Sequence record: MW394391.1
Reading direction: 5' to 3' (one strand)
Length of the DNA: 64,000 nucleotides
Source of the DNA: Klebsiella phage vB_KpM_FBKp24
Part shown: positions 1-64,000 of the stretch, in pieces
Layout of the letters: each line of letters starts with the position of its first letter
Position numbering within the stretch: the stretch's first letter is position 1
The notes under the pieces: generated by a model
Seen by the model: only the letters and a program-made list of their open reading frames with translations
Database searches by the model: none
Told to the model about the DNA's origin: nothing
Program-made: the position numbers and the translations under genes

Positions 1-2302
1 CTTTAAACGTACTATTGACGGGCAAATTCGAAAATCTTATAATGCCATTGGAGGTTTCGGACGTTGACCCTGACGTTAACTTAGTGCGATAGCATATTCT
101 AGCGCCCTTCAACTGAATAGGCGCTCTGGCACCGTAGGGAGAGACGCCATAGGTAGATCTTCCATACGTGTAAGTCGAACCGTCACTAGTAGGGTATGCT
201 AAATTATCCCAAACGTTGTAACTATTAGTTCCGCCTGCAGATGGAACAATAACAGAACCATCGGTATAACCATATTGGTTGTCGTCATTTTCCCAACGAA
301 CGTCGACTAATGCGTTTGTACTCTCGGTTACGAAAGTCCTTACTAAATCGCCGAAATTACCTTGTTTCACTCCGTCAAATCGAGTATGGACCGTACTCTC
401 TACAAAACCAGAATATGCTCTGACATAAAAGATTATTTGCGGATCATTAGTATATGTCGTCCCTACCCATCCACCAACGTCAAATGTCGAGGAATACATA
501 AACGCACGATCGGCACTATTACCACCGCCCAAGACAACTGCGCGACTTGACTTACCGACGGCAGAGCCAAAGTTAAAATAGTATCTCTTAACTGTTGTAC
601 CGTAGAAACTTTGCCAGGCTGATTTTGAATAAAAGAGAATACCCTGCAAACAATGACGTATGTTTAAGTTATCTGCATAGAAGTTTTCTGTCCAAGAAAT
701 CTCGTTGCAGACAACGACAGCGGCAGATAAAATGTAACCATGTGCGTGGAAATTAACTAGTTCGTTACCCCAGCCATCGGCGAATCTCGCAAAATGTAAG
801 GGGTTAACTTTGTCCTCACAAAATGCGTAGATCCCCGAAATCTTACCGGGGTTCCAGCAAGGGGCACCTGCGTTCGTGTTAAAGAATTTTATCCCGTACG
901 TTTCCCCGCTTGTGGCATATTTGTGATTTATTTTTACCGTGTCCATCCCTGTTCCATCACCACCTCGAATATGTAACGGGTAGTTAGTAACATCGATAGA
1001 AACGCTGCCGTAAAAGGTATACATTGTATTATTTGGCGGGATAATAATAAGAGGTATACCACCATCTCTTGAACATTTAACCGCGTTCTTTAACGGAGTT
1101 GTAATGTCACTACCTTCAGTAACTCCGTACTCTGAAAGATTAATTTCCCTTTTCTCCCTGATTCTCTCCCAGTAATACCCATTCCCAGCCGCGACTGTGC
1201 CTCCGTCATCGGTCCCTGTCCCTATATGCCCAATGAATTGACCCCCGCCCGAAGTACTCCCAGTGTAATACCCCTTCAGGTTTACTTTCTCGCCTTCAAA
1301 ATTAGGTCTTCTGTTTCTGAGATCATCGAAGGAGTTTACGCCGTAGAACCCCTGAACTACTTGCTCCAGGCTTACGCCGTAAGAAGTATTCACTTTGGTA
1401 GCGCCAGTTGTTTGGCCTAGCGTTAAGAGAACCTCAGCCGGCGTCCCTGATACCTGTGCGGTAATAATCGAGCGAGAACCACCGAGTAAGACTTCAACAA
1501 CGTCGTTCGCTTTCAGCGCTTTCGAAAGATTAATTTTCAGCCCGGTGCTGTCTACTTCGTAGTGTTTATTCAGAACTTGTTTTGAGCCGTTGATGTAAAT
1601 GGCAGGAACCGTACTGAACGTCCACGACGGGGTAAGCGATGTTTCCCCGCCCACTGCTGCGCCGTCGTTATATAACCACGTTACGTTGACGTAGTCAGTA
1701 ATCCCGGGTTCCACAGGCGTCACAGGAGTACCTGGGTATGGTCTGACGTAGAAGACAACGAAAGCACCGGCGGTTAATGCGCCTTTTAATTTTACTTTGT
1801 TCGATAACCGATCGAACGTATAGTTCAACCCTTTGAACTGATGTCCGCCATTCAAGAACATCTCTGAGACATCAAAACAGTCGAACGGTAACGCGATCTC
1901 TGTCTCGCCGCCGTTAGCAGAACCGTTGTTATACAGGTAGCTAACGTATGACGTATAGGAGCCGAATTTACCATCAGCCATCATTTTCCCGGTGCCGTAG
2001 ATAACCGGTGTATTGTCTTTATAAAGGGCTGTGGCAGAAGCACCGTTGACGTTAGTAAACGCAGCGACGTAGAATTGGCTCTCGTCGGTATAGACGTAGA
2101 AGATTTCATCTTTGACGGTGGCCGCAATACCTTCTGCGAGGGTTTCGTAAGCGTTTTCAAAGAGAAGGTTAGCGCGAAGATTATTTAGGGTGGTGCGGTA
2201 TGTTTCCTTTTCAGCGCCCGCTACTGCCACTGGCAATAGAGCAGATTCTGGAACAATACCCTTACTCGAAAGTTCGGAAATTTTTCTTGTGTTATTGGCC
2301 AT
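1..2302 (-). CDS. Tailspike/depolymerase-like protein A, partial (the window cuts off the C-terminal end). ATG at 2302.
   Basis: Hand translation from the minus-strand ATG at 2302 gives MANNTRKISELSSKGIVPESALLPVAVAGAEKETYRTTLNNLRANLLFENAYETLAEGIAATVKDEIFYVYTDES. This carries the same adaptor motif as the five other tailspikes. The frame stays open to the window edge. It is not in the ORF track because the stop codon lies outside the window. Confidence 0.6.
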   Translation of the reverse strand, partial: MANNTRKISELSSKGIVPESALLPVAVAGAEKETYRTTLNNLRANLLFENAYETLAEGIAATVKDEIFYVYTDESQFYVAAFTNVNGASATALYKDNTPVIYGTGKMMADGKFGSYTSYVSYLYNNGSANGGETEIALPFDCFDVSEMFLNGGHQFKGLNYTFDRLSNKVKLKGALTAGAFVVFYVRPYPGTPVTPVEPGITDYVNVTWLYNDGAAVGGETSLTPSWTFSTVPAIYINGSKQVLNKHYEVDSTGLKINLSKALKANDVVEVLLGGSRSIITAQVSGTPAEVLLTLGQTTGATKVNTSYGVSLEQVVQGFYGVNSFDDLRNRRPNFEGEKVNLKGYYTGSTSGGGQFIGHIGTGTDDGGTVAAGNGYYWERIREKREINLSEYGVTEGSDITTPLKNAVKCSRDGGIPLIIIPPNNTMYTFYGSVSIDVTNYPLHIRGGDGTGMDTVKINHKYATSGETYGIKFFNTNAGAPCWNPGKISGIYAFCEDKVNPLHFARFADGWGNELVNFHAHGYILSAAVVVCNEISWTENFYADNLNIRHCLQGILFYSKSAWQSFYGTTVKRYYFNFGSAVGKSSRAVVLGGGNSADRAFMYSSTFDVGGWVGTTYTNDPQIIFYVRAYSGFVESTVHTRFDGVKQGNFGDLVRTFVTESTNALVDVRWENDDNQYGYTDGSVIVPSAGGTNSYNVWDNLAYPTSDGSTYTYGRSTYGVSPYGARAPIQLKGARICYRTKLTSGSTSETSNGIIRFSNLPVNSTFK

Positions 2303-2340
2303 TGCAAGAAACCTCATTGTCGGCAATAGGGCTGTAAAAA

Positions 2341-2357
2341 TAGTCATAGGAAAACAA
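2341..2357 (-). promoter_or_regulatory. Putative late-promoter element TTGTTTTCCTATGACTA (minus strand) upstream of tailspike A.
   Basis: It directly abuts hairpin 2358-2387. The TATG core lies 46 nt before the ATG at 2302. Confidence 0.4.
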
Positions 2358-2387
2358 ATAGAGAGGGGCCGAAAAGCCCCTCTCTAT
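2358..2387 (-). terminator. GC hairpin ATAGAGAGGGG-ccgaaaag-CCCCTCTCTAT, between tailspike B and tailspike A.
   Basis: Perfect 11-bp stem. It is followed on the minus strand by TTGTTTTCCTATGAC. Confidence 0.6.
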
Positions 2388-2469
2388 GATTATTGTTACA
2401 CACGTTATCACAAAGTTGAATTGTAATCAAAGCTTACAATTACCACAAATGTTTTCGCTTCCCTGTAAA

Positions 2470-4698
2470 TTAAATTAAGCTTTTCGCAATAACAGTAGGC
2501 GGCACATTAGCAATAGCTGCTGCAGTTACTGTCGCGGATGCGACGATATCGAGAATACCCGCGCCTGTTGTCGCATCAAACCTGACTACACGGTAAGTTC
2601 CGGTCGCGCCTGCGATGGAAATAAAAGCACCTTCGTAGAGTCCGTTTGGGTTTTGGAAAGTTACTGACCGACTACCACTGGTGGTGGTTACTGTACCGGA
2701 TATTGTATCTAACGTTCCCGAAAGTACAACTCTGTATTCGTTCCAGCGAGTCGCACTAGGCACCGTCGTTCGCACGATACTTCCCTGAATGTGGGTACCG
2801 CTGATAAGACCGGGGGCGCCAGTTAAGTCAGTTACCGTCTTATCTGGTCCGCGATAACCACCGTTATTGGTGCCAAAATAAATACCGCCATCCCCTACGT
2901 TGTTAGCGAAGAAGCTGTCAGGGTGAATAATATTCACGTTCACAAAACGCCCGTCGGTAGAAGTCCCAGTACGGTATTGATAAGGAGCAACGTTGTTAAC
3001 CATGTAGACAATTAAATCTGACATGTTAGCGCGAATCCAGAAGAAAGACCCTGCCGTAAAGCCAGAAAGTACGGATTTATTCCAATTACTTCCTCTATTG
3101 TTTGTCCAGCGCCAACGACCGGCTTTACTTGGAGTATAAGTGATTGTACTAGGGGTGTTATTCACCATTACAGCCCCGGACGAACCTTCGTCAAAATCAT
3201 TATTATCAAGAACAAAGATATTATCTACTTGTTGGAGATTGATCCAGTAACGCGCGTTGGTCGAACCTAATCGTTGATTTTTAAAGGTATTAGAACGAAC
3301 ATAAAGATTACTAATCCTTTGCCCTTCTCCACTAGTTACTTGGTTAATACCGCCGTAACAATTATCTGAAATATTATTTTCAAAATAAATATTATCATAG
3401 GTACAAGTACCTGTGTTCCAAGAACGAATGCGTAATGGACAGGTTTCAATATTACCTTCATTAGTGGAATAAATATTGAAAAACTGATTACCCTGAATAA
3501 CTATGTTTTTGATGTAAGCGCCGTTAGGGGAATTGTCGTCATTTGTCAAATAAACACCTGACTGTATCGAAGTATCGACCAAGTTATTTTTAATAATCAC
3601 ATTTTGCACGTACGTATACAACTTAAACGCGGCCTGTGTGTTTGAAACTTTGTTATCGCTGATCAGAGCATTGTTTACTGGATAATTAGGGTCGAAACTT
3701 CCGCATGAGATTGCGTCATCCCCCACTCGTTCCACTTTATTATTCTGTGCAGTGATGTCGGTTGTGCGATAAAAATGAATTCCATCAGTACCGGCCTTCA
3801 CCGTGTTACCGCCAATATGATCGTGAACGTAACAGTTACGTACAGTGACATTTTTAGAATAATCGAATTGAATACCGTAACCGATAGCATTGGCTTCGTC
3901 AACAAACTCAATCACACCATCGCCAGAGTTAGAAATATACAACGACTTAGGGCCAATTGTCCCAGTGTAACTATTGTAGTTAGGGCGGGTTATTTTAAAA
4001 TGACCAAAGTAGTGTCGGTACTTTGTTACGCTGACTGATTCCGAACCAATCCTAATTCCTTGTCCTAGATGGTTAATTCTGAACTCGGTCAGACTCATAC
4101 CGGCCCCTCTGAAAATGACTCCCTGAGTAGGGACTATGACTGGGGCGTCAAGACGATAGATACCTGGTTTTTGCTGGTAAATGACCTTACCGGAATTGAA
4201 AGCAGCAGTAACAGCGGAGCTACTATCAGTATTCCCGCTAGGGTCCGCACCATATTGTTCCAACGTCGCATATCCCAAAACATCCTCAAGATACCCTTTA
4301 TCTTGCAAAGGAATAATTTTAGTCCCGCCGACCTCACTAACGAGCGCAGCCGATGTTATCTTCCTACTTGTCGGTAATCTTACCTGATTATTGTCATATC
4401 CTAATACTGGGTTAGCAACGCCCGACACATTCTGATATTGCAACACCCACAGTTTTGCAACTGTTTCATAGACGAAGAAGACATCGCCCGACACAGTAGC
4501 ATCTAGTCCAGCGTCTACAGATAAGAAAGCGTTATCAAAGCCCAGAGTTTGGCGAAGATCGTTGATCTTAGTTGCTTTGGTAAATGCGACGCCTGCATCG
4601 GTCTTTGCGTTAATAGGGACGACGTCATTTTCTTTAATGACGCCTGCATCACCTAGTTCAGAAATTTTGATTCCAATGGAATCTGGCAATTTAGGCAT
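2470..4698 (-). CDS. Tailspike/depolymerase-like protein B (742 aa), beta-helix body.
   Basis: The N-terminus KISELGDAG...INDLRQTLGFDNAF...DVFFVYET matches the shared adaptor. The body is rich in N-, G- and V-containing repeats, typical of a right-handed beta-helix. A hairpin plus the TATGAT motif lies upstream. Confidence 0.75.
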   Translation of the reverse strand: MPKLPDSIGIKISELGDAGVIKENDVVPINAKTDAGVAFTKATKINDLRQTLGFDNAFLSVDAGLDATVSGDVFFVYETVAKLWVLQYQNVSGVANPVLGYDNNQVRLPTSRKITSAALVSEVGGTKIIPLQDKGYLEDVLGYATLEQYGADPSGNTDSSSAVTAAFNSGKVIYQQKPGIYRLDAPVIVPTQGVIFRGAGMSLTEFRINHLGQGIRIGSESVSVTKYRHYFGHFKITRPNYNSYTGTIGPKSLYISNSGDGVIEFVDEANAIGYGIQFDYSKNVTVRNCYVHDHIGGNTVKAGTDGIHFYRTTDITAQNNKVERVGDDAISCGSFDPNYPVNNALISDNKVSNTQAAFKLYTYVQNVIIKNNLVDTSIQSGVYLTNDDNSPNGAYIKNIVIQGNQFFNIYSTNEGNIETCPLRIRSWNTGTCTYDNIYFENNISDNCYGGINQVTSGEGQRISNLYVRSNTFKNQRLGSTNARYWINLQQVDNIFVLDNNDFDEGSSGAVMVNNTPSTITYTPSKAGRWRWTNNRGSNWNKSVLSGFTAGSFFWIRANMSDLIVYMVNNVAPYQYRTGTSTDGRFVNVNIIHPDSFFANNVGDGGIYFGTNNGGYRGPDKTVTDLTGAPGLISGTHIQGSIVRTTVPSATRWNEYRVVLSGTLDTISGTVTTTSGSRSVTFQNPNGLYEGAFISIAGATGTYRVVRFDATTGAGILDIVASATVTAAAIANVPPTVIAKSLI

Positions 4699-4724
4699 TT
4701 TTCCACCCTCAGGGTTAAAAGAAA

Positions 4725-4744
4725 GTTAATCATACGAAACAAAA
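4725..4744 (-). promoter_or_regulatory. Putative late-promoter element TTTTGTTTCGTATGATTAAC (minus strand) upstream of tailspike B.
   Basis: It abuts hairpin 4746-4769. TATG lies 36 nt before the ATG. Confidence 0.45.
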
Positions 4745-4745
4745 C

Positions 4746-4769
4746 TGAGAGGGGCGTAAACCCCTCTCA
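4746..4769. terminator. GC hairpin TGAGAGGGG-cgtaaa-CCCCTCTCA in the divergent spacer between tailspikes B and C. It belongs to the hairpin-promoter cassette and is not a terminator of either flanking gene.
   Basis: 9-bp stem. It is immediately followed on the minus strand by TTTTGTTTCGTATGATTAAC. Confidence 0.5.
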
Positions 4770-4861
4770 ACGTATGTTTAATAATGTTTCACTTGCAATG
4801 ACAGAACAGCGGTTGATAAATCGTGGGAGTATAACCAATCTTAATCACGGTCACGATAGTC

Positions 4862-4876
4862 AATGCTATGATACGA
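4862..4876 (+). promoter_or_regulatory. Putative late-promoter element AATGCTATGATACGA upstream of tailspike C.
   Basis: TATGAT lies 41 nt before the ATG. There is no adjacent hairpin, so this is a weaker match. Confidence 0.3.
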
Positions 4877-4907
4877 TTGACTATTAGAGACAATATAAGG
4901 TAAAATT

Positions 4908-7121
4908 ATGGCCAGTGAGATCTATGTAAAGCTCAGTGAAATGGATCGCCCATCAAAACCGGTAAACGATTCCGATCTGGTTTTTATTGCACAAAATGAA
5001 TCAGGGGTTGTTGAGTCTAAAGCGGCGGCCATCTCTGATCTGCGCGCGCTTCTTAATTTTGAAAATGCTTACACTACCACCACACTAGGTTTAGCCGATA
5101 CTGAAGCTAACCAAATCTTCTACGTTTTTGTCGATGCAACAAAAACGACAGTAAAATCTTATATTAATCGTAACGGCATCGCGGAGGCTATCCTTAACGC
5201 GGACGGCACTTTAAAAATCAATTACACTCTCGTCGGAATCGACGCTATTCAGAAAGAAATTAATTCCGTTTATTCCACGGGTGGGTCCAATAGCGTCGGT
5301 CATGTAAGAACAGAGATTGAGTCAAATTCAGCTAGTGTGGCAAAAACGCTGAACGGGCTCCCGGTTAACATTTGGGAATTTTCTAATTTAGTGACTAAAA
5401 AAGACAACCCGAATGATCCCTCTACTTGGGACTGGTCGCCAGCTGTAAGCGCAGCTATTGATAAGTGTATTTATCAAAAGCAAATTAATATCTCCAACGC
5501 ACAAAGATATTGTTCAGGTTGGCTCTTCTTCCCACCGGGAAAATATAGATTAGACAGTAAAATTGTCAAAGATTTAAGTTCTATTACGTACGAGACAGGT
5601 AAACCCCGTTTTAGGATTATGGGCCAAGGGGCTTACATTTCTTCTAATGTTAATAAGGATTATTTGTTAACGTTTACTGGTGGTAGATTGGAAATGGACG
5701 GAATAACGTTCATTAAAGAACCGGGTATTTTTGCTTACTACATTAAACTCGGAAGTGAAGTGACTGCTAACTCAATGGCCGTTGGCGGGAGATTCTCTAA
5801 TCTTAACTTCATGTCGCCCACTAAAGCGATAACCTTCGGTCAGTGTTACGATGCAGTATTTGATTGCATCTACATGACTGGGTTTGTTGCAGTTGACGAT
5901 AGCGATACAAATAACCCTGCGACGGGGATTCATATCTTACCTCAAGCCACGGACAACTCCAACAACATCGTGTTCATCAGACCACACATTGAAACGTCGT
6001 ACACTAAAAACTACATAGCTATTAAAGTAGATCCAACTTCTACCTCCAGTACACACCACAACATTAAATTTGAAGGCGGTCATATTGAGACGCACTTCTA
6101 CGGAGCGAAGTGGTTTAGTTTAGGCGGCGGTACTCAGTTTAATTTCGACACTGTAGTTTTTACAGACAACGGGTCAGGTGGTACGGATACTGCGGGCACT
6201 TACGAATTAGGGTACATCAACCAAGGGATTGTTAAATTTACCGGTTGTACTTTCCAAACACTAAGAAAATCTAGTGTTGCGTATGACAGTTCGATTCACA
6301 CTTCAATGATAAGGTTCGGATCTAGCACTAACACTGGTCGAATTTTCGACAGTTGCTATTTCTCATCGGCATTTTCCGAAGTCTCTGGTAACGGCACGAT
6401 CGCTCCGATTTTTGATGTCAGTGCAAGTACCCAGGGTAAAAGAGCGTACCAACTTATTAACTGCGCAATTAATAATTTTACCAGAAGAATATCAAGTGGT
6501 TTAATTCTTAATGATCTTAAAGTTGCGACAAGGAAATATATTGTCGATGTTGATAGTGACAACAATAGCGCCCTATCTATTTACTACACTAACACCGATG
6601 GATCTTTCAATCCAACTACTCCGATCCTTTCGGTGGCGCAAGATGGAACAATAAGTGGCTACCTCATTAAAACTACGGCTTCAATTTCAAGCGGAAATAT
6701 TCTCCAAATTGGGAATAACAATACTACTGCTGGCGATCGAAGACTGGATTTCTACCCGTACGGCAACACTACTTTAGGAGGTAGAATTTTACTTGGTAAC
6801 ACCGGACCGATGACTTTTACTAGTTATTTATCCGGTATGAACTTTGTTGCTAACGGAGGCGCTAGTCAGTTTAATTTCATGGGGTCAGTAGTACCGAATA
6901 GCAACGCGAACTATGACTTTGGTTCCGCAGCGCTTTCGTGGAAGAACGCTTACTTTACCGGGACTATAACTGTCAACGGTAATCCCGTAGGAGTTAAAGT
7001 AGCGGTACCTTCCTCGGCTACTTCGGCGGGTAGCGTTGGTCAATGGGCGGCTGATACAAATTATCTTTACGTTTGCATCGCCACAAATACTTGGGTGCGG
7101 TCAGCATTGACTACCTGGTAA
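4908..7121 (+). CDS. Tailspike/depolymerase-like protein C (737 aa).
   Basis: The N-terminus KLSEM...ISDLRALLNFENAY...IFYVFVDATKT is an adaptor variant. It has a beta-helix-like body with NN-rich repeats and an upstream TATGAT motif. Confidence 0.7.
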   Translation: MASEIYVKLSEMDRPSKPVNDSDLVFIAQNESGVVESKAAAISDLRALLNFENAYTTTTLGLADTEANQIFYVFVDATKTTVKSYINRNGIAEAILNADGTLKINYTLVGIDAIQKEINSVYSTGGSNSVGHVRTEIESNSASVAKTLNGLPVNIWEFSNLVTKKDNPNDPSTWDWSPAVSAAIDKCIYQKQINISNAQRYCSGWLFFPPGKYRLDSKIVKDLSSITYETGKPRFRIMGQGAYISSNVNKDYLLTFTGGRLEMDGITFIKEPGIFAYYIKLGSEVTANSMAVGGRFSNLNFMSPTKAITFGQCYDAVFDCIYMTGFVAVDDSDTNNPATGIHILPQATDNSNNIVFIRPHIETSYTKNYIAIKVDPTSTSSTHHNIKFEGGHIETHFYGAKWFSLGGGTQFNFDTVVFTDNGSGGTDTAGTYELGYINQGIVKFTGCTFQTLRKSSVAYDSSIHTSMIRFGSSTNTGRIFDSCYFSSAFSEVSGNGTIAPIFDVSASTQGKRAYQLINCAINNFTRRISSGLILNDLKVATRKYIVDVDSDNNSALSIYYTNTDGSFNPTTPILSVAQDGTISGYLIKTTASISSGNILQIGNNNTTAGDRRLDFYPYGNTTLGGRILLGNTGPMTFTSYLSGMNFVANGGASQFNFMGSVVPNSNANYDFGSAALSWKNAYFTGTITVNGNPVGVKVAVPSSATSAGSVGQWAADTNYLYVCIATNTWVRSALTTW

Positions 7122-7124
7122 CTC

Positions 7125-7154
7125 ATAGAGGAGGGCGAAATCGCCCTCCTCTAT
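7125..7154 (+). terminator. Hairpin ATAGAGGAGGGCGA-aa-TCGCCCTCCTCTAT after tailspike C.
   Basis: 14-bp stem followed by TTTGTTTCGTATGACC. Confidence 0.65.
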
Positions 7155-7170
7155 TTTGTTTCGTATGACC
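7155..7170 (+). promoter_or_regulatory. Putative late-promoter element TTTGTTTCGTATGACC upstream of tailspike D.
   Basis: It abuts hairpin 7125-7154. TATG lies 35 nt before the ATG. Confidence 0.45.
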
Positions 7171-7198
7171 ATTTTCAAATAATAACCGGAGCCAGATA

Positions 7199-9454
7199 AT
7201 GTCCGATATTTTTTCTCAAAAGATCTCTGAGTTACAGTCCAGTACAGGGCCGAGTGAAAACGCCTATTTCCCTCTTTCTGAAGCCAATAACGACTTCTCA
7301 GAGAAGGTGAGTATCACTACCTTAAGGGAAACTATTGGTTTTGAGAATGCTTTCCCTACCGTCGCTATTGCGTTACTGGCGACTAAAGAAAGCGACGTCT
7401 TCTTCGTTTATGAGGACGATAAAAAAGAAAACGTTTTGGGTTATGTCAATCAGGGTAACGGGAGTTATTCTGCCTTGATGACTGACAGTAACACTCAGCT
7501 GCGCTATGCTACAAGTAGCTTTGTTGTTAATAGTTTATTCTTTTTGCGGGGCGCGGAGAGTTTCGAAGAACTTAGAACAATTAAGCCATGGTACGAAGGA
7601 CAACGCATTAAACTTAAGAGTTACTACGTTAACGGTTTAACGGGTGGCGGTGAGTTTGTTGCGCGATTAACAGGCGGTGTAGATGACGGCGGTTTTATCG
7701 CGGCGGGAGAAGGGTATTATTGGGAACGTGCTGGCGATGAAATCTCACTTAACAATTACGGGGTCTATTATCAGGATATAAATGCAAACGGGAAAATTAA
7801 TTTCTCTAACGCCGTTCAATCTGCAATTAATAGGGCCAAAAATAAAAAGCTTCCGCTTATTACTAATTTCCCATCTGAAAACCATTACGTTAAAGGTGGG
7901 ATTTACCTCGAATCAGGTATTGATATTACAGGAATAAAATCGATCGAGGGGGCGTTACCCATTATCATCGATTCTTCCATTTTTACGGGTCTGAACGCTA
8001 TCGGTTACCCCGGTATAACATGGGTCCTGTTAAATATTAATGGCTCTTTAGGTACGGACGGTATGATATTCGGTACCAGTGTAGGTAATCAGACCCTTGA
8101 TACAATAGCGATAAGGGATCTTAATCCCAGATCAAAACCTTTAGGCGGGCAATTACACACTTTTTCTGGTACCACAATTAACGGTGCGCTTTGTGCTACC
8201 GGTTTTGATGGCCCTGGTGTTTATCTCTCAAACTGTTACGATTCTAATATTCAAGATATTCGGGCCATCGAATCAGGGAATATTTCTTGGTGGTCCATTT
8301 CGATAGATTCATATCCCAAAGACAGTACTTCTTCGCTGGACACCTCCAATCATTTAGTGATTGGGAGTATTGAACCTCACGATTGCCATGAACGAATTTT
8401 GAATGTCAACGCCTCCGCTTCCTCGGTCGACCATATACATGAAGAAGCGAGCTATGTAACGGACACAACTACTTGGGGTTCGGCTACGGTTTCTAGTAAC
8501 GGTTTTGGGTGGACGAACACGCTTCTGGCTGGTTGGTGTTCTCGCTTTGGTGTGGTAAGGGTTCTACCGAAGAGCACTAATACAGGAAAGCATGTAACGA
8601 CGGTAGTCTCAGATCAAATTTCTATCGATACTTTTCAGACAGAAGGGAACCTCGGCCTCCATTTCACTTATACAAACCCCGTGAAAGGTTCTTCGTACGG
8701 AACAATTGAAGTAGGTACCGATCTTTATATTACGACCAATGTTCCGGGTTCGATAGGTCATTGTTTAGTAAAAGGCGCTAATTCCGTCGTCACTCAGCTC
8801 AGTAAGAAACTTAATGTTAGATCAATGATGATCACGGGGTCTTCTTCATCACTTGTTGACTCTGGTGGCGTATACGGGAACTTAGAGGCTATTGTCGCAA
8901 CTATCGATAGCGGCGTAGTCAGTAAAGGTTCTATAACCACCTTAACGTCTACAGGAAGTACTTCCCTCTCTAACATCGGTATTGTTACTCTCACTTTAAA
9001 CGGGACACGGACAACGGTCAAAGATTGTTACATCAGTGGTGTTTCTAGTTTTTCTGGGGATGGAGTTGTATCAGGGACTACACTTGTTGGAGCAAGCAGT
9101 TTTTCTGGATCGTTTACTTGTTTCGGTATCAAAACAAACGCGAATTTATCTATCAGTAACACCTCTGCGCAGACATATAACTTCTCTTTACGTGATTCGT
9201 TTATTAATGGGCAACTTTCAATAACGAACTACGTTAAAGTGAACATCGACTTCGTCAGGGTCATTAATCTTTACATTTCCATTACTAGCGGATTCTTACT
9301 TCTTTCAAATATCCAAATGACCGGGTCATTAACGGGGAATGTAATAAGTTCAACCAACGTCCCGGCTTTGGGTTCTTCGACGACTGACCCTACTAATGGA
9401 AATAGTTACATTTTCCAATCTGGGGGTTGGAAAATGATAAATATAACTGCATAG
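7199..9454 (+). CDS. Tailspike/depolymerase-like protein D (751 aa).
   Basis: Adaptor sequence MSDIFSQKISEL...LRETIGFENAF...VFFVYED. It shares a further ~100-aa module with protein E (LRTIKPWYEGQRIKLKSYYVNGLTGGGEFVA). A hairpin plus TTTCGTATGACC sits 35 nt upstream. Confidence 0.75.
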   Translation: MSDIFSQKISELQSSTGPSENAYFPLSEANNDFSEKVSITTLRETIGFENAFPTVAIALLATKESDVFFVYEDDKKENVLGYVNQGNGSYSALMTDSNTQLRYATSSFVVNSLFFLRGAESFEELRTIKPWYEGQRIKLKSYYVNGLTGGGEFVARLTGGVDDGGFIAAGEGYYWERAGDEISLNNYGVYYQDINANGKINFSNAVQSAINRAKNKKLPLITNFPSENHYVKGGIYLESGIDITGIKSIEGALPIIIDSSIFTGLNAIGYPGITWVLLNINGSLGTDGMIFGTSVGNQTLDTIAIRDLNPRSKPLGGQLHTFSGTTINGALCATGFDGPGVYLSNCYDSNIQDIRAIESGNISWWSISIDSYPKDSTSSLDTSNHLVIGSIEPHDCHERILNVNASASSVDHIHEEASYVTDTTTWGSATVSSNGFGWTNTLLAGWCSRFGVVRVLPKSTNTGKHVTTVVSDQISIDTFQTEGNLGLHFTYTNPVKGSSYGTIEVGTDLYITTNVPGSIGHCLVKGANSVVTQLSKKLNVRSMMITGSSSSLVDSGGVYGNLEAIVATIDSGVVSKGSITTLTSTGSTSLSNIGIVTLTLNGTRTTVKDCYISGVSSFSGDGVVSGTTLVGASSFSGSFTCFGIKTNANLSISNTSAQTYNFSLRDSFINGQLSITNYVKVNIDFVRVINLYISITSGFLLLSNIQMTGSLTGNVISSTNVPALGSSTTDPTNGNSYIFQSGGWKMINITA

Positions 9455-9456
9455 TT

Positions 9457-9490
9457 AAAAACTCAGTCCTAAAAAGGACTGAGTTTTTTA
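9457..9490. terminator. Hairpin AAAAACTCAGTCCT-aaaa-AGGACTGAGTTTTTT after tailspike D.
   Basis: 10-bp stem flanked by an A tract and a T tract, giving rho-independent terminator geometry in both directions. Confidence 0.7.
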
Positions 9491-9500
9491 TATGACCACC
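9485..9500 (+). promoter_or_regulatory. Putative late-promoter element TTTTTTATATGACCACC upstream of tailspike E.
   Basis: It overlaps the T tract of hairpin 9457-9490. TATG lies 29 nt before the ATG. Confidence 0.4.
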
Positions 9501-9519
9501 TCCATTCAGGATTAAAGAC

Positions 9520-11559
9520 ATGTCTAATGAAACACAGAAAATTAGCGAGTTGAACCCTGCTACTACGCTGACTGAACACACTCTGTTCCCCGTGGTCTCT
9601 GAACAGACGGAGACCAGTAACACAGATATCTCGACACTGCGTTCAGTCTTGTTGTTCGACAAAGCTTTCAACTCAATCGCAGAAGGTACAGATGGAACGG
9701 AGAAAGGAGAGTCTTATTTTGTTTACACGGATGCAACCAAAACCGCGGTACAGGGTTACGTCAACCAAGGTGGGGGTTCTTACACGCCACTTGTAGATAT
9801 CAATGGCGTCGCAGTCCGGTATATCTCCGGGCAGACGCTACGAGGGTTAGATTATTTTACTAACGGCGTAGATTCCTTCGCTAAGTTACGGACACTATCG
9901 CCTCTATACGCTGGGCAACGCGTAAAGTTGAAAAGTTGGGTAGCGGGTGGAAAAACAGGTGGTGGGGAATTTATCGCCGGAATCGGATCGGCGACGGATG
10001 ACAACGGCACGATTGCCGCCGGGAATGGATTCTACTGGCAACGGATTATTTCCGATCGGTTGTCTTTTGAGGATTTCGGTGCGGTCGGGGATGGTGTACT
10101 GGACGATACCAGTAACATTCAAAAAGCGGTCAACTACTGTGCTAAGAACGGCATTGCACTAACGTGTTTAGGGAAAGTCTACGCAGTCAGTACCGTAAAT
10201 TTCCCAACCGATTTAGTGATCGATATGTGTAACGCGGTACTTTTGTCGTTACCCTCTGTTACGACGGGTTATACCTTAACAATCAGCGGTTATTTGTCTC
10301 CTGCGGCTAATCCAGGAAAATTTGATAATATTCGTGTTCAGCGTACCTTAATTAATACTCATCAGCCCGACACTAACAGCGTCGTAGACGGCGTGTCATT
10401 TGGAGTTGATGCGCACAATATTTCCTTCTATAATCTCAAGGTCTCTGGGTTTAGGGACGGAGTTTGTTTTAACGGGAAAAGTGCTTATCTCATTCGTTTA
10501 TACAGCCCGATCATTGGGCAGTGTTGGCGCCGAGGGATGGCCTTTTATGCGAATACTGATTCCAATGAAAACGTGACCATTTACGGCGGCGTGATTGCGG
10601 ATTGTTGTAATTTCACTTTCGACGGTACTGGGGTCTACTTATCAGGGAGTGCCTCAAGTATTGATGTCAGGTTCTTTGGGACCAGTTTTGATTATTGCGA
10701 CATCTCAGTTGATCTTTATCAATCTAACGTCGAGCTTCACGGTTGTCACTTGGAAAACAATAATAACAACCCCCATATTCGACTTTCGTACACCTCAACC
10801 AAAAACCAACCCTATCTGATCATGAAAGGGGGAACAATGGGAGGCGGACCGAACGCGAACTCGTGGAGCGGTATTCCGATAGAAAATAGTACGGGTCGTC
10901 CTTACCTCGTCTTCATTACCAACACTGGCGGTGCCCACGTTGACATTGATGGAACTGACACCAGTAAATACATGACAGGAGTCAGGAGAACTACCGAGAT
11001 CGTAGGTGTAGAGGGCGATAACTACCAGTTGATCGGGACCTTAAGGGTGAGGAACAAAATGACCTCTGGGAACATGGATAACGCCAGTCGCCCCATGCGA
11101 CCTTGTAGTGCCCTTAACGTGATTCTGATCAACCAATATCAAACTGCCGCATGGACACCGAGTTACACTAACGCTGACCTCACTTATACGATTGATACTA
11201 CGAATTACTCTAACCCTAATTCACCGCACTCACGAAAAATTACACAAGGAAGCGTACGTAATGTCTCTTACTGGCAGGACGTGACACTGCGCGGCGGAGA
11301 TATTTTCCACGCGGAGGCCGAAATCAAAATCACATCATTGACGGCTGGTTACGTCGCGCTTAGAGTGGATTTTTACGACTCTGCCGGGAACGTAATACAA
11401 TCGTCAATCAAATCCGTATCTGCGGTGACGGCTGATTGGAATAACGTGTGGGTCTGGTTACGCGCACCAAACGGTACAGTCAAGGCAAAAGTTCAAGAGT
11501 ACTTAAACGGTTTTGTCGGAACGGCGTATTTCACCAATGAACACGTTTGGATTTCTTAA
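9520..11559 (+). CDS. Tailspike/depolymerase-like protein E (679 aa), pectate-lyase-superfamily-like body.
   Basis: MSNETQKISEL adaptor. FEDFGAVGDGVLDDTSNIQKAVNYCAKNG is a classic pectate_lyase_3 / tailspike N-cap motif. A hairpin plus TATATGACC lies upstream. Confidence 0.8.
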   Translation: MSNETQKISELNPATTLTEHTLFPVVSEQTETSNTDISTLRSVLLFDKAFNSIAEGTDGTEKGESYFVYTDATKTAVQGYVNQGGGSYTPLVDINGVAVRYISGQTLRGLDYFTNGVDSFAKLRTLSPLYAGQRVKLKSWVAGGKTGGGEFIAGIGSATDDNGTIAAGNGFYWQRIISDRLSFEDFGAVGDGVLDDTSNIQKAVNYCAKNGIALTCLGKVYAVSTVNFPTDLVIDMCNAVLLSLPSVTTGYTLTISGYLSPAANPGKFDNIRVQRTLINTHQPDTNSVVDGVSFGVDAHNISFYNLKVSGFRDGVCFNGKSAYLIRLYSPIIGQCWRRGMAFYANTDSNENVTIYGGVIADCCNFTFDGTGVYLSGSASSIDVRFFGTSFDYCDISVDLYQSNVELHGCHLENNNNNPHIRLSYTSTKNQPYLIMKGGTMGGGPNANSWSGIPIENSTGRPYLVFITNTGGAHVDIDGTDTSKYMTGVRRTTEIVGVEGDNYQLIGTLRVRNKMTSGNMDNASRPMRPCSALNVILINQYQTAAWTPSYTNADLTYTIDTTNYSNPNSPHSRKITQGSVRNVSYWQDVTLRGGDIFHAEAEIKITSLTAGYVALRVDFYDSAGNVIQSSIKSVSAVTADWNNVWVWLRAPNGTVKAKVQEYLNGFVGTAYFTNEHVWIS

Positions 11560-11572
11560 GAAGGAACTCACT

Positions 11573-11794
11573 ATGTTTCAAGTAGGCGACACCGTTCGCA
11601 TCCTTTCTTGTCAAACTCGAGAAGACTTAGTCGGGAAAGAAACGACCATCAGTGCACTGGACGCTAAACTGGAAGATTTGGCTTGGGCAGATATCTACGG
11701 AATGGATCAATATATTTCGGTGGTCATCGATACCGATGCACGATTTATTGCGGCTCAACTGGAACTCGTAGCCAGTGACATTGAAGGCTCTTAA
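11573..11794 (+). CDS. Small hypothetical protein (73 aa) between tailspikes E and F.
   Basis: The ATG at 11573 is preceded by AAGAAGGAACTCACT, which serves as an RBS. The ORF ends just before the 11801 hairpin. The track's start at 11513 overlaps the end of gene E. Confidence 0.35.
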   Translation: MFQVGDTVRILSCQTREDLVGKETTISALDAKLEDLAWADIYGMDQYISVVIDTDARFIAAQLELVASDIEGS

Positions 11795-11800
11795 GCTATA

Positions 11801-11832
11801 GGCAATGAGGGGACCTAGGTCCCCTCATTGCC
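11801..11832 (+). terminator. Hairpin GGCAATGAGGGGACC-ta-GGTCCCCTCATTGCC after tailspike E and the small ORF.
   Basis: 15-bp perfect stem followed by TTGTTTCGTATGACC. Confidence 0.65.
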
Positions 11833-11847
11833 TTGTTTCGTATGACC
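11832..11847 (+). promoter_or_regulatory. Putative late-promoter element CTTGTTTCGTATGACC upstream of tailspike F.
   Basis: Identical 12-mer to the tailspike-D element. It abuts hairpin 11801-11832. TATG lies 33 nt before the ATG. Confidence 0.45.
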
Positions 11848-11873
11848 GGTTAGCTTTCTTCAGGAAAACAAAT

Positions 11874-13868
11874 ATGTCTAATGATACTCAAAAAATTTCG
11901 GAATTAGGGAGTGCGACTAGCATCCCTGAGAACTCAATGGTCCCTATAGTGACGGCTCCTACCGAAACGAATCAGATCACTCTTTCTTCGTTGCGCTCAG
12001 TATTAAATTTCGAAAGTGCTTTTGATACTATCGAATTAGGATTGGCCGGAACAAAAAAGAACGAACCCTTCTTCGTTTACACTGATGATACGCGGTCGTT
12101 TGTTAACGGGTATATCAACCAAGGAGGTGACACTTTTGCATCGCTTCTCGATAAGGACGGTAAGCAAATCAATAATGTTGTTTACAGTAAAATCATTGGG
12201 AGCGTTTATCGTGGATTTGTTACCGGGCTCTGTCAGAACGCTGGGTTTGCAAACGATAACATTGTCGTCTTAAAGAAAGGGTTAGTGCTCTCGGGAATCA
12301 TGGTAGTCATCGACACTACTTCGCTCCGTTTTTATTTCAGCAACAATTCGACACTCACTGTTGACCATTGGACGCAGAGCGGCGATGACCTTGTGGCGAC
12401 GGATTCCTCAGGGAATAACGTTATACTAGTAGACGGTTGGTCACAGTTATTAACGGGCGGTACTCTCCCTGTTGACGTAAGAAGCGAGACTATTGATTTC
12501 TGGGAAAGAATTAAAACCAACGGGCAATTTGATCTGACAGCTAGGCCAAACGACCCGAAAGGAATTGCAGGTATCGTTTTTGGCGGTAAGAATAACAAAG
12601 GTGCGTTGGTTATTGACCAGCGAGGTCGTCTCCAAACCTATGCGATTAAAAATGGTGTCATGTCGGCGGCCAGAATGGCCATCCCTGTAACGGAACCTTA
12701 CGGTTATGGCACCGGGTCACGGTTAGGAAGTATCACTCGCTTCCCGGTCAGTGGCGCGGAAGACGATAGTCTCTCTTCTTCTATTATTTTTCTACCTCAA
12801 GCAGATGGATCGGCGAAAGCATATTTGGCGGGGCCAGGACTATATACAAACTTTGCTGCGCCTTTTCCTGATGCCGTAAAACGCGTAGCTAAAGAGATTG
12901 TTACAGCCGACCTTTTACCAAGTGCTTTATTGAATTCTTCTACAAACCCAACCGATTGGCTCAGCACAGAGTCTTGGGTTAAATTAGTGACGGTCAATGA
13001 CAATATTCAGGGTTCAGTATTCAGCGGTATTTATTCCGGTGGGGCGGGTTTATCAGAAGCTGTATGTGCTTACTTGATTGAGTTCCAATCGAAACCGTCG
13101 AACGTGACCACGGTCAACGCAAACACACTGCGCTACTACCTTAGAATTACGTCGCTCCGTTCTCGGGGAGATCTGCGTTACAACTCAGGAACGGTACGTT
13201 TTGGGGTGGTGCGAGATGCTACGGCTAATACTTCGACACTTTATGCGCGCTTAGCGGTTCGTTCTGAGAACTCTTCCCTTATCCCTTTGCGCGCTGATCC
13301 GCCTGGTTCCGATGGCGTCGCGAAAGTAACCATCAATACTGTATTAAACAGCTATGTTACGGTTGAGCCAGCCGGGATCGTATATCTTCCCGTTACGGAG
13401 TCGCTGACTACCAACGTCGCTGTTCAGCTCAATAATGGGACGTATGCTCAGACACGCGGAGCGGTGATTCGATTGACGAATAATCTTTCAGCCAACACCC
13501 GAGGATCCTTCGTTACCTCGGGGGAATTCGCCGCAAACGATACTTTATCTGCTATCAACCGGGGCTACGCCGGGCTAGGAGCAGTGACGGCTGCCCGAGT
13601 ATCAACAGGGAAATATACGATCACAGGAGCCTCTACAGGAACTTCCTCGGTTTCTTGGAAAATTACGTCACCATTTGGATCGTTTGGCTCCGGTATTCAG
13701 AATTTGGTGGCGGTAATCGAATCAGATGTTTCTAATGTCATTACCGTAGGCGTGAGAAAAATTCTTTATACCGCGGATACTACTACAGGCGCGGTCACGA
13801 CATCATTAGGGGATTATGTTGACATCCCAGTTGACACTTGGATCGATATTCATACTACGCTCAACTGA
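11874..13868 (+). CDS. Tailspike/depolymerase-like protein F (664 aa from the corrected start).
   Basis: MSNDTQKISELGSATSIPE...LRSVLNFESAF...FFVYTDD adaptor. The track's start at 11805 lies inside the terminator hairpin. The true ATG at 11874 sits 33 nt after TATGACC. Confidence 0.75.
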   Translation: MSNDTQKISELGSATSIPENSMVPIVTAPTETNQITLSSLRSVLNFESAFDTIELGLAGTKKNEPFFVYTDDTRSFVNGYINQGGDTFASLLDKDGKQINNVVYSKIIGSVYRGFVTGLCQNAGFANDNIVVLKKGLVLSGIMVVIDTTSLRFYFSNNSTLTVDHWTQSGDDLVATDSSGNNVILVDGWSQLLTGGTLPVDVRSETIDFWERIKTNGQFDLTARPNDPKGIAGIVFGGKNNKGALVIDQRGRLQTYAIKNGVMSAARMAIPVTEPYGYGTGSRLGSITRFPVSGAEDDSLSSSIIFLPQADGSAKAYLAGPGLYTNFAAPFPDAVKRVAKEIVTADLLPSALLNSSTNPTDWLSTESWVKLVTVNDNIQGSVFSGIYSGGAGLSEAVCAYLIEFQSKPSNVTTVNANTLRYYLRITSLRSRGDLRYNSGTVRFGVVRDATANTSTLYARLAVRSENSSLIPLRADPPGSDGVAKVTINTVLNSYVTVEPAGIVYLPVTESLTTNVAVQLNNGTYAQTRGAVIRLTNNLSANTRGSFVTSGEFAANDTLSAINRGYAGLGAVTAARVSTGKYTITGASTGTSSVSWKITSPFGSFGSGIQNLVAVIESDVSNVITVGVRKILYTADTTTGAVTTSLGDYVDIPVDTWIDIHTTLN

Positions 13869-13879
13869 TTGAGGTTTAA

Positions 13880-15541
13880 ATGAACTATTATTACATTGAT
13901 TCTTCCGCTACAGTTAACGGCGTTGGGACAAAAGGTAACCCCTTTAATTCGATTCAGTCAGCCATTGACGCCAACTTAACTCATCCTCTAACACTATACC
14001 TTAAAGCAGGTCAAACCTACGAACTAGCGTATTATAATCGTACCACTGCCAGTTTCTTTAACAATAAAACAGGCGTCCAGTCCGTCATTACTCGATACGG
14101 TACTGGTGCCAAGCCAATTCTCACCAGTAATAACGATACAATTATCATTGATGCGTACGCGTGCCAGATAAAATTTGAGAATATTCGCATTTCCCCAAAA
14201 CCAGGGTCAGAAAGAACCGCCATCTATCTTAACCTGATCCCGATAGGCGATAGTGCCAATAACAACATTTGTAACTTAACGCTAAACAAGGTTGATTTTA
14301 TTGGCACCCCTGAATCAATAGGGGGGATGAACGGGATTAACCGCGTGTTCTGTTTAAACAGTTTGGTCGATTATGCCGGTCTCAGTAATATTGCGCATAA
14401 ACTCTTAATCAGTAACTGTACATTTGACAACGTTAACGCTGGCGTTCAGTTGAGAGGTAACCCTGATCTCTCAGACAAAACGACCTATCACGGTGACCAG
14501 AAGAAAAGTTATGGTTTTAGAGTGATTAATTGCTCGTTTACGAATATCATTAACTCGGCGGTGTTCATCGGGTGGGCGGCAAGTAAAAATCAATCGAGAG
14601 ATGTCATTGGTGATGATATGGCGACAGGTGTAGACGGTTTGTACTATTCCAGTTACCGTTACAACGTCTACAATACATCAACGGGTGCGTCTCAAGCAGA
14701 CGTCCCAGTCTGGTTCTCTGGAACGCGTTATCTGACATTACAGAATTTCGAAATTCATGGCGCCGGCCCGGCTTACCCCGACCGTCAAACCATTGACTTT
14801 GATTATCATTGTCACTATTGCGTGGCGCGTTACGGGTACACCTCAAACAACGCACGTGGTTCAATGATTATCCAAGGACCTTTCAGTAACAGCTGGTACA
14901 GTTCTAAAGGATACACACCATTGTCCAATGATGCGTATACTTTGTACTATACGCTTGGTTTTGGGTCGATTGGCAACGTCATTGAATACGTTATTTCTTT
15001 CAACGACGGGGTAGGGAGAACGACCAGTACTGCTGATAAATATTGGCAGAAAACTTCTGCGTTCCGATACGTTTATGATAACGTAGTGCGTAACTGTGTC
15101 TTTATTGATACCGTGACCACGGCGAACGATAACGTGATTGCCATTAACCCACAGACAGACGACAGTTTAACTGCGCTGAGCCTGACTTTGGACAGTAACA
15201 TTTTCTACTATGCTAACAAGACCGCCACGGAATTAGTCACTCCTGCTTCGATGACTAACTTCCCGACCATGATGTCTAAATTCAAATTGAAAAATAATAT
15301 TTTCTTTTCTGAAAAATGGGCAGGTGCAACGCCGACTTCAACGGGACTGATCGAAGAAGGGAATCTCTTTACTAACCCTGCTTTTTTACAAGGGTTGTCG
15401 AACAGTTCTTTTGCGGGCTTGAAAGAAGCGTTGTTGGCTATCAAATTGAAAATGACTAGTCCTTGTATTGGGAGTGGCTCATCAAACAATAACCCAGACT
15501 TTATCGGTAAAGTTGGGAACAACATCGGATCAATTCAATAA
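13880..15541 (+). CDS. Beta-helix (pectin-lyase-fold-like) protein with no adaptor domain (553 aa). Possibly a free or piggy-backed depolymerase.
   Basis: The N-terminus YYIDSSATVNGVGTKGNPFNSIQSAIDA...LYLKAGQTYEL is typical of right-handed beta-helix proteins. It starts 12 nt after gene F, so it is probably co-transcribed. A bidirectional terminator lies downstream. Confidence 0.55.
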   Translation: MNYYYIDSSATVNGVGTKGNPFNSIQSAIDANLTHPLTLYLKAGQTYELAYYNRTTASFFNNKTGVQSVITRYGTGAKPILTSNNDTIIIDAYACQIKFENIRISPKPGSERTAIYLNLIPIGDSANNNICNLTLNKVDFIGTPESIGGMNGINRVFCLNSLVDYAGLSNIAHKLLISNCTFDNVNAGVQLRGNPDLSDKTTYHGDQKKSYGFRVINCSFTNIINSAVFIGWAASKNQSRDVIGDDMATGVDGLYYSSYRYNVYNTSTGASQADVPVWFSGTRYLTLQNFEIHGAGPAYPDRQTIDFDYHCHYCVARYGYTSNNARGSMIIQGPFSNSWYSSKGYTPLSNDAYTLYYTLGFGSIGNVIEYVISFNDGVGRTTSTADKYWQKTSAFRYVYDNVVRNCVFIDTVTTANDNVIAINPQTDDSLTALSLTLDSNIFYYANKTATELVTPASMTNFPTMMSKFKLKNNIFFSEKWAGATPTSTGLIEEGNLFTNPAFLQGLSNSSFAGLKEALLAIKLKMTSPCIGSGSSNNNPDFIGKVGNNIGSIQ

Positions 15542-15551
15542 CGCACCAAAC

Positions 15552-15583
15552 ACAGACAGAGGGGCATGAGCCCCTCTGTCTGT
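15552..15583. terminator. Bidirectional terminator ACAGACAGAGGGG-catgag-CCCCTCTGTCTGT between convergent genes.
   Basis: 13-bp stem between the plus-strand 553-aa gene and the minus-strand 203-aa gene. T tracts follow on both strands. Confidence 0.7.
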
Positions 15584-15592
15584 TTATATCTT

Positions 15593-16204
15593 TTATTCGT
15601 CGGCTTGTTCAACCAGAATGAATTTGCTGTCTTCGGTATTAATCGCTTTACCGCTCTCAGTAAGCAGTGAACCGCGAGGAATTTTGCTACCGCCACTACA
15701 GGTAACATCCAGATTACCAGACCAAACATGGCTGTTATAAGTTGTACCGGCTTTAGTCTGAATCGTCACCACCGCCGTTTCACCGGTCGGAATGAACGGT
15801 AAATAATCTGACGCATTAGCGATATCTTCAACGTCGATGTACAGGCTGTATTTTGCCTTGATCAGCGGTAAAAGATCCGCAATCGTCGACGCGGTCTCTG
15901 GTAGCACAAGAGTCGGGCCGACGGATGACATCAGTTTGTTCAGTTCGATGCGAGTGTAGGTAAAGGTCTTGCTACCCGTCACCGGGGAACGGCCTGTAAC
16001 GAGTACAGAGATACGATCTTCGGTACCCGGTACAGTTGAACCGGTGATGTTACCGAAGCTCAGATAACTCGCGTTAAGCGGCGTGGTGAGGTTATTCTGC
16101 TGACTGATCAGATCAGCGAGAATCTCAAATTTGGGACGACCGAATAAATCGACGTACATGGGGTATACTCCATCTGATAATTGTAAGCTTACACAATAAT
16201 GCAC
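15593..16204 (-). CDS. Hypothetical protein (203 aa). An alternative start at 16159 is possible.
   Basis: Long ORF convergent with the tailspike block. An internal ATG has a GGAG RBS. Confidence 0.5.
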   Translation of the reverse strand: MHYCVSLQLSDGVYPMYVDLFGRPKFEILADLISQQNNLTTPLNASYLSFGNITGSTVPGTEDRISVLVTGRSPVTGSKTFTYTRIELNKLMSSVGPTLVLPETASTIADLLPLIKAKYSLYIDVEDIANASDYLPFIPTGETAVVTIQTKAGTTYNSHVWSGNLDVTCSGGSKIPRGSLLTESGKAINTEDSKFILVEQADE

Positions 16205-16209
16205 GCTGC

Positions 16210-16596
16210 CTACCAGACAGGTTCCCCACGATCAATGAAACGAATCCTCTCTTTCTTACAGAGTTTCGCTAGAATATCCTTGAGTAAGTGGCGGTGACAA
16301 AAACAATCGTGTCCGCAATAACAAGCCAAACAAATACGCCCTTGGTTGATCAACCATATCCAGGGTTCAGGATCTCTCTTAAATCGTTCGCGAGTTAATT
16401 TATAGTATATCTCGACGTATTCCGCTTGATTCACAATTCCTTGTTTATACGGCCAGAGGAGTTCGGGTGTTGGGGCAAATATTTTCTCACCTGACTTTAG
16501 CGTGGTGTCAACAAATAAAATATCTAATCCTTCCCATTTCCGCCAATCAGGGATTCTCCCAGTCCAAACCTCTAGCTGTTTAAAATCATGAAACAT
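16210..16596 (-). CDS. Small Cys/His-rich protein, DUF4326-like (128 aa from the ATG at 16596).
   Basis: The C-terminal pattern LACYCGHDCFCHRHLLKDIL resembles the DUF4326 signature L.CwC....CH...L. GGAGG lies 5 nt upstream of the ATG at 16596. The track's start at 16617 is a TTG. Confidence 0.45.
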   Translation of the reverse strand: MFHDFKQLEVWTGRIPDWRKWEGLDILFVDTTLKSGEKIFAPTPELLWPYKQGIVNQAEYVEIYYKLTRERFKRDPEPWIWLINQGRICLACYCGHDCFCHRHLLKDILAKLCKKERIRFIDRGEPVW

Positions 16597-16659
16597 TTTT
16601 CCTCCAAATTGAAGCAAAAAAAAAACAGTTTACGGATCCTTTTCCCTAGACCCGAAGGT

Positions 16660-17184
16660 CTAGGAATTGTTGATATCAAGCCACAAAAGAAAACGTTTGA
16701 TTTTTTTATCAGCGTTATGATCAAGCGGGTAATCGTCCTTGTAGGTATCGCTGAGTCTAACCTCGAAGAAATCAGGGTCTCTACCTAGCGGATAAAGGAA
16801 ATGTAAAACATACCGCTGTTTGCCATAAGCATCAAGAAACGTCCAGAGCGCAAATCGTTGGAAAGGGTATTCAGTCACCGTCAATTGTAATTTATCAAGT
16901 AGGCGATAGAGTTCCTTAATCCCAATATCTAAGGCTTCGATGGAGATTACTTGAATGGGGACTTCTAATTGAGACGAAAACTTAAACCCTCTGGTTCGAT
17001 ATTCTTTAATCGGCATGTTTAAATAATCTTTGAGTAATTTCCTGGCGTGTCTCTTATACCAGATATCAGGATGCCACTGACTTGGATCACTCATGAGTTT
17101 ACCGAATTCAAGGTGTTCTATTTCATAAGCCGCGAGTTTTTCTACTGCGATAAAAAACTCTTTCTTGCTGACACTGAGTCGCAT
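16660..17184 (-). CDS. Hypothetical protein (174 aa).
   Basis: ORF with an AAGGAGAG RBS. Confidence 0.5.
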   Translation of the reverse strand: MRLSVSKKEFFIAVEKLAAYEIEHLEFGKLMSDPSQWHPDIWYKRHARKLLKDYLNMPIKEYRTRGFKFSSQLEVPIQVISIEALDIGIKELYRLLDKLQLTVTEYPFQRFALWTFLDAYGKQRYVLHFLYPLGRDPDFFEVRLSDTYKDDYPLDHNADKKIKRFLLWLDINNS

Positions 17185-17207
17185 TGACGCTCTCCTTAAA
17201 ATAAAAA

Positions 17208-17231
17208 AGGAGAGGAGCCAATGCCCCTCTC
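17208..17231 (-). terminator. Imperfect hairpin GAGAGGAGC-caat-GCCCCTCTC.
   Basis: One mismatch in the stem. It lies between the 186-aa and 174-aa minus-strand genes. Confidence 0.4.
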
Positions 17232-17238
17232 ACTGTAT

Positions 17239-17799
17239 TTACGCCCGCAGGCTCTTAGCCCATTCATCATTGATACCGGCAGCCTGCGCCGTTTTACGGT
17301 TGACGTATTCGGTCATATCCGGATCGTGACGAGTCACGAGGAAATGAAGCGCACGAATACCACCCAACCAGAAGTCAGTGTCCAGGAATTTATATTCACA
17401 CGCCGGGTGAATAACAACGAATTCCCAGCACTCGTGCTCGTCGCCTTCAGCGGTGGTGATATTACGGTATTGAACTTGACCGCTGACGTCGTTCAAATAA
17501 CGCTCTACGGCTACTTGCGATAAGGCATGGCCAGTGGGCACTTCAAAACCCAGGCCGAGGAACAGCGAATGCGTCAGGCTCATTTTGGCGATACGGTCGA
17601 CGTACTCTTCATGCAGCTCCAGGATCTTTTCTTTCGGCAGAGGCGCTTCGCCGTCTTTCATAGTTTCCGGATAGGTAGCGTCCACCGGAACGAAGTCCTC
17701 ATTCTTGAAATCATTCAGGAGCTCTTGACTTACTTCTGCACCAATACTTTTTGCCGCGGCGACTGCTTCGTTTACAATGGTGTTTTCCATGCTACTCAA
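17239..17799 (-). CDS. Hypothetical protein (186 aa) in the GC-richer island.
   Basis: ORF with visibly higher G+C and CTG/CGT/GGC-type codons than the flanking genes. Confidence 0.55.
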   Translation of the reverse strand: MSSMENTIVNEAVAAAKSIGAEVSQELLNDFKNEDFVPVDATYPETMKDGEAPLPKEKILELHEEYVDRIAKMSLTHSLFLGLGFEVPTGHALSQVAVERYLNDVSGQVQYRNITTAEGDEHECWEFVVIHPACEYKFLDTDFWLGGIRALHFLVTRHDPDMTEYVNRKTAQAAGINDEWAKSLRA

Positions 17800-17820
17800 T
17801 ACCTAATTTTGATAAAAGAA

Positions 17821-17844
17821 AAAAGCGGGGAAATCCCCGCTTTT
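17821..17844 (-). terminator. Hairpin AAAAGCGGGG-aaat-CCCCGCTTTT, with a stem sequence different from the main hairpin family.
   Basis: It follows the 153-aa GC-rich gene. On the minus strand it is followed by TTTTTTCTTTT. Confidence 0.6.
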
Positions 17845-17882
17845 GTTTTACGGTTACTTAAGAATACTGCGTCGATTATTTA

Positions 17883-18344
17883 TTAATCGAACAGCTCTTT
17901 AGTTTTGCTGTAAATTTCGCGACGGACCAGCTCGTGGTCGGCGTGCTCTTTACGACGATACGCGATAGTGACGGACGGATCTTTCATAGTGCCATCGGCC
18001 TTTTTGCCGGTCGGCGGCGTGTAGTTGGCAGCAATGCCAGTTTCGCCGGTGCGGATGATACCCCAGACGCGTTTGTTATCGCGGTGCTCTTTCAGATGTT
18101 CGATCGCTTTCGGGCCGATGTTGTGCAGCACGGCGGTCGCGTACAGACTTTCGTAACGCTGGACAGCTTCGATGCTGTCTTTGATTTCAGCCGGCGCATT
18201 TTCCATGAAGGTGTCAACACCTTCTTTTTGGGAGATAGTGCCGTGTTCGGTGATAAACAGGTTATCGCCAATTTTACCGGAGAGGTCGATAACCTCTTTG
18301 GAGATTTCAGCAACGACTTCTTTCTTTTCTTTTACTTCAGACAT
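17883..18344 (-). CDS. Hypothetical protein (153 aa) in the GC-richer island.
   Basis: ORF with the same compositional shift. It is followed by its own hairpin, AAAAGCGGGG-aaat-CCCCGCTTTT. Confidence 0.55.
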   Translation of the reverse strand: MSEVKEKKEVVAEISKEVIDLSGKIGDNLFITEHGTISQKEGVDTFMENAPAEIKDSIEAVQRYESLYATAVLHNIGPKAIEHLKEHRDNKRVWGIIRTGETGIAANYTPPTGKKADGTMKDPSVTIAYRRKEHADHELVRREIYSKTKELFD

Positions 18345-18504
18345 GTGTACATCCTCAATTGAGTGTTTTTTCGATGAGATAAAATAACTGCAGTTTTTAC
18401 TACTTCACTGTCGACTGACGATCAACCCAGAGCGACGGAATGATTTAACTTTACAGACAGAAGAGTTTGATTCGTATCAGAGTGACTACTTAGCTTAAGA
18501 TACA

Positions 18505-19155
18505 TTAATCAAACTCCGGGTATTTTGTTAGTATATTCTCAACAACACGGAGATCTTTATAGAGATCGACCGGAGCAGGTAGTTGTTCATTGGAGTCGAG
18601 AATATCTTCGTAATTAGCCGAGATAGTATACTGAAGAAAAATCTCTTTCAAATGTTTCTTCACCATTTCGCTACCTATCCGTAAGGTACTTACGGAGTAG
18701 AATAACTTCATCACATCCAAGTAAATAAATTTAAACTGTCGGGGTGAGTTGTCAAAGATTGCTGAGTCTGCGACATCGATTAATAACTCTTTAGCGTCAG
18801 ACGCCTTTTTCAGTATTGTTTCACGTAAGAGTTTTTCATCCACCTCTTCCGGTATTTGCGTTTCAACCATTTCGCGAAGAATAGAAAAAACCGGTGCGAG
18901 TTTAAAGATTAACGAAAGATCCTTTTTGTCTTTATCATACGCTATCAGCGGGACAGTGACCCTTTCGTCGGTCATGAGATTATATTCAGTGTATTGAAAA
19001 TAATCTCCTAGGGGGTCTTGTATTTCCAAAATAGCGGTATGTAGCAGTTCGGAGAAAATCACATTCTGGTTCTTAACACTGGTTTCTATCAGCGCCTCGA
19101 TGACGGCAATTTTTTCTAGCAGGGTTTCGCGGTCAATGATTTTTTCACCAAACAT
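18505..19155 (-). CDS. Hypothetical protein (216 aa).
   Basis: ORF with an AAAGGAG RBS. Confidence 0.5.
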   Translation of the reverse strand: MFGEKIIDRETLLEKIAVIEALIETSVKNQNVIFSELLHTAILEIQDPLGDYFQYTEYNLMTDERVTVPLIAYDKDKKDLSLIFKLAPVFSILREMVETQIPEEVDEKLLRETILKKASDAKELLIDVADSAIFDNSPRQFKFIYLDVMKLFYSVSTLRIGSEMVKKHLKEIFLQYTISANYEDILDSNEQLPAPVDLYKDLRVVENILTKYPEFD

Positions 19156-19175
19156 ATTTTATCTCCTTTAGATTA

Positions 19176-19199
19176 AGAGGGAAAGTTTTTCTTTCCCTT
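19176..19199 (-). terminator. Hairpin GGGAAAG-ttttt-CTTTCCC.
   Basis: It lies between the 243-aa and 216-aa minus-strand genes. Confidence 0.4.
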
Positions 19200-19226
19200 G
19201 TACACTAAAGTGATATATATCTTAAA

Positions 19227-19958
19227 TTAGTTTGAAACGGCTCCGAGACACTCAAAGAGATAACCCGACATGAATTCTGCCGATGACGGATTGGTGTATT
19301 GACCGCCGACATTATCCGAACGACGAATGGCAGAATAAATGTCAGCGAAGGCGGTAGCTTTTGCATCGTCAAATACGACCTTCAGAAGCCCTCTACGGGT
19401 CGCAGCATAAAAGTCAGCCGCTTCTACTGCCTCAGCGACAAAATCGCTGACAAAGCTTTCTTGGTCGTTATATTGGTCAACTACCAGCGGATGTGCATTT
19501 TTCAACAGGACGTAAAACTCCCTGCCGATGGAACTCATTATTTCCGTGCGCTGATCGACTTGAGTTTGAAATGACTTATACAGTTCGTTACTGTACGAGG
19601 TCACCCAGTTGGTACCGATCTGCCGAGCCTCTTCACGGAACTTGGTTTCTGGGCTGAGGTAATACCCGATCCCTTCGGTCAACGTCAAGTAGCTCAACGC
19701 ATTGGGTTGATTAAAGTCAACGTTCAAGTGAAGAACGTTACCTTCTACTCTATAAGTCTGAACGTCAGGGTCGCTGACAATCGAAATGTCTTCCAGTTGG
19801 TATTTCTCACTGATTGCGTGCATTGCATAAACAAACACTTGACCAGGAGTAAAAATCCCTTCGATCGTTTCTTTCACAGTTTGTGCTAATGCGATATTGA
19901 ATTGATTCGCATTTGAGTTAATGCCTTTCAGACCGTTTAACAGGCTGGATGCTTGCAT
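19227..19958 (-). CDS. Hypothetical protein (243 aa).
   Basis: ORF. A TATG-containing motif lies 40 nt upstream. Confidence 0.5.
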   Translation of the reverse strand: MQASSLLNGLKGINSNANQFNIALAQTVKETIEGIFTPGQVFVYAMHAISEKYQLEDISIVSDPDVQTYRVEGNVLHLNVDFNQPNALSYLTLTEGIGYYLSPETKFREEARQIGTNWVTSYSNELYKSFQTQVDQRTEIMSSIGREFYVLLKNAHPLVVDQYNDQESFVSDFVAEAVEAADFYAATRRGLLKVVFDDAKATAFADIYSAIRRSDNVGGQYTNPSSAEFMSGYLFECLGAVSN

Positions 19959-19989
19959 CGTGGTATTCCTCTGCGGGCGGAGTGAGTAT

Positions 19990-20007
19990 CTTTACATATT
20001 AGAAAAC
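19990..20007 (-). promoter_or_regulatory. Related element GTTTTCTAATATGTAAAG (minus strand) upstream of the 243-aa gene.
   Basis: GTTTTC..TATG lies 40 nt before the ATG, downstream of hairpin 20053-20079. Confidence 0.25.
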
Positions 20008-20052
20008 GCACTGTAAAGTTTAAAAGATTACGTACTGCTAGTTATAGAGCAT

Positions 20053-20079
20053 AGAGAGAGGGGTAAAACCCCTCTCTCC
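20053..20079 (-). terminator. Hairpin AGAGAGAGGGG-taaaa-CCCCTCTCTC.
   Basis: It lies downstream of the minus-strand block 20086-20974. Confidence 0.6.
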
Positions 20080-20085
20080 TTTGGT

Positions 20086-20247
20086 TAGTGTCGTTGCTTT
20101 TCGTCGGTGACTGTCGGGAGGTTTACTCCTTTATACTTGCATTCTTTAAAGACATTACGCAAGAATCGCTGACGTGTCTCTTCACGTTGTTTTTCAACGC
20201 GTTCATCGCCAGGGTATCTGGCAATATAGCATGGACGTTTAACCATA
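20086..20247 (-). CDS. Small basic protein (53 aa), not in the ORF track.
   Basis: Hand translation gives MVKRPCYIARYPGDERVEKQREETRQRFLRNVFKECKYKGVNLPTVTDEKQRH. AAAGGTGA sits 5 nt upstream of the ATG. The track omits it because it is under 60 aa. Confidence 0.3.
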
Positions 20248-20284
20248 GTTTCACCTTTAGTTTTCGTGGGCTTTACCGGCCCGG

Positions 20285-20974
20285 TTAGACTGTGGGGTTA
20301 CTTTTGTTCGCTATCCACTGACTTGTAAGTGTTTTGAGTGCATTGCCGTTGTCGACATACGTACTCAAATTACTGTTGTCAGTGTATACTACATTACGGT
20401 CCTCGCTATTGGTAGTAGCGGAGACAATGACTAAATTTCCCTTGACCAATGGATTGGCCGTCAAAATAGTACGAAGCGTGTAACCCACGATTTCGATAAG
20501 ATCAGACAACTGCTTGTAACGGTACTGTCCATCATTGGTCGTGTCCTCTTCGTAATCTTTACGGAAGGATTCGAATAAATAGTAACCTACCCATAACGGT
20601 GCCACCGCATAGATACTCGGATTGAAAACGTTATCAATCCGTGGCAGGAGACTATACTGATACAGCGTCGTCACGCCATAACCCAGATTTGCCAGTGTGT
20701 TAAGAACATAGTTATCTGGGAGGGCGTTGATCTTGGCTTCAATACCCGAAGCGCTATTCGGGAGTGCAACCTTTAAATGCGCAATAAGTTTTGCACGAAT
20801 ATCGGTTTCACGTAAATTGATTGGCCAAGATAAAAGTGGGACCTGTTTAAACGGTTTGTTGACACCTGCGAAATCCCCAACGACAGGGGTGACTACCCAA
20901 GGCGTTAAAAGATTGACCGATTGGACAATCGCAGGTAAAGTACTGTCATCGTAAATTCCAACGGATGTCGGCAT
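20285..20974 (-). CDS. Hypothetical protein (229 aa).
   Basis: ORF. A hairpin plus TTGTTACTCTATGTAAC lies upstream. Confidence 0.5.
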   Translation of the reverse strand: MPTSVGIYDDSTLPAIVQSVNLLTPWVVTPVVGDFAGVNKPFKQVPLLSWPINLRETDIRAKLIAHLKVALPNSASGIEAKINALPDNYVLNTLANLGYGVTTLYQYSLLPRIDNVFNPSIYAVAPLWVGYYLFESFRKDYEEDTTNDGQYRYKQLSDLIEIVGYTLRTILTANPLVKGNLVIVSATTNSEDRNVVYTDNSNLSTYVDNGNALKTLTSQWIANKSNPTV

Positions 20975-21025
20975 TACATTCCCCTCTTCGTAATAAATAT
21001 AACTTATATTAAATCGGATTTAACC

Positions 21026-21042
21026 GTTACATAGAGTAACAA
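21026..21042 (-). promoter_or_regulatory. Related element TTGTTACTCTATGTAAC (minus strand) after hairpin 21051-21078, upstream of the 229-aa gene.
   Basis: Same TTGTT...TATG arrangement. It lies 59 nt before the ATG. Confidence 0.3.
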
Positions 21043-21050
21043 GATAAAAT

Positions 21051-21078
21051 AAAAAGAGGAGCAAATGCTCCTCTTTTT
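21051..21078 (-). terminator. Hairpin AAAAAGAGGAGC-aaat-GCTCCTCTTTTT at the end of the long minus-strand operon 31227 to 21080.
   Basis: 12-bp stem with an A tract and a T tract. Confidence 0.65.
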
Positions 21079-21079
21079 A

Positions 21080-21826
21080 TTACCATTTAGAGACAAGACC
21101 CGTTTTACCAGAAATAAACGGAGTACGATCCATCTGACGAATAGCATCAACCGTGGCTTTGAAACTCGACTCCACGGAGACCAAACTTTGGTCATTGGCC
21201 ATACTGCGAATAATCGCTGGTTGTACCGGGACAATCAGTGCCGACTCGCAAGACGGTGACATGTATTTGTTTGCGCAAGACAAACCGGGTTCGTTTACGA
21301 GATCCCAGGTAATAATGTTATCGACGTATTTACGAACCTTACCGCCAACCACTCTGTCGGTCGCCATACTGCGAATACTGAACGCCAGATTCTCGTCTGG
21401 GTTAGACATGATTTTCTCAAAATCTTCACGTCTGGCTCCCGTAGAACAAATCTCACCCATGATGGCGCAAATGCGCTGACCGTTAGGCAGAACGAAATTC
21501 GGCACAACCCAAACCTTGCGGATATGAAATGCCCAGTTACGTTCATCAATGGTGTGGATACGTTGAATGAATTTACGATAGTCGGCGTAATCGTATTCTT
21601 TGGGGTGACCCCATTCGCCGCGTAAATACCCTTCTCTCACGCGTTTCTGGAAAAGACCATTCTCCGCTAATATACGCTCAACACGTTGCTGGTCATATAC
21701 CGCACCAATACTGTTGTCGAACTCTAACGCCCCTAAAATAACTTCAAGGTAGTTGTTGTCCAGACGTTTAATATTCCCTACTCGGTTTACACCTTTCAGT
21801 GCTGTTACCTCAAATGACATCCCCAT
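21080..21826 (-). CDS. Hypothetical protein (248 aa), last gene of the RNAP-containing operon.
   Basis: ORF. A 3-nt spacer separates it from the upstream gene. Confidence 0.55.
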   Translation of the reverse strand: MGMSFEVTALKGVNRVGNIKRLDNNYLEVILGALEFDNSIGAVYDQQRVERILAENGLFQKRVREGYLRGEWGHPKEYDYADYRKFIQRIHTIDERNWAFHIRKVWVVPNFVLPNGQRICAIMGEICSTGARREDFEKIMSNPDENLAFSIRSMATDRVVGGKVRKYVDNIITWDLVNEPGLSCANKYMSPSCESALIVPVQPAIIRSMANDQSLVSVESSFKATVDAIRQMDRTPFISGKTGLVSKW

Positions 21827-21829
21827 GGC

Positions 21830-22558
21830 TTACCACCGCACAATATTAGAATGATTCATGAACTCATACGATAGCAGACCCGCCTTACGTTCTTTGGCCT
21901 GATTGAATTCGCTTTCCGATAGCGGGAACATTTCAACCTGACTTTGATCGAAAGGTTCTTCTTTATACTTTTCCAGGGCAGGGATAATCATTCGATAAAA
22001 CCCTCTTTTCAGATCGAAGAAGGGTGAGAATTTTACCGATGGGCTGTCAACCTGAATCAGTATTCGGGTTTCAATGGCTTTACTGTAGTCGTCTTTGATG
22101 ACTCTGAGTTCATCGATGAAACACTTTCCGACAACACGGGAGGGGTATCGTTGATCTTCAGTGTCGACGTTGACAAGCCATCTTTCTTCTGACCACTCTG
22201 CCATAGGGCAGATGACTTTCGTCGGACGGAGCGAACCTTCAACGGACAACGCATAAATCGTATACCCTCCTAACCATTCGTCCTTGCCCGCGCAATGTGC
22301 TTTACTGTCCATGAAATCCCGCAACGCCACGCCATAACCCCGTAAGCAATCAATGATTGTAATCCCGGTACAAACCCGTTTGACGGATTCATCTTCTCCG
22401 TTCATGGTTCGTTGGATCTCCCGAGGAATAAAAACCGGGATATTGGGATTAGGAGAGATATGGTAAAGTGTGCGGTGATGAGTATCGACTTCGAGCTCAT
22501 TAACGGCGTGCTCTTGTTGTTTACTGATGAAACTTTGAAGTCTCTCGTATGGGCTCAT
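21830..22558 (-). CDS. Hypothetical protein (242 aa).
   Basis: ORF, tightly coupled to its neighbours. Confidence 0.55.
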   Translation of the reverse strand: MSPYERLQSFISKQQEHAVNELEVDTHHRTLYHISPNPNIPVFIPREIQRTMNGEDESVKRVCTGITIIDCLRGYGVALRDFMDSKAHCAGKDEWLGGYTIYALSVEGSLRPTKVICPMAEWSEERWLVNVDTEDQRYPSRVVGKCFIDELRVIKDDYSKAIETRILIQVDSPSVKFSPFFDLKRGFYRMIIPALEKYKEEPFDQSQVEMFPLSESEFNQAKERKAGLLSYEFMNHSNIVRW

Positions 22559-22559
22559 G

Positions 22560-23285
22560 TTACGCCCTCAGTAAACGTTCGATCGGTTGGGTTACTTCGT
22601 TCGGGTTAACAATAGCCGAATCCAGACCATCTCCGGTATAACTCCCCGAAATTTTCGCAGTGGTATCGGAAGACCCATCCACAACGTTACGTAAAGGTAT
22701 CCAGGTGAACGGCGTAGTACGCAGCTCACTGTAGCTGTGGATATGCTCACGTAAAGGAACTTTACGGTTACTTTCAATACGGGCTAACTGGGCGATGATC
22801 ATTTCACCGATAGTCGGTGTCGCAACCAACTTTGTTCCCGTATACTCTTCGGTTTCCGCAAAGAAGCTACCTAACGTAATGTAGTTGTAAAAGAACGGAA
22901 TCCTTCCTCGTGCTAAGATCTCTTCGAACAGGTAATAAAGAAGACCGTTGTCTTTTACCAAATCGATGCTTTTAACCACCGTGCTACCGGGACGGAAATA
23001 AAAGTCATAATAGCTTCGTCCAGCATATTCGAGTTGACGAATTTCCGTCGGTGTAATTTCCATCATACTCGGGGTGGTAGCAACCGCAAAATCACCCGCT
23101 TCGCTACAGATAGCAAAGAAGCCGATGATCATAATGCGTTTGCCCATACTGATTAACTGCTTCGCGCGAAAGGACTCTTGGATCACAATCCGGCAGCCGG
23201 TCGTGGTGACCAGACTGCCGTTTGGGAGTTCACGTAAAGTCGCTTGCAGCGCATCGGCATTGTGTTTCCACTGCGCGATATTCAC
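22560..23285 (-). CDS. Hypothetical protein (241 aa), GTG start.
   Basis: GTG at 23285 with AAGGAG 8 nt upstream. The first in-frame ATG is 46 codons downstream. Confidence 0.5.
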   Translation of the reverse strand: MNIAQWKHNADALQATLRELPNGSLVTTTGCRIVIQESFRAKQLISMGKRIMIIGFFAICSEAGDFAVATTPSMMEITPTEIRQLEYAGRSYYDFYFRPGSTVVKSIDLVKDNGLLYYLFEEILARGRIPFFYNYITLGSFFAETEEYTGTKLVATPTIGEMIIAQLARIESNRKVPLREHIHSYSELRTTPFTWIPLRNVVDGSSDTTAKISGSYTGDGLDSAIVNPNEVTQPIERLLRA

Positions 23286-23296
23286 TGTTCGACTCC

Positions 23297-24829
23297 TTAG
23301 TACACGGTGGCGTCATCCTGTTCGATAATACCCACTTTCTCTGCCTGTTTAAAAGTCAGGACATCGAAGTTAGCCACAAGCCATTTTGCCAGATAACGGA
23401 TGGCCGCAGTATAGGCAGCAGTCGTGCCGTCCTGATCGGAATCCTGCATTTCACTTTCTACGATATCGATAATGTCTTCGGCATCGATGAACGTGAAGAT
23501 GTGCTGGCAGACTTTCTGTTTGACCAATTCGAACAGATTGGGATCGTTGTCGATGTTCCAATTCGCGTAGAACTTACCGGACTTCAGATCTTCCATCACT
23601 TTGTTCAGTGCCGCTTCTTTACTGAACCCGCTTGGCAGTTGATCTTCATTGAGATTGTTCAGCGCTTGCGCCAGTTCCGGTACGAAACAGTTCGAAAGAC
23701 GTTTCAGGAACGTGTCATGGGAATAACGTTGACGCTGAATCTCAAGCGCCTGCCAACGTTTCAGGTTTTGCTGGTCGTTGGCAATAAACTGACCCAGTAA
23801 ACGTTGACCACCGCGCGGGTCTAACACGCCACCGATCACGCTTTCTGGCGTCAGTCCCTGAGAAAGTCCCTGGCGATATACCGGACCGAATACCACAATT
23901 TCCGCGTCTTCTGCAGAGGTAGCTACTTGGCTTTTTCCGGTGAAACGAATGATCATCTGACCGCGGCGGTTACAACCACTTAGCCAGCCCAGACCATTTT
24001 TGATCAGATAGCCGTATTGCAGCTTCATCGCATTGATCGCCGCCTCGTACTCGGGTAAAGTCATACCCGTACCCGGGAGCGGGTCTTGTGACATACTGTC
24101 AACCAGGAAATAGACCACGATGCCCAGATCGGTCAGAGAAGCATCACTGAATTTCCCTTCGCAACGTTGACCGTCTTTTTGTTGGACGAGTTCTGAAACG
24201 AAGCGAGTCACTGGGCAGATTGGGGTAATCGCACAGTTGCGGAAGAGGACGTTGTAAATGGAGACAATCGTATCGGCGCCATATTTTGCGATCGCGTCGG
24301 CCAATGCGTCGTCCAGTTCACTCACGCCAGTTTTCATCCCGTCAATTAAATCTACGTCCGTTTTTTCCGGGGCGTTTTTAATACGGGTAAAAAGAGGTGC
24401 GTTGGGTTTGAACTGGGCAAACGTATCAACTACGTAAGGGTCGTAAATGATCGGTGCAGGATCGTATTGCGTAATAGTGAACTCTTTTGGTTCTACGCCT
24501 TTCATCCTGTCCAGAATTTTACCCGTTACATCAGTGATCAGTGGTACTACCGTGTTGCGGACATACCCGATCTGACGCAGCAATGCGCCGCCAACAACTT
24601 CAACCGCGCCAGCGACTGCACCTTCATGCGGTTCAACCATCCCGATGGTACGTTGGGAGTTATCAAACAACACCTGGTCATACGCTTCCAGTGAAGGTTT
24701 GTGACTCTGGAAGAACGGGAGCGATTCAGCAACCGGGCTGAATAACAGAGACCCGGTGCGCGGGAAAAGGAATAACCCTTCGTTACTGACTACCGTCTTC
24801 GCGAGGGCAATAGACTTTTTGTTTAACAT
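23297..24829 (-). CDS. Hypothetical protein (510 aa).
   Basis: ORF. Its start overlaps the stop of the upstream 63-aa gene (TGATG). Confidence 0.6.
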   Translation of the reverse strand: MLNKKSIALAKTVVSNEGLFLFPRTGSLLFSPVAESLPFFQSHKPSLEAYDQVLFDNSQRTIGMVEPHEGAVAGAVEVVGGALLRQIGYVRNTVVPLITDVTGKILDRMKGVEPKEFTITQYDPAPIIYDPYVVDTFAQFKPNAPLFTRIKNAPEKTDVDLIDGMKTGVSELDDALADAIAKYGADTIVSIYNVLFRNCAITPICPVTRFVSELVQQKDGQRCEGKFSDASLTDLGIVVYFLVDSMSQDPLPGTGMTLPEYEAAINAMKLQYGYLIKNGLGWLSGCNRRGQMIIRFTGKSQVATSAEDAEIVVFGPVYRQGLSQGLTPESVIGGVLDPRGGQRLLGQFIANDQQNLKRWQALEIQRQRYSHDTFLKRLSNCFVPELAQALNNLNEDQLPSGFSKEAALNKVMEDLKSGKFYANWNIDNDPNLFELVKQKVCQHIFTFIDAEDIIDIVESEMQDSDQDGTTAAYTAAIRYLAKWLVANFDVLTFKQAEKVGIIEQDDATVY

Positions 24830-25020
24830 CAGACAATCCCCTCTTGTACACGGCGGGCGGCGATAGCAGCGCCAATAGCGGCGGCCAGATCTTCTTCGAT
24901 GTTCGCACCGTCTGGAATTCTGAGATCTTCGCTGCGCGCATTCAGCATGACGCGGCGGCCCACCTCAAGAATATTCGCAACGCTGGTTTGCGCAATTTCT
25001 TGCAAGCCTTCATTATTCAT
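24829..25020 (-). CDS. Small hypothetical protein (63 aa).
   Basis: Translationally coupled by a TGATG overlap with the 510-aa gene. Confidence 0.4.
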   Translation of the reverse strand: MNNEGLQEIAQTSVANILEVGRRVMLNARSEDLRIPDGANIEEDLAAAIGAAIAARRVQEGIV

Positions 25021-25064
25021 CTTCTTAACCTTATTTTACAAAGCGCTTTGGAAAGTAACGGGTG

Positions 25065-25091
25065 ACGAGGGGAGTACGTTTCTCCCCTCGT
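25065..25091 (-). terminator. Hairpin ACGAGGGGAG-tacgttt-CTCCCCTCGT inside the operon, between the RNAP beta-like gene and the 63-aa gene.
   Basis: 10-bp stem. The palindrome CAAAGCGCTTTG lies adjacent at 25039-25050. It may be an attenuator or processing site rather than a full terminator. Confidence 0.4.
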
Positions 25092-25100
25092 TGTACACAA

Positions 25101-28100
25101 CTATTCGCTATCGTACGCTTTCAGCATTTCCTGCTGAATGTTTTCAATAAGAATGTTGCCCATCCCCAGAAGTAAAGCGGAGTTTACAATACGTGCGTTA
25201 ATTGCACGGTAGGAAAATTGTAAATCAATATCCCACGGTTGACCGCCTGGTAAGACTGGTGTTGTCGTCCGACAGATTCCTTTATAGACACCACTCACTA
25301 CGGACTTCTTCTGGTTACCAACAACTAACTTATCGCCATCGCCCATACCGCGCTGATGGGTAATGTAGATACGAATCGCCATCATATCAATCTCTAATGG
25401 CATCCCGTCAATACGGCTTGGGGTAAAGACCTGACCCGTTAAGGCGGTTTCGGTCCCCAATAACTTAGCATTCTTTGCCCGAATGCTGTCATACTTGTCA
25501 GCGATCTTACGCACCGAATCCGACATATCTTCTTTTTCACCGAAATAGAAGACCTCGATCTTTTCAACCTTACCAACGTGTTTTGCACGTGGTGCCGGGT
25601 TACCTAAACGTTTCAACGTTTCCATTGTCGATTCGTCAAAGTAGTCGAAGGTTGCGGAAACTTCGTCCTCTATAAAAGCCAGCGTGTCTTCATTATCGAC
25701 GTGCTGTCCTTCACTGACCAAGTTACGGATGGCCTGATTGAAGTTCACCATCAGCACACGAGTGTGCGTTACCAAGGTAGTCATCTTTTGCGATAAGCGT
25801 TCCGAAATCAAACTGGCATCTTCGAACGTGTTATTGTTCTCGACCAGCGCAATGTTCGTTGTTACGCCATTCTTAAAAGCGACCTGAGTAGGTTCACGCC
25901 AATCTCGCGCAAAGAATCCAGGGTGGTAAGCTACGACATGGTCTTTATCTACCTTTGCCCCAACCTCAAGATCGCATACAACTTCATGCGGCTCAGTGTG
26001 GCCGGTGACGATACCAAATTTACGCCCTAACTCAATCTGGTCTTCGCCAAGTTCAGGGTCGTCGTACTTGATCACAACATGCCCTTTGGTTTTTTCGGTG
26101 ATTGTCCCCGGACCTTTCGCCACAGAAGAGAAAAGGTCATCGGTACGCTGCGCCATCATTAACTCGTACCCTGTCCGGATATAACCCAAATCGTCTCCGA
26201 CGGAATAGCGTTTATGGCTGCTCTGTATACCGATAAAGTTTACGCGCTTAGGGTCGTCGTATGTTGAAAAAGGCGAGACCAGTGCACTTGTAGATAGTAC
26301 GTTACTGAACCCTTTCTCTTTGCTGAGATCAGTCTCAGTCCGTGCCGTCCCGCGCAGACTTGTCAGGTTAGGGTTAGCCGATAAGTAACAGTTAATCCCA
26401 ACGTCGCCGTTATCCACCGAGGATTCAGAACGTATTCCGATGTCACTAGGATGGAAGGCACGTGTACGACGAGTCATGGATCGTTTTCCGCGACCACCCG
26501 TACCAGAGTAAGTCAAGTTCTCTTTCTCTTTAAGGTTCTGTATCGGGTTGGAATCCTCTACCAAGGAAACAGAAGGGTCTTTCTGAATCGCTGAAAGGAT
26601 TTCAAACGGCGGGAAATCCAACTGCGCCCTTGAACTCAAATTACTCGAGCTTTGTCTTCTCACGGCCTCAGCGAACGTTCTGTAGACCGCACCCGCCATC
26701 CTTTCATAGCCTTTGAAGAGTGAGCCCTGTGAACTCAGGTCACTTGGGTATTCATCGGTTGCAAGATAGAAGGCGGCTTTTTTCAGTAGCGGAATAAACT
26801 CGGTCGGTTCATTCATCGCCTCCAGGTTTTCTTCAGCGATAGGGTCAATGAACAGCGCTTTCAGGTTACTGAACTCGTACAGATATCTTCCTGATAGCTG
26901 CATGTCAGACAGTAAAGCGTTATAGTTGTCTTGGTTGTCGAGTTCCGCGACCGAATAGTTTTTCAGTGCGTTTTTCCACAATTGGAGAGAGCTATAAATC
27001 AAAACATCCGGATGAGTAATACGAGGGATCCGCCAAATCTCATCGGCAAAAACGATTTCAAATGTATTTTGATCCGGTTGAACTCGAGCGCCCTTCGTTC
27101 TACGTTGGGGTTTAATCTCCATCTTATCAACGAACTGAGTGAAACCCTCAAGATACATTAAGACGATGGCCAACGGGAACTCTTGTCCTAATATTGAAAT
27201 TGTGACAAGTTCATTAGGGCGGTTTACAGGGTCTGCACCAAAGAGTTTTGAGATATGACCCAATCTCTCTGGACCGACCTGAAGATAACCCTCTCTGTCC
27301 ATGGTAACGGTAGACCTGCCTCGTTTACCTACCGGGATATTTCCTTGCCCATTCCAATCCGGAAAATTCTTCCCAATGTTCGGATAGTCAAAGAAAAAGT
27401 TCATTCCCGCTGCGTCAAACGAAATGACTTCCTTCGCTATTGCCGAATAGGTACGGGGAACGGGTTGTGAATCCGTGAATGAATTTCCGTAAACGATCTC
27501 GGCCATCAATGGTGGATTAGAAAGCGCCGCAACGTTCATAGCGTCTTTTAACCATTCACCGTAATCGTGGCGACGTTTATCGCTACGGTCTACGAAGAGC
27601 TTTCCGTAGTAAGTTGAGAGCGCGACTGTGGATGGAGAAATTTTGCGGATCGGTTTATCGAAACGCAGTTTACGCATAAAGTATTTGATACCGCCAACTT
27701 TATACTTACCATTTTTATCCACTACCGGAAGCTGGAAACGCACTGTCGAAGGTGCACCTTTTACCGGGGAGATCTTCACGGTGTAATCGTAAAGGTCATT
27801 CAGCGCATCGACCTGACGTTCGACTTTGAAGTCAGTGATGGCGTATCCGGCCTTCTGGAATCCGAGCACCAGATTGATCACATCTTTCTGCATGACTTCT
27901 TCGACATACTTTCGATCGTAATCGATCAACGTACTCTTGAGCATACTTTTATCTTTGACGTGAGCAATATCAACCACTTCTTTCGGTTTAAAGTCCCAGA
28001 CAATTTCCTTCGGAATTTGCCGATACTCATCTAACGATATTTCCTCGTTAAAAGGAGAAGGGATCGTCTTGTAACTTTCCGCCAATCTGAGATGGCGTTT

Positions 28101-29579
28101 ATATTCACCTTGGGTTATTAAGCCTTTGGAAAGAAGCGTCTCAGCCTGGATCCGTATCCCAGAAATTAGCGGGTCTTCTACCTTATCTTCCAGAGGTGGC
28201 TCTATAACCGTCTCAGCGTCAACGTCAGGGGCTGAAACTAAACGCAAGGCCCTAGGGGCTTCAGTTGTCTCGATCTCTTCTGTCAGACTTTTAAATGCGT
28301 CTACGATCTGAGTACGGATTCCTGGTTGCCCCGCGTTAATTTTATCCCGAATTTCTTTTACCGTAACGGTTTTCTTCGGAATACCAGTCGGTGTTTCGTC
28401 TTCCGCGACAACCGTCTCAATTACAACGTCGTCTTCAACCGTCTCGCTAACTTCCAGAATCTCGCTTTCACCCGTGTTCTCATCCGGGATGGTTTCTTCG
28501 ATTGTGGCCTGTTCCTGAACACCCGTCAGTAATTTCAACGCCGTGAGATGCTGGAGCATTAACCGAGAGACCTGGGCGTATGCATCACCCTTCGGGTTTT
28601 CGTTGGATTTTGTCCAACGACTTAGACGCCCGAGGTTAAGTACTGTAAATTTCCCCATCCGTAAAAAGACAAAGTTGATCTTGTCGTAGTGGTCAGAGGG
28701 AATAATATTTAACAGGGATTCTTCCCGCTTCTCGGAAAGCCATTGCCAAAGATCTTGAATGAAAAGTGAGTCGTCATTCTGGAAATAACCCAAACGAATA
28801 CGATTCATCTCTTCCAACGCTAACCCGGAATGCTCTATAAAGCTGGAGTCCGTTTCAAACCCTAACGCTGATTCGTCGAAAGATTCTCTCGCTACATCAC
28901 CTGGGAACTCGGATGAAATCCCTGGGAAATGCAGATCGAAAACGTCGCTGTATGTTTGTACCAGTGATTTATTACGGTGTTGATTCTGATACGCGTTTAA
29001 CAGCGGTACCCCGCCATCTTCTACGGAGATATTCAGCTGCATCTTAGTAGGCATCTCATCAGGCACATTGACGAGAATGAATTGATGGCGGTCAGAATGT
29101 TCTGCGTAGTATTTCGCCTGAGTATAAAGCGTAGAGAGCAAATTCTGGAAACGCCAGAATCTCGCCATCGGCAACGGAAGATAACGCCATTGCATCGGGA
29201 TCAACGAGTAGTTTGCAAGGATCGCAGTATTCCTGTCATCCAGAGCGCGATTGATATCAGTTACTCGACGAAAACCACGGCGCTTTTGTATCCAAGTCCG
29301 TTTAAGGTTGGAAACATTAAACGCACCTTTACGGCGAGGGGAACCAATAAAGCTGGTCATCTCCGTAATGTTGTCCGCATAAGGGCGGGTACGTTCCCGT
29401 TGGAACGCGAAGAATGTTTCATCTGGACCGAGGTCAATCGCGTTAGTCGGGAGGTAATGAAGAATACTATTTTTTGGTAACGCGAAGTTTTCAATGTTAA
29501 AAGCACGGGGGTTCGATAATGTCGTACGATTACGAATTCCGTACGACATGTAAAATTGTTGGTACTGAATGTTGCTCAT
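25101..29579 (-). CDS. Multisubunit RNA polymerase beta-like subunit (1492 aa). It carries the N-terminal and core part of beta and ends after the GDK region.
   Basis: The C-terminal GDGDKLVVGNQKKSVVSGVYKG...PWDIDLQFSYRAINARIVNSALL parallels bacterial beta GDKxAGRHGNKGVxSKI...PVDIVLNPLGVPSRMNIGQ. The internal GTGGRGKRSMTRRTRAFHPSDIG...GDVGINCYLSANP parallels the Rif/region-D block. About 470 N-terminal residues have no obvious match. Confidence 0.7.
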   Translation of the reverse strand: MSNIQYQQFYMSYGIRNRTTLSNPRAFNIENFALPKNSILHYLPTNAIDLGPDETFFAFQRERTRPYADNITEMTSFIGSPRRKGAFNVSNLKRTWIQKRRGFRRVTDINRALDDRNTAILANYSLIPMQWRYLPLPMARFWRFQNLLSTLYTQAKYYAEHSDRHQFILVNVPDEMPTKMQLNISVEDGGVPLLNAYQNQHRNKSLVQTYSDVFDLHFPGISSEFPGDVARESFDESALGFETDSSFIEHSGLALEEMNRIRLGYFQNDDSLFIQDLWQWLSEKREESLLNIIPSDHYDKINFVFLRMGKFTVLNLGRLSRWTKSNENPKGDAYAQVSRLMLQHLTALKLLTGVQEQATIEETIPDENTGESEILEVSETVEDDVVIETVVAEDETPTGIPKKTVTVKEIRDKINAGQPGIRTQIVDAFKSLTEEIETTEAPRALRLVSAPDVDAETVIEPPLEDKVEDPLISGIRIQAETLLSKGLITQGEYKRHLRLAESYKTIPSPFNEEISLDEYRQIPKEIVWDFKPKEVVDIAHVKDKSMLKSTLIDYDRKYVEEVMQKDVINLVLGFQKAGYAITDFKVERQVDALNDLYDYTVKISPVKGAPSTVRFQLPVVDKNGKYKVGGIKYFMRKLRFDKPIRKISPSTVALSTYYGKLFVDRSDKRRHDYGEWLKDAMNVAALSNPPLMAEIVYGNSFTDSQPVPRTYSAIAKEVISFDAAGMNFFFDYPNIGKNFPDWNGQGNIPVGKRGRSTVTMDREGYLQVGPERLGHISKLFGADPVNRPNELVTISILGQEFPLAIVLMYLEGFTQFVDKMEIKPQRRTKGARVQPDQNTFEIVFADEIWRIPRITHPDVLIYSSLQLWKNALKNYSVAELDNQDNYNALLSDMQLSGRYLYEFSNLKALFIDPIAEENLEAMNEPTEFIPLLKKAAFYLATDEYPSDLSSQGSLFKGYERMAGAVYRTFAEAVRRQSSSNLSSRAQLDFPPFEILSAIQKDPSVSLVEDSNPIQNLKEKENLTYSGTGGRGKRSMTRRTRAFHPSDIGIRSESSVDNGDVGINCYLSANPNLTSLRGTARTETDLSKEKGFSNVLSTSALVSPFSTYDDPKRVNFIGIQSSHKRYSVGDDLGYIRTGYELMMAQRTDDLFSSVAKGPGTITEKTKGHVVIKYDDPELGEDQIELGRKFGIVTGHTEPHEVVCDLEVGAKVDKDHVVAYHPGFFARDWREPTQVAFKNGVTTNIALVENNNTFEDASLISERLSQKMTTLVTHTRVLMVNFNQAIRNLVSEGQHVDNEDTLAFIEDEVSATFDYFDESTMETLKRLGNPAPRAKHVGKVEKIEVFYFGEKEDMSDSVRKIADKYDSIRAKNAKLLGTETALTGQVFTPSRIDGMPLEIDMMAIRIYITHQRGMGDGDKLVVGNQKKSVVSGVYKGICRTTTPVLPGGQPWDIDLQFSYRAINARIVNSALLLGMGNILIENIQQEMLKAYDSE

Positions 29580-29595
29580 TACAGTGAAACTCCTG

Positions 29596-31227
29596 TTATG
29601 CGTCGCCAGTGATATTACGTAAAACTAACTGTACGTTGTCAACGTCAGCGCTCTTAGAGAGTGTGCCACGTGAAGATAGATACCACTCTTTGCGACTCTT
29701 TAATCTATTAAATTCCGCCAGGGAATCAGAAGCGTAAATGGCTGTGAAGGTACAACGGTCACCGTCGAAGTCGGCCCCTAAGGGATTGAGGTAACTCACT
29801 CCTATCCCCATCGAGTTAACGTATTCTACTGACTTAGTTTGGTCAGGGAATTCAAAGCAAATATAGTCTTCGCCCAATCTTCGCCAGTCGTGACCAAGTT
29901 CAGGTTTCACGCTAGAAACAATGGTCGGTTTACAGTAAATATTTGCTATGAAGGTTGAACCTTGCCCTGTGACAGGGTAACGAGTTACAACACCCGCCAG
30001 TTTTCCCCATTCCCGATATCCCGATAAGTAATAAAGGGAGGTCATGTTGATAGGGCTCACGAATCGCTTATCGAAACCCGCCGGGAGTTCATTAATGTCG
30101 GAGAAGAATCGGAAACCTTCCTCGCCCCAATAAAGAAGACCGAGATAAAAGCCATCTACCATGATCGGCTTACTGCGGAACGCAGGGGTTTTGTACCGGG
30201 TTATTTGTGCGTCAAGACCGTCACGGGTCGTCCAGCGTTCAATCGCCTCCGGTGAGGGTTGAACATATTCTGCTCGCAGCGTTTTTGGGTTAGTCAGTCG
30301 GATTTCATCTTCGCTATTACCAGAGAAGACTTCACCTAACCAGCCCGACCGTAAGAAGTAACGTGTTTTCGGCAACACCGCTTTGATCGTCTGGTAAAGA
30401 CCTAACTGAACATGGTTGACCCCAGGCGTATTCGTTTCACCGATTCGACCCCCGGTAATTTTCATCGGTGAAATGACGTTCGCCGTACCGTTGAGTATTT
30501 TACGAGAAGCCCATTTGGCTGCAGCGAAACCCTTTTTACCTTTAATCATGTTAAAGATACTTTCAAAGATTTCGTTGAACTGACGCTGGAGCTGTAAACG
30601 ACTGTTGTTGATTACGGGGTCTTCGGAAGGTTCTCTTCCCGTGTCAAGACTACTTGAAATAGAAATGATTGAGCGATAATATTTATTAATTTCATCTTCA
30701 CTGGTTCTACCGGTGGGCTCAACCATTAAATCCCGTAGCCCGGCTGGCATGACAAGTACTTTATCGACGAGGGCGTTTTCTTTGTTTTTGTTAATCAGTT
30801 TAACTCGGAGATTACGAATTTCCGAATCCCCTTCCTCGATCTTCAGTTCAGGGAAGTGACGAACAAAGAAAGCGAAACCCGTATCGCCCTCCATTTCGTT
30901 GCTGGGTTCGAAATCAAAGGTTTCTGTGTTAAAGACCGCGTAACGTCTACCCTCTAAAATATCCAGGTATAAGCGTTTTAAAGAACCTAGGCGCTTATAA
31001 ATGAGGGGGTGGAAAATTCGCGTGTTAAGATTAATGTAACTGAATCGACCGTCTCGTTCGGGAGAACCGAGGGGACCAAAAGTTTCAATAGAAAATAACC
31101 CATCCTTATGGAAGTTCCGCGTGCCCGTTTCAAATATTTCTGTTGTAACAGTCGGGCGCATACTCCGAATCAATTGCGGGGTTAGTTCCATGAGGAAGAT
31201 ATTGAAAGGAATATCATTGGTACGCAT
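29596..31227 (-). CDS. Multisubunit RNA polymerase beta-prime-like N-terminal fragment (543 aa).
   Basis: NPLGADFDGDRCT matches the universal NADFDGD catalytic motif (plus strand 29757-29771, read as the reverse complement). It lies directly upstream of the beta-like gene, with a 16-nt spacer. Confidence 0.7.
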   Translation of the reverse strand: MRTNDIPFNIFLMELTPQLIRSMRPTVTTEIFETGTRNFHKDGLFSIETFGPLGSPERDGRFSYINLNTRIFHPLIYKRLGSLKRLYLDILEGRRYAVFNTETFDFEPSNEMEGDTGFAFFVRHFPELKIEEGDSEIRNLRVKLINKNKENALVDKVLVMPAGLRDLMVEPTGRTSEDEINKYYRSIISISSSLDTGREPSEDPVINNSRLQLQRQFNEIFESIFNMIKGKKGFAAAKWASRKILNGTANVISPMKITGGRIGETNTPGVNHVQLGLYQTIKAVLPKTRYFLRSGWLGEVFSGNSEDEIRLTNPKTLRAEYVQPSPEAIERWTTRDGLDAQITRYKTPAFRSKPIMVDGFYLGLLYWGEEGFRFFSDINELPAGFDKRFVSPINMTSLYYLSGYREWGKLAGVVTRYPVTGQGSTFIANIYCKPTIVSSVKPELGHDWRRLGEDYICFEFPDQTKSVEYVNSMGIGVSYLNPLGADFDGDRCTFTAIYASDSLAEFNRLKSRKEWYLSSRGTLSKSADVDNVQLVLRNITGDA

Positions 31228-31273
31228 TGTTTAAATCCTGTTAACAGATGATTAACCTTTTTAAGGGAACAAA

Positions 31274-34200
31274 ATGGCCAAAAGAGAAAAAATAGATCTT
31301 GATCGTTTTGACGATTTTGATCTCGAAGATAACTGGGGTATGGACAGAGAACCTACTCCGGCGCGCGACGGTAGCGGGAAGCGCGAAGCGGTTAAAAAAG
31401 CAGGGAAGACCGTATTACGGGAAATGGGGAAAACTACCTTCACCACGCAGATGGCGAAAACCATTCTGAAAGAGGCGATGCCGCGTTCCTTTACGACAAC
31501 CCTGGATAATATCGACCGCGGTCTCATCGACACCCGTGCACTCTATGCTGAGGTCCGGCGTGATGCCTCCCCGATGGTCAGGGAGATGAAGGCATTAGGT
31601 AGAACGGTCAACCGTTTAGTGCCTACACCATACCAAAAGAAAATTGACGCGTACCTCAGTCGTCAGAGTGCCACTGATAACTCTGGGAAACAACTCGCAG
31701 CACTGAATATCGAAGATGCGGCGGTTCTACAATCCCTGGCACAAGTTTTCAACCAGGAAGAAAGTAAAACTAAACAAGAGAGTACGGACGAGCTCACTGA
31801 GAAATTAACGGATCAGAAATACAAAGTGAAGCTGGGTACCGCTATTGCGAGTATTCAGAATTTACTGGCGAAGCAAACTGCTTATCAATTTGGTGCACAA
31901 CGTGCATTTCAAAAGAAAAGTATGGAGCTTCAAATAAGACAGCTGATGGTCTCACGGGCTCATTTGGATGTCGCTCAAAAATCCGCGATTGAAACGTCGA
32001 ATCTGTTAAGAAGCATCGTGGAAAACTCTGCGTTACCGGACGTCGTTAAACAGCACCGTTCGGAAGAATTTATGCGCATGGGTCGCGAAAAGATCTTTGG
32101 ACGTATTCAATCTTCAATGTACGACTGGACGAGTAATTATCGTCAACAGTTTAAAGACCGAGTTAAACAAGTAGTTGGGGACAGAGTACAGAAGTTCCAG
32201 ACGGGCATGGGGTTAGCGAATAGCACCCTCGAACAACTGGAAATGCAACGTGAACTTTTAGCCTCAATGGGCGTAACCCCAGAAGAGTTCTTAGCCGGTG
32301 CGGCCGGTAACTGGGGCGCACTGCAAATCGGTAAACGCATCGGTCGTAGTATTAATCGCCGAGTGCCGGCCCTCCGTCGTTTGGACGGGACGTTTCAGGG
32401 TGCTAACTACCTTTTTAATAATAAAGAACGTTTAGCAGCAGATTGGGGTAATTCAGGATACCGTTACGGAAAATGGTATAACCCGATTGAAAACTTCCTG
32501 AAAGACACACTACGCAGTAGTTACAAAGATGGTGGTGTTGTTCGTGCAGGTGGGTTAGGGAACGGCGATAAAATCTCGTCTGTAGATGAGCGTAAACTCG
32601 GTTACATGGAGGAGATGTCAGGTTACCTGTCCCGAATCTTACATAGTATCGATGTCCTAAGAACCGGAGATAGTAAGGCGCCACGTACGGTTTTCAATCG
32701 TCAGAAAGGGATCTTTACCACCTTCGATGAATCCGTCGCGAGTACCCGGGAAGCCCTATTAAAAGACACGGATATCAATGCCCAGCGAGAAAACGTTGAG
32801 CGGTTAATTACCTCCATCGACGGCAATAACCGACTGTCGCCACAGGCACGAGGAAAAATCTCTGATCACTTAATGGCACGTGCCAGAACCTCAAAAGCCT
32901 TTAACCCCGGTCAGATTGCCAACGAAAAAATCAACGGTCTTTCCCGTGACGAGATGCGTTTATGGCAAGGGTTATTGGCGAAACGTTACGGTCTCAAGCT
33001 TAACGAAAAAAGCGAATGGACGCTCAACCCGTTCTCTTCTTCTAACGTTAACCTGAACATCGATGCAGGACAGTACAATTACGCTTCGAACCAGACACAA
33101 GGTATTTTTAATCGAGCACATGGGCTGGCGCAAACCGGAAATCTGGAAGAGCTAATCTCTGAAGGAGCCGTTATCTTTAAAAACGGGAACTGGGAACTGA
33201 ACCCGGAGTATTACGCTAACCGGGTCGGTGGGAAACGAAGCGGGAGTAATAACCCGCCTTCAAACCCGGGAGATATGGGACCACCAAGACCGGGCGATCG
33301 TCCGCCGGTTCCGCCGACACCTGGTGGTAACCCGCCAGACCTGCGGCGTTTTGGACAAGACTGGACCAACCCCAATTCCGTTAACTTCAACCTCGGCGGA
33401 TCTCAATTCGCGAGTGTCCTGACGGCACAAACTGATCGCATTCTGGAACGAATGGAAAAAAGCCAACTGTTCTGGGACGAACAGATGGCACGTATCGAAA
33501 GTCAATTGGCTGGGTTAGGGTCAGCAGGGACTGGCGGCGGCGATGGTTCTGGTCAACCTCCTGGCCCAGAACCCCGTCGTCGGTTCAGTCGTGGTTGGTT
33601 AGGACGAGGCTTACGTAGTGGGTTACGCGGTGCAGGTCGCGGTGTAAAAGGACTATGGGACTTAAGTGGTCTACCATTTAAAGCCGCCGGTGAAGCATTC
33701 CGCAGGATCCGTCGACCCGCCTTTAATGCGGCGATGACCATTGGTACGTTTGGACTTAACAAAGTCTTTGGTTACGGGATGCAAGCATTCGAGCGAGCCC
33801 AAGATGGGTACATTACCACAGTTAACGGTCTGAAGAAGGTTTTAACAAAGGAAGGGTTGGAATCGGGTCAGTATGTTGATCAGGCCACCGGGAAAATTAT
33901 CAAAAAACTCTCCGATGTCAGAGGAGCGGTTTGGGACGTTGTTAATAATACCCAAGTCATCTCCGATGATGAAGCAAGGGGCGGATTATTCAATGCTGCC
34001 GGTACCCGAGTTAAAACTGCATTTAGTAAGACAGTGGGCGCGATTGGTTCCCTGATCAACGGGCGGTTTACACCCTATAACCTCATGAAAGGTGCGTTGG
34101 GTCTCGGCGGGAAAGGGCTGGGTAGTTTATTAACCCGGTTACCTGACATCTACGTCAAAGGGGAAAGTAAACCACGTCTTTACGCAAGTAAATTAGCGAA

Positions 34201-37200
34201 TGGGGAATACTTCTCCATGCGGACGGGTAAACGAATTTCTAAGCTCTCCGACATCGATGGTGATGTGGGTACTTTAGATCCCCGCACGCGAACAATGACG
34301 CCTGTAATGACCGCTGAAGACGCTGCCAAAGGTCTTGTTGATCGCAATGGGCAGGCTATCCGTACCGGCCTCGGAAGACTGGTAGGAATGTTAGGTAGCG
34401 GTTTAAGGGGTGCATTTAACTTTGCAGCGTCACCGTTTAAACTGTTAAACGCTATGGGTAGAACCGCTGCTAATATCGCAACCTCCGGTATCCGAACAGT
34501 AGGGAATATTTTCACCGGTGGGGCGTTTGGTGGGCGCAGTATGGGTACGGGTCCTAATACGTGGCTGAAACGCATCTACCGATTACTTGTTAATCAATTC
34601 ACGGGTAAGAATCCATTAGACGGTTTAGAAGAGACCGAGGATGGTTTAGGTGGAATCAAAAACCGTCTAACAGGCGGCTTCGAGCGATTGAAGAACCGTG
34701 CTGGTAGTTGGTGGAATCGTTTACAGAAGAAAAAACCGGATGAGGCAAAGCCGGAACACGCCGAAAGGGCAGCGAAGGAATCAGGCGGTTGGGGAAAACT
34801 GATCTGGGCGGCCATCACTGGTGTGGGAGCGATTGTTAGTAAAGTTGCTTCTGGTTTTGGAAGTTTCTGGAAATGGATAAAAGAATTACCACGTTGGATT
34901 GGTGCCAGTAAAGCCGTGGGGGCGGCAGGCGATTTAGCAGGAGATGCCTTAGACGGTGCGGGAAGAAGAGGAGGCGGATTGTTACGCCGCTCCGGTGGCG
35001 TCCTGAAAAAAGTGGGTAAAGGTGCGTTAGGAGTAGCCGGGTTCTTAGGGCGGGGATTATTCAGTGGGGCCGGAATGTTGGCTCGCGGTGCGGCCGTGGC
35101 AGCTGGTTCGTTACTTTCAGCGCCAGTGTTAATTGGGGCGGCTGTCGCGGTGGGGGTTGGGTATCTGATTTATAAAGGGTACCAAGCGTACAAAAACAAA
35201 CTCACCTTGCTCCGTAAATACCGAGTAGCGCAATACGGCGTTAACCCCAAAGACGACGATAAAGCAGGTAAGGTTTTAGCACTGGAAGAAGCGGTACTGA
35301 AGTCCAGTCAAATCGACGGACAAGGGAAACTGAAAATCGGTTCATTACCTTTCCAAGATCTTGTCACGGCGTTCGGTATAGAGATCACCGACCAACGTGC
35401 TGTACAGCGTTGGGTACGTTGGTACCAAATGCGTTTTGCCCCGGTGTTCTCCCGTAACGTAGAGATTCTTCATCAAATGGATCCGAAAGCAAAAATCACT
35501 GACGCCGAATTTCTGAAAGATTCTCAGCGCGGTGATTTTGCAAGGAGCACCTTTATCGCTTCCGGCGGTGCGCAATCTCCTTACCTGGTTTCCGACTCAC
35601 CGTTCCCGGAAATCTCTTCGGTCACCGGCGACCGGTTCGTTGCGGGCTGGCGAGACCAGGTGATTGCGGAATACGCCAAGGCAGAGAAAGCGGCAGTAGC
35701 GAGTGGTGAGAAGAAAGTGCTGGCAGTAGGGGAAGCGAAGAAACCGCGCGGACTGGATGCGCTAAATCAAAAAGCACAACAGATGCAAGCGGCTAACGCA
35801 AACCGAAACATTAACCCAAGCACCGACCTCTACTATTCTCCTGGCGATACCCGTAAAGGTATGACATCTCTAACGGGCGACAGTCGTAAAGATGAGCTGA
35901 TCGAGATCGGGAACCGTATCGATGACCTTACTTCGATACGGATGAAACTGTACGGTCTGCCTGAGTTGGTGAAAGGTGACGTCAATACGTTGGTGGCGCT
36001 GGAAGCCGAGGCGATTAAGCAGGTTCGTTATGGGGATAAAGGCGTCGCCTATTGGACCGGAAATACCGAGCAATTCTTCGCTAACTGGAATGGGCAATTC
36101 GCGGTTAACGTGAATAACCCAGACGAGAAAACGGGGTGGTTGTTCTGGTTTAATAAACGTTTCCTTCCGGTCTTCCTGAACTTCTGCTCGGAAAGTAACT
36201 ACCTGTCCCCGAACACGTCACCGCTTCAAGCATGGAAGAAATTGAATGCCAGCGATTTACTTAAAATCGCCAATTTCATGAACGGTGCGACAACCGAGGT
36301 CAACGGAAACCGGGTGTCGGTCTGGACGATCAAAGCTTCTCCTTGGCCTAATCGGATTTCCAATCTCGACAGTAGCGTCATTCAGTCTAACCTGGACGCA
36401 CTGCGTCTCGAGAGTAAGAAAGAAATTTACCAAGAGAAAGTAAAGACCGAGACCGAGATCAGTCAAATGACTTTTGCCGGAAAACCGCTACGTGCCACAG
36501 TTACCGGGAATAAGATTGCCGATCTGATGACGGACGTTTCGGCGATTACGGCGGCAGGTAAAGGACGGGCGACTGGTAAAAACGGTGTAGGGATATATGG
36601 TCAGCGACTGGGCTCTATGGGAACCTCCTATGAGCGCGCGGAATCAGGCAGCAGCTTCACGGATACTAACTTGTTACATTCCGGGGAAGGAACAGGTGGT
36701 TCAATTAACGACATCCCTGAACCGAAAGGGGACGGGTGGGAAAACGTTAAAGATTCGCTTATAGCGGTCGCGAAAATGGTGGGGGTTGACCCCGGCTCAT
36801 TGGCGGCGATGATTGCGCAAGAATCTGGGTTTGAGCTCAGAGCCAAGAACGGTGGTTCTACGGCAGCGGGTCTGGGTCAGTTCATTGATAGTACCTGGAA
36901 AGAGATGCTCCCGGTACTCGTGAAGAAATACGGCGTGAACCCTAATACGTCTCAGTACGACCCGAGAGCTTCCCTATTGGCAACAGCAGAGTACATGAAG
37001 AAAAACGCGGCGATTATCGGGGATATCGGAAGACCGTTAACGACCACCGATATTTACATGGCACATTTCTTAGGTCCAGGAGGGGCGAAGAACGTTTTAA
37101 GAGTGCCGAGTAATACGCCGATTGCCACCGCGATGGGTGATCAGTATGCGTCCGCGGCCAAAGCAAACAAAGAGATCTTTAACGGTGTGAGAACAACGGG

Positions 37201-37879
37201 TGATCTCGTTGCGAGCTTGGGTAGGTACCTTTCCAACAACGGCGGGCGGTACATTCAGGAAGCCAACGCAATGGCGAATAAGGCCGGACCTGCTGTGCCT
37301 AACAGTACAGACTCTGGCGCAGTGACGAATGTCACGCCTTCTACTACTACCCCAACGTCAGACAATGGAACGGCTGAAACACCGGCAGTAGTAGCGAGCG
37401 CTAAAAGTGTGGCAAATAACCCTGCTAAGGGGGAGTTGCCTACAGGGAATACTACTAGCGCAGCCGTGGTTAACCGTGGGACTGATACTTTAACACCTGC
37501 GGTTACAAGGGCAACAGACAAGCGTGACGAAACTGCTATTGTCCAACAGTCTGTCCAACGCGACAAAGCAGCAGCGGCGAGTCGTGCGGCCGTGGCAGCG
37601 GCGCGTCAGCAAACTGCGCAGGCGACCAGCGAGACTAATGGTTGGGCAAATGTGTTGAACGATCAACTGACCGTCCAGAAATCGATGGACAGTACGTTGA
37701 TTGAAATCAAAGAGCTGATTCAAAAAGGCGGTCTACTGGGCGGGAACGGGGGTAGTGACAATTCCCCGAAAGCCAGTCCAAATACAGACGAGTTAAAAGG
37801 GAAAAGTTTGAACGTCAACGGAAACGGTCCTCGTCCGTATGAACCGTTTGATACATCGCTCTCATCGCAGTATCGTTAA
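31274..37879 (+). CDS. Giant virion protein (2201 aa) with a lytic transglycosylase (SLT) domain. It resembles phiKZ gp181 and may act as a tape-measure or ejected peptidoglycan hydrolase.
   Basis: The SLT signature AMIAQESGFELRAKNGGSTAAGLGQFIDSTW lies at about nt 36800-36900. A Pro-rich segment PPSNPGDMGPPRPGDRPPVPPTPGGNPP is present. A Gly-rich and hydrophobic stretch LLSAPVLIGAAVAVGVGYLIY is present. Its size and domain order match the known phiKZ gp181 architecture. Confidence 0.8.
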   Translation: MAKREKIDLDRFDDFDLEDNWGMDREPTPARDGSGKREAVKKAGKTVLREMGKTTFTTQMAKTILKEAMPRSFTTTLDNIDRGLIDTRALYAEVRRDASPMVREMKALGRTVNRLVPTPYQKKIDAYLSRQSATDNSGKQLAALNIEDAAVLQSLAQVFNQEESKTKQESTDELTEKLTDQKYKVKLGTAIASIQNLLAKQTAYQFGAQRAFQKKSMELQIRQLMVSRAHLDVAQKSAIETSNLLRSIVENSALPDVVKQHRSEEFMRMGREKIFGRIQSSMYDWTSNYRQQFKDRVKQVVGDRVQKFQTGMGLANSTLEQLEMQRELLASMGVTPEEFLAGAAGNWGALQIGKRIGRSINRRVPALRRLDGTFQGANYLFNNKERLAADWGNSGYRYGKWYNPIENFLKDTLRSSYKDGGVVRAGGLGNGDKISSVDERKLGYMEEMSGYLSRILHSIDVLRTGDSKAPRTVFNRQKGIFTTFDESVASTREALLKDTDINAQRENVERLITSIDGNNRLSPQARGKISDHLMARARTSKAFNPGQIANEKINGLSRDEMRLWQGLLAKRYGLKLNEKSEWTLNPFSSSNVNLNIDAGQYNYASNQTQGIFNRAHGLAQTGNLEELISEGAVIFKNGNWELNPEYYANRVGGKRSGSNNPPSNPGDMGPPRPGDRPPVPPTPGGNPPDLRRFGQDWTNPNSVNFNLGGSQFASVLTAQTDRILERMEKSQLFWDEQMARIESQLAGLGSAGTGGGDGSGQPPGPEPRRRFSRGWLGRGLRSGLRGAGRGVKGLWDLSGLPFKAAGEAFRRIRRPAFNAAMTIGTFGLNKVFGYGMQAFERAQDGYITTVNGLKKVLTKEGLESGQYVDQATGKIIKKLSDVRGAVWDVVNNTQVISDDEARGGLFNAAGTRVKTAFSKTVGAIGSLINGRFTPYNLMKGALGLGGKGLGSLLTRLPDIYVKGESKPRLYASKLANGEYFSMRTGKRISKLSDIDGDVGTLDPRTRTMTPVMTAEDAAKGLVDRNGQAIRTGLGRLVGMLGSGLRGAFNFAASPFKLLNAMGRTAANIATSGIRTVGNIFTGGAFGGRSMGTGPNTWLKRIYRLLVNQFTGKNPLDGLEETEDGLGGIKNRLTGGFERLKNRAGSWWNRLQKKKPDEAKPEHAERAAKESGGWGKLIWAAITGVGAIVSKVASGFGSFWKWIKELPRWIGASKAVGAAGDLAGDALDGAGRRGGGLLRRSGGVLKKVGKGALGVAGFLGRGLFSGAGMLARGAAVAAGSLLSAPVLIGAAVAVGVGYLIYKGYQAYKNKLTLLRKYRVAQYGVNPKDDDKAGKVLALEEAVLKSSQIDGQGKLKIGSLPFQDLVTAFGIEITDQRAVQRWVRWYQMRFAPVFSRNVEILHQMDPKAKITDAEFLKDSQRGDFARSTFIASGGAQSPYLVSDSPFPEISSVTGDRFVAGWRDQVIAEYAKAEKAAVASGEKKVLAVGEAKKPRGLDALNQKAQQMQAANANRNINPSTDLYYSPGDTRKGMTSLTGDSRKDELIEIGNRIDDLTSIRMKLYGLPELVKGDVNTLVALEAEAIKQVRYGDKGVAYWTGNTEQFFANWNGQFAVNVNNPDEKTGWLFWFNKRFLPVFLNFCSESNYLSPNTSPLQAWKKLNASDLLKIANFMNGATTEVNGNRVSVWTIKASPWPNRISNLDSSVIQSNLDALRLESKKEIYQEKVKTETEISQMTFAGKPLRATVTGNKIADLMTDVSAITAAGKGRATGKNGVGIYGQRLGSMGTSYERAESGSSFTDTNLLHSGEGTGGSINDIPEPKGDGWENVKDSLIAVAKMVGVDPGSLAAMIAQESGFELRAKNGGSTAAGLGQFIDSTWKEMLPVLVKKYGVNPNTSQYDPRASLLATAEYMKKNAAIIGDIGRPLTTTDIYMAHFLGPGGAKNVLRVPSNTPIATAMGDQYASAAKANKEIFNGVRTTGDLVASLGRYLSNNGGRYIQEANAMANKAGPAVPNSTDSGAVTNVTPSTTTPTSDNGTAETPAVVASAKSVANNPAKGELPTGNTTSAAVVNRGTDTLTPAVTRATDKRDETAIVQQSVQRDKAAAASRAAVAAARQQTAQATSETNGWANVLNDQLTVQKSMDSTLIEIKELIQKGGLLGGNGGSDNSPKASPNTDELKGKSLNVNGNGPRPYEPFDTSLSSQYR

Positions 37880-37886
37880 TAGTGTT

Positions 37887-37907
37887 AAGGGAGGGTCATC
37901 CTCCCTT
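37887..37907 (+). terminator. Hairpin AAGGGAGG-gtcat-CCTCCCTT followed by TTTCTTTTTC, after the 2201-aa gene.
   Basis: 8-bp stem with a U tract. The downstream gene starts at 37933. Confidence 0.55.
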
Positions 37908-37932
37908 TTCTTTTTCTAACTGGAGAACATAC

Positions 37933-40077
37933 ATGGCAACGCTTGACACAATTACAGATGACAGCTGGACCAGGCAGTCATTTTTATTACCCGCAGACGC
38001 CGTGGATGACGATGACATTTATTACCGTAATCACTCGGCCGCGTATTTCAAATTTACCGATACGACGCTCGGTGGTAATTGGGCGTTAAATGCCCCTCCC
38101 CAACCTTGTTTATTTTCCGACCCGGTTCTAGACCGTTATGTGGAAATTGGTGAAGGTCAAGGGGCGTGGTATTCCGAAAATATCGATGATAACGCTGTCC
38201 TGCTCCATATGCGTTTCGGTGTACCTAACTATAACAGTTTAACCAGTTTCTTTGGAAACTTCTACAGTTCTGATGACGCCCGATTAGTGCGTACAGGACG
38301 GGCGGCTGGAATAGGGAACTTAATTGGCCGGGCGTTGGGTTGGGCCTTCTCTGTCAGACTAATCCCGTTTATCATGACCTTCACCGCTATCAAGTGGTTT
38401 ACCGGGACAGTCAGTACTAAATTCTATTACCTTAAACCCACCATGGGCCTGTACTGGAAATACGTCAACGACTTTGCCAACAATATCGCATCCAATCTTG
38501 ACCTGGCGGCGAAACCGACAGGTGACTCATGGGTTCGTCTTTCTGAGGCGGTGAACCTTAAAGGAACCACACCGATGTCAGAGTCGGGAGACCCTGGTAC
38601 AGAATCCATCGAGTCTGCTGCCAAAACAGCTTTCGAAATCGGGGCCAGAGAGAAATCGGTTTATGACCAGATGGTCCCTGAGCTTTTCCGTTCCGAAGGA
38701 CTTACTGGTATTGATATTTACGCGACAGCCACAAGAGCACAGGCTTACGCTAATGCTTGGCATGAAGCCGTCAATGAAATTGCTGCCCAGAACCAAAGCA
38801 ATGGTAACGGGGTAATGTCTAGTGTTTACGCCTGGATGACAGGCGGCGGGGCTACATCTTCATTAAATAAAGCTAAGAAGAAAACGTACGCCACCACGGA
38901 AGAGTTCCTCAATGCTTATTTGAAAGACCCGGATGGTCGTTTAAGTGAATCTCCTGCAAACGGATCAGCTGACACAAACAACGCAGAAGTTAATACCACC
39001 GCACAACCGACTGCGACCACTACGGATACAAACGGCAACGCAATCTCTGCTGCGGGAGAAAACGGAACAGAAGAGACACAGATGGGGGTCATTGAACAGG
39101 CTTACGAGAGCGTGAAGGATTACTTCACCGATGAGGTCATTGGTCGTGCTTACGCAACCTTTAAGGCCGCTCAGCGAGACGGTAGTCAGTGGTTAACACT
39201 CCGTATCGACGGAAGGGAAGCCGCCAGCGAATCTTTCTCTAACAGTACGCGAGAATCGGATATCCAATCTACGATTAACAGTACTTCTTCTCGTGCGGCG
39301 AGTATGCGATTCAGCATGGCCCAAGGCAACTTTGTCGGTATCCCCGGAATGCAACAGATCATGGATACGGTCAAAGACATTGCTGGCGGAGTCATGGACT
39401 CTTTGCACATCTCGGGTGTCGGGGCAATAGCAGGGAACGCGTTTGTTGATATTCCTAAACACTACGACAGTTCCTCTGCAACATTTAACCAAATGTCCGT
39501 TACCATTCCACTACGGGCGTGGGCAGCCGATAACTTCAACCGTTTCCAGTGTGAAATTCTTCCCCTTATTACCATGCTCGTGGGTGCCTTACCAAGAGCA
39601 ACGGGGACAGGTTCCTACACTGCACCCTTTATCGGTGAGTTCTACTGCCAAGGTCGTTGCTCTATTCCGTTGGGGATGATTACCGCGATCGACATTACTC
39701 GTGGGACATCCAATATGCCCTGGACAAGTAAAGGCGAGTACTTAGGAATCGATGTTCGTCTCACGATCAGCGACATGTCCTCTGTTGCAGCAATGAACCT
39801 GAACGAGGCATTTGGGTTACGAAACTTTGATCCGACTACCTGGAACCGTTTACTGTTCCCTCAGGATTCTTCGTTTGAAATGTACACTAACGTTTTATCT
39901 AGTTTAGGGTTGCAGGATCAGATCTACATGCTTCCACGATTCAAGCGAAACTGGAACCGTGTAGTAACAAGTTTCGATAAGTTCTTCTCGTACTCTAACG
40001 TAGCGAATACGATTTTCAGCGGCAACATGGGAGGATTAATTTTATCTGCCCTGAGTAAAACCGACCGCGGTCTATAA
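37933..40077 (+). CDS. Hypothetical virion-associated protein (714 aa from the corrected start).
   Basis: The track's start at 37882 overlaps the terminator hairpin at 37887-37907. The ATG at 37933 has a GGAGAA RBS. A bidirectional terminator lies downstream. Confidence 0.55.
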   Translation: MATLDTITDDSWTRQSFLLPADAVDDDDIYYRNHSAAYFKFTDTTLGGNWALNAPPQPCLFSDPVLDRYVEIGEGQGAWYSENIDDNAVLLHMRFGVPNYNSLTSFFGNFYSSDDARLVRTGRAAGIGNLIGRALGWAFSVRLIPFIMTFTAIKWFTGTVSTKFYYLKPTMGLYWKYVNDFANNIASNLDLAAKPTGDSWVRLSEAVNLKGTTPMSESGDPGTESIESAAKTAFEIGAREKSVYDQMVPELFRSEGLTGIDIYATATRAQAYANAWHEAVNEIAAQNQSNGNGVMSSVYAWMTGGGATSSLNKAKKKTYATTEEFLNAYLKDPDGRLSESPANGSADTNNAEVNTTAQPTATTTDTNGNAISAAGENGTEETQMGVIEQAYESVKDYFTDEVIGRAYATFKAAQRDGSQWLTLRIDGREAASESFSNSTRESDIQSTINSTSSRAASMRFSMAQGNFVGIPGMQQIMDTVKDIAGGVMDSLHISGVGAIAGNAFVDIPKHYDSSSATFNQMSVTIPLRAWAADNFNRFQCEILPLITMLVGALPRATGTGSYTAPFIGEFYCQGRCSIPLGMITAIDITRGTSNMPWTSKGEYLGIDVRLTISDMSSVAAMNLNEAFGLRNFDPTTWNRLLFPQDSSFEMYTNVLSSLGLQDQIYMLPRFKRNWNRVVTSFDKFFSYSNVANTIFSGNMGGLILSALSKTDRGL

Positions 40078-40085
40078 ACAAAAAA

Positions 40086-40120
40086 AAAAGAGAGAGAGGG
40101 ATTTACCCTCTCTCTCTTTT
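40086..40120. terminator. Bidirectional terminator AAAAGAGAGAGAGGG-attta-CCCTCTCTCTCTTTT.
   Basis: 15-bp stem between convergent genes, with an A9 tract upstream. Confidence 0.7.
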
Positions 40121-40463
40121 ATACAGTTTCTGGGTGTTCTTTTTTAGCTCGGCGTTCCAGGATGACTGATACGCTATCGCCCCGGAATAATGAAGACTGA
40201 GTACTGCGGTAATTTAATCGGTACCGATCAACAATCTCGCGCAAAGATAAGAGTTCATCGTTGACCTGATAACGACGTTTCTTGAATCCAACCGGATTTA
40301 AGAAGAGTGACCCGACATCTTTTAGTCCTGGGTTTTTAATCAATGCTCGTTTGATTCTCTGATATACCGTGATTCTTTTCATACCGGTTATTTCAACAAT
40401 TTCCGGTACTGTCCGGTCGACCCCATTAAAACGGTATTTAGGTTGATTTTTTCCTGCTGGCAT
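40119..40463 (-). CDS. Small basic protein (114 aa) with two HTH-like half-repeats. Putative DNA-binding protein.
   Basis: YRFNGVDRTVPEIVEITGMKRITVYQRIKR and YQVNDELLSLREIVDRYRLNYRSTQSSLFR are internally similar. Confidence 0.35.
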   Translation of the reverse strand: MPAGKNQPKYRFNGVDRTVPEIVEITGMKRITVYQRIKRALIKNPGLKDVGSLFLNPVGFKKRRYQVNDELLSLREIVDRYRLNYRSTQSSLFRGDSVSVILERRAKKEHPETV

Positions 40464-40518
40464 AGGTTGTTCCTTTTTCTTTTGCGTCTACAAAAATAAA
40501 AAAGACTGTGGAAATAGA

Positions 40519-40542
40519 ATAGAGAGCGCGTGCGCTCTCTAT
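40519..40542 (-). terminator. Hairpin ATAGAGAGCGC-gt-GCGCTCTCTAT.
   Basis: 11-bp stem between the 355-aa and 114-aa minus-strand genes. Confidence 0.5.
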
Positions 40543-40546
40543 TCCC

Positions 40547-41614
40547 TTATGCCAGTGCAATATACGAGTATTGTTGTTTTGCCAGGGTCAATATGTCGTT
40601 ATCGCTATAGTGTTGGACAACGGCGATTTGATACGCGTACTCCGGTAAAGTGTTCAATACTGTTTTGGCATTACTGGAGATACTCCGGAAGACATCTAGT
40701 CGATGACCTGTCGGTGTGAATTGGGAACTATTCCACCGTGGGTCAATCATAGCTAAAACTGTTACCAGTTCAGTGGCATAGCTGCTGTAGCTATTAGCGT
40801 CCACAACTTTACCGAACTTATAATTTTGCAAAACCTGTTGAACCGCATCAGGGGCTTTCTGAAGAATGTACGTCCCACCCAATGACTCAACCATCGTTTT
40901 GACAAGGGTGAGGTTCCCTGATGCCAGAACTGTCGGTAGGCTGTCCCCCATGGCTGCAGTGAGAGTTGGATTACTGGAATCACTACTGTAAACTGAAGAG
41001 ACTACATTAGACAGCCCCAAATATGCCGCCTGTTGCAATATAGAGGACTTTAACGCAGTGATCGATAGTTTGTCTTCTAAGTTCTGGAACGTGTACTCTG
41101 TGCTATTCAGGAGTGTTTTAACGCTATTGATCAAATTATTAGCGCCCAGTATATCACCTGCCGAATTTAACTGGTAAACAGCGCCATTGATATCGTTAAA
41201 CGTACTGTCGACCGTATTATTGATTTCTTGTAGGGTTGATGTCGCACCGTTGATGACCTCGTCGGAAATCCCTTTCACAGTGGAAATAGACTGACCGATC
41301 TCGTTACTTAACTGGGAAGTAAACGCTGTAACATCTTGTTTGACCTGACTGGCTTGAGTTAAGAGGTCATTTAATGACCCTAGGTCGCTGATCTTGGTAT
41401 TCAGGAGATAGTTTTTAGTATCTGACAATTTCCCTAGTAACGTGTTTTTCATGTTACTGAGAACATTGGCGGTGGTCTTCCCATAACCGTCCACTGCCAC
41501 CATGGAATCTTTAACCCCAGTTGCTACCAACGAACTTTGGGTCTGTGCGGCGGCTTTTGCGGTGCTCGCTGAGTTACTCAACGTATCAACGAAGTTACTG
41601 ACGTCTAACGCCAT
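40547..41614 (-). CDS. S/T/N-rich hypothetical protein (355 aa).
   Basis: ORF with low-complexity polar composition. Confidence 0.5.
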   Translation of the reverse strand: MALDVSNFVDTLSNSASTAKAAAQTQSSLVATGVKDSMVAVDGYGKTTANVLSNMKNTLLGKLSDTKNYLLNTKISDLGSLNDLLTQASQVKQDVTAFTSQLSNEIGQSISTVKGISDEVINGATSTLQEINNTVDSTFNDINGAVYQLNSAGDILGANNLINSVKTLLNSTEYTFQNLEDKLSITALKSSILQQAAYLGLSNVVSSVYSSDSSNPTLTAAMGDSLPTVLASGNLTLVKTMVESLGGTYILQKAPDAVQQVLQNYKFGKVVDANSYSSYATELVTVLAMIDPRWNSSQFTPTGHRLDVFRSISSNAKTVLNTLPEYAYQIAVVQHYSDNDILTLAKQQYSYIALA

Positions 41615-41898
41615 AAATCCCCCTTAGAAAAAACAAACTGTATCCGCTCCCAGAATGTCTTTGGTTGACGTTGACGTAATTCTCTCAACCCGTGACTATA
41701 AAACTTACTGGCGGCGATGGCGATAAACTCGATCTTCTCTTCCTTAGAAAAGATTGTTGTGAAAATACGAGCATTCAATTGCTCTAGAAAATACACTGCG
41801 TCGTCCTCAGAGTGACTGTCTTCCTGGAAAAAGAGCTCAATATCCTCTTCGATGCTACGGAGTAGATTTTTTACAGCAGTTGAATTTAAATCCGACAT
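41605..41898 (-). CDS. Hypothetical protein (97 aa).
   Basis: ORF overlapping the next gene by 10 nt. Confidence 0.4.
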   Translation of the reverse strand: MSDLNSTAVKNLLRSIEEDIELFFQEDSHSEDDAVYFLEQLNARIFTTIFSKEEKIEFIAIAASKFYSHGLRELRQRQPKTFWERIQFVFSKGDLWR

Positions 41899-41937
41899 AG
41901 CGGGTACGCTCCAAAAAAAAATAGATTAAGGTGCATA

Positions 41938-41969
41938 AAGAAGAACGGTGTCTTTACACCGTTCTTCTT
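41938..41969. terminator. Hairpin AAGAAGAACGGTGT-cttt-ACACCGTTCTTCTT.
   Basis: 14-bp stem with T and A tracts, lying after the 251-aa gene. Confidence 0.6.
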
Positions 41970-41979
41970 TTAGCTTTTA

Positions 41980-42735
41980 TTATTCCTCACCGTCATCAGA
42001 GACTACTAAGTACCGACCATCCATTCTGACTTCGTGCAAAGTAATCACATCGCCCGGGAACGTCAGTTCCAGTGTCAGATAGATTCTCAGCGGATCGATG
42101 ACTTTGAGCGCTTTAGTAAACACCTTAATAGACATATCCGCATTCCGGATTCCACGGTTCAGATTGCTCCGTTCCGTACTTTGTCGGTTCCTTTCTACAA
42201 AACCATTCAACGGGTCATTCACGTATCGGTTCACACGTTCTGACCAGTCTTCTTCGTCTTTAATCACCTGATGCTTAATGTCCTTGAAAAGACGATGAAG
42301 GACATTATAGCGGGTAGGATACTTTTCGTTATGGTAGTGCGTGTAAAGATCTTCTTCATCAACTTCATCGACGTGGGACGTTCGGGTACCATCACGGTGT
42401 TCGAGAAGAAGGATAAACTTCAAATTGATGGGGCGAATGACTCGCATCCCACGAATGAAGTTGTGTAACGTCATCTCTTGCTTTGCCAGCTCGCGGTTCA
42501 GATTGCTCCGTTCCGTTGATTTACCACGACTCGTCTGTACAACACCGTTTCGTGGATCTTTTACATACTGCGTTAATCTATTATTCCAGAAGATAGACGA
42601 GATGTTAAGGTCATTCCGAACTTCCCGGAACATCAAAGACAACAAGTTCATCGGACCGGTGTGCTCGTTTACGCGGTTGCGGCGTAATTCCTCTGCCAGG
42701 CGAAATCGGGCTGGGATTCCTCGGCGTTTGATCAT
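41980..42735 (-). CDS. Hypothetical protein with two tandem homologous ~100-aa domains (251 aa).
   Basis: YVKDPRNGVVQTSRGKSTERSNLNRELAKQ...IRPINLKF is repeated as YVNDPLNGFVERNRQSTERSNLNRGIRNAD...IDPLRIYL. The DNA segment TTCAGATTGCTCCGTTCCGT occurs twice, near 42158 and 42493. Confidence 0.5.
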   Translation of the reverse strand: MIKRRGIPARFRLAEELRRNRVNEHTGPMNLLSLMFREVRNDLNISSIFWNNRLTQYVKDPRNGVVQTSRGKSTERSNLNRELAKQEMTLHNFIRGMRVIRPINLKFILLLEHRDGTRTSHVDEVDEEDLYTHYHNEKYPTRYNVLHRLFKDIKHQVIKDEEDWSERVNRYVNDPLNGFVERNRQSTERSNLNRGIRNADMSIKVFTKALKVIDPLRIYLTLELTFPGDVITLHEVRMDGRYLVVSDDGEE

Positions 42736-42747
42736 GGAGTAAACCTT

Positions 42748-43266
42748 TTAACGTTGACTGTAATAACGTAGGTGCGCCTCTGCTAAGGATAGCATATCGC
42801 AGTGCACACTGTATAATGAAAGCAGCATTCCTTGATATTGGCTTTTACTGACTTCTTTTTTGATTTGTTCCAGTAGCACGATGTTCTCGACCACCAGAGG
42901 AATGAAGTTATCAATAAACGCATAATAATCAGCGCGACGCTTTTCCGAGTCAATCAACCATTCGTCCAAACTGTATTTCTCAATCGAACGTTTCAGGTTG
43001 TAGTTTTCCTCGACAGAACGACTCTCTGCTAGATCGTCGTTTATCTTCACGATCACGTCTTGAAGCTCTTTCAGTGTACGGTATAACTCTACGTATTGTT
43101 CACGGAAAACAACGTCATTTTCATGGCGGTCTCGTAGTTCTGAGACGGCGAGGTACAATTTCTGTATGTTTTCTGTTGTGACTGCATATTTTTCTCCTTT
43201 GTTGATGAGGTGTAACGCAGCGCGAATAACTTTATCGCCTGTGGGTCGCTTAAAGAAGGCAAACAC
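42748..43266 (-). CDS. Hypothetical protein (172 aa).
   Basis: ORF. Confidence 0.5.
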   Translation of the reverse strand: MFAFFKRPTGDKVIRAALHLINKGEKYAVTTENIQKLYLAVSELRDRHENDVVFREQYVELYRTLKELQDVIVKINDDLAESRSVEENYNLKRSIEKYSLDEWLIDSEKRRADYYAFIDNFIPLVVENIVLLEQIKKEVSKSQYQGMLLSLYSVHCDMLSLAEAHLRYYSQR

Positions 43267-43382
43267 ATTCCCTCCTGTTATTGATTATGATTAAACGTTT
43301 TAGCGCTTACATAGAAGTAGTTAACGCATCTTTTTAAACAGATTAGGGCGTTCTCAATAGAGTGATATAGTCCTAAAAAATA

Positions 43383-43916
43383 ATGGAGAATCCTATGGCT
43401 GCTTACGAACAGGTCGACGAGTTCGAACCCATTCCCGAAGAAAAAGAAGGGGAAGTTTTAAGTTCCCGTCCTGCTGACGGAATGCCGGACACCCCAGACG
43501 AACGGTTAGACTTCACCCAGAATATTCGAGCGATGATTATCAATGAGGTAATTAAGGGCGGAAATATTCCTGTTGGCGATAAAGACCAGATGAGTGTGCT
43601 AAAAGACGCTCTCGATGGTATTGATCGCCAAGAACTGGGCAAGAAGAAAATTAGCGCGAAACGAGAAGAGACCGCTGCAAACATCAATAACGTGGCCAAG
43701 ATGCTGGAGAAGTTCAGTATGGAGGTTAGCCGAGCAACTAATGGCGCGCCGATGGAAAAAATGTTGGCAGATAAACCTAAGCGCGATCCGAGTGTATTTA
43801 ACCGCGATGTCCGCGACCAGTTCCCGGATATTCACGCGTCTGAGCTCGAACTAACTCGCCGCGAAGAGAACAGCGAGGAGTTCTTCGAGCGCATGAAAGA
43901 AGAAGACAACGAATGA
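43383..43916 (+). CDS. Acidic hypothetical protein (177 aa).
   Basis: A lone plus-strand ORF between minus-strand blocks, followed by the terminator at 43921-43952. Confidence 0.5.
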   Translation: MENPMAAYEQVDEFEPIPEEKEGEVLSSRPADGMPDTPDERLDFTQNIRAMIINEVIKGGNIPVGDKDQMSVLKDALDGIDRQELGKKKISAKREETAANINNVAKMLEKFSMEVSRATNGAPMEKMLADKPKRDPSVFNRDVRDQFPDIHASELELTRREENSEEFFERMKEEDNE

Positions 43917-43920
43917 TAAC

Positions 43921-43952
43921 AAACAGAGGGAAGCGTTTGCTTCCCTCTGTTT
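43921..43952. terminator. Bidirectional terminator AAACAGAGGGAAGC-gttt-GCTTCCCTCTGTTT.
   Basis: Between convergent genes. Confidence 0.7.
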
Positions 43953-43955
43953 GTG

Positions 43956-44657
43956 TTAAAACGGGACATTAAAGTATTCAATGCTGATAAACCGGATCGT
44001 CCAGGAAGGGGAAACGTATTGCTCGGATAATTGATGAACATCATCAAGGAGATCCTTAAAATACGCAAAGTCTTCTGTTTTGGGTTTATCCTGGAAGAGT
44101 GCAGGGCCAATTAATTCTGTGTTTAACAGGTTCACTGCATCCTGAGTGTCGATGTGTTTTTCTAACCATGGGATAATGTCGTAGTGAATAAAATGCGTAT
44201 ATTCACTGGCGACCTTTTGCGGTGTGAGTTGTTTATCGCTTTGCCGTATCCAATCAATTTTAACCTGCGGGTGTAAAAATACTCGCATGGCTTTAGCAAA
44301 GGATGTTCTCACTTTCGGTGAGAGTCGATAAGGGTACTCATTCAACGTGATCGCAACGTTAAGTTCAGTTGGCGAAATGCGTGGTCCTTGTTCGGTACCC
44401 TCTATGATCTCCTTGATCACCCCGATGAGCTTACTCCGTTTAGCTTTCATCAAGATCTCACTATCGCGCCCTTGGTAGCGTTTTCTCCACTCCTCTTCCG
44501 TGATTCCTAACCCTTCCCAGATCACCCAATCTCCTCTTCGCCGACCATAACCTTTTACGATCAGTTCTACTGCTTTTTTAAAATCGATACTCAAAGCAGT
44601 GGACATCCGAGTGTCTAAGATATCATCTAAACGAACATGTACATGGATGGGTTTCAT
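43956..44657 (-). CDS. Hypothetical protein (233 aa).
   Basis: ORF. Confidence 0.5.
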   Translation of the reverse strand: MKPIHVHVRLDDILDTRMSTALSIDFKKAVELIVKGYGRRRGDWVIWEGLGITEEEWRKRYQGRDSEILMKAKRSKLIGVIKEIIEGTEQGPRISPTELNVAITLNEYPYRLSPKVRTSFAKAMRVFLHPQVKIDWIRQSDKQLTPQKVASEYTHFIHYDIIPWLEKHIDTQDAVNLLNTELIGPALFQDKPKTEDFAYFKDLLDDVHQLSEQYVSPSWTIRFISIEYFNVPF

Positions 44658-45184
44658 TGAACAATGTTCTCATCGCTAAAGCTCGGGAAAATGAATCCCA
44701 AGGCCATGAGTGGGAGCACCCACAAATTCGCCTCATAGAGCAACACCAGTTCGTTGTATTTCACCTTCCACATTTGAGCGTCCTCGGGCAACGCCGTCAG
44801 ACCACTGGCTTCGTTTGCTACCGGACGGTTAGCGTTGGCGTTAGCAAAACATTCTGCGATTAGCGAGACTTCTTTACGGGTGAATAAAGACAACGCAGTA
44901 AATCGTAAGCCGAAAACGTAATTAACAAGGATGTCTCGACTATGGACTTCGTTCTGCACACTAAACAACTGCTCTTTCGTGACAAGGAGAGGCTGTGCGG
45001 TCACCGAATAGTACTGCGAAACGAATGCGTTAAATGTGTTAATATCCGTTTCGTCTTTTAAGGTGGTTTTAAAGGCGCTAGTATATTGGTGAGCTTGCCC
45101 GGAAAGAAGTTCAATTTCATCTTTGAGCATAAGGTTATTTATCCAGCGTTGTATCAAGGTGAGCCGTGCGGAGTAAGGTTGCAA
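44654..45184 (-). CDS. Hypothetical protein (176 aa).
   Basis: ORF with a 4-nt overlap to the downstream gene. Confidence 0.5.
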   Translation of the reverse strand: MQPYSARLTLIQRWINNLMLKDEIELLSGQAHQYTSAFKTTLKDETDINTFNAFVSQYYSVTAQPLLVTKEQLFSVQNEVHSRDILVNYVFGLRFTALSLFTRKEVSLIAECFANANANRPVANEASGLTALPEDAQMWKVKYNELVLLYEANLWVLPLMALGFIFPSFSDENIVQ

Positions 45185-45914
45185 AGTTCTTAGTGGCAGT
45201 GACGCCCGTTCCCCACTCTTTAGCGTTTTGGACGGTCCCTTCTCCAGTTAAGGAGATATCTGATTCCAACTTCTGGTTGGCCGCCTCATCTCCGCCACGC
45301 ACGGAAATCAGTTCAATAATCCCGACGTCCATCTTCAACGATTCAAGGTTACTTAGTTCCGGGAACGAAATACGTGAACCCTTCGAAGGCCCGGTAACCT
45401 GTCCCGTCAGATCGTCAACATGGGTGTTGTCATCGGGGATACTCTGTTTGTCTTCGATCATCTGTTGGAGTCGAATTACCCCTTCGCGGATCACCATATA
45501 CCGCACAGGCGTAGTGAAAATTTTCTTCGTTTCGGGATCTTCCATTTCTAGATGATGCCAGAACTGTACACCCCAGCGCTCAGCGACTGCTTTAAGGTGA
45601 GCGTTATCGTAAACTGGAGAGGTAAGGTTAGGTAACGTGGCCGATATCATCGGGCGACCTTCCCGAATCCCTTCCATGATTTTATCGAACTCGGTATCGG
45701 ATAACGACTCTAAGTCTTTAGCTAACTGCGTGGCGTTTCCGGATCCGGGAAAGAGTTCTTCCATCAACCTTACGCCAATTGCGGTGGCTGCGGCGCGGTT
45801 TTTCATTTTTCCCTCCTTTAGGGATAGTAACACTGCGATAAGAGACGTGGTATTCAGCAATGCGGCGAACCACATCACCGGTCCCTTTTGATTCTCCATC
45901 CCAGAACGTAACAC
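45135..45914 (-). CDS. Hypothetical protein (259 aa). The start is uncertain.
   Basis: The first ~65 codons overlap the 3-prime end of the DUF2493-like gene. Internal Met codons at 45806 and 45764 are alternative starts. Confidence 0.4.
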   Translation of the reverse strand: MLRSGMENQKGPVMWFAALLNTTSLIAVLLSLKEGKMKNRAAATAIGVRLMEELFPGSGNATQLAKDLESLSDTEFDKIMEGIREGRPMISATLPNLTSPVYDNAHLKAVAERWGVQFWHHLEMEDPETKKIFTTPVRYMVIREGVIRLQQMIEDKQSIPDDNTHVDDLTGQVTGPSKGSRISFPELSNLESLKMDVGIIELISVRGGDEAANQKLESDISLTGEGTVQNAKEWGTGVTATKNFATLLRTAHLDTTLDK

Positions 45915-46182
45915 AATGGGTGGCTGCTGCCATCATTTCAGCATTACGGATGAAGCCGGCGCTTTTCCCTTTATTATCCCAATCCGCTGGAAAGGTCAGA
46001 CAAGGTATACCTCGACGGAGCGCATAAAGAAATGCTAAATAGTTGCACCCTGCGTCACCGCCTTCCAAAATAACAACCTCGTCGCGAGGGAAACGTGCAA
46101 TCAGTTTATCCATATGCCGAGCAAAGAGAAAGTAATTACGGTAATGGCGGCAGCCGGAAACCATGACCTTAAACCTGGCCAT
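45718..46182 (-). CDS. DUF2493 / SLOG (DprA-like Rossmann) family protein (154 aa).
   Basis: KVMVSGCRHY...VVILEGGDAGCNYLAFLYALRRGIPCLTFPADWDNKGKSAGFIRNAEMM...VTFWDGESKGTGDVV matches the pattern vvtGsR..vvisGGA.GaD..a..wA...g.p...f.adW...G..AG..RN..M....d..iafwdg.S.GT. Confidence 0.5.
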   Translation of the reverse strand: MARFKVMVSGCRHYRNYFLFARHMDKLIARFPRDEVVILEGGDAGCNYLAFLYALRRGIPCLTFPADWDNKGKSAGFIRNAEMMAAATHCVTFWDGESKGTGDVVRRIAEYHVSYRSVTIPKGGKNEKPRRSHRNWRKVDGRTLSRIRKRHAVS

Positions 46183-46469
46183 TATTTACCCCAACGAAAA
46201 ATAATGTCCGGTAGTACGTTCTCGCCAAAATCGGACAACCACGCATCAATGCCGTTTTCGGTAGATACGCGGATAGCATTGCGCGACGCTTTAGGGGAAA
46301 TAGCTTTCAGCTCCTTTTCCCAGAATTCGTTAATTTCCTGCATCTCAACCCGATTACTGGAGCGTACTCGCTCTTCGTGCTCAAACTTGTTAGTAAACAA
46401 ATTCGCCACGCCGTGCGAGTACTGCGACAGTAACATGGTCATGTGGAAACGTGCTTCTTGTCGTACCAT
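46182..46469 (-). CDS. Hypothetical protein (95 aa).
   Basis: ORF. Confidence 0.4.
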   Translation of the reverse strand: MVRQEARFHMTMLLSQYSHGVANLFTNKFEHEERVRSSNRVEMQEINEFWEKELKAISPKASRNAIRVSTENGIDAWLSDFGENVLPDIIFRWGK

Positions 46470-46487
46470 GTTACACCTCTACACTGT

Positions 46488-47903
46488 TTACTGTTTCCAG
46501 TAAGGTTTATATTTCCCGGTGGCCATTCGAATTAAGTCGTAGCTGCTCAGGAAATGTTTCTCTTCTTTGATCTCTTTAAACTGCCAGTGACCACGAGTTT
46601 CACCCAACAGTTCGTCCCAGTCATAACCCTGTTCTTTGATTTTCTCAAAGATCTCTGGCGGGGTCATTGCGTGACCTTCCAACTTCCACATGAAGTTACG
46701 AATTTGACAAAGTCCAGAGGTCAGCTCCAACGCGCGGCGAAGTTTATAATCTTCATCGATTTTGTCACGGACCGCGTTACGAGTAAATGAAACTTCTGGG
46801 TAAATAGAGAGACTGAGGTTGGTGTTGTTGCTTCCCATCCCGTAATATTTGTTGGTTTCGCGCAGATAATGCAATTGGGTCAGGTGGACCAATAACCCCT
46901 CTGCCTGGGAGAAGATCAGCTCAAAAGGCGCGCCAGATTGACCGTACTTCCCACGCAGGTTCATACAGCGAACACGAACGAGGTCTTTGTCTTCTTTGGT
47001 GCCCATTTCCCCACGCCCGTATAATGGCAGGCGGGCGCCGTCGGTTAATGGTGAACGTCCGTGGACAAACCACATGTTGTTCGGAATGAAAGTGAACTTT
47101 TCAGTGGCGTTCTTGATGGTTTTACCCGATTGGAGATCGGCCATGATTTTGTGCGGCGGTGCATTGGGATCCATGTTCGCTTTTGCACCAATGTGTGCTG
47201 TCAACATGGAGTAAAAAGAATGACGTCCATTCAGACCCGGCATCTGCATCATGATCTGGGTTTTATATCGCCCGTCGTTCATGAAGATCATGTTGTTGTC
47301 TTTCGAACCGATTTCGTTATCGCCAAATTTCTCTTCGATGGCATCGAATGACATCATTGACCAGGAATCAATCTCCTCCATTGTTGGCGGGTACATCTTG
47401 ATCAGCTGACCGTTATGATTCGGGAACGGGGTGGTAAGTTGCGGGAGTTTTGTCTTCTTATCGATCTTCATCTCGCCGTATTTCTTTCGCACATCCCAGT
47501 AATCGTTCCCCGACATCTTTAGCATATTAGTGAAGAGGAATTTTTCATTCTCTTCTAACCCGTGCGCGGAGATGTTGGGCATACGAGTAGCGCGATACCC
47601 TAGACCTTCGATATCTTTAGAGCCTTCAGTTTCGTAATAGAAACTGTTAGCTGCATCGTAATAGAGTTCCTGGGACTGTAGCATGAAGAAATCAGCCAGG
47701 GTTGATTTAAACTGGTTGTTTTCACCGACGACGGCGTTGATATTAGCAACCCCGCCATTCAAATACATTTCACCTGCTTCGCCCTGAACGTAACGTCCTG
47801 AGAAATGATCAAACAAACAATTTGTATTTAACTTCGGAGTAGAAGCGTCGGCTTTTTTATCGTCGCTCATAACACCAGCCGGGCTCAATGAAAATCCACT
47901 CAT
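46488..47903 (-). CDS. Hypothetical protein (471 aa).
   Basis: Long ORF at the head of a minus-strand block. Confidence 0.55.
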   Translation of the reverse strand: MSGFSLSPAGVMSDDKKADASTPKLNTNCLFDHFSGRYVQGEAGEMYLNGGVANINAVVGENNQFKSTLADFFMLQSQELYYDAANSFYYETEGSKDIEGLGYRATRMPNISAHGLEENEKFLFTNMLKMSGNDYWDVRKKYGEMKIDKKTKLPQLTTPFPNHNGQLIKMYPPTMEEIDSWSMMSFDAIEEKFGDNEIGSKDNNMIFMNDGRYKTQIMMQMPGLNGRHSFYSMLTAHIGAKANMDPNAPPHKIMADLQSGKTIKNATEKFTFIPNNMWFVHGRSPLTDGARLPLYGRGEMGTKEDKDLVRVRCMNLRGKYGQSGAPFELIFSQAEGLLVHLTQLHYLRETNKYYGMGSNNTNLSLSIYPEVSFTRNAVRDKIDEDYKLRRALELTSGLCQIRNFMWKLEGHAMTPPEIFEKIKEQGYDWDELLGETRGHWQFKEIKEEKHFLSSYDLIRMATGKYKPYWKQ

Positions 47904-48011
47904 CGTTGATCCTTGTTTCTGAATTAGGAATTGTCTTCATTACAATTAGGAGAGGTATTTAATTTTATGTTAAACCCTTCTACATTACACTGAGTACATA
48001 AGGTACAGATT

Positions 48012-48884
48012 ATGCCATTATCACTTGATTACCTGGCCGCCGAAAAAGACGCAATCATTGCGATGACAAAGGAGACGCCGGTTTATTCTCAACCCAGTAA
48101 TGAAGCGTTAGCTATCCAAAGAGCGGCAATGGCTGTCGTTGATAGATTTTCTGCTTTCTTAGGGAAAGTCTCTGCGCGCTTTAACAGCCCAATCGATGAA
48201 CTGAAAGATTTTAAAACTTCGCCGGTAAAACAGAGTCGTGAATATGACCTTTTAGAAAAGGCACTTAGCGATACGCCTTATACGGAACTGATGGCGCTGC
48301 GCGTCCAAGTTATCCCCGGTCTTTCCACTACCTGGCTTGAACTCCTCGACGCATGGAAAACCCCAGTTAAGTTCTCCGTTGATTTTTTTGACGATTACCT
48401 GAATCCGTTCGAGAAATTCCTGTCAGTTGCTATCACCAGCCCAGAAAAATTCACTACTGTAGGTTCCGTTAACCGAATCGGTCAGTTGGATATCGATTCG
48501 TACATCGACGCACTGACTACCGGACTGAAGGGAAACAGCAAGACTAACTTGCGCGCTTACAGCGAATGTGCCGAGCGTAACCGCGATACTCTCGTTGCGT
48601 ATAGCAAAACGCAAGAGATGGCGCTGGCTTTACACAAAGGTAATCTCGACCTTGTAAAAGGTTCGGTAGATCGGTGTGCAGATCTGTTAGCGACGCTGTC
48701 CAAACAAATCAAGGACAGTAACCTCCCTTACCGTCTGAATGCCAAAACTATCAATGATCTCACTGAAGCTGTTTTCCAGATGGCGAAAATGGCGGAACTG
48801 TACGCTGCGACATTCACTTATGTCGAGTCGCAGAAAGTGGCGATGGAAGAAACGGCGAAAAAGCTGATCGAAACAACGAAATAA
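48012..48884 (+). CDS. Hypothetical protein (290 aa).
   Basis: ORF followed by the terminator at 48891-48924. Confidence 0.55.
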   Translation: MPLSLDYLAAEKDAIIAMTKETPVYSQPSNEALAIQRAAMAVVDRFSAFLGKVSARFNSPIDELKDFKTSPVKQSREYDLLEKALSDTPYTELMALRVQVIPGLSTTWLELLDAWKTPVKFSVDFFDDYLNPFEKFLSVAITSPEKFTTVGSVNRIGQLDIDSYIDALTTGLKGNSKTNLRAYSECAERNRDTLVAYSKTQEMALALHKGNLDLVKGSVDRCADLLATLSKQIKDSNLPYRLNAKTINDLTEAVFQMAKMAELYAATFTYVESQKVAMEETAKKLIETTK

Positions 48885-48890
48885 ACCATA

Positions 48891-48924
48891 AGAGAATGAG
48901 AGAGGTTTCCCTCTCTCATTCTCT
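48891..48924. terminator. Bidirectional terminator AGAGAATGAGAGAGG-ttt-CCCTCTCTCATTCTCT.
   Basis: Between convergent genes. Confidence 0.7.
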
Positions 48925-48926
48925 CT

Positions 48927-49304
48927 TTATGGTGCAACCGATAACGTGTGTAAATTGACAATCTGTTTTAACTCTTGACGCAGTATGAAACTGCTGTCTT
49001 CCACACCGTCCTTTAGCCAGTGCGGAATCATCTCTTCAAAGTAATTGGCAACCTTTTCGCTGGGCAATTTACGAATGATCTCGCACTGCTCATCGTTCCA
49101 CAAGATTTCAGGGAGAATAGTACCTAACAATAATCCCCGAGAATCCTGCGCCAAATTAAGTCGCCGATTCATTGTGCACGCCAATCTCTGACATCCTCCA
49201 GATCGCCCGGAAAGCAACGTGTAGAATGACCCTAAGATCAGCAAACGTCTGCCCTTAGGCGTGAAGAGTTTTGGCCCTAAGGCCGCTAAGAGTAGTTTGA
49301 TCAT
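48927..49304 (-). CDS. Hypothetical protein (125 aa).
   Basis: ORF. The start could be internal. Confidence 0.35.
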   Translation of the reverse strand: MIKLLLAALGPKLFTPKGRRLLILGSFYTLLSGRSGGCQRLACTMNRRLNLAQDSRGLLLGTILPEILWNDEQCEIIRKLPSEKVANYFEEMIPHWLKDGVEDSSFILRQELKQIVNLHTLSVAP

Positions 49305-50899
49305 AGTTTACCCGTGATCTCAAAGAGGTTTGAGTTAAGTGATGCGGTAAACAACGTGTCCCCTTCTACTTCCAATAATGTAGCATATCGGAAGGCACGT
49401 GTCCCATCAGGCCAGGTGATAACACGCAATCTGAGATCTTCTGATGCCAGTGCGTTGATGGTGTTTCGAAGCGGGATATCCTGCCCCAACTTTAATTTTA
49501 CTTTAACATTGCCTTCAGTGCCGTTAGCCAGTTTATAGTTGACCGGAACAGTGATGGCTTTATTAGGCGGATCCATTGCCTCGGTAGGTTTAGTGACCGG
49601 TTTCTTTTTCCCTTCCTGGGTAGTCTGTACACAGTGTTCGGTGATATCGGTGATGACCGAATTTCCTTTACCTGTAAACGCATACCCTAGAATCGTCAAT
49701 AGGTTTTCAAAGCGGGTCAGTAAACGGAAACCGAGAAACGTCGGGCGCAGTTCTTCGATTAACGGTACTTTATCCGGCGAGCGAATAGTACTTTTTTCTG
49801 CGTCATCCCATAACACCGACTGTTTATCCTGTATTAAGCTGACATAGCGATCTGCGTTGAGAATATTTTCCAAATGCCCCAACGTCATGATTTGCGTGCC
49901 ATCATAATACCGCCGTTTAAGGAAATCCCCCAACAGCTCTAATACCGGTTCTTTCTCTTTAGCGAACAAGATAGCAACTTTTGCTGTGGCGGTGGCTTTA
50001 CCGATCATGTCCACTTCGGTGTCGTTCCCGTGGTTACCAAAGAAATAAACATGACGAGGATCGTAATCAACGGTATAATGGGTTCGGTCGGTTAACGCAT
50101 ACCACCACCGCTGCTCGAGTAAACGATTACTCGTTTTACTGTTTTGCGTATACCCTTTCCGGTCAGAGACCAGATAGACTGTTTTCCCGGGTTCATCTCG
50201 TTCAAGGATCATTCCACGGTTGGCGTTGTAATCCGCCCGTTCATTCCCGGTAAATCCGGAGTGACCCGGGATATAACCAAACAACATCCGAGATTGTCCT
50301 TCGGCGACCAGTTCATCGAAGAGCGTGGTAATCAAAACCCAAAGGTCTTTATTCTGTACCGGCTTACGTTCGGTCGTCAACCAACCATTACGTTCCCAGT
50401 TTCGCCGATTGATCAGCAAACCTTCCAGTACGTATTTGGAATCAGCGAGGATACTGACTTCTTTTGGCTGGTATTTCTTGACAATCTCCAGACTGTTCAA
50501 CATCCCCATCAGTTCGGTAAAGTTATTACTGGTCTTATACTGACCGCCGTAAGCGTCGATGAAATGCGTCGGGTTTACGGGTTTAACATTTTTGTTGTCG
50601 TCAGCATGAGTAATCCAAAAATCCCGGTCAACCTGACCAGAGAAGGAAGGATCTTTACCCGGGGGCAGCTCTACGTCCTTACAACGATGCTGGCGGCCAT
50701 CGACGTAACCGATGTTTGTGAAAGCACCTTTTGCTTTCTTAATTTTTGCTTCTTTCGAATCCGAGACCGGGAACATATAACCATGAATTCCCCAACCTGA
50801 AAGTAGCGTTTGTGTGTTACTTCCGCCATCGCAGTAAAGCACCAGACTAAAAGTGCCTTTCTCAGGGAATTCCCCTTCCCATGATTGTTCAATCGTCAT
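49301..50899 (-). CDS. RNase H (type 1) domain protein with a ~290-aa C-terminal extension (532 aa from the ATG at 50899).
   Basis: LYCDGGS, TNNFTELMGMLNSLE, ILADSKYV...W.RNGW and IPGHSGFTGNERADYNA match the RNase HI catalytic motifs (DEDD residues). The track's start at 50920 is a TTG. Confidence 0.65.
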   Translation of the reverse strand: MTIEQSWEGEFPEKGTFSLVLYCDGGSNTQTLLSGWGIHGYMFPVSDSKEAKIKKAKGAFTNIGYVDGRQHRCKDVELPPGKDPSFSGQVDRDFWITHADDNKNVKPVNPTHFIDAYGGQYKTSNNFTELMGMLNSLEIVKKYQPKEVSILADSKYVLEGLLINRRNWERNGWLTTERKPVQNKDLWVLITTLFDELVAEGQSRMLFGYIPGHSGFTGNERADYNANRGMILERDEPGKTVYLVSDRKGYTQNSKTSNRLLEQRWWYALTDRTHYTVDYDPRHVYFFGNHGNDTEVDMIGKATATAKVAILFAKEKEPVLELLGDFLKRRYYDGTQIMTLGHLENILNADRYVSLIQDKQSVLWDDAEKSTIRSPDKVPLIEELRPTFLGFRLLTRFENLLTILGYAFTGKGNSVITDITEHCVQTTQEGKKKPVTKPTEAMDPPNKAITVPVNYKLANGTEGNVKVKLKLGQDIPLRNTINALASEDLRLRVITWPDGTRAFRYATLLEVEGDTLFTASLNSNLFEITGKL

Positions 50900-50955
50900 T
50901 TCTCGAATGTCCTGTATCAAAGTGAGTTCAGAAGAATAAACCCGCGCGTAAGAAA

Positions 50956-51384
50956 TCAGGGGTGCTTCCGCTGAAATTCCTCAATGATGTGATGAGTTTG
51001 GGCATCGCAAGCGGTCGGATGTTCAGTACAAACCCGTTGGAGCTCGGCGAGCTCCAACCGTGCATCGTTCTCCCAAGCAAACTTATCCATCGTGAGCTTA
51101 TGGACATCGGTTTCGTAACGATCTCGACTGATCCCTACAGTACTAGGTTCTGCCTTTTTATCGGCCAGTTCCTTTAAGGTGATCTTGTGTATCCGGTAGA
51201 GTTCACGGTACTTCACAATACCTACTGTTGTAGTCAAACCAAGAGTAAAAATCAAAATCGTTATTATCGTACGGTAAAAATACCGCTTTCTTTTGGTCGG
51301 CGGTTCTCGTGTATTATCCAGCCGGTATTGTTCCCGGATGAAATAATACAAGTACGGTAAAAAACGCAAGAAAAAGTAATTCAC
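50956..51384 (-). CDS. Membrane protein (142 aa) with one predicted transmembrane helix and a charged C-terminal coiled-coil-like region.
   Basis: The hydrophobic stretch TIITILIFTLGLTTTVGIV is followed by a K/E-rich region. Confidence 0.45.
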   Translation of the reverse strand: MNYFFLRFLPYLYYFIREQYRLDNTREPPTKRKRYFYRTIITILIFTLGLTTTVGIVKYRELYRIHKITLKELADKKAEPSTVGISRDRYETDVHKLTMDKFAWENDARLELAELQRVCTEHPTACDAQTHHIIEEFQRKHP

Positions 51385-51442
51385 GGCGGTACCTCCGCTA
51401 GCAGGTTCTTTCCTGTTTAATAATAGTTATGGAGTAGAAACA

Positions 51443-52744
51443 ATGTTGAATGCGTATAGTTTTGTTACAATAAAAAACTTTATCAATAATGCGATTGGAC
51501 AGACAGCAAAAGTAGGTGAGCTCACCACCTACGGTGAGACCTACAGTACGGACGTAGGAACTTATTCTGTACCTGACTATACAGACGTTATCTTGAAAAC
51601 GCTCTCTGTGACTCGCGACGGTACCAAAACAGATTTAGGGCTGACCTATTACACCCAAATCCTGGAAATCTCCCAGTGGCTTTATCAGCGCAGTATCAAC
51701 GGTTTGATCACCGCCGATAGTGCTGCTTTATTACAGGCGTTAAACGCCCAGTTCAGTGACTTTGCTACCGTGAGTGAAGTTGGTAGTATTGTTAACAATG
51801 GCTCATATAATTTTCCTTCCAGCCTCCATTTGTCCTTTAGTAACGCTGGCGAGGCAAATGACCTGTATGTATGGTACGCGATCGATAACTTTTTGGTGGA
51901 ATACCCGCTCTACGAGCTGAGTGTTGTGATGCCGTTTGATGACATCGATATTCTGGTGGGCGATGCCGACACGGCTGTCAGTACAATTAACGCTATTACC
52001 CCGGTTAGCAATACTGCCAGGATCACTGCGGCCATTGCCCAGAATCCACAAACAGATATCTGGACAGGTTATTTTACCTGGGTGGCGAAAGACAACGACG
52101 AAATCACAAAACAAATCCCGATTAACGTCGTCATCTACGGATCCGCAGGGAAAAACCTCGATTACATCAAAGACGCTATTCGAGACCATATTCTGGGGAA
52201 CAGTGCTTCGGGTACAGACGTTTGGGAAATCGTCCTTCCTGACCTGTTCACGCCAACAGAATATTACGTGGTTCCGGTATGGGATCGGATCTCACTGCCT
52301 AATCAGCTGGACAGTACGGCACTCTATTCTCCGGTCTTACCGTATAAAGACTTCCTGACTTACACCGATAAGTACATGGCGGATTATGAACAGAGCCACG
52401 TCATCAATGCCGGTGAGATCGTCTTCAGTGTTTATCAGAACCTACAGTTACTGGTGTGTGGTCATGTACGAAACTATAATGTCTCGTATATCTTCTCTGA
52501 CCTTTGGCCTCGTTACGCGGCAATTCCTACGACCAGTTCTGAATTTGGTAAAATTCCCGAAGCGACCCGCAACTTTATTATTTCACTGATTGCCCTGCTG
52601 AAAACAGCGGAAACGGCGACCGGGACGTCAATTCTTCCTACCGGCTACACCCGAGCTAATCGTAACGGTACGTATTACATCACCATGACGGTTGACACGG
52701 TACAATACCTTGTTCCTATCAAATCGGGTTTCAGTAAGGACTAA
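51443..52744 (+). CDS. Hypothetical protein (433 aa).
   Basis: ORF. Confidence 0.55.
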   Translation: MLNAYSFVTIKNFINNAIGQTAKVGELTTYGETYSTDVGTYSVPDYTDVILKTLSVTRDGTKTDLGLTYYTQILEISQWLYQRSINGLITADSAALLQALNAQFSDFATVSEVGSIVNNGSYNFPSSLHLSFSNAGEANDLYVWYAIDNFLVEYPLYELSVVMPFDDIDILVGDADTAVSTINAITPVSNTARITAAIAQNPQTDIWTGYFTWVAKDNDEITKQIPINVVIYGSAGKNLDYIKDAIRDHILGNSASGTDVWEIVLPDLFTPTEYYVVPVWDRISLPNQLDSTALYSPVLPYKDFLTYTDKYMADYEQSHVINAGEIVFSVYQNLQLLVCGHVRNYNVSYIFSDLWPRYAAIPTTSSEFGKIPEATRNFIISLIALLKTAETATGTSILPTGYTRANRNGTYYITMTVDTVQYLVPIKSGFSKD

Positions 52745-52746
52745 AG

Positions 52747-53349
52747 ATGGCCAGAACACGTAATACTCCGGCACTCGGGTTAAAAGGTAGATGGTCGCTT
52801 ACCCAACCGTGGAGCGCCAATCAAACCTTAATTTATCAATGCACCGCAATTCGTTTCTTCACTGAGATGGTGGCGGAAGGGATTGATATTTTTACGGTCT
52901 ACTACGAACCAAAAGGTTTGAGTCAATCGGATTACAACGCGGACTTGGCGGCCGGTGCCGCGATGTGCGTTCTCTATTCGTCGTCGGGTAGCGTTATTAC
53001 AGTCCCTGATACGTACATCGAGAGTTTCCCAGGAATTGGAATGTCCAACTGGGGACAGGTGATCCTTTCGGCTTCTTTGGGCCCGATGCGTTTAGACCTC
53101 GACCTGACATTCTTAAAAGAGCAAACCGGGAATCTGATTTCCAACACGATCGGGGTGGTTCCAGAGATCTACATTGATCAGCTCTCCACGGTAGAAGCGA
53201 TCAGCAACACTGATGCAGACGCAATCGAGGCAGCAAGATTGTCCGCGATCACAAACCGGACAAGTACGTATGCGGAAAATCTGGCGCTCAAAAAAGAGAA
53301 TGCTAATCTTCGCTTGCAAATCCAAGCGCTGATTGCTGCGCGATCGTAA
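52747..53349 (+). CDS. Hypothetical protein (200 aa) with a C-terminal coiled-coil.
   Basis: The C-terminus AENLALKKENANLRLQIQALIAARS has a heptad pattern. It lies 3 nt after the previous gene. Confidence 0.5.
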   Translation: MARTRNTPALGLKGRWSLTQPWSANQTLIYQCTAIRFFTEMVAEGIDIFTVYYEPKGLSQSDYNADLAAGAAMCVLYSSSGSVITVPDTYIESFPGIGMSNWGQVILSASLGPMRLDLDLTFLKEQTGNLISNTIGVVPEIYIDQLSTVEAISNTDADAIEAARLSAITNRTSTYAENLALKKENANLRLQIQALIAARS

Positions 53350-53373
53350 AAAAAAAAGAAAGACAACAAGTAC

Positions 53374-53404
53374 TCCCCTTCTCCGCTAAAGCGGAGAAGG
53401 GGAG
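53374..53404. terminator. Bidirectional terminator CTCCCCTTCTCCGC-taaa-GCGGAGAAGGGGAG.
   Basis: An A9 tract lies upstream. It sits between convergent genes. Confidence 0.7.
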
Positions 53405-53423
53405 CGTGTGTCTTTATCGCCGA

Positions 53424-53675
53424 TTATTCAGCAGCAGCGGGTTCTTTATCTTCCGCATACAGCGCAGTGAGGACTTCGGCTGCCGGGTAAAACTCTTCTT
53501 CGGTCCAGCCGTCATCACCGGCTTTGGCAGCGAGAACATTTTTCCCTTCGTCCAGGGAGGATTTGATCCAGCACAGAGAATCGACGGCCATATCGATCAC
53601 GGTTTCGGCCGATACGTTGTCGGTAGTCAGAGAATTGATTTTTTCAGCGGTAGTTTCGTTCAGCGTTACTTTCAT
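53424..53675 (-). CDS. Small acidic hypothetical protein (83 aa).
   Basis: ORF following the terminator at 53374-53404. Confidence 0.4.
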   Translation of the reverse strand: MKVTLNETTAEKINSLTTDNVSAETVIDMAVDSLCWIKSSLDEGKNVLAAKAGDDGWTEEEFYPAAEVLTALYAEDKEPAAAE

Positions 53676-53782
53676 GGTAGTTTCCTGTTTAATAAGTTAA
53701 CGTGTTAATAGTCACATGTGTTTCACGGTTTGTTCAAAAGATAACCGAGTGGTTTAAAACTTGAAATTGACGGATTGGATAA

Positions 53783-54028
53783 TTAGCAGAAGGGTTTTAG
53801 CCCGGAGAAACTATTTACCTGCATTTTAAGGGCGGCGATTTCTTTTTCCAATTCCATCTCCGCATGAGTAGTTTGCACTTTCCTTCTAACCATCACGTAA
53901 TCATTGTCCTTGATCACGAGACTGGCGCGAGTGACTGTGATAATATCCTCTGGTTTCCGGTTCTCCCGTAAAAGTTGCAGTTCTTTCTTTAGCGCTTGAC
54001 GCTTCTTGATGATTTCTAAGTAGTCCAT
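53783..54028 (-). CDS. Hypothetical protein (81 aa).
   Basis: ORF. A 2-nt spacer separates it from the upstream gene. Confidence 0.35.
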   Translation of the reverse strand: MDYLEIIKKRQALKKELQLLRENRKPEDIITVTRASLVIKDNDYVMVRRKVQTTHAEMELEKEIAALKMQVNSFSGLKPFC

Positions 54029-54029
54029 T

Positions 54030-54353
54030 TTACCCCCGAGTATTGGTTTCTTCCAACCCGCTCAAAACGGTCTCCAGATCATCCAGGAACAACGTTTCAT
54101 TTCCGATATAGATCGGGAAGCTGGGTTCTACTTCGACCTTCTCAACGAGTTTGGCGAGCTCTGGCATGATCATCGGCGTATAGCCGAGAAACTTCACTAC
54201 CTTTTTCGCGGCGAGGGTCTGAACGGTTTGTTCGTAGCTCCTTACTTCAGCACGAACAGCCTGAATATAAGGTTTGTTTTCTGCGCTCAGCTCGTCACGA
54301 AGGGCCGAAAGTGCAGTGACAATTTTCCCGGCCTCAGAATCACTAAAACGCAT
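54030..54353 (-). CDS. Hypothetical protein (107 aa from the ATG at 54353).
   Basis: AAGGGA lies 7 nt upstream of the ATG at 54353. The track's longer form overlaps the 213-aa gene by 65 nt. Confidence 0.4.
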   Translation of the reverse strand: MRFSDSEAGKIVTALSALRDELSAENKPYIQAVRAEVRSYEQTVQTLAAKKVVKFLGYTPMIMPELAKLVEKVEVEPSFPIYIGNETLFLDDLETVLSGLEETNTRG

Positions 54354-54984
54354 AGCATTTCCCTTTGGTAATTTGATTGAAGTTTCCAATGACGCGGCCC
54401 GGAACAAACATAGCGTCCTTTGCGGTTTCCCGGAGAACGATACTGAAGATGGTCATCAGCTCGTACATCTGCGCCAGCGTCACGGAGTTCGGGACGGTGA
54501 AGATCAGGTTTACTGTTTCGGCAGGTAAGTCATTTTCTGCCAGCATTTGACGAAACTGATCTTCGAACTCGCTGACGTCCTTTTTATTTTTTACAAAATA
54601 GTAAACGTTTTGCGAGAAGACCTGCGCCTGACGAATTTCAATACGCACCTCCGTCAGTGCCGGCAGACTTTTAATTTCTTCCTGACAAAAGGTTTCGTAC
54701 GGCGAGTTAAAATTCTGCACCGGGAAAAACTGGTCGTCTGTGTTTGCGACGTTGTCTTCGAAACATTGGCCGATACGATCAACCATTGCCTTAAAGGGTT
54801 CAGTGCGCATCACATCCAGTAAACGTCCTCCCGAAAAACCGGAGTAGTTATTGTCAACCAGATCGTCATCGTCCAGCGCCGCTGTGCGAATAAACACAGT
54901 CTGGTGCTGAATACCGATTTCACCGGTTCGTGTCGCTTTACCGTAGCTGGTAAGACGGTCTGCCATTTTAGTAATATTTTGCAT
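54343..54984 (-). CDS. Hypothetical protein (213 aa).
   Basis: ORF. Confidence 0.5.
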   Translation of the reverse strand: MQNITKMADRLTSYGKATRTGEIGIQHQTVFIRTAALDDDDLVDNNYSGFSGGRLLDVMRTEPFKAMVDRIGQCFEDNVANTDDQFFPVQNFNSPYETFCQEEIKSLPALTEVRIEIRQAQVFSQNVYYFVKNKKDVSEFEDQFRQMLAENDLPAETVNLIFTVPNSVTLAQMYELMTIFSIVLRETAKDAMFVPGRVIGNFNQITKGKCYAF

Positions 54985-55076
54985 TTATGACTCCTGTGTC
55001 AGTGGTCTTTGTTCAATAAGGTGATATATGCACAAAAGAGACTGGAAACGACTTCCAGTCTTTCTTCGTTATTAGA

Positions 55077-57548
55077 CTACGAAAATAAAGCCACGTTGTT
55101 CACCCCGTCCTTCGCCTGACGAAAATCAAAATCAATGATGTCCGAAAAAGGAAGAGCACCGTGGGAAACTGCGTGGTGGGAAATTAAAAACACCTGTGAA
55201 AATCTTTCATTCTCAACCCCTCGGGTAATGAATTGCATTAAACGAGCTTTGTGTTCCGGGGAAAGCGGGCGGTCAACTTCATCCAGACAAAGCGGGACGT
55301 TGTTCAGGTTCAGGTATAACATCGCTGTTATCTGAAAGGCGAAATCAATGATTTTCATTTGTCCGTCTGAGCCGGTACGCATATCGGGAACAACATAATC
55401 GTCCGAGTCATGTAATCGTAAAGGGAAGTCGTAGGAGAGGTCGGTATCGTTCGGTTTCCCAATCAGTAATTCCATAGGGTGTGTCCAGATCTCGGCAATT
55501 ACCTCATTTAACTGCGAGATAAAGAGTTTAATAAAACCGTTCATCTGTTCGGCTACTACCCCAGACTTCGGCGAAAGCGTGGAAACCAATAACCGGTAAC
55601 TCTCCACTTTCTTTTTTTGTTTCTCTAGCTGCTTTCGAAGGTCATCGATTTGGTCTATCAATGTTTTAGCGTCGTTCAGGGTTTTGGTCAGTGTTCCAAT
55701 ATGCCCTTGTAAGTCCTGTATCAACAGCAGACGCGTTTGATTAAAGAGGTGGTCAATACCGTCCACTGTATCCGAAACCAGTCTCTCGTAGTTCTGTGTG
55801 GCATTATCCACAGCTTCGGCATATTGGTCAGCGTACTTCAATCCTTGTTCCCAACTTCGCTGTTCTTCTCGAGCACGAGCCAGTTCATGATAAATCCCTT
55901 CCATCCCTTCTTTTACTTTATCATACCGGCTTCTTACCCCTTCAATCCCCGCTACAACATTTTCTTGTAACCGAGAAAGTACTAATTGCGCATCCTGCAT
56001 TTTCTGTTTGGCCCGGTAAACCTCCAGACGTTTCTCCAGATCCTCTTTGAGTAGTAACATGACCTGCACTGCTCGTAACGGTTCGTCTTTCATGGCAACA
56101 CGACGATCGAGTTCTAAGAATAACGACTGGGCGGCAGGGGCTTGGTTACGGAGTCCCACTAAATTGCGGAATTGATTCAGCCAGGTTTCGATATTGTCGA
56201 TTGCTAAGCGATTGTCCTCGATAGCCTTTTCACCCTGACGCAAACTTTCACCGACGTCGGTCAGTAATTTCATGAGACGGGGTCGGGCATCGGACGAAAC
56301 TCCGGGGATGAAATGAAATTTACATTGCGGGCAATGAACTTCTTTCCCCTGTTCGAGATGATGGAGTTGTTCACGGTATTGCGCTTGTTTCGCGGACAAA
56401 GCGTTATAATGGTCTTGAAAGCGTTGGCGGTTCTTAAGCAACTCTTCGTAATTTTGTCGGGTGAATTTCCCTTCTGGATCAGGGGTCATCTCCGTCAGTG
56501 TTCGAGACCACTCCGGGAAGATCATGCTCAGTTGTTCCAGGGCCATTTCTAACGCATTATCATCGATCTCCAGTTCAGGGGCGTAATATTGCTCCTGTGA
56601 AGCTACGTGAAATTGTCGTTCCCAATAGTTGACTTCATTACGTAAACGACTGAGGTTCTCTTCGCTGGCATCGGCATTTCTTTTCAGTATTAATTCTAAT
56701 TCGTCATATTCTTCCTGTAACGCTTTCTTACGCGTTTCCATGCCAAAGATATACTCTTTTAGCTTACTGATGCGTTCGATCCATACAGCGCGATCTGTGG
56801 CGTTTAAAGGGGCATCTGGCATAAGCTTGAGCGCAGACTTTATTTGTTCCGGGATTTGTTGCCACTGATATTGTAAGGCAACTGAATCTTGTGCGGTATT
56901 TTTTGTTTCCCGATAATCCTTCAGTACCTCAGTGACAATAGACTGATATTCGACCAGTCGTTCTTTCAACACGCGGTATTCTTCTTCTGAGATACGCTGG
57001 GCTTCTTTTTCTGCTAACGCTTCTTCTAATGCATTGACTGCGCCGGTAGCGTGCGATAACTTCTTCCGGGCTTTATGAAAAAGATTATTAGCAAACGACA
57101 TATCCGAATCGGCTAATGCCGTCAATACCTCTTGTCGTTTTGCACTCCCTGCTGCTGAAAATGAAAACTGCCCCGACTGAATAAGTGCAGAGAATTTATC
57201 GCCGTTAAGGTACTTTTGGACAAGATCCCTTTGAACACTTGCGGTCCCGCCGTCATTAAGGTTTTCTCCGTTTAACCAAAATTCGTGTTTAGCATCGGAG
57301 CCCACAAGGGTTTTAGTTTCAATAATCCCGTGATCGGTCTCCAGTACCAAGCGAGATAAGCCGTTTTTTTCGAAGGCGTTACTTGCAGAAGGAAAGGCGG
57401 TGATTTCGTCCAGCAGTGCAGATTTACCGAATCCGTTTGGTCCTACGATAATCTGATAAGGACTTTTTGGCTTGTAGAGAATTCTTTCGATTAAGCCAGA
57501 ACGCAGGCGCTTGTTATGAGAAATCTCGGCCTCAATTACTTTGATCAT
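55077..57548 (-). CDS. SbcC/Rad50-like SMC-family ATPase (823 aa).
   Basis: Walker A GPNGFGKSALLDEI. Long heptad-rich coiled-coil. CPQC zinc-hook-like motif in the middle. C-terminal LCLDEVD (Walker B/D-loop) and LISHH (H-loop). Confidence 0.75.
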   Translation of the reverse strand: MIKVIEAEISHNKRLRSGLIERILYKPKSPYQIIVGPNGFGKSALLDEITAFPSASNAFEKNGLSRLVLETDHGIIETKTLVGSDAKHEFWLNGENLNDGGTASVQRDLVQKYLNGDKFSALIQSGQFSFSAAGSAKRQEVLTALADSDMSFANNLFHKARKKLSHATGAVNALEEALAEKEAQRISEEEYRVLKERLVEYQSIVTEVLKDYRETKNTAQDSVALQYQWQQIPEQIKSALKLMPDAPLNATDRAVWIERISKLKEYIFGMETRKKALQEEYDELELILKRNADASEENLSRLRNEVNYWERQFHVASQEQYYAPELEIDDNALEMALEQLSMIFPEWSRTLTEMTPDPEGKFTRQNYEELLKNRQRFQDHYNALSAKQAQYREQLHHLEQGKEVHCPQCKFHFIPGVSSDARPRLMKLLTDVGESLRQGEKAIEDNRLAIDNIETWLNQFRNLVGLRNQAPAAQSLFLELDRRVAMKDEPLRAVQVMLLLKEDLEKRLEVYRAKQKMQDAQLVLSRLQENVVAGIEGVRSRYDKVKEGMEGIYHELARAREEQRSWEQGLKYADQYAEAVDNATQNYERLVSDTVDGIDHLFNQTRLLLIQDLQGHIGTLTKTLNDAKTLIDQIDDLRKQLEKQKKKVESYRLLVSTLSPKSGVVAEQMNGFIKLFISQLNEVIAEIWTHPMELLIGKPNDTDLSYDFPLRLHDSDDYVVPDMRTGSDGQMKIIDFAFQITAMLYLNLNNVPLCLDEVDRPLSPEHKARLMQFITRGVENERFSQVFLISHHAVSHGALPFSDIIDFDFRQAKDGVNNVALFS

Positions 57549-57626
57549 TTTTATCCCTTGTTTCGCCGGAATTATTTGTCTATTGGAATAGGCCGGAAAG
57601 TGAAAAAATAAAAGGAGAACACTTTT

Positions 57627-58616
57627 GTGAATACCGATGACATTGTTGAACGGACGTACGGAATTGTTGCTGAAAACAAAGTTTTAGGTCAAAATAATAT
57701 TTTGGTATGGCCACACCAAAAGACACCGTGGATGCAGGGTGACGTACAAAGCCAAATGCAAAAGGTGACGGTGAAAACCGTTGACGGCAACGGAAAGAAG
57801 GTGGAAGGCACGGCGGTGACGAGTACTGCTGTTGAGGCACGATGGCGCCCGACTGACAGCAACTGGAACACAGCGCCTGACGTTCAGCGTGGTGAGGTCG
57901 TTGAGCTTATTCGTTACGCGGACATGAATACCTACTTCTGGCGCGAACGAGGAGACGGTTCTGTAGCCCGGCGATTAGAAACTAAACGTCTTTTAGTTTC
58001 TGCTAATCAAACTGCCGGCGAACCTAACCCTGATACCCATTACATGATCGAAATCTCAGGTCATACCGGTGCTATCAATATCTCAACGTCCAAAGCTAAC
58101 GGTGAAGTAAGTAGTTATCACATCACGTTGAATGGGAAAGGTGGCGCAATTAGCCTTGGTGATTCCGACGGGCAAGAAATATTTCTTGAGACGTCAACGA
58201 AAACCATTCGCGCCAGAAACTCCTCAGGTACATTAGTAGAAATAAATGATAAAGACTTAGGACTCTACTGCTTGGAGAATTTAGTAGCAGCAGGAAAAGA
58301 AAACATTATCATGCAAGCTAAAAACGTTACGGTGCAGGCCGGTGAAACCCTCAGAATGGATGCGGGGAAAACTATGAGCTTGAGCGCGGGTGAGCGCCAC
58401 GATACTACTGCGCCCATCATTGCGTTGAACGGTGCCATTCAACTTAACGGACCAATTTCGCAGGTATCCACTGACACCAACTATGACGCGACGTTACAAG
58501 GGACATTACGCGTAGTAACGGATGTTATTGGTGGTAATGTGAGTCTGGTTAATCACCCTCACAGCGGTGTGCAAAAAGGTAATGACAATACCGGTAAACC
58601 TGTTGTCACTGGGTAA
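57627..58616 (+). CDS. Putative tail central spike / beta-helical puncturing protein (329 aa), GTG start.
   Basis: Repetitive beta-strand-like segments. The C-terminal VSLVNHPHSGV has an H-x-H motif like the iron-binding apex of phage spike proteins. It is adjacent to the tail-fibre genes. GTG at 57627 has AAGGAG 9 nt upstream. Confidence 0.45.
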   Translation: MNTDDIVERTYGIVAENKVLGQNNILVWPHQKTPWMQGDVQSQMQKVTVKTVDGNGKKVEGTAVTSTAVEARWRPTDSNWNTAPDVQRGEVVELIRYADMNTYFWRERGDGSVARRLETKRLLVSANQTAGEPNPDTHYMIEISGHTGAINISTSKANGEVSSYHITLNGKGGAISLGDSDGQEIFLETSTKTIRARNSSGTLVEINDKDLGLYCLENLVAAGKENIIMQAKNVTVQAGETLRMDAGKTMSLSAGERHDTTAPIIALNGAIQLNGPISQVSTDTNYDATLQGTLRVVTDVIGGNVSLVNHPHSGVQKGNDNTGKPVVTG

Positions 58617-58622
58617 CAAAAC

Positions 58623-58650
58623 AAACAGGGAGGCAAACGCCTCCCTGTTT
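58623..58650. terminator. Bidirectional terminator AAACAGGGAGGC-aaac-GCCTCCCTGTTT.
   Basis: Between the convergent spike-like gene and the 176-aa gene. Confidence 0.7.
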
Positions 58651-58659
58651 GTTTATTCT

Positions 58660-59190
58660 TTACTCGTAAATGACATCAACTAAAGTGATGGCCTTTAACC
58701 CTTTTCCGTCACCGGAGTCGGAACCGCCACCGTAAGCCCAGACGGTGATTCGCTCCCCGGCCGCAAAATTGCACGCTAATACAGGAGAACGTTTTACACC
58801 GTTTCCTGAAGGTGCTTCCCACGGCCAGTCACTTGGCTGAGTTTGACCAACACCATATTTACCGCCAGAACCGTGCCAACCACCCTGATACCCCTGAAGT
58901 GTAACCTCAATGACCACACCCACTACTCGCTTAACCGTGGGTAGATCCCAGTAAGTCATTAAGCGGGTGTTTCCCCAAAGGGTACCGCCAATTGACCCGC
59001 TACGACCACCAACGTGTTGGCTGTTCCAGTTAACTTGCGGTAGATCGATCTTGTCCCATAAGGGCCGCCACTGACCAGACAGACAGACCCAAGCGTTATC
59101 GATTCGACGCCAGCTACCGCCCATCTTAAGCCAAGGTAGATCAAGACTACGCCACCCACCGCCAATATCCACCGAAGGCATACTTCGCAT
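58660..59190 (-). CDS. W/G-rich hypothetical protein (176 aa), possibly fibre-associated.
   Basis: ORF immediately downstream of the tail-fibre genes. Confidence 0.45.
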   Translation of the reverse strand: MRSMPSVDIGGGWRSLDLPWLKMGGSWRRIDNAWVCLSGQWRPLWDKIDLPQVNWNSQHVGGRSGSIGGTLWGNTRLMTYWDLPTVKRVVGVVIEVTLQGYQGGWHGSGGKYGVGQTQPSDWPWEAPSGNGVKRSPVLACNFAAGERITVWAYGGGSDSGDGKGLKAITLVDVIYE

Positions 59191-59205
59191 GACTACATAC
59201 CTCCC

Positions 59206-60561
59206 TTATAGATATTTCCACCAGATATGCCCGTCGCGATAACCGCTAGTGCTCCCAGGCGGGTTACTACCGGAGAAAGTTCGGTAGCCGTCTGTGTAAC
59301 GTCGAATACTGTACGGCGTAGCAAAGACGCTCCCGGCGTTACCGTCATAGTTTTCCTGATCAGTAGCTTCTCGCCAGTTCGGGACACTACCTAATCCGAC
59401 CTGCGCTTTCGTAACTTGGTGTGGGTTAGACTTATTATTCGCGTGCGAGGCAATATTCGGATCGGGCTGGTTCGTGGTATGTACGCGACCCATCGAGGTG
59501 TTGTCAACCTGCGCTAAAATTTGCGTGCCGTCCCACCCAATACGGATCGTGTTGGTTAACATATTGGTACCGCCACCACGAATTACCTGCGCATTATTCG
59601 TCACGTTCCCTAAACCGACTTGAGCAGCGGTGGTGTTATGCGGGTTAGAGGTGTTTTGCACGTGACTTGTGATCACCGGGGTAACATTGGTGCTCACGTA
59701 TTTGTTAATTTGTTGCATTCCCCTTAATGGGGTCATGACAACGTTAAGGGCAGTTCCGTCTTCCGCTTCTGTCTGGGTTGCCGGGCGATAGTTTTCAACT
59801 GCCCCTAAACCGACTTGCGCTTTCGTAACTTGGTGTGGGTTAGAAACGTCCTCGGTATGCGTTGTCAGATTATTCTGCACCGCATTAACACTATTGATCA
59901 CGCCATCAATACGATTGTCTAAACGTTCGATCTCTGCGTACAAATCGGTATCGGTCTGACGCAGCGAATCTAGCGTTTCATCGAGGTATGCCTTGATACG
60001 ATCGATGTAATTGTAAAGGACATCGTGGGAAGAAACGTCGCCGGTATAAGCCGCCTGTACCAGTTCTTCTAACGCTAACACAACGTACTCAAGTCCGTAG
60101 AGGTCGGTTGCAGAGTGTAAGTGTTTCGACGGGTTAAACTCAACGGGCTTCCCTAGAATGGCGTCCCAGGTCACGGCGCGGTTGTCTTGTTGCAGATCCG
60201 AAATAAGCTGCACTAAAACATCACGGGCTGTGGTGTAGGGGCCACCGACGCATTGATACGTTAAATAAACATCGGTGACATTGGCGCTGAGTATCTGAAC
60301 AATGGTGCAAATAGGTTTACCAATTTCAAGTTCCGCTTCCTGATAAGGATAGAGGATTTTGTAATCGGTATTCAGCGTTAGCTCTGCGCCGGTCGCTTGA
60401 TCAACCACTACCATACTTTTAGTAAAGAAAGCGCCGGCATAGGGCGCAATCGCACGATAGACTTCACGGCCTACTGAACGAGCTTCGTTAACAATTTTAT
60501 TACTGGTCGCTGTCCCTGTGCGGTCCAGGGGATATTTTAATGCCGCAGTACTGACTGTCAT
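59206..60561 (-). CDS. Tail-fibre protein (451 aa) with three NPHxVTKAQVGLGxVxNY repeats.
   Basis: NPHQVTKAQVGLGAVENYRPATQ, NPHNTTAAQVGLGNVTNNAQ and NPHQVTKAQVGLGSVPNWREATDQ. DNA direct repeats lie at about 59390-59430 and 59806-59845. Confidence 0.6.
   Translation of the reverse strand: MTVSTAALKYPLDRTGTATSNKIVNEARSVGREVYRAIAPYAGAFFTKSMVVVDQATGAELTLNTDYKILYPYQEAELEIGKPICTIVQILSANVTDVYLTYQCVGGPYTTARDVLVQLISDLQQDNRAVTWDAILGKPVEFNPSKHLHSATDLYGLEYVVLALEELVQAAYTGDVSSHDVLYNYIDRIKAYLDETLDSLRQTDTDLYAEIERLDNRIDGVINSVNAVQNNLTTHTEDVSNPHQVTKAQVGLGAVENYRPATQTEAEDGTALNVVMTPLRGMQQINKYVSTNVTPVITSHVQNTSNPHNTTAAQVGLGNVTNNAQVIRGGGTNMLTNTIRIGWDGTQILAQVDNTSMGRVHTTNQPDPNIASHANNKSNPHQVTKAQVGLGSVPNWREATDQENYDGNAGSVFATPYSIRRYTDGYRTFSGSNPPGSTSGYRDGHIWWKYL
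59390..59430. repeat. Intragenic direct repeat, copy 1 (CCGACCTGCGCTTTCGTAACTTGGTGTGGGTTAGA).
   Basis: A near-identical ~36-nt stretch recurs at 59806-59845. It encodes the NPHQVTKAQVGLG repeat read on the minus strand. Confidence 0.6.
59806..59845. repeat. Intragenic direct repeat, copy 2.
   Basis: AAACCGACTTGCGCTTTCGTAACTTGGTGTGGGTTAGA. Related but more diverged copies lie in the 747-aa gene near 61641, 61826 and 62007. Confidence 0.6.
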
Positions 60562-60574
60562 TTTAGGACCTCAC

Positions 60575-62806
60575 TTATACTGCAGTCGGTGGATTGATAA
60601 CGGCGAACCCTGAACTTGAGACAGGAACAAAACTCTCCCCACTACCCAAGTTACAGATCAGACGCCCAACTCTAAGTTCGGCTGGCAGACCACTTAAATC
60701 TACCACGGTGTCTACCGCCCAAGCCGACGCACTGTACTTGTAGCTTTGATGACTTATGACGTCAACAATACTGTATGTCAACCCACCGAAACTCGTTGGT
60801 GTAAACACCAACGCATCCTTACCATTGACAATGAAGCCTGCCATACTCGCGAAGGTCGTTGGGGTAAAGGTCACGCTACTCACGTTGACCGTGACGGTCG
60901 TTGATGCAACGGTCACTGACATTGTGGTCCCGGAAAGGGTGCAAGTAACCTGAACAGAGGCCCCTGTTAGAGCGGCCAAAGCAACGTCGCTACCCGTTGT
61001 CCAGACACCCGCAATATAAGTACCTAAATACACGGCACCGTTCTTAAAAAAGATCCCCGCGTAATTTTCATTACCGTTGCTGTCTTGGTAATAACCGAAG
61101 ATAAAGCCCGGGATAGATGTACCGGTGGCTACGTCGACATAAGCGCGTTGCGAGTAGCTTGCTGGAGCTGGCGTGATTAACGCACTTACTTGACTGGCGC
61201 TATGCAGTGGGGAGGTCACGGTACGGAGGGTTGAGCTCCATTCTTTATTAACACCCGTCGAGGACCTGGTACTACTGGCCACCAACCCGCCTGCTGGAAA
61301 ACCGGAAATCAGTTTGGCGATATATGAGGGTTGGCAGGAGTAGTTGCGAACCAACACATTGCTCGTCAGCGCAGTAGTGACCCCCGCCGGGTCGACATAA
61401 GTCTGAGTTGCTGTTCCGGCCTGGTTTTCTGCGGTCGTTGCAAATCCTGCATTAACTACATTCCCAAGACCCACATCCACTGCGGTTAGGTTGGTACCTT
61501 GTTCAATTGCCTGATCGACGTACATTTTCGCCGAATTGGTCCACCAGTAGGCGATGCCTGCCGGAGTAGTGAACAGATTCGTTGCGGTACCCAGCAAGGT
61601 TTGATCGTTGGTGGCGGTACCGTAGTTACTCACGTTTCCAAGACCGACTTGCGTAGCAGTGACCTGGTGCGGGTTGTTGTAATCCAGTAAGTGCGCAGCT
61701 AAAGGTTGGTCTGTCGAGTTCGTCAACATCAAGTTGGCTAAGTACGGCGTTAAGAGCGTCGTTTTACTGACGCCTGCCAGGGCCTCTTCTTCTGTCGCCG
61801 TTGCATAGTTAGGGACATTCCCTAAACCGACCTGCGTCTTTGTGACACCGTGAGGGTTATTGGTATTAGCGGTATGGAATTCCATAATACCCGGCACTAA
61901 CGCGTTGGCTAAAATACGCCCGCCAGACGGAGTCAGTAAGAGGTTATCTGCCACCCCTGCCGAAGATTCAAGTGAGTTTGCTGTGCGGTAGTTAGGAACT
62001 AAATCTAACCCGACTTGCGCTTTAGTAACGCCGTGAGGGTTAGACTGGTCGTCTTCGTGTTCTTGCAGCATCGGCTGGAAAATAGCCTGGAACTGCTGCG
62101 AGGTACGAAGAGACGTCATGTAATAGGTATTGTCTGTCCCGCCTTCTGCTTGTTCTTTCGAAGCCGGTACTAAGTTACCGAGATCATCGATCCCTAAATC
62201 GGCCAGCGTAATATGGTGCGGGTTGTTGTGGTCGGCAATGTGCTCCAGCAGGGATTGCATTGCTTTATTGAATCCGGCAGTTTGCGAATCGGACAGCGAA
62301 TAGATGGCCGAGATAACTTCGCTGAAACCTGTCATGTCATCTGCGTCATGACGATGCGCGATCGGCGGGAATTCGGTCGGTAAATTGACTACAGCACCCC
62401 ACTGCAATGAACGAGGATCTTGAGCCTTATTTGCCATTAACTGGAGAATACTGTTCTCATCCAGACAGAATTCACCGCCTAATGTGTGGTAGTCAATTTC
62501 AATATTTGCGCTGAGTGATTTGTCATTAAAGACAATAGCGCCATAAACAGGTAATTGACTCCCGCTGACAATAATTTGGTCAAAACGAAAACCGAAGAAA
62601 TAATCCACATCGGGTCGTAAAGTTACCCCAGTGGTCGTGTTGCGGCAGACAAAACCGCGGCGAAAGAACGGGGCGTAACGCGGGACAATAAAGTTAAAGT
62701 CCGTTCCGTTAGCCGCCGTTATCGTATGAGCCTCACTTGAGATCTGATTACTGCTATTCTCTTGGTAAGGATCGAAGTCATATGGGAATACAATTTCGTC
62801 GCTCAT
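60575..62806 (-). CDS. Tail-fibre protein (743 aa from the ATG at 62806) with at least four NPHxVTxxQVGLGNVxNY repeats.
   Basis: NNPHHITLADLGIDDLGNLVP, SNPHGVTKAQVGLDLVPNYRTA, NNPHGVTKTQVGLGNVPNYATATEEEA and NNPHQVTATQVGLGNVSNYGTATND. The track's start at 62818 is a TTG. The ATG at 62806 has GAGGA upstream. Confidence 0.6.
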   Translation of the reverse strand: MSDEIVFPYDFDPYQENSSNQISSEAHTITAANGTDFNFIVPRYAPFFRRGFVCRNTTTGVTLRPDVDYFFGFRFDQIIVSGSQLPVYGAIVFNDKSLSANIEIDYHTLGGEFCLDENSILQLMANKAQDPRSLQWGAVVNLPTEFPPIAHRHDADDMTGFSEVISAIYSLSDSQTAGFNKAMQSLLEHIADHNNPHHITLADLGIDDLGNLVPASKEQAEGGTDNTYYMTSLRTSQQFQAIFQPMLQEHEDDQSNPHGVTKAQVGLDLVPNYRTANSLESSAGVADNLLLTPSGGRILANALVPGIMEFHTANTNNPHGVTKTQVGLGNVPNYATATEEEALAGVSKTTLLTPYLANLMLTNSTDQPLAAHLLDYNNPHQVTATQVGLGNVSNYGTATNDQTLLGTATNLFTTPAGIAYWWTNSAKMYVDQAIEQGTNLTAVDVGLGNVVNAGFATTAENQAGTATQTYVDPAGVTTALTSNVLVRNYSCQPSYIAKLISGFPAGGLVASSTRSSTGVNKEWSSTLRTVTSPLHSASQVSALITPAPASYSQRAYVDVATGTSIPGFIFGYYQDSNGNENYAGIFFKNGAVYLGTYIAGVWTTGSDVALAALTGASVQVTCTLSGTTMSVTVASTTVTVNVSSVTFTPTTFASMAGFIVNGKDALVFTPTSFGGLTYSIVDVISHQSYKYSASAWAVDTVVDLSGLPAELRVGRLICNLGSGESFVPVSSSGFAVINPPTAV

Positions 62807-62822
62807 GATTATCCTCAATGTA

Positions 62823-62836
62823 CCATCGGCCGATGG
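62823..62836. repeat. Perfect 14-bp palindrome CCATCGGCCGATGG in a divergent promoter spacer.
   Basis: It lies between the tail-fibre gene start at 62806 and the plus-strand ORF start at 62872. Confidence 0.5.
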
Positions 62837-62871
62837 ATCAACATACCAATACTCATCAAAAAGGACCAGAC

Positions 62872-64000
62872 ATGTATCAGCTTATACAGGCACAGACGCG
62901 TACAAAAGGAAGTTTTAATGATTGGGTAAGAACCGACATTGGCGAACAACGGCTTTTATCTATTTTTACTCTGTACAGCAATGTTCTCGTTTACCTTTAC
63001 GACGTGACCAATGAGAAGAATGGGTGGTTAGATCTTTATTCTCTTCCGGTGTCCGTACGCGACTCCGTAGCCACACTCAACCAGTATCTTTCTCTGGCCA
63101 GTGGTCTGACCCTCGTTGAGGATGACCCGCGCGGTGAACGCGGTGAACGCTACGTACGTTTCCTCAACGCGATGGCCTATAAGTTCACCTTCCGAGGGAC
63201 CAATGCCAACTTCAGTACCGATGAAACATTACTTCCCGACCAACGCGTAGACCTTCTCTTACAACGAGATGGAATCACCGATTACACCACAATCGTCAAT
63301 AAGACATTATGGACAGTGAACGGGTTATGTTTTCGGGCATGGCCTATCGATGGCCTCGGTATCACTCTGAACCACGCTGGGAAGTTTGCGTCTAAATTTA
63401 ATGATCTTCGCGTCGGGATTTTGGATTTCAGTACAATCGGCGCAGTGAGCACTTACCCTATTACGGAAAGTATGATTCAGGGCGGGGGGACACAACTCCC
63501 GTTATCGCGAGGGTTCTTTTTGCGGTCCCCCGAAGCACTGACCGGAAAGTCAGTAGGATTAGTCATTGCGGGTAAGTTGTATTTATTGGACAAAGAGGTA
63601 TCTATCACTGGAGAAACTCGCATCCAGGTCCATATGCAAAACATCAACCTGATTAATCATTTCTTTGAAACGCACAATTATCTGGACTATTCGGATATTC
63701 CATTATCCGAAGACATTAATGAACCAGAACAGGTCGTCGCCAATCAGTTTTTAACGGACGCGGTTATCAAGGCGTTTCTGACCTCCGTTTACTCGTACCT
63801 GATTATTATTGACAGCGCGAATCTCGAAAAAGAACACCTGTCGTTAAAACGGACAAAAATTGACGGGACGTACCTTTCTCCGGGTTCAGTACTCCCTGAC
63901 CTCCCTGTACAAATAGGGAACGGTTATTTAGCTGAATACACGCTTTGGGAGCAGGACGGCTTCTATGCGCTACGATTACCCCATTCCACCATCAACAACT
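62872..64000 (+). CDS. Hypothetical protein, partial (more than 376 aa, running off the window end). Possibly baseplate- or tail-associated.
   Basis: Hand translation from the ATG at 62872 (MYQLIQAQTRTKGSFNDWVRTDIGEQRLL...) stays open to nt 64000. It is divergent from the tail-fibre genes. The track omits it because no stop lies in the window. Confidence 0.5.
   Translation, partial: MYQLIQAQTRTKGSFNDWVRTDIGEQRLLSIFTLYSNVLVYLYDVTNEKNGWLDLYSLPVSVRDSVATLNQYLSLASGLTLVEDDPRGERGERYVRFLNAMAYKFTFRGTNANFSTDETLLPDQRVDLLLQRDGITDYTTIVNKTLWTVNGLCFRAWPIDGLGITLNHAGKFASKFNDLRVGILDFSTIGAVSTYPITESMIQGGGTQLPLSRGFFLRSPEALTGKSVGLVIAGKLYLLDKEVSITGETRIQVHMQNINLINHFFETHNYLDYSDIPLSEDINEPEQVVANQFLTDAVIKAFLTSVYSYLIIIDSANLEKEHLSLKRTKIDGTYLSPGSVLPDLPVQIGNGYLAEYTLWEQDGFYALRLPHSTINN

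Follow-up and report, generated by a model that had tools for sequence, protein, structure and literature searches.

Putative terminator and late-promoter junctions preceding the tailspike genes of a phiKZ-like Klebsiella jumbo phage

Late transcription in phage phiKZ is initiated at a minimal TATG promoter, in which the G is the start site (+1), by the non-virion RNA polymerase, nvRNAP (Yakunina 2015, PMC4666361; de Martin Garrido 2026, PMC12809450); the late promoters are also treated in Ceyssens 2014, as cited by others. Conserved intrinsic terminators have been described for phiKZ and 201phi2-1 (Putzeys 2024, PMC10914365; PMC11512511), those of phiKZ having a CCYCCCC-loop-GGGRRGG stem with TTATK immediately after it. 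Small terminator/promoter composites repeated between genes are known from T4-type phages as promoter-early stem-loop (PeSL) cassettes (Arbiol 2010, PMC2839356; Comeau 2014, PMC4122927). PeSLs are found where the genomes are most plastic and border the segments that have been inserted, deleted or replaced between one phage and its relatives; genes are reshuffled when copies recombine, and mini-circles have been demonstrated. The stem-loop often overlaps the promoter, which is sigma-70-like, early and read by the host polymerase, and the genes beside the cassettes are mostly small and without assigned function. In the promoters of the phage N4 virion RNA polymerase, a hairpin with a short stem of 5–7 bp and a 3-nt loop is itself the recognition element.

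The window (the whole 64-kb stretch of DNA that was analysed) comes from a phiKZ-like, nucleus-forming Klebsiella jumbo phage. It encodes beta-like subunits of a virion RNA polymerase (vRNAP), and its closest relative, vB_KpM_Centimanus (98.5% identity over window positions 20000–44000, the part compared), has genes for the nuclear shell protein and PhuZ. Homologues of four of the five phiKZ nvRNAP subunits, the four covered by the search, were located in Centimanus, outside the 64-kb window: gp74 (E 9e-68), gp71-73 (3e-81), gp55 (1e-63) and gp123 (5e-68, 27.5% identity). As judged from Centimanus, the lineage resembles phiKZ in encoding nvRNAP subunits, including a homologue of the TATG-binding subunit gp123. 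Genes of Centimanus and of relatives lacking annotation were called with a simple ORF caller. An earlier note on this DNA, written from the letters alone, had assumed a phiKZ-like phage and named TATG as the minimal late promoter of phiKZ, and was correct on both counts.

Five of the six adaptor-bearing tailspike genes were preceded by a long perfect hairpin (−19.4 to −30.3 kcal/mol), a T-tract and TATGAC or TATGAT. The composite element had been described in the earlier note, and all coordinates agree with the sequence, as does the observation that tailspike C has the TATGAT core alone (4867–4872), about 98 nt past a hairpin. All six genes have an upstream TATG at 26–43 nt from the start codon, the start site itself being predicted only. 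The features, with the tailspike genes lettered A to F and each hairpin named after the gene that follows it, were:

2–2302, minus strand: tailspike A, start 2302, continuing beyond the window edge; N-terminal adaptor conserved.
2343–2357, minus strand: predicted late promoter of A, T-tract TTGTTTTCC and TATGAC; predicted +1 at G 2345; 43-nt leader.
2358–2387, minus strand: hairpin A, 12–13 bp perfect stem ATAGAGAGGGGC/GCCCCTCTCTAT, −23.5 kcal/mol, z −5.6; putative terminator of tailspike B, adjoining the A promoter on its upstream side.
2470–4698, minus strand: tailspike B, start 4698; right-handed beta-helix.
4729–4745, minus strand: predicted late promoter of B, GTTTTGTTTCG and TATGAT; predicted +1 at G 4731; 33-nt leader.
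4746–4769, minus strand: hairpin B, an 'orphan' in the divergent spacer, −19.9 kcal/mol, z −6.4; terminator-like T-tract on the minus strand, upstream gene end absent.
4857–4883, plus strand: promoter region of C, TATGAT 4867–4872 with predicted +1 at G 4870, inside the loop of an inverted repeat TAGTCAAT / ATTGACTA; −9.7 kcal/mol, z −3.5.
4908–7121, plus strand: tailspike C, start 4908; inverted relative to four relatives.
7125–7154, plus strand: hairpin D, 13-bp perfect stem, −25.2 kcal/mol, z −7.3; putative terminator of tailspike C.
7155–7169, plus strand: predicted late promoter of D, TTTGTTTCG and TATGAC (7164–7169); predicted +1 at G 7167; 32-nt leader.
7199–9454, plus strand: tailspike D, start 7199.
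9457–9488, plus strand: hairpin E, 14-bp stem with A/T extensions, −19.4 kcal/mol, z −6.7; putative terminator of tailspike D.
9489–9496, plus strand: predicted late promoter of E, TA and TATGAC (9491–9496); predicted +1 at G 9494; 26-nt leader.
9520–11559, plus strand: tailspike E, start 9520.
11800–11833, plus strand: hairpin F, 15-bp perfect stem, −30.3 kcal/mol, z −7.1; putative terminator of the unit of tailspike E and a 73-aa ORF.
11834–11846, plus strand: predicted late promoter of F (and G), TGTTTCG and TATGAC (11841–11846); predicted +1 at G 11844; 30-nt leader.
11874–13868, plus strand: tailspike F, start 11874.
15552–15583, unstranded: hairpin between convergent genes, ending the plus-strand arm of the cluster; no TATG after it.

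The seventh large gene of the cluster, G (13880–15541), begins 11 nt past F without a cassette and is probably co-transcribed with F. Among five orthologues, hairpin A showed one compensatory change (G-C to A-T), and the TTGTTTTCC-TATGAC of A was identical at the orthologous junctions of five relatives. The arms of the inverted repeat at the C promoter were retained in three relatives, where the loop was different yet contained TATG.

The motif TTT[CGT][CGT]TATGA[CT] occurred four times in the 64 kb, each time in an intergenic tailspike cassette (0.2 intergenic copies expected, p = 4e-6). The exact 13-mer TTGTTTCGTATGA was present three times, and an exact 15-mer was common to cassette copies. 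Neither bare TATGAC (28 found, 27 expected) nor sigma-70-like sites (37 found, 36.1 expected) were over-represented in the window. Perfect hairpins with a stem of at least 9 bp numbered 22, against 1.4 in simulated sequence, and 18 were intergenic; the folding energies of the five cassette hairpins gave z-scores of −5.6 to −7.3. Stem sequences varied among loci and phages while pairing stayed perfect. All cassette hairpins have the anatomy of an intrinsic terminator: a stable stem-loop that contains G+C, with T-rich sequence after it on the transcribed strand. Four of the five were reported with T-tails in a terminator scan, for which hairpin E was too poor in G-C pairs. Hairpins A, D, E and F lie downstream of a transcription unit, and hairpin B does not.

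These data suggest, with a probability that we put at roughly 70%, that in the cassette the upstream unit ends at an intrinsic terminator directly followed by a phiKZ-type late promoter, that the arrangement is used genome-wide for virion genes, and that its tailspike copies mark sites of exchange. 'Terminator then late promoter', as the earlier note had proposed, is the best reading of the sequence. The long perfect hairpin and its TTTGTTT-type T-tract would stop the transcript of the upstream tailspike unit; a few bases on, TATG(A)(C) would be the initiator for the phage's own non-virion RNA polymerase, with transcription starting at the G, and the leader of 26–43 nt would bear the ribosome-binding site. 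With a terminator and a late promoter at the junctions, each tailspike gene or short gene group would form its own late transcription unit.

The putative promoters resemble those of phiKZ in that a minimal TATG initiator lies a few tens of bases upstream of virion genes. TATG is frequent elsewhere in the genome, as in phiKZ, and is therefore not sufficient alone. Unlike in phiKZ, positions +2 and +3 were also conserved (TATGAC at 17 of 22 distinct tailspike junctions; among the other candidates, A at +2 in 11 of 18 and C at +3 in 10 of 18), and the motif, its start sites here being predicted, often stands directly behind a terminator T-tract. As in phiKZ and 201phi2-1, many sequence-related, very stable intergenic stem-loops occur across the jumbo genome, some of them bidirectional between convergent genes. 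The stem and TTATK motif of the phiKZ terminators was not found in these stem-loops, however: the 5′ arm is purine-rich, with arms of the GAGAGGGG / CCCCTCTC type, the perfect stems are longer (9–16 bp), and an ordinary T-tract (TTTGTTT) follows, with TATG 2–10 nt past the stem.

The earlier note had tied the layout to the tailspike genes. This specificity did not hold, as many other virion genes across the genome are preceded by it too, and neither the hairpins nor TATG are confined to tailspikes. The weaker copies that it listed do exist on the minus strand, at 19995–20009 and 21030–21042, within two arrangements:

21030–21081, minus strand: hairpin 21048–21081, a 14-nt T-rich tract, and TATG (21033–21030) 56 nt before gene 20285–20974.
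19995–20078, minus strand: hairpin 20054–20078, and TATG (19998–19995) 37 nt before gene 19227–19958.

In the former, the hairpin (with compensatory changes) and TATG were both retained in four diverged relatives, and the distance from TATG to the gene was kept in relatives about 77% identical despite differing flanks. In Centimanus, 24 of 102 TATGAC copies were intergenic (8.4 expected, p = 2e-6), and 17 of the 24 lay 15–70 nt before a start codon. The genes so preceded included those for the major head protein, tail sheath, internal head protein, a tail protein and tail fibres, often with a hairpin directly before the motif. TATG frequency was maximal at 30–39 nt upstream of start codons, and TATG was also present in the intergenic region corresponding to the phiKZ promoter P119L. 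The other 78 of the 102 copies lay in coding sequence. Bare TATG and TATGAC thus occur often within genes, and a promoter cannot be recognised from the motif by itself, which is also the case in phiKZ.

TATG was also found just after hairpin sides that serve a terminator only. In Centimanus this was the case at 9 of 48 such sides (2.1 expected), a 4-fold enrichment, and in a 90-kb sample of phiKZ at 15 of 26, where TATG lay 0–12 nt past the stem and nearly always at 0–3 nt. Since these hairpins lack a downstream gene start, the association of hairpin and TATG could belong in part to termination. One conceivable link is that one polymerase pocket reads the TATG twice: in elongation, a gp123-like lobe would catch the non-template TATG and pause the enzyme for hairpin-driven release of the RNA, with restart at that same TATG; separately, the cassettes would be recombination substrates that shuffle and invert tailspike genes in nucleus-forming phages. 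If true, polymerase would be handed from one tailspike gene to the next, and this would account both for TTATG in phiKZ terminators even between convergent genes and for the tolerance of the orphan hairpin-TATG pair. We regard this elaboration as unlikely.

It is likewise unlikely that the TATG beside the hairpin is a terminator part and no promoter at all, with transcription of the tailspike genes starting from other promoters or running through them as a single long operon with attenuators. There is a precedent in phiKZ, for which the published consensus is a hairpin followed by YTTATKYYGT, that is, TTAT(G/T) directly past the stem, and the terminator-only sides just described agree with it. 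However, the tailspike cassettes of six phages have a normal T-tract between stem and TATG, at a spacing of 0–10 nt as against mostly 0–3 nt in phiKZ. Many early-region hairpins with a T-tract, moreover, have no TATG. TATGAC following a hairpin was found mostly at sides with a downstream gene start (9, against 1 terminator-only and 1 antisense). The motif and its leader accompany the downstream gene behind unrelated hairpins, TATGAC was retained without a hairpin in the KpSz_1 spacer, and no hairpin adjoins it in front of the major head and tail sheath genes.

Homology blocks (blastn) shared with relatives started or stopped at a hairpin edge or at TATGA, with ends at 2386–2392, 7126, 7168, 9485–9491 and 11834. 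At the A junction, the blocks of all five relatives stopped at 2386–2392, and the block of gene C ended at 7168. For E, homology with five relatives began at 9485–9491 behind differing hairpins, and the identical set of E promoter, leader and adaptor stood behind four different hairpins. At F, a KpLz_1_41 block started at 11834, and the same hairpin F recurred before different downstream genes in three relatives; three different genes follow it. The C-terminal part of tailspike E, together with ORF 11573–11794, was 94% identical with three relatives. Between relatives, the hairpin often goes with the upstream gene, and TATGAC and the 5′ UTR with the downstream gene; some tailspike genes of relatives have a hairpin and no TATG.

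Since homology blocks stop at the cassettes, these behave like the PeSL cassettes of T4-type phages: both are small composites of promoter and terminator stem-loop repeated between genes, and copies of both mark where segments have been replaced or rearranged from one related genome to another. Break points between genes are to some extent expected in any case, as recombinants with broken genes would be lost. The cassettes differ from PeSLs in three respects: in place of a sigma-70-like promoter they conserve TATGAC, which would be a late promoter of the TATG type, read by a multisubunit polymerase that the phage encodes; the stem-loop lies upstream; and the cargo consists of host-range tailspike genes. 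The closer likeness among tailspike cassettes (TTTGTTTCGTATGAC) would arise because the genes are paralogous and the cassettes are places of module exchange between related phages.

The earlier note had suggested instead that hairpin and motif form one self-contained mobile cassette, which travelled whole with each tailspike gene on its acquisition or duplication. The A hairpin, promoter and N-terminal region are indeed one conserved block in five of five relatives, and the block stops at the hairpin's outer edge; hairpin D has a homologue in the degenerate hairpin that precedes the D-type genes of relatives, and the shared 15-mer would also fit. Movement in one piece nevertheless appears improbable given the partition of hairpin and motif between neighbouring genes, seen at E and F, where homology begins past the hairpin. 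Unrelated virion genes across the genome are preceded by the same architecture, and the tailspike-cluster genes showed neither a gene for a transposase, integrase or homing endonuclease nor a target-site duplication.

Gene C was inverted with respect to both flanks in four relatives. It is bracketed by an inverted repeat (left arm 4730–4756, right arm 7142–7168; 27 nt, 85% complementary, 2385 nt apart), so that the gene may have been flipped between two inverted cassette copies. Hairpin B is homologous to the hairpin at the C-to-B junction of relatives. The flip would have left the hairpin at 4746–4769 with nothing to terminate, as the earlier note had rightly remarked of it, and we explain this hairpin as a probable relic of the inversion. 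In the divergent spacer, the hairpin is intact in the window and probably also in Centimanus; it was degenerate in three relatives (−11.6 kcal/mol, z −1.65) and absent in KpSz_1 (z −1.4), while all four kept GTTTCGTATGACC.

This pattern bears on the alternative, also raised in the earlier note, that the hairpin contributes to promoter recognition, either as a cruciform or as a DNA hairpin of the kind used by the N4 virion polymerase. Such a role would explain why a hairpin is kept where nothing needs terminating, as in the intact spacer. The hairpin abuts TATG at about 35 tailspike junctions in six phages, beside the predicted start of a phage-encoded polymerase as in N4, and a phiKZ late promoter must be specified by something more than TATG. 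Retention of GTTTCGTATGACC where the hairpin has decayed argues against it, however, as do the hairpin-free candidate late promoters of the major head, tail sheath and gp119 homologue genes. The phiKZ promoter P119L has no upstream hairpin, and its −53 to +51 fragment is active in vitro (PMC4666361). The distance from stem to TATG ranges from 0 to 14 nt, and promoter and hairpin assort independently among phages. Unlike in N4, the stems are 9–15 bp long, relatives can do without the hairpin and the polymerase has several subunits. The promoter thus probably does not include the hairpin, and the alternative seems very unlikely.

That the shared sequence is a functionless leftover of recent tandem duplication can hardly be right: the tailspike genes are paralogous, their N-terminal adaptors are related, and their cassettes are more alike than other candidate late promoters, but the leaders from TATGAC to the start codon and the hairpin sequences have wholly diverged while the T-tract, TATGAC and perfect pairing were retained, the stems carry compensatory changes, and the motif stands at intergenic positions only.

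The cluster of large genes is divergent, with A and B on the minus strand and C to G on the plus strand. The tailspikes A to F carry related N-terminal adaptors of ~100-130 residues, and in relatives these genes are annotated as tail fibre proteins or EPS depolymerases.

Large genes of the tailspike cluster and the ORF lying among them
Start 2302, running off the window, minus strand: tailspike A, N-terminal adaptor
2470-4698, minus strand: tailspike B, right-handed beta-helix
4908-7121, plus strand: tailspike C
7199-9454, plus strand: tailspike D
9520-11559, plus strand: tailspike E, weak pectate-lyase-like match
11573-11794, plus strand: 73-aa ORF between E and F, without Pfam match
11874-13868, plus strand: tailspike F
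13880-15541, plus strand: gene G, 553 aa, without the shared adaptor

Base-by-base verification of the coordinates placed a long hairpin with perfect pairing, then a T-rich tract and TATGAC or TATGAT (together, the cassette) before A, B, D, E and F, and TATGAT only before C, as the earlier note had described. Start codons follow the G of TATG at 26-43 nt, equivalent to the 29-46 nt reported there, which were counted from the T. The 11-nt spacer between F and G (13869-13879) has neither hairpin nor TATG, and G is probably co-transcribed with F. Several tailspike genes of relatives have a hairpin without TATG, in spacers of 37-55 nt.

The composite element exceeds chance. The pattern TTT[CGT][CGT]TATGA[CT] has four copies in 64 kb, all of them intergenic and in cassettes, against 0.2 expected in intergenic DNA. 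The 13-mer TTGTTTCGTATGA has three exact copies in the window, and one 15-mer is also repeated exactly among the cassettes. The five cassette hairpins fold with -19.4 to -30.3 kcal/mol (z-scores -5.6 to -7.3). Bare TATGAC is not over-represented in the window (28 observed, 27 expected), so that information resides only in its position and context. Orthologues of hairpin A (hairpins are named after the downstream gene) show one compensatory pair in five sequences, a formal covariation that is weak alone; that many different stems all remain perfectly paired is the stronger argument. An Rfam scan of window 1-22000 (E <= 1) gave only sub-threshold chance matches, none at the cassettes, and a scan for sigma-70 promoters found no excess. 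Searching IMG/VR with TTTGTTTCGTATGACCA returned 27 loci and no new junctions: 24 represent one conserved, apparently coding sequence on unrelated contigs; two others are likewise unrelated, and the remaining locus belongs to a relative already known. None of the 26 unrelated loci has a hairpin.

Two virion-type RNA polymerase subunits, both beta-like, are encoded in the window. Its closest relative, Klebsiella phage vB_KpM_Centimanus (OZ240615.1, 300 kb; hereafter Centimanus), shares 98.5% identity with it over 24 kb; for the Siatvirus group (KpLz-2_45, KpSz_1, KpLz_1_41, LPKP23) the identity is ~77%. Centimanus has a nuclear shell protein, PhuZ tubulin and homologues of four of the five subunits of the phiKZ non-virion RNA polymerase (gp74, gp71-73, gp55 and gp123). 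The gp123 homologue was identified via synteny with phiKZ and adjoins the major head gene, as it does in phiKZ; comparison of CENTIMANUS_00088 and window ORF 45135-45914 with PDB sequences yielded no gp123 homologue. Late promoters of phiKZ consist of a bare TATG with initiation at the G (PMC4666361, PMC12809450), in agreement with the minimal promoter given in the earlier note, and gp123 binds TATG on the non-template strand (PMC12809450). Promoters and terminators are not mentioned in a published study of related Klebsiella jumbo phages.

Neither hairpins nor TATGAC are specific to tailspike genes. The window contains 22 perfect hairpins with stems of at least 9 bp, compared with 1.4 in simulated sequence; 18 are intergenic, and they are spread along the entire 64 kb. 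Centimanus has 97 intergenic hairpins of this kind. A whole-genome motif search in Centimanus found 24 of 102 TATGAC copies to be intergenic (8.4 expected), 17 of these 24 lying 15-70 nt before a start codon. Among the genes behind these sites are those for the tail sheath and tail fibres, the major head protein, an internal head protein and a tail protein. Several of the sites directly follow a hairpin, as does ...GGTAGGTTTG-TATGAC upstream of the internal head gene. The same layout occurs before window genes 20285-20974 and 19227-19958; for the former, four ~77%-identical relatives retain the hairpin, which carries compensatory changes, as well as a TATG at an unchanged distance, while the flanks differ. 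Early-gene regions have many hairpins with T-tracts but without TATG. On both strands of Centimanus, TATG (1262 copies; TATC, 2888; TATT, 3627) is, jointly with its reverse complement CATA, the rarest of eleven tetranucleotides counted, depleted in genes and enriched in intergenic DNA (163, 103 expected). This distribution fits selection against stray start sites, on counts not controlled for dinucleotide bias.

The recurrence of the layout before many virion genes, together with early hairpins that have no TATG, suggests that the cassette combines a terminator with a late promoter. The best reading is that the terminator of the upstream unit is followed immediately by a phiKZ-type late promoter: the hairpin and T-tract would end the upstream transcript, and late transcription would start at the G of TATG directly behind. 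T-rich-TATGAC reads as an extended late-promoter consensus. From sequence and comparison we infer termination, initiation at the G, late timing and, as discussed below, recombination within the cassette.

The hairpin is probably not itself part of the promoter, although the earlier note had allowed that it might contribute to promoter recognition. No hairpin accompanies the candidate late promoters of the major head, tail sheath and gp119 homologue genes, phiKZ P119L has none upstream either, and P119L is active in vitro on a short linear fragment (PMC4666361). The gap between stem and TATG ranges from 0 to 14 nt. The divergent spacer provides a natural deletion series: its hairpin is degenerate in three relatives (-11.6 kcal/mol, z -1.65) and absent from KpSz_1, yet GTTTCGTATGACC and the downstream leader are retained in all four.

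TATG could alternatively belong to the terminator rather than to a promoter. In Centimanus, TATG follows the hairpin on 9 of 48 terminator-only sides, those lacking a downstream gene start (2.1 expected). In phiKZ (NC_004629, 105000-195000), it lies within 12 nt of the stem on 15 of 26 terminator-only sides between convergent genes, nearly always 0-3 nt after it, as GCCCTCCC-loop-GGGAGGGC-tTATGyygt. Thus the terminator consensus published for phiKZ, ending YTTATKYYGT (PMC10914365, PMC11512511), contains the late-promoter tetranucleotide, and the association of hairpin and TATG may in part belong to termination. For the tailspike cassettes we consider this explanation unlikely, however, since a normal T-tract separates stem from TATG, and TATGAC is inherited with the downstream gene and persists without the hairpin. 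The enrichment may be a sign that the phage polymerase also pauses or stops at TATG, which would feed into a reading of the cassette as a stop-and-restart site.

Comparison of the window with five relatives by blastn gives homology blocks that end at cassettes (2386-2392, 7126, 7168, 9485-9491 and 11834) and also within genes, at the boundary between adaptor and receptor-binding part (1163-1338, 4364, 7669-7730 and 9995-10044). Intergenic break points are partly expected, because recombinants survive only with intact genes. The earlier note envisaged a mobile terminator-late-promoter cassette that moved with each gene. This holds only partly. For A, hairpin, promoter and N-terminus are indeed inherited together as one block. 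For E and F, however, homology begins after the hairpin; four different hairpins precede one and the same E promoter and leader, and three different genes follow hairpin F, which is preceded by the 73-aa ORF. This indicates that hairpin and promoter assort independently, with the short shared T-tract-TATGAC as the junction; a single mobile unit is not supported. The 73-aa ORF travels with the receptor-binding part and may encode an assembly helper. Block 9995-11897, comprising the C-terminal part of E, this ORF and hairpin F, is 94% identical to three relatives, in which it is attached to another adaptor, of D type. The nearest described system is the promoter-early stem-loop of T4-type phages, a composite terminator/promoter motif through which modules are shuffled (PMC2839356, PMC4122927), but promoter class, polymerase, geometry and cargo all differ.

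The hairpin in the divergent spacer, which the earlier note recognised as having nothing to terminate, can be accounted for by inversion of C between inverted cassette copies. In all four Siatvirus relatives, C is on the strand of B and directly upstream of it, a hairpin that would terminate C lies between the two, and a D-type gene adjoins the divergent spacer. HSP orientations show an inversion of C in the window with respect to both flanks. On either side of C lies one arm of the region's best inverted repeat, 4730-4756 / 7142-7168 (27 nt, 85% complementary), and each arm consists of half a hairpin together with TTTTGTTTCGTATGA. The difference in orientation and the repeat around C are observed; we infer that recombination between the cassette copies was the actual event. 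Such recombination would flip C, and each flip would always leave a single orphan hairpin in the divergent spacer. In the relatives, the degenerate orphan hairpin resembles a chimera of two different stems.

Across six related phages the cluster offers ~35 junctions (22 distinct sequences), each with T-tract and TATGAC and including natural variants with and without hairpin. They can serve directly as test templates and yield an extended consensus for a nucleus-forming phage of enterobacteria. The data suggest that nucleus-forming phages may re-assort capsule-specific tailspikes by exchange at two kinds of site, short conserved terminator/promoter junctions and the border of adaptor and receptor-binding domain, which bears on host range in Klebsiella therapy phages. 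None of these findings overturns current understanding.

Further features were observed beside the cassettes. An 8-bp inverted repeat, TAGTCAAT / ATTGACTA (window 4857-4883; -9.7 kcal/mol, z -3.5), holds the TATGAT of tailspike C in its loop. KpLz-2_45, LPKP23 and KpLz_1_41 keep the arms and retain TATG in a different loop, and the repeat looks like an operator or regulatory site at the sole hairpin-less tailspike promoter. Gene calls at window 45806-46500 are ambiguous, with ORFs overlapping on both strands, and the Centimanus counterpart (37952-38326) is unannotated; an adjacent 223-aa ORF, labelled RNA polymerase beta subunit, had no matches among solved structures. Outside the window, the Centimanus record has an annotated tRNA with anticodon tta (OZ240615.1, 121400-121483) among the phage tRNA genes, which was read as a suppressor of stop codons. 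A three-copy family, caATATATACatcaaaNaaACTGCATTTCGATt, absent from the window, occurs in Centimanus at 172334, 193991 and 216870, in divergent spacers ahead of plus-strand genes and 6-9 nt before a TATG, and may represent another promoter class.

Follow-up and report, generated by a model that had tools for sequence, protein, structure and literature searches.

The stretch of 64,000 nucleotides analysed here (hereafter the window) comes from Klebsiella phage vB_KpM_FBKp24 (sequence record MW394391.1), and the hairpins in its spacers raise the question of whether they share primary sequence as well as structure and what kind of element they represent. Judging by its sequence, the source is a nucleus-forming jumbo phage, a chimallivirus; the window is 98.1% identical to Klebsiella chimallivirus vB_KpM_Centimanus, the genes of which include those for the nuclear shell protein, PhuZ and split RNAP subunits, and the phage encodes a ribonuclease. 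We censused 22 intergenic hairpins in the window, surveyed hairpins genome-wide in the near-identical Centimanus genome (perfect stems of at least 9 bp) and used MJ359, 77% identical at the DNA level, as a more distant relative.

Stem sequence of the intergenic hairpins

All 15 sites listed in an earlier note on this DNA were real, stable and correctly placed hairpins, RNA folding giving energies between −15 and −37 kcal/mol and z-scores from −2.2 down to −8.2 (Table 1), and five further purine-first hairpins were absent from that list (11800, 17821, 19178, 41937, 55039). In Centimanus we observed 111 perfect hairpins of at least 9 bp compared to 5-9 in shuffles; 99 of the 111 are intergenic, and among these 57 have a 4-nt loop, the loops being varied. 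No Rfam 15 covariance model matched the window at gathering score.

The earlier note had proposed a common stem core in at least 15 hairpins, of which the shared primary sequence stands and the single fixed core does not. Among the 15 listed sites, RGAGAGGGG was found in two hairpins only, in both arms (2358 and 20054), and a rigid mirrored core pattern also caught just two sites; GAGAGG is present in 6 of the 15 and GAGG in 13. The restriction of the strict core to two hairpins indicates a loose sequence family with no single conserved core. Additionally, the arm order of hairpin 53374 is reversed.

When examining arm composition, we found that the 5' arm is at least 75% purine (purine-first) in 17 of the 22 window hairpins, with only two being pyrimidine-first. 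In Centimanus, 65 of the 99 intergenic hairpins are purine-first, where approximately 5 are expected; another 8 are pyrimidine-first and 26 are mixed. Over all intergenic hairpins the 5'-arm G:C ratio is 337:144. The corresponding ratio is 32:39 for E. coli and 30:33 for T4, and a loop-proximal measure gives similar values for these two. Furthermore, GAGAGG occurs in 21 of the 65 purine-first arms of Centimanus against 4.4 expected (z = 8.5), and GAGAG is likewise in excess (z = 9), in both cases after accounting for composition and for the A-to-G gradient along the arm. A typical stem has one arm of G and A only, favouring alternating GAGAG, with a G-rich stretch beside the loop and in many cases a closing C-G pair, and an opposite arm of C and T only. 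In a pair-flip simulation this segregation gave only a small folding advantage, along with 0.3-0.5 kcal/mol of stability, and the genome avoids palindromes mildly.

Core words are 6-11 times denser in spacers than in genes. In the window spacers GAGAGG and its complement occur 12 times where composition predicts 2.4, and in the Centimanus spacers 58 times where it predicts 8.1, a density 8-11 times that of coding sequence, and the same-composition scrambles GGGAAG and GAAGGG, used as control words, show no spacer enrichment. The stem core is thus commoner in spacers than composition predicts, the outcome on which the earlier note had made its proposal depend, and the purine-arm excess and GAGAGG enrichment bear out that the stems share sequence beyond structure. 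That this is unusual for terminators agrees with the T4 and E. coli controls, in which there is no arm bias and GA/CT-segregated stems are absent.

Table 1. Intergenic hairpins and adjacent TATGA-type boxes in the window; stems are given as arm-loop-arm.
Feature	Position	Strand	Context
Purine-first palindrome ATAGAGAGGGGC-cgaaaa-GCCCCTCTCTAT	2358..2387	.	3' of gene 2470..4698(-); -26 kcal/mol, z -5.6
Purine-first TGAGAGGGG-cgtaaa-CCCCTCTCA	4746..4769	.	divergent junction; outward TATG both sides; -23.6 kcal/mol
Purine-first ATAGAGGAGGGCG-aaat-CGCCCTCCTCTAT	7125..7154	.	tandem (+) tail-fibre genes; -27.5 kcal/mol
Mixed AAAAACTCAGTCCT-aaaa-AGGACTGAGTTTTT	9457..9488	.	tandem (+) genes; layout shared, stem vocabulary not
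Purine-rich AGGCAATGAGGGGAC-ctag-GTCCCCTCATTGCCT	11800..11833	.	not in earlier note; -33 kcal/mol
Purine-first ACAGACAGAGGGGC-atga-GCCCCTCTGTCTGT	15552..15583	.	convergent junction; -29 kcal/mol, z -7.7
Short mixed CCTAGACC-cgaa-GGTCTAGG	16645..16664	.	tandem (-) genes; outside shared type
Imperfect GAGAGGGGC-auug-GCUCCUCUC then CUUUUUUAUU	17210..17231	-	-17.6 kcal/mol
Purine-first AAAAGCGGGG-aaat-CCCCGCTTTT	17821..17844	.	not in earlier note
Purine-only, 8-bp AGGGAAAG-ttttt-CTTTCCCT	19178..19198	.	not in earlier note
Purine-first GAGAGAGGGGT-aaa-ACCCCTCTCTC	20054..20078	.	then TATG on minus strand; -24.7 kcal/mol
Purine-first AATAAAAAGAGGAGC-aaat-GCTCCTCTTTTTATT	21048..21081	.	-21.3 kcal/mol
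Purine-first ACGAGGGGAG-tacgttt-CTCCCCTCGT	25065..25091	.	3' of 1492-aa RNAP subunit gene (-); -20.6 kcal/mol
Purine-only AAGGGAGG-gtcat-CCTCCCTT then TTCTTTTTCT	37887..37907	.	3' of 2201-aa gene (+); -15.4 kcal/mol
Purine-only AAAAGAGAGAGAGGG-attta-CCCTCTCTCTCTTTT	40086..40120	.	convergent junction; -27.7 kcal/mol
Purine-first GAATAGAGAGCG-cgtg-CGCTCTCTATTC	40517..40544	.	loop reverse-complemented vs Centimanus; -24.9 kcal/mol
Purine-rich AAAGAAGAACGGTGT-cttt-ACACCGTTCTTCTTT	41937..41970	.	loop reverse-complemented vs Centimanus; not in earlier note
Purine-first ACAAACAGAGGGAAGC-gttt-GCTTCCCTCTGTTTGT	43919..43954	.	convergent junction; -29.9 kcal/mol
Purine-first AGAGAATGAGAGAGG-tttc-CCTCTCTCATTCTCT	48891..48924	.	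convergent junction; CCATA...TTTATGG frame; -31.7 kcal/mol, z -7.7
Pyrimidine-first (phiKZ-like polarity) CTCCCCTTCTCCGC-taaa-GCGGAGAAGGGGAG	53373..53404	.	convergent junction; -37.4 kcal/mol
Purine-rich AGACTGGAA-acgac-TTCCAGTCT	55039..55061	.	tandem (-) genes; not in earlier note
Purine-first AAACAAACAGGGAGGC-aaac-GCCTCCCTGTTTGTTT	58619..58654	.	convergent junction; loop reverse-complemented vs Centimanus; -32.4 kcal/mol, z -8.2
TATGAC box	2343..2348	-	9 nt past hairpin 2358 on minus strand
TATGAT box	4729..4734	-	past hairpin 4746 on minus strand, upstream of gene 2470..4698(-)
TATGAC box, candidate late-promoter core	7164..7169	+	9 nt past hairpin 7125; ~30 nt before gene 7199 start
TATGAC box, candidate late-promoter core	9491..9496	+	2 nt past hairpin 9457
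TATGAC box, candidate late-promoter core	11841..11846	+	7 nt past hairpin 11800

Evolution of the stems and the question of a mobile element

The earlier note had also suggested the spread of one element, and similar stems do recur at many sites, with three exact copies of TGTTTCGTATG adjoining hairpins in the tail-fibre module. REP/BIME or MITE repeats resemble the hairpins in being many short intergenic palindromes of similar sequence; such a mobile or duplicating element, copied through the spacers, would show a conserved body or flanks and insertion polymorphism. Instead, the 60-nt flanks of the 99 Centimanus hairpins are unrelated apart from four short matches of 15-20 nt, which argues that there is no mobile element. 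The stems vary between copies in length, register and loop, their distribution tracks the ends of transcription units, and the tail-fibre cassettes keep a TATGA box with differing stems. In MJ359, 11 hairpins are positionally orthologous, with aligned flanks and 1-4 changes per stem, all of them compensated. Comparing the window with Centimanus, hairpin 2358 has an identical copy (Centimanus 299201-299230) and hairpin 40086 differs by one compensated pair. The hairpins evolve in place; the REP/MITE-type reading is largely refuted and we regard it as extremely improbable. The shared sequence is a lineage-specific stem vocabulary rather than a single element.

Junctions, flanks and probable termination

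Of convergent junctions 68% carry a hairpin, compared to 25% of tandem and 6% of divergent ones; within the window all six convergent junctions do. Such placement at the 3' end of a gene or operon is characteristic of intrinsic terminators, as are the stable, G/C-containing RNA folds with short loops. A makes up approximately 60% of the upstream flank and T 45-55% of the downstream flank, in line with the A and T tracts described in the earlier note. Junction occupancy, stable folds and A/T-rich flanks all support a terminator-like character, and we put at roughly three in four the probability that the hairpins are factor-independent (intrinsic-type) terminators and 3'-end hairpins at the ends of transcription units. 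RNA 3' ends in the Klebsiella phage would be expected at the hairpins by analogy with experiments in phiKZ and 201phi2-1.

In bacteria, bidirectional intrinsic terminators lie between convergent genes and consist of a symmetric hairpin preceded by an A-tract and followed by a U-tract. The phage hairpins share the palindromic stem, the A-rich and T-rich flanks and the preference for convergent junctions, and this layout, with its upstream A-tract, explains why the 5' arm is A-rich at its base. Perfect palindromes make up 81 of the 93 strong hairpins and also occur between same-strand genes, so that, unlike in bacterial bidirectional terminators, the symmetric form extends to same-strand junctions. 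Furthermore, G and C occur together on each arm of bacterial and T4 stems, whereas the stems of the Klebsiella phage segregate them and have preferred words. Because the palindrome is bordered by an A-rich run at one end and a T-rich run at the other, the same RNA would be made from either strand, with a purine 5' arm, a loop usually of 4 nt and a pyrimidine 3' arm leading into a U-rich tail, and transcription would therefore be stopped from both directions, as the bidirectionality proposed earlier implies. Hairpin 17210..17231 on the minus strand is the sole clearly one-directional member. A strand test of G-U against A-C mismatches gave 5 versus 4, which has no power at these counts. At same-strand junctions, a one-directional RNA function would tolerate G-U pairs and the stems are still mostly perfect palindromes, which counts against the terminator reading.

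Among purine-first hairpins, 44 of 79 have at least five T in the 8 nt past the stem (mean 4.7), a strong U-run being missing from approximately 44%; their 3' arm itself ends in U/C. U-tracts are weaker in the remaining purine-first hairpins and in the pyrimidine-first class, which has no U-run in the stem base, and this too counts against the terminator reading. The large minority with no good U-tract, together with the phage-encoded ribonuclease, would suit RNA-stability or processing elements, at which read-through is followed by exonuclease trimming or adjacent endonuclease cleavage to make the 3' ends, and 3'-end mapping in relatives cannot by itself separate termination from processing. 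We consider this quite unlikely, as the majority have U-rich tails, the almost complete coverage of convergent junctions agrees with a need to halt polymerases, and terminator-trap assays in 201phi2-1 recorded a loss of downstream expression, beyond 3'-end formation (PMC11512511).

Many hairpins have TATG within approximately 12 nt. In late-gene regions a TATG(AC) box is often the next feature after the hairpin and is probably the nvRNAP promoter of the following gene; the order of such a unit would be stop codon, hairpin, U-rich run, TATGAC, about 30 nt, SD and ATG. In phiKZ the late promoter consists of TATG, with G at the +1 position (PMC4666361), and TATGAC at 7164..7169 may be an nvRNAP late-promoter core. 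The palindromes could instead act mainly at the DNA level or within promoters, as a cruciform or ssDNA hairpin helping nvRNAP to find or open the adjacent TATG, or in replication or recombination. The perfect palindromes, the proximity of TATG and the insufficiency of TATG alone for phiKZ late promoters (PMC4666361) are consistent with such a role, as are the loops flipped in three orthologues between 98%-identical genomes, which point to arm-to-arm exchange in DNA. Hairpin 4746, with TATG on both sides of a divergent junction, also fits; there is nothing there to terminate, which counts against the terminator reading. Nevertheless, we judge a mainly DNA-level role very unlikely, given that promoter-rich divergent junctions are those with the fewest hairpins, TATG lies on the downstream side of only about 25% of Klebsiella phage hairpins, the main extra determinant in the phiKZ P119L swap experiments lies downstream, not upstream, of TATG (PMC4666361), and hairpins of this kind in relatives lie where RNA 3' ends have been mapped (PMC10914365, PMC11512511).

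Relation to known chimallivirus terminators

Terminators with conserved sequence are already known in phiKZ and 201phi2-1. In phiKZ, 133 3' ends were mapped and a stem-loop motif is common to 61 intrinsic terminators (PMC10914365), with the consensus 5'-BCCYCCCCHWWDGGGRRGGBYTTATKYYGT-3' (Putzeys et al. 2024, PMC10914365), which our census of a 42-kb phiKZ region reproduces. Both phages belong to the Chimalliviridae, and in both, dozens of intergenic terminators per genome share primary sequence; the phiKZ motif has a G/C-rich stem of approximately 8 bp with GA-only and CT-only strands (GGAGAGGG / CCCTCTCC) and a loop usually of 4 nt. However, phiKZ stems are pyrimidine-first with the G/C block at the stem base, whereas those of the Klebsiella phage are purine-first, have the block adjacent to the loop and are longer (9-16 bp), and the phiKZ frame CATAA...TTATG is mostly replaced by A-tract/T-tract flanks (AAACAAA...TTTGTTT). 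Allowing up to 3 mismatches, the window contains no match to the published motif.

In 201phi2-1, 132 3' ends were mapped and eight terminators validated in vivo (PMC11512511). Its motifs A and B likewise show stem-loop sequence conserved among mapped 3' ends, with longer stems where the two combine, and in vivo function was shown there (PMC11512511). The post-capsid terminator is at an equivalent position in 201phi2-1, Centimanus and MJ359, and the validated TTS at 132,419 lies 8 nt past the post-capsid hairpin that we located in the 201phi2-1 sequence. Unlike the Klebsiella phage, 201phi2-1 is pyrimidine-first, and UUCG-type loops dominate there whereas Klebsiella phage loops are varied.

Extending the comparison to related jumbo phages, as the earlier note had suggested, we observe GA/CT-segregated stems in ten chimalliviruses, one GA-only and one CT-only strand being shared among many of their terminators. 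Arm polarity is clade-specific and tracks capsid phylogeny (polarity index −0.71 in phiKZ, −0.38 in 201phi2-1 and +0.56 in the Klebsiella phage). This polarity, the preference for GAGAG/GAGAGG beyond composition and the lack of such bias in T4 and E. coli, which use host RNAP, could reflect a recognition code, in which structure alone is insufficient and the segregated stem is read by the phage RNAP or by a hairpin-binding protein acting in termination, antitermination, 3'-end protection or as a nuclease. We find this doubtful: core, register and stem length all vary, mixed (26 of 99) and reversed (8) hairpins coexist within one genome, orthologous stems drift freely through compensated changes, and 201phi2-1 terminators of the same type function in uninfected host cells, without phage proteins (PMC11512511).

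A related and rather unlikely proposal is that the GA/CT stem and the CATAA...TTATG frame of many clades together form a code for termination that the chimallivirus transcription machinery itself reads. The nvRNAP beta-lobe pocket that binds non-template TATG at late promoters would capture the TATG past the hairpin, and this capture would pause the elongating nvRNAP, substituting for a long U-tract, while recognition of the all-purine and all-pyrimidine arms would fall to the polymerase or to a co-evolving factor that binds hairpins, the arm order having flipped between clades. In phiKZ, 201phi2-1, RP12 and Goslar, TATG frames flank both sides of hairpins at convergent junctions, which require no promoter, and these frames fit such a code.

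Overall, within the terminator reading, the hairpins are most likely a mirror-image variant of the published phiKZ conserved terminator motif and no new kind of element; what is new is the opposite arm order of their GA/CT-segregated stems, with a polarity that is specific to the clade.

Stem composition in the window and in a near-identical genome

All 15 intergenic sites listed by the earlier note proved to be real inverted repeats, with RNA folds of −15 to −37 kcal/mol (z-scores of −2.2 to −8.2). Their shared stem sequence held in a looser form, whereas the core as quoted was too strict: matches to RGAGAGGGG are confined to both arms of two hairpins (2358 and 20054), GAGAGG occurs in 6 of the listed sites and GAGG in 13, and in hairpin 53374 the order of the arms is opposite to that at the others. 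Since a rigid mirrored phiKZ-like pattern likewise fitted no more than 2 sites, we dropped the fixed motif and replaced it with arm composition and word statistics. A perfect-stem census of the window gave 22 intergenic hairpins, 17 of them with a 5' arm of at least 75% purine; five purine-first hairpins, that is, with a GA-rich 5' arm, were absent from the earlier list (11800, 17821, 19178, 41937 and 55039). In a palindrome the 5'-arm composition is equal on either strand, so that "purine-first" is true for both directions of transcription. An Rfam search returned 0 matches.

The genome-wide test that the earlier note had asked for was run on the whole genome of Klebsiella phage vB_KpM_Centimanus (Centimanus; 299,730 bp), which is 98.1% identical over a 10-kb segment of the window, a group of Klebsiella/Serratia jumbo phages showing about 77% identity to the same segment. 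Centimanus genes include nuclear shell protein, the tubulin PhuZ and several split RNA-polymerase beta-type subunits, which mark a nucleus-forming chimallivirus transcribing with its own multisubunit polymerases. A literature search turned up nothing on Centimanus, nor on terminator stems segregated into purine and pyrimidine arms. Within the tRNA cluster, the deposited annotation places a tRNA-Stop (anticodon tta) at Centimanus 121400-121483 (21400-21483 of its sequence piece L003), which is a possible suppressor tRNA.

Counting perfect hairpins with a stem of at least 9 bp and a loop of 3-8 nt, we found 111 in Centimanus versus 5-9 in shuffled genomes. By the Centimanus annotation 99 are intergenic and 12, the chance level, lie in genes; these calls were made manually, stop-to-stop open frames having misassigned 24 intergenic hairpins, and a permissive scan allowing mismatches was discarded, its 384 structures being mostly spurious and in coding regions. 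The 99 divide into 65 purine-first, 8 pyrimidine-first (CT-rich 5' arm) and 26 mixed hairpins, with about 5 expected in each extreme class at equal odds of purine and pyrimidine. Outward from the loop, the 5' arm begins with a C/G closing pair, is mostly G at positions 2-5 and A/G at 6-8, and is then dominated by A, while the flanks are about 60% A upstream and 45-55% T downstream. A 4-nt loop is present in 57 of the 99; CTAG, at 0.56 of expectation in Centimanus, is yet among the commoner terminator loops (4 times). Two six-base palindromes, AGGCCT and GCATGC, do not occur anywhere in the genome.

Purine-first arms genuinely favour words in which G and A alternate. Under a model keeping the positional profile, GAGAGG is present in 21 of the 65 arms against 4.4 expected (z = 8.5), GAGAG (z = 9) and AGAGG (z = 6.7) are likewise enriched, and GGGG and AAGG are depleted. 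Together with its complement, GAGAGG was observed 58 times in Centimanus spacers, with 8.1 expected from spacer composition, and 12 times in window spacers, with 2.4 expected; same-composition scrambles of the core word showed no spacer enrichment. That the stem core might be no commoner in spacers than composition predicts is contradicted by these counts, the density of GAGAGG in spacers being 8-11 times that in coding sequence.

Opposite polarities across chimalliviruses

Transcript 3' ends have been mapped by ONT-cappable-seq in phiKZ (133 ends; PMC10914365) and by the same approach in 201phi2-1 (132 ends, with a similar main motif; PMC11512511). Eight 201phi2-1 terminators are functional in uninfected Pseudomonas chlororaphis (PMC11512511), so that conserved-sequence terminators of this family are known and can work with the host polymerase and no phage factor. 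A validated 201phi2-1 terminator, with its 3' end at 132,419, ends 8 nt beyond the post-capsid hairpin that we located, which corresponds in position to the hairpin after the capsid gene in Centimanus and in the related jumbo phage MJ359. In phiKZ the motif begins with the pyrimidine arm (CCCTCTCC, loop, GGAGAGGG); it has no match in the window, where most hairpins are purine-first.

Upon calculating a polarity index, (G−C)/(G+C) of the 5' arm, in ten chimalliviruses over about 42 kb centred on the capsid gene of each, we observe GA-only/CT-only stems throughout, with a clade-specific polarity. Index values are +0.56 for the window, +0.45 for Centimanus and +0.24 to +0.28 for MJ359, Totoro, PhiEaH1, PCH45 and RP12; EarlPhillipIV (−0.25), SPN3US (−0.31), 201phi2-1 (−0.38) and phiKZ (−0.71) are on the negative side, and T4 and E. 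coli lie near zero (−0.18 to −0.02). The duplex word GGAGAGGG/CCCTCTCC is common to both polarity groups, but the loop closes opposite ends of it, and the eight pyrimidine-first Centimanus hairpins use the same vocabulary as the purine-first ones. This shows that strand-segregated GA/CT stems are a family-wide rule of clade-specific polarity, with the Klebsiella clade as the mirror image; the hairpins here are a mirror-polarity variant of a published phenomenon.

Probable terminator role, conservation and strand segregation

In Centimanus, hairpins occupy 68% of convergent, 25% of tandem and 6% of divergent gene junctions, which is the distribution expected of terminators, and all 6 convergent junctions of the window carry one. 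At least 5 T within the 8 nt past the stem were found in 44 of 79 gene-direction cases of purine-first hairpins, and the 3' arm, too, has U/C at its end. An A-rich stem base is what a bidirectional design with A and T tracts entails. MJ359, a relative of 77% DNA identity, shares the positions of eleven hairpins; their flanks can be aligned and their stems are 1-4 fully compensated substitutions apart, indicating that hairpin structure is under selection. The earlier proposal that one element had spread is rejected: different hairpins within the genome have unrelated flanks, so a mobile element cannot have spread recently.

Intrinsic-type terminators, mostly bidirectional and with a lineage-specific stem vocabulary, are the best explanation for the hairpins. 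A polymerase or factor may read the stem sequence, a reading that is not favoured given that there is no fixed core, that stems drift freely by compensated changes and that 201phi2-1 terminators are active with the host alone.

As regards the segregation of these stems, base pairs flipped at random between the arms raised somewhat the chance that the 5' arm is caught in a competing structure while the 3' arm has yet to be transcribed: 0.52 for pair-flipped versus 0.44 for purine-first stems, and 0.56 for pair-flipped versus 0.36 for pyrimidine-first stems. Stability was rejected as a sufficient reason, pair-flipping costing merely 0.3-0.5 kcal/mol. Avoidance of restriction sites or palindromes is too mild (mean observed/expected of 0.89 for six-mer palindromes), and CCGG and GCGC are not avoided in Centimanus. 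A Shine-Dalgarno origin of the purine arm was also rejected, because of the two arms it is the more distant from the downstream start, and because convergent junctions follow the rule too.

At 17190-17231 (−) of the window, the terminator 3'-arm tail CUCUCCUU can instead pair with AAGGAGAG, the Shine-Dalgarno sequence of gene 16660..17184(−), which lies 5 nt upstream of its ATG; the two mutually exclusive hairpins could link termination to translation of the next gene.

Among 93 strong intergenic Centimanus hairpins, 81 are perfect Watson-Crick palindromes without G-U or bulges, which made a strand test of G-U versus A-C unusable (12 with any imperfection, split 5 versus 4). Perfect palindromes occur even between same-strand genes, where one direction alone needs a terminator. 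Three window hairpins have a stem identical to that in Centimanus and a loop that is the exact reverse complement of the Centimanus loop (table), and hairpin 40086 is one compensated pair apart from its orthologue. Together these suggest frequent arm-to-arm exchange in DNA, the flipped loops being small inversions within palindromes; such exchange may also keep the arms perfectly matched.

TATG boxes beside the hairpins

The late promoter of phiKZ, 5'-TATG-3' (G at +1), is necessary but insufficient (PMC4666361), and TATG is bound as non-template single strand in the gp123 beta-lobe pocket (PMC12809450). In the tail-fibre/depolymerase module of the window, five junctions carry a hairpin, a T-rich run, TATGA(C/T), about 30 nt, a Shine-Dalgarno sequence and ATG; TATGA is invariant across them, the stems differ, and exact TGTTTCGTATG is present at three. 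As TATG is the late-promoter core of the phiKZ nvRNAP, the phage polymerase using TATG late promoters, these junctions look like terminator-promoter cassettes, each moving together with its receptor-binding gene. Window 1-15600 holds five or six large (550-750 aa) tail-fibre/depolymerase-type genes and is not collinear with Centimanus, the remainder being ~98% identical, so that a receptor-binding module appears to have been swapped. Hairpin 4746-4769 lies at a divergent junction, a rare place for one, and has no obvious target for termination; an outward TATG stands on each side, at 4773(+) and 4731-4734(−).

Coordinates of TATGA(C/T) boxes, CATAA...TTATG-framed hairpins and loop-flipped hairpins (L numbers are our sequence labels)
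Feature	Genome	Position	Strand	Junction	Centimanus position
TATGA(C/T) box	window	2343-2348	−
TATGA(C/T) box	window	4729-4734	−
TATGA(C/T) box	window	7164-7169	+
TATGA(C/T) box	window	9491-9496	+
TATGA(C/T) box	window	11841-11846	+
Framed hairpin	phiKZ (L007)	28118-28139		convergent
Framed hairpin	phiKZ (L007)	34415-34435		convergent
Framed hairpin	201phi2-1 (L008)	14730-14749		convergent
Framed hairpin	201phi2-1 (L008)	30055-30076		convergent
Framed hairpin	RP12 (L014)	17199		convergent
Framed hairpin	RP12 (L014)	27309		convergent
Framed hairpin	RP12 (L014)	37046		convergent
Framed hairpin	Goslar (L011)	10258
Framed hairpin	Goslar (L011)	37582
Loop-flipped hairpin	window	40517-40544			32662
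Loop-flipped hairpin	window	41937-41970			34082
Loop-flipped hairpin	window	58619-58654			50763

The post-hairpin TATGAC is conserved in late regions of MJ359 and Centimanus. Across the Centimanus genome the association is modest, with 17 of 68 tandem cases having TATG downstream (background 6.5%), and a promoter-only signal was rejected because enrichment of TATG extends to the upstream side and to convergent junctions. In phiKZ, 201phi2-1, RP12 and Goslar, CATAA...TTATG frames hairpins on both sides. In the phiKZ terminator motif as published, the TTATK tail is the late-promoter core TATG; the phiKZ terminator paper (PMC10914365) never mentions TATG and does not link the tail to the promoter core. 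The two-sided frames, found even at convergent junctions, prompt a reading of low probability, in which TATG would serve termination as well as initiation, perhaps as a signal for pausing.

If ordinary biophysics alone lies behind the segregation, the finding is a tidy extension of published work. The hairpins offer a compact bidirectional terminator set for Enterobacteriaceae, and the segregation rule a cheap annotation of transcription units in many unannotated chimallivirus genomes. How nucleus-forming jumbo phages terminate transcription with their non-canonical multisubunit RNA polymerases is essentially unstudied, with motif descriptions for phiKZ and 201phi2-1 only, and the opposite polarities across clades are natural swap variants for asking whether the nvRNAP reads sequence or structure only.
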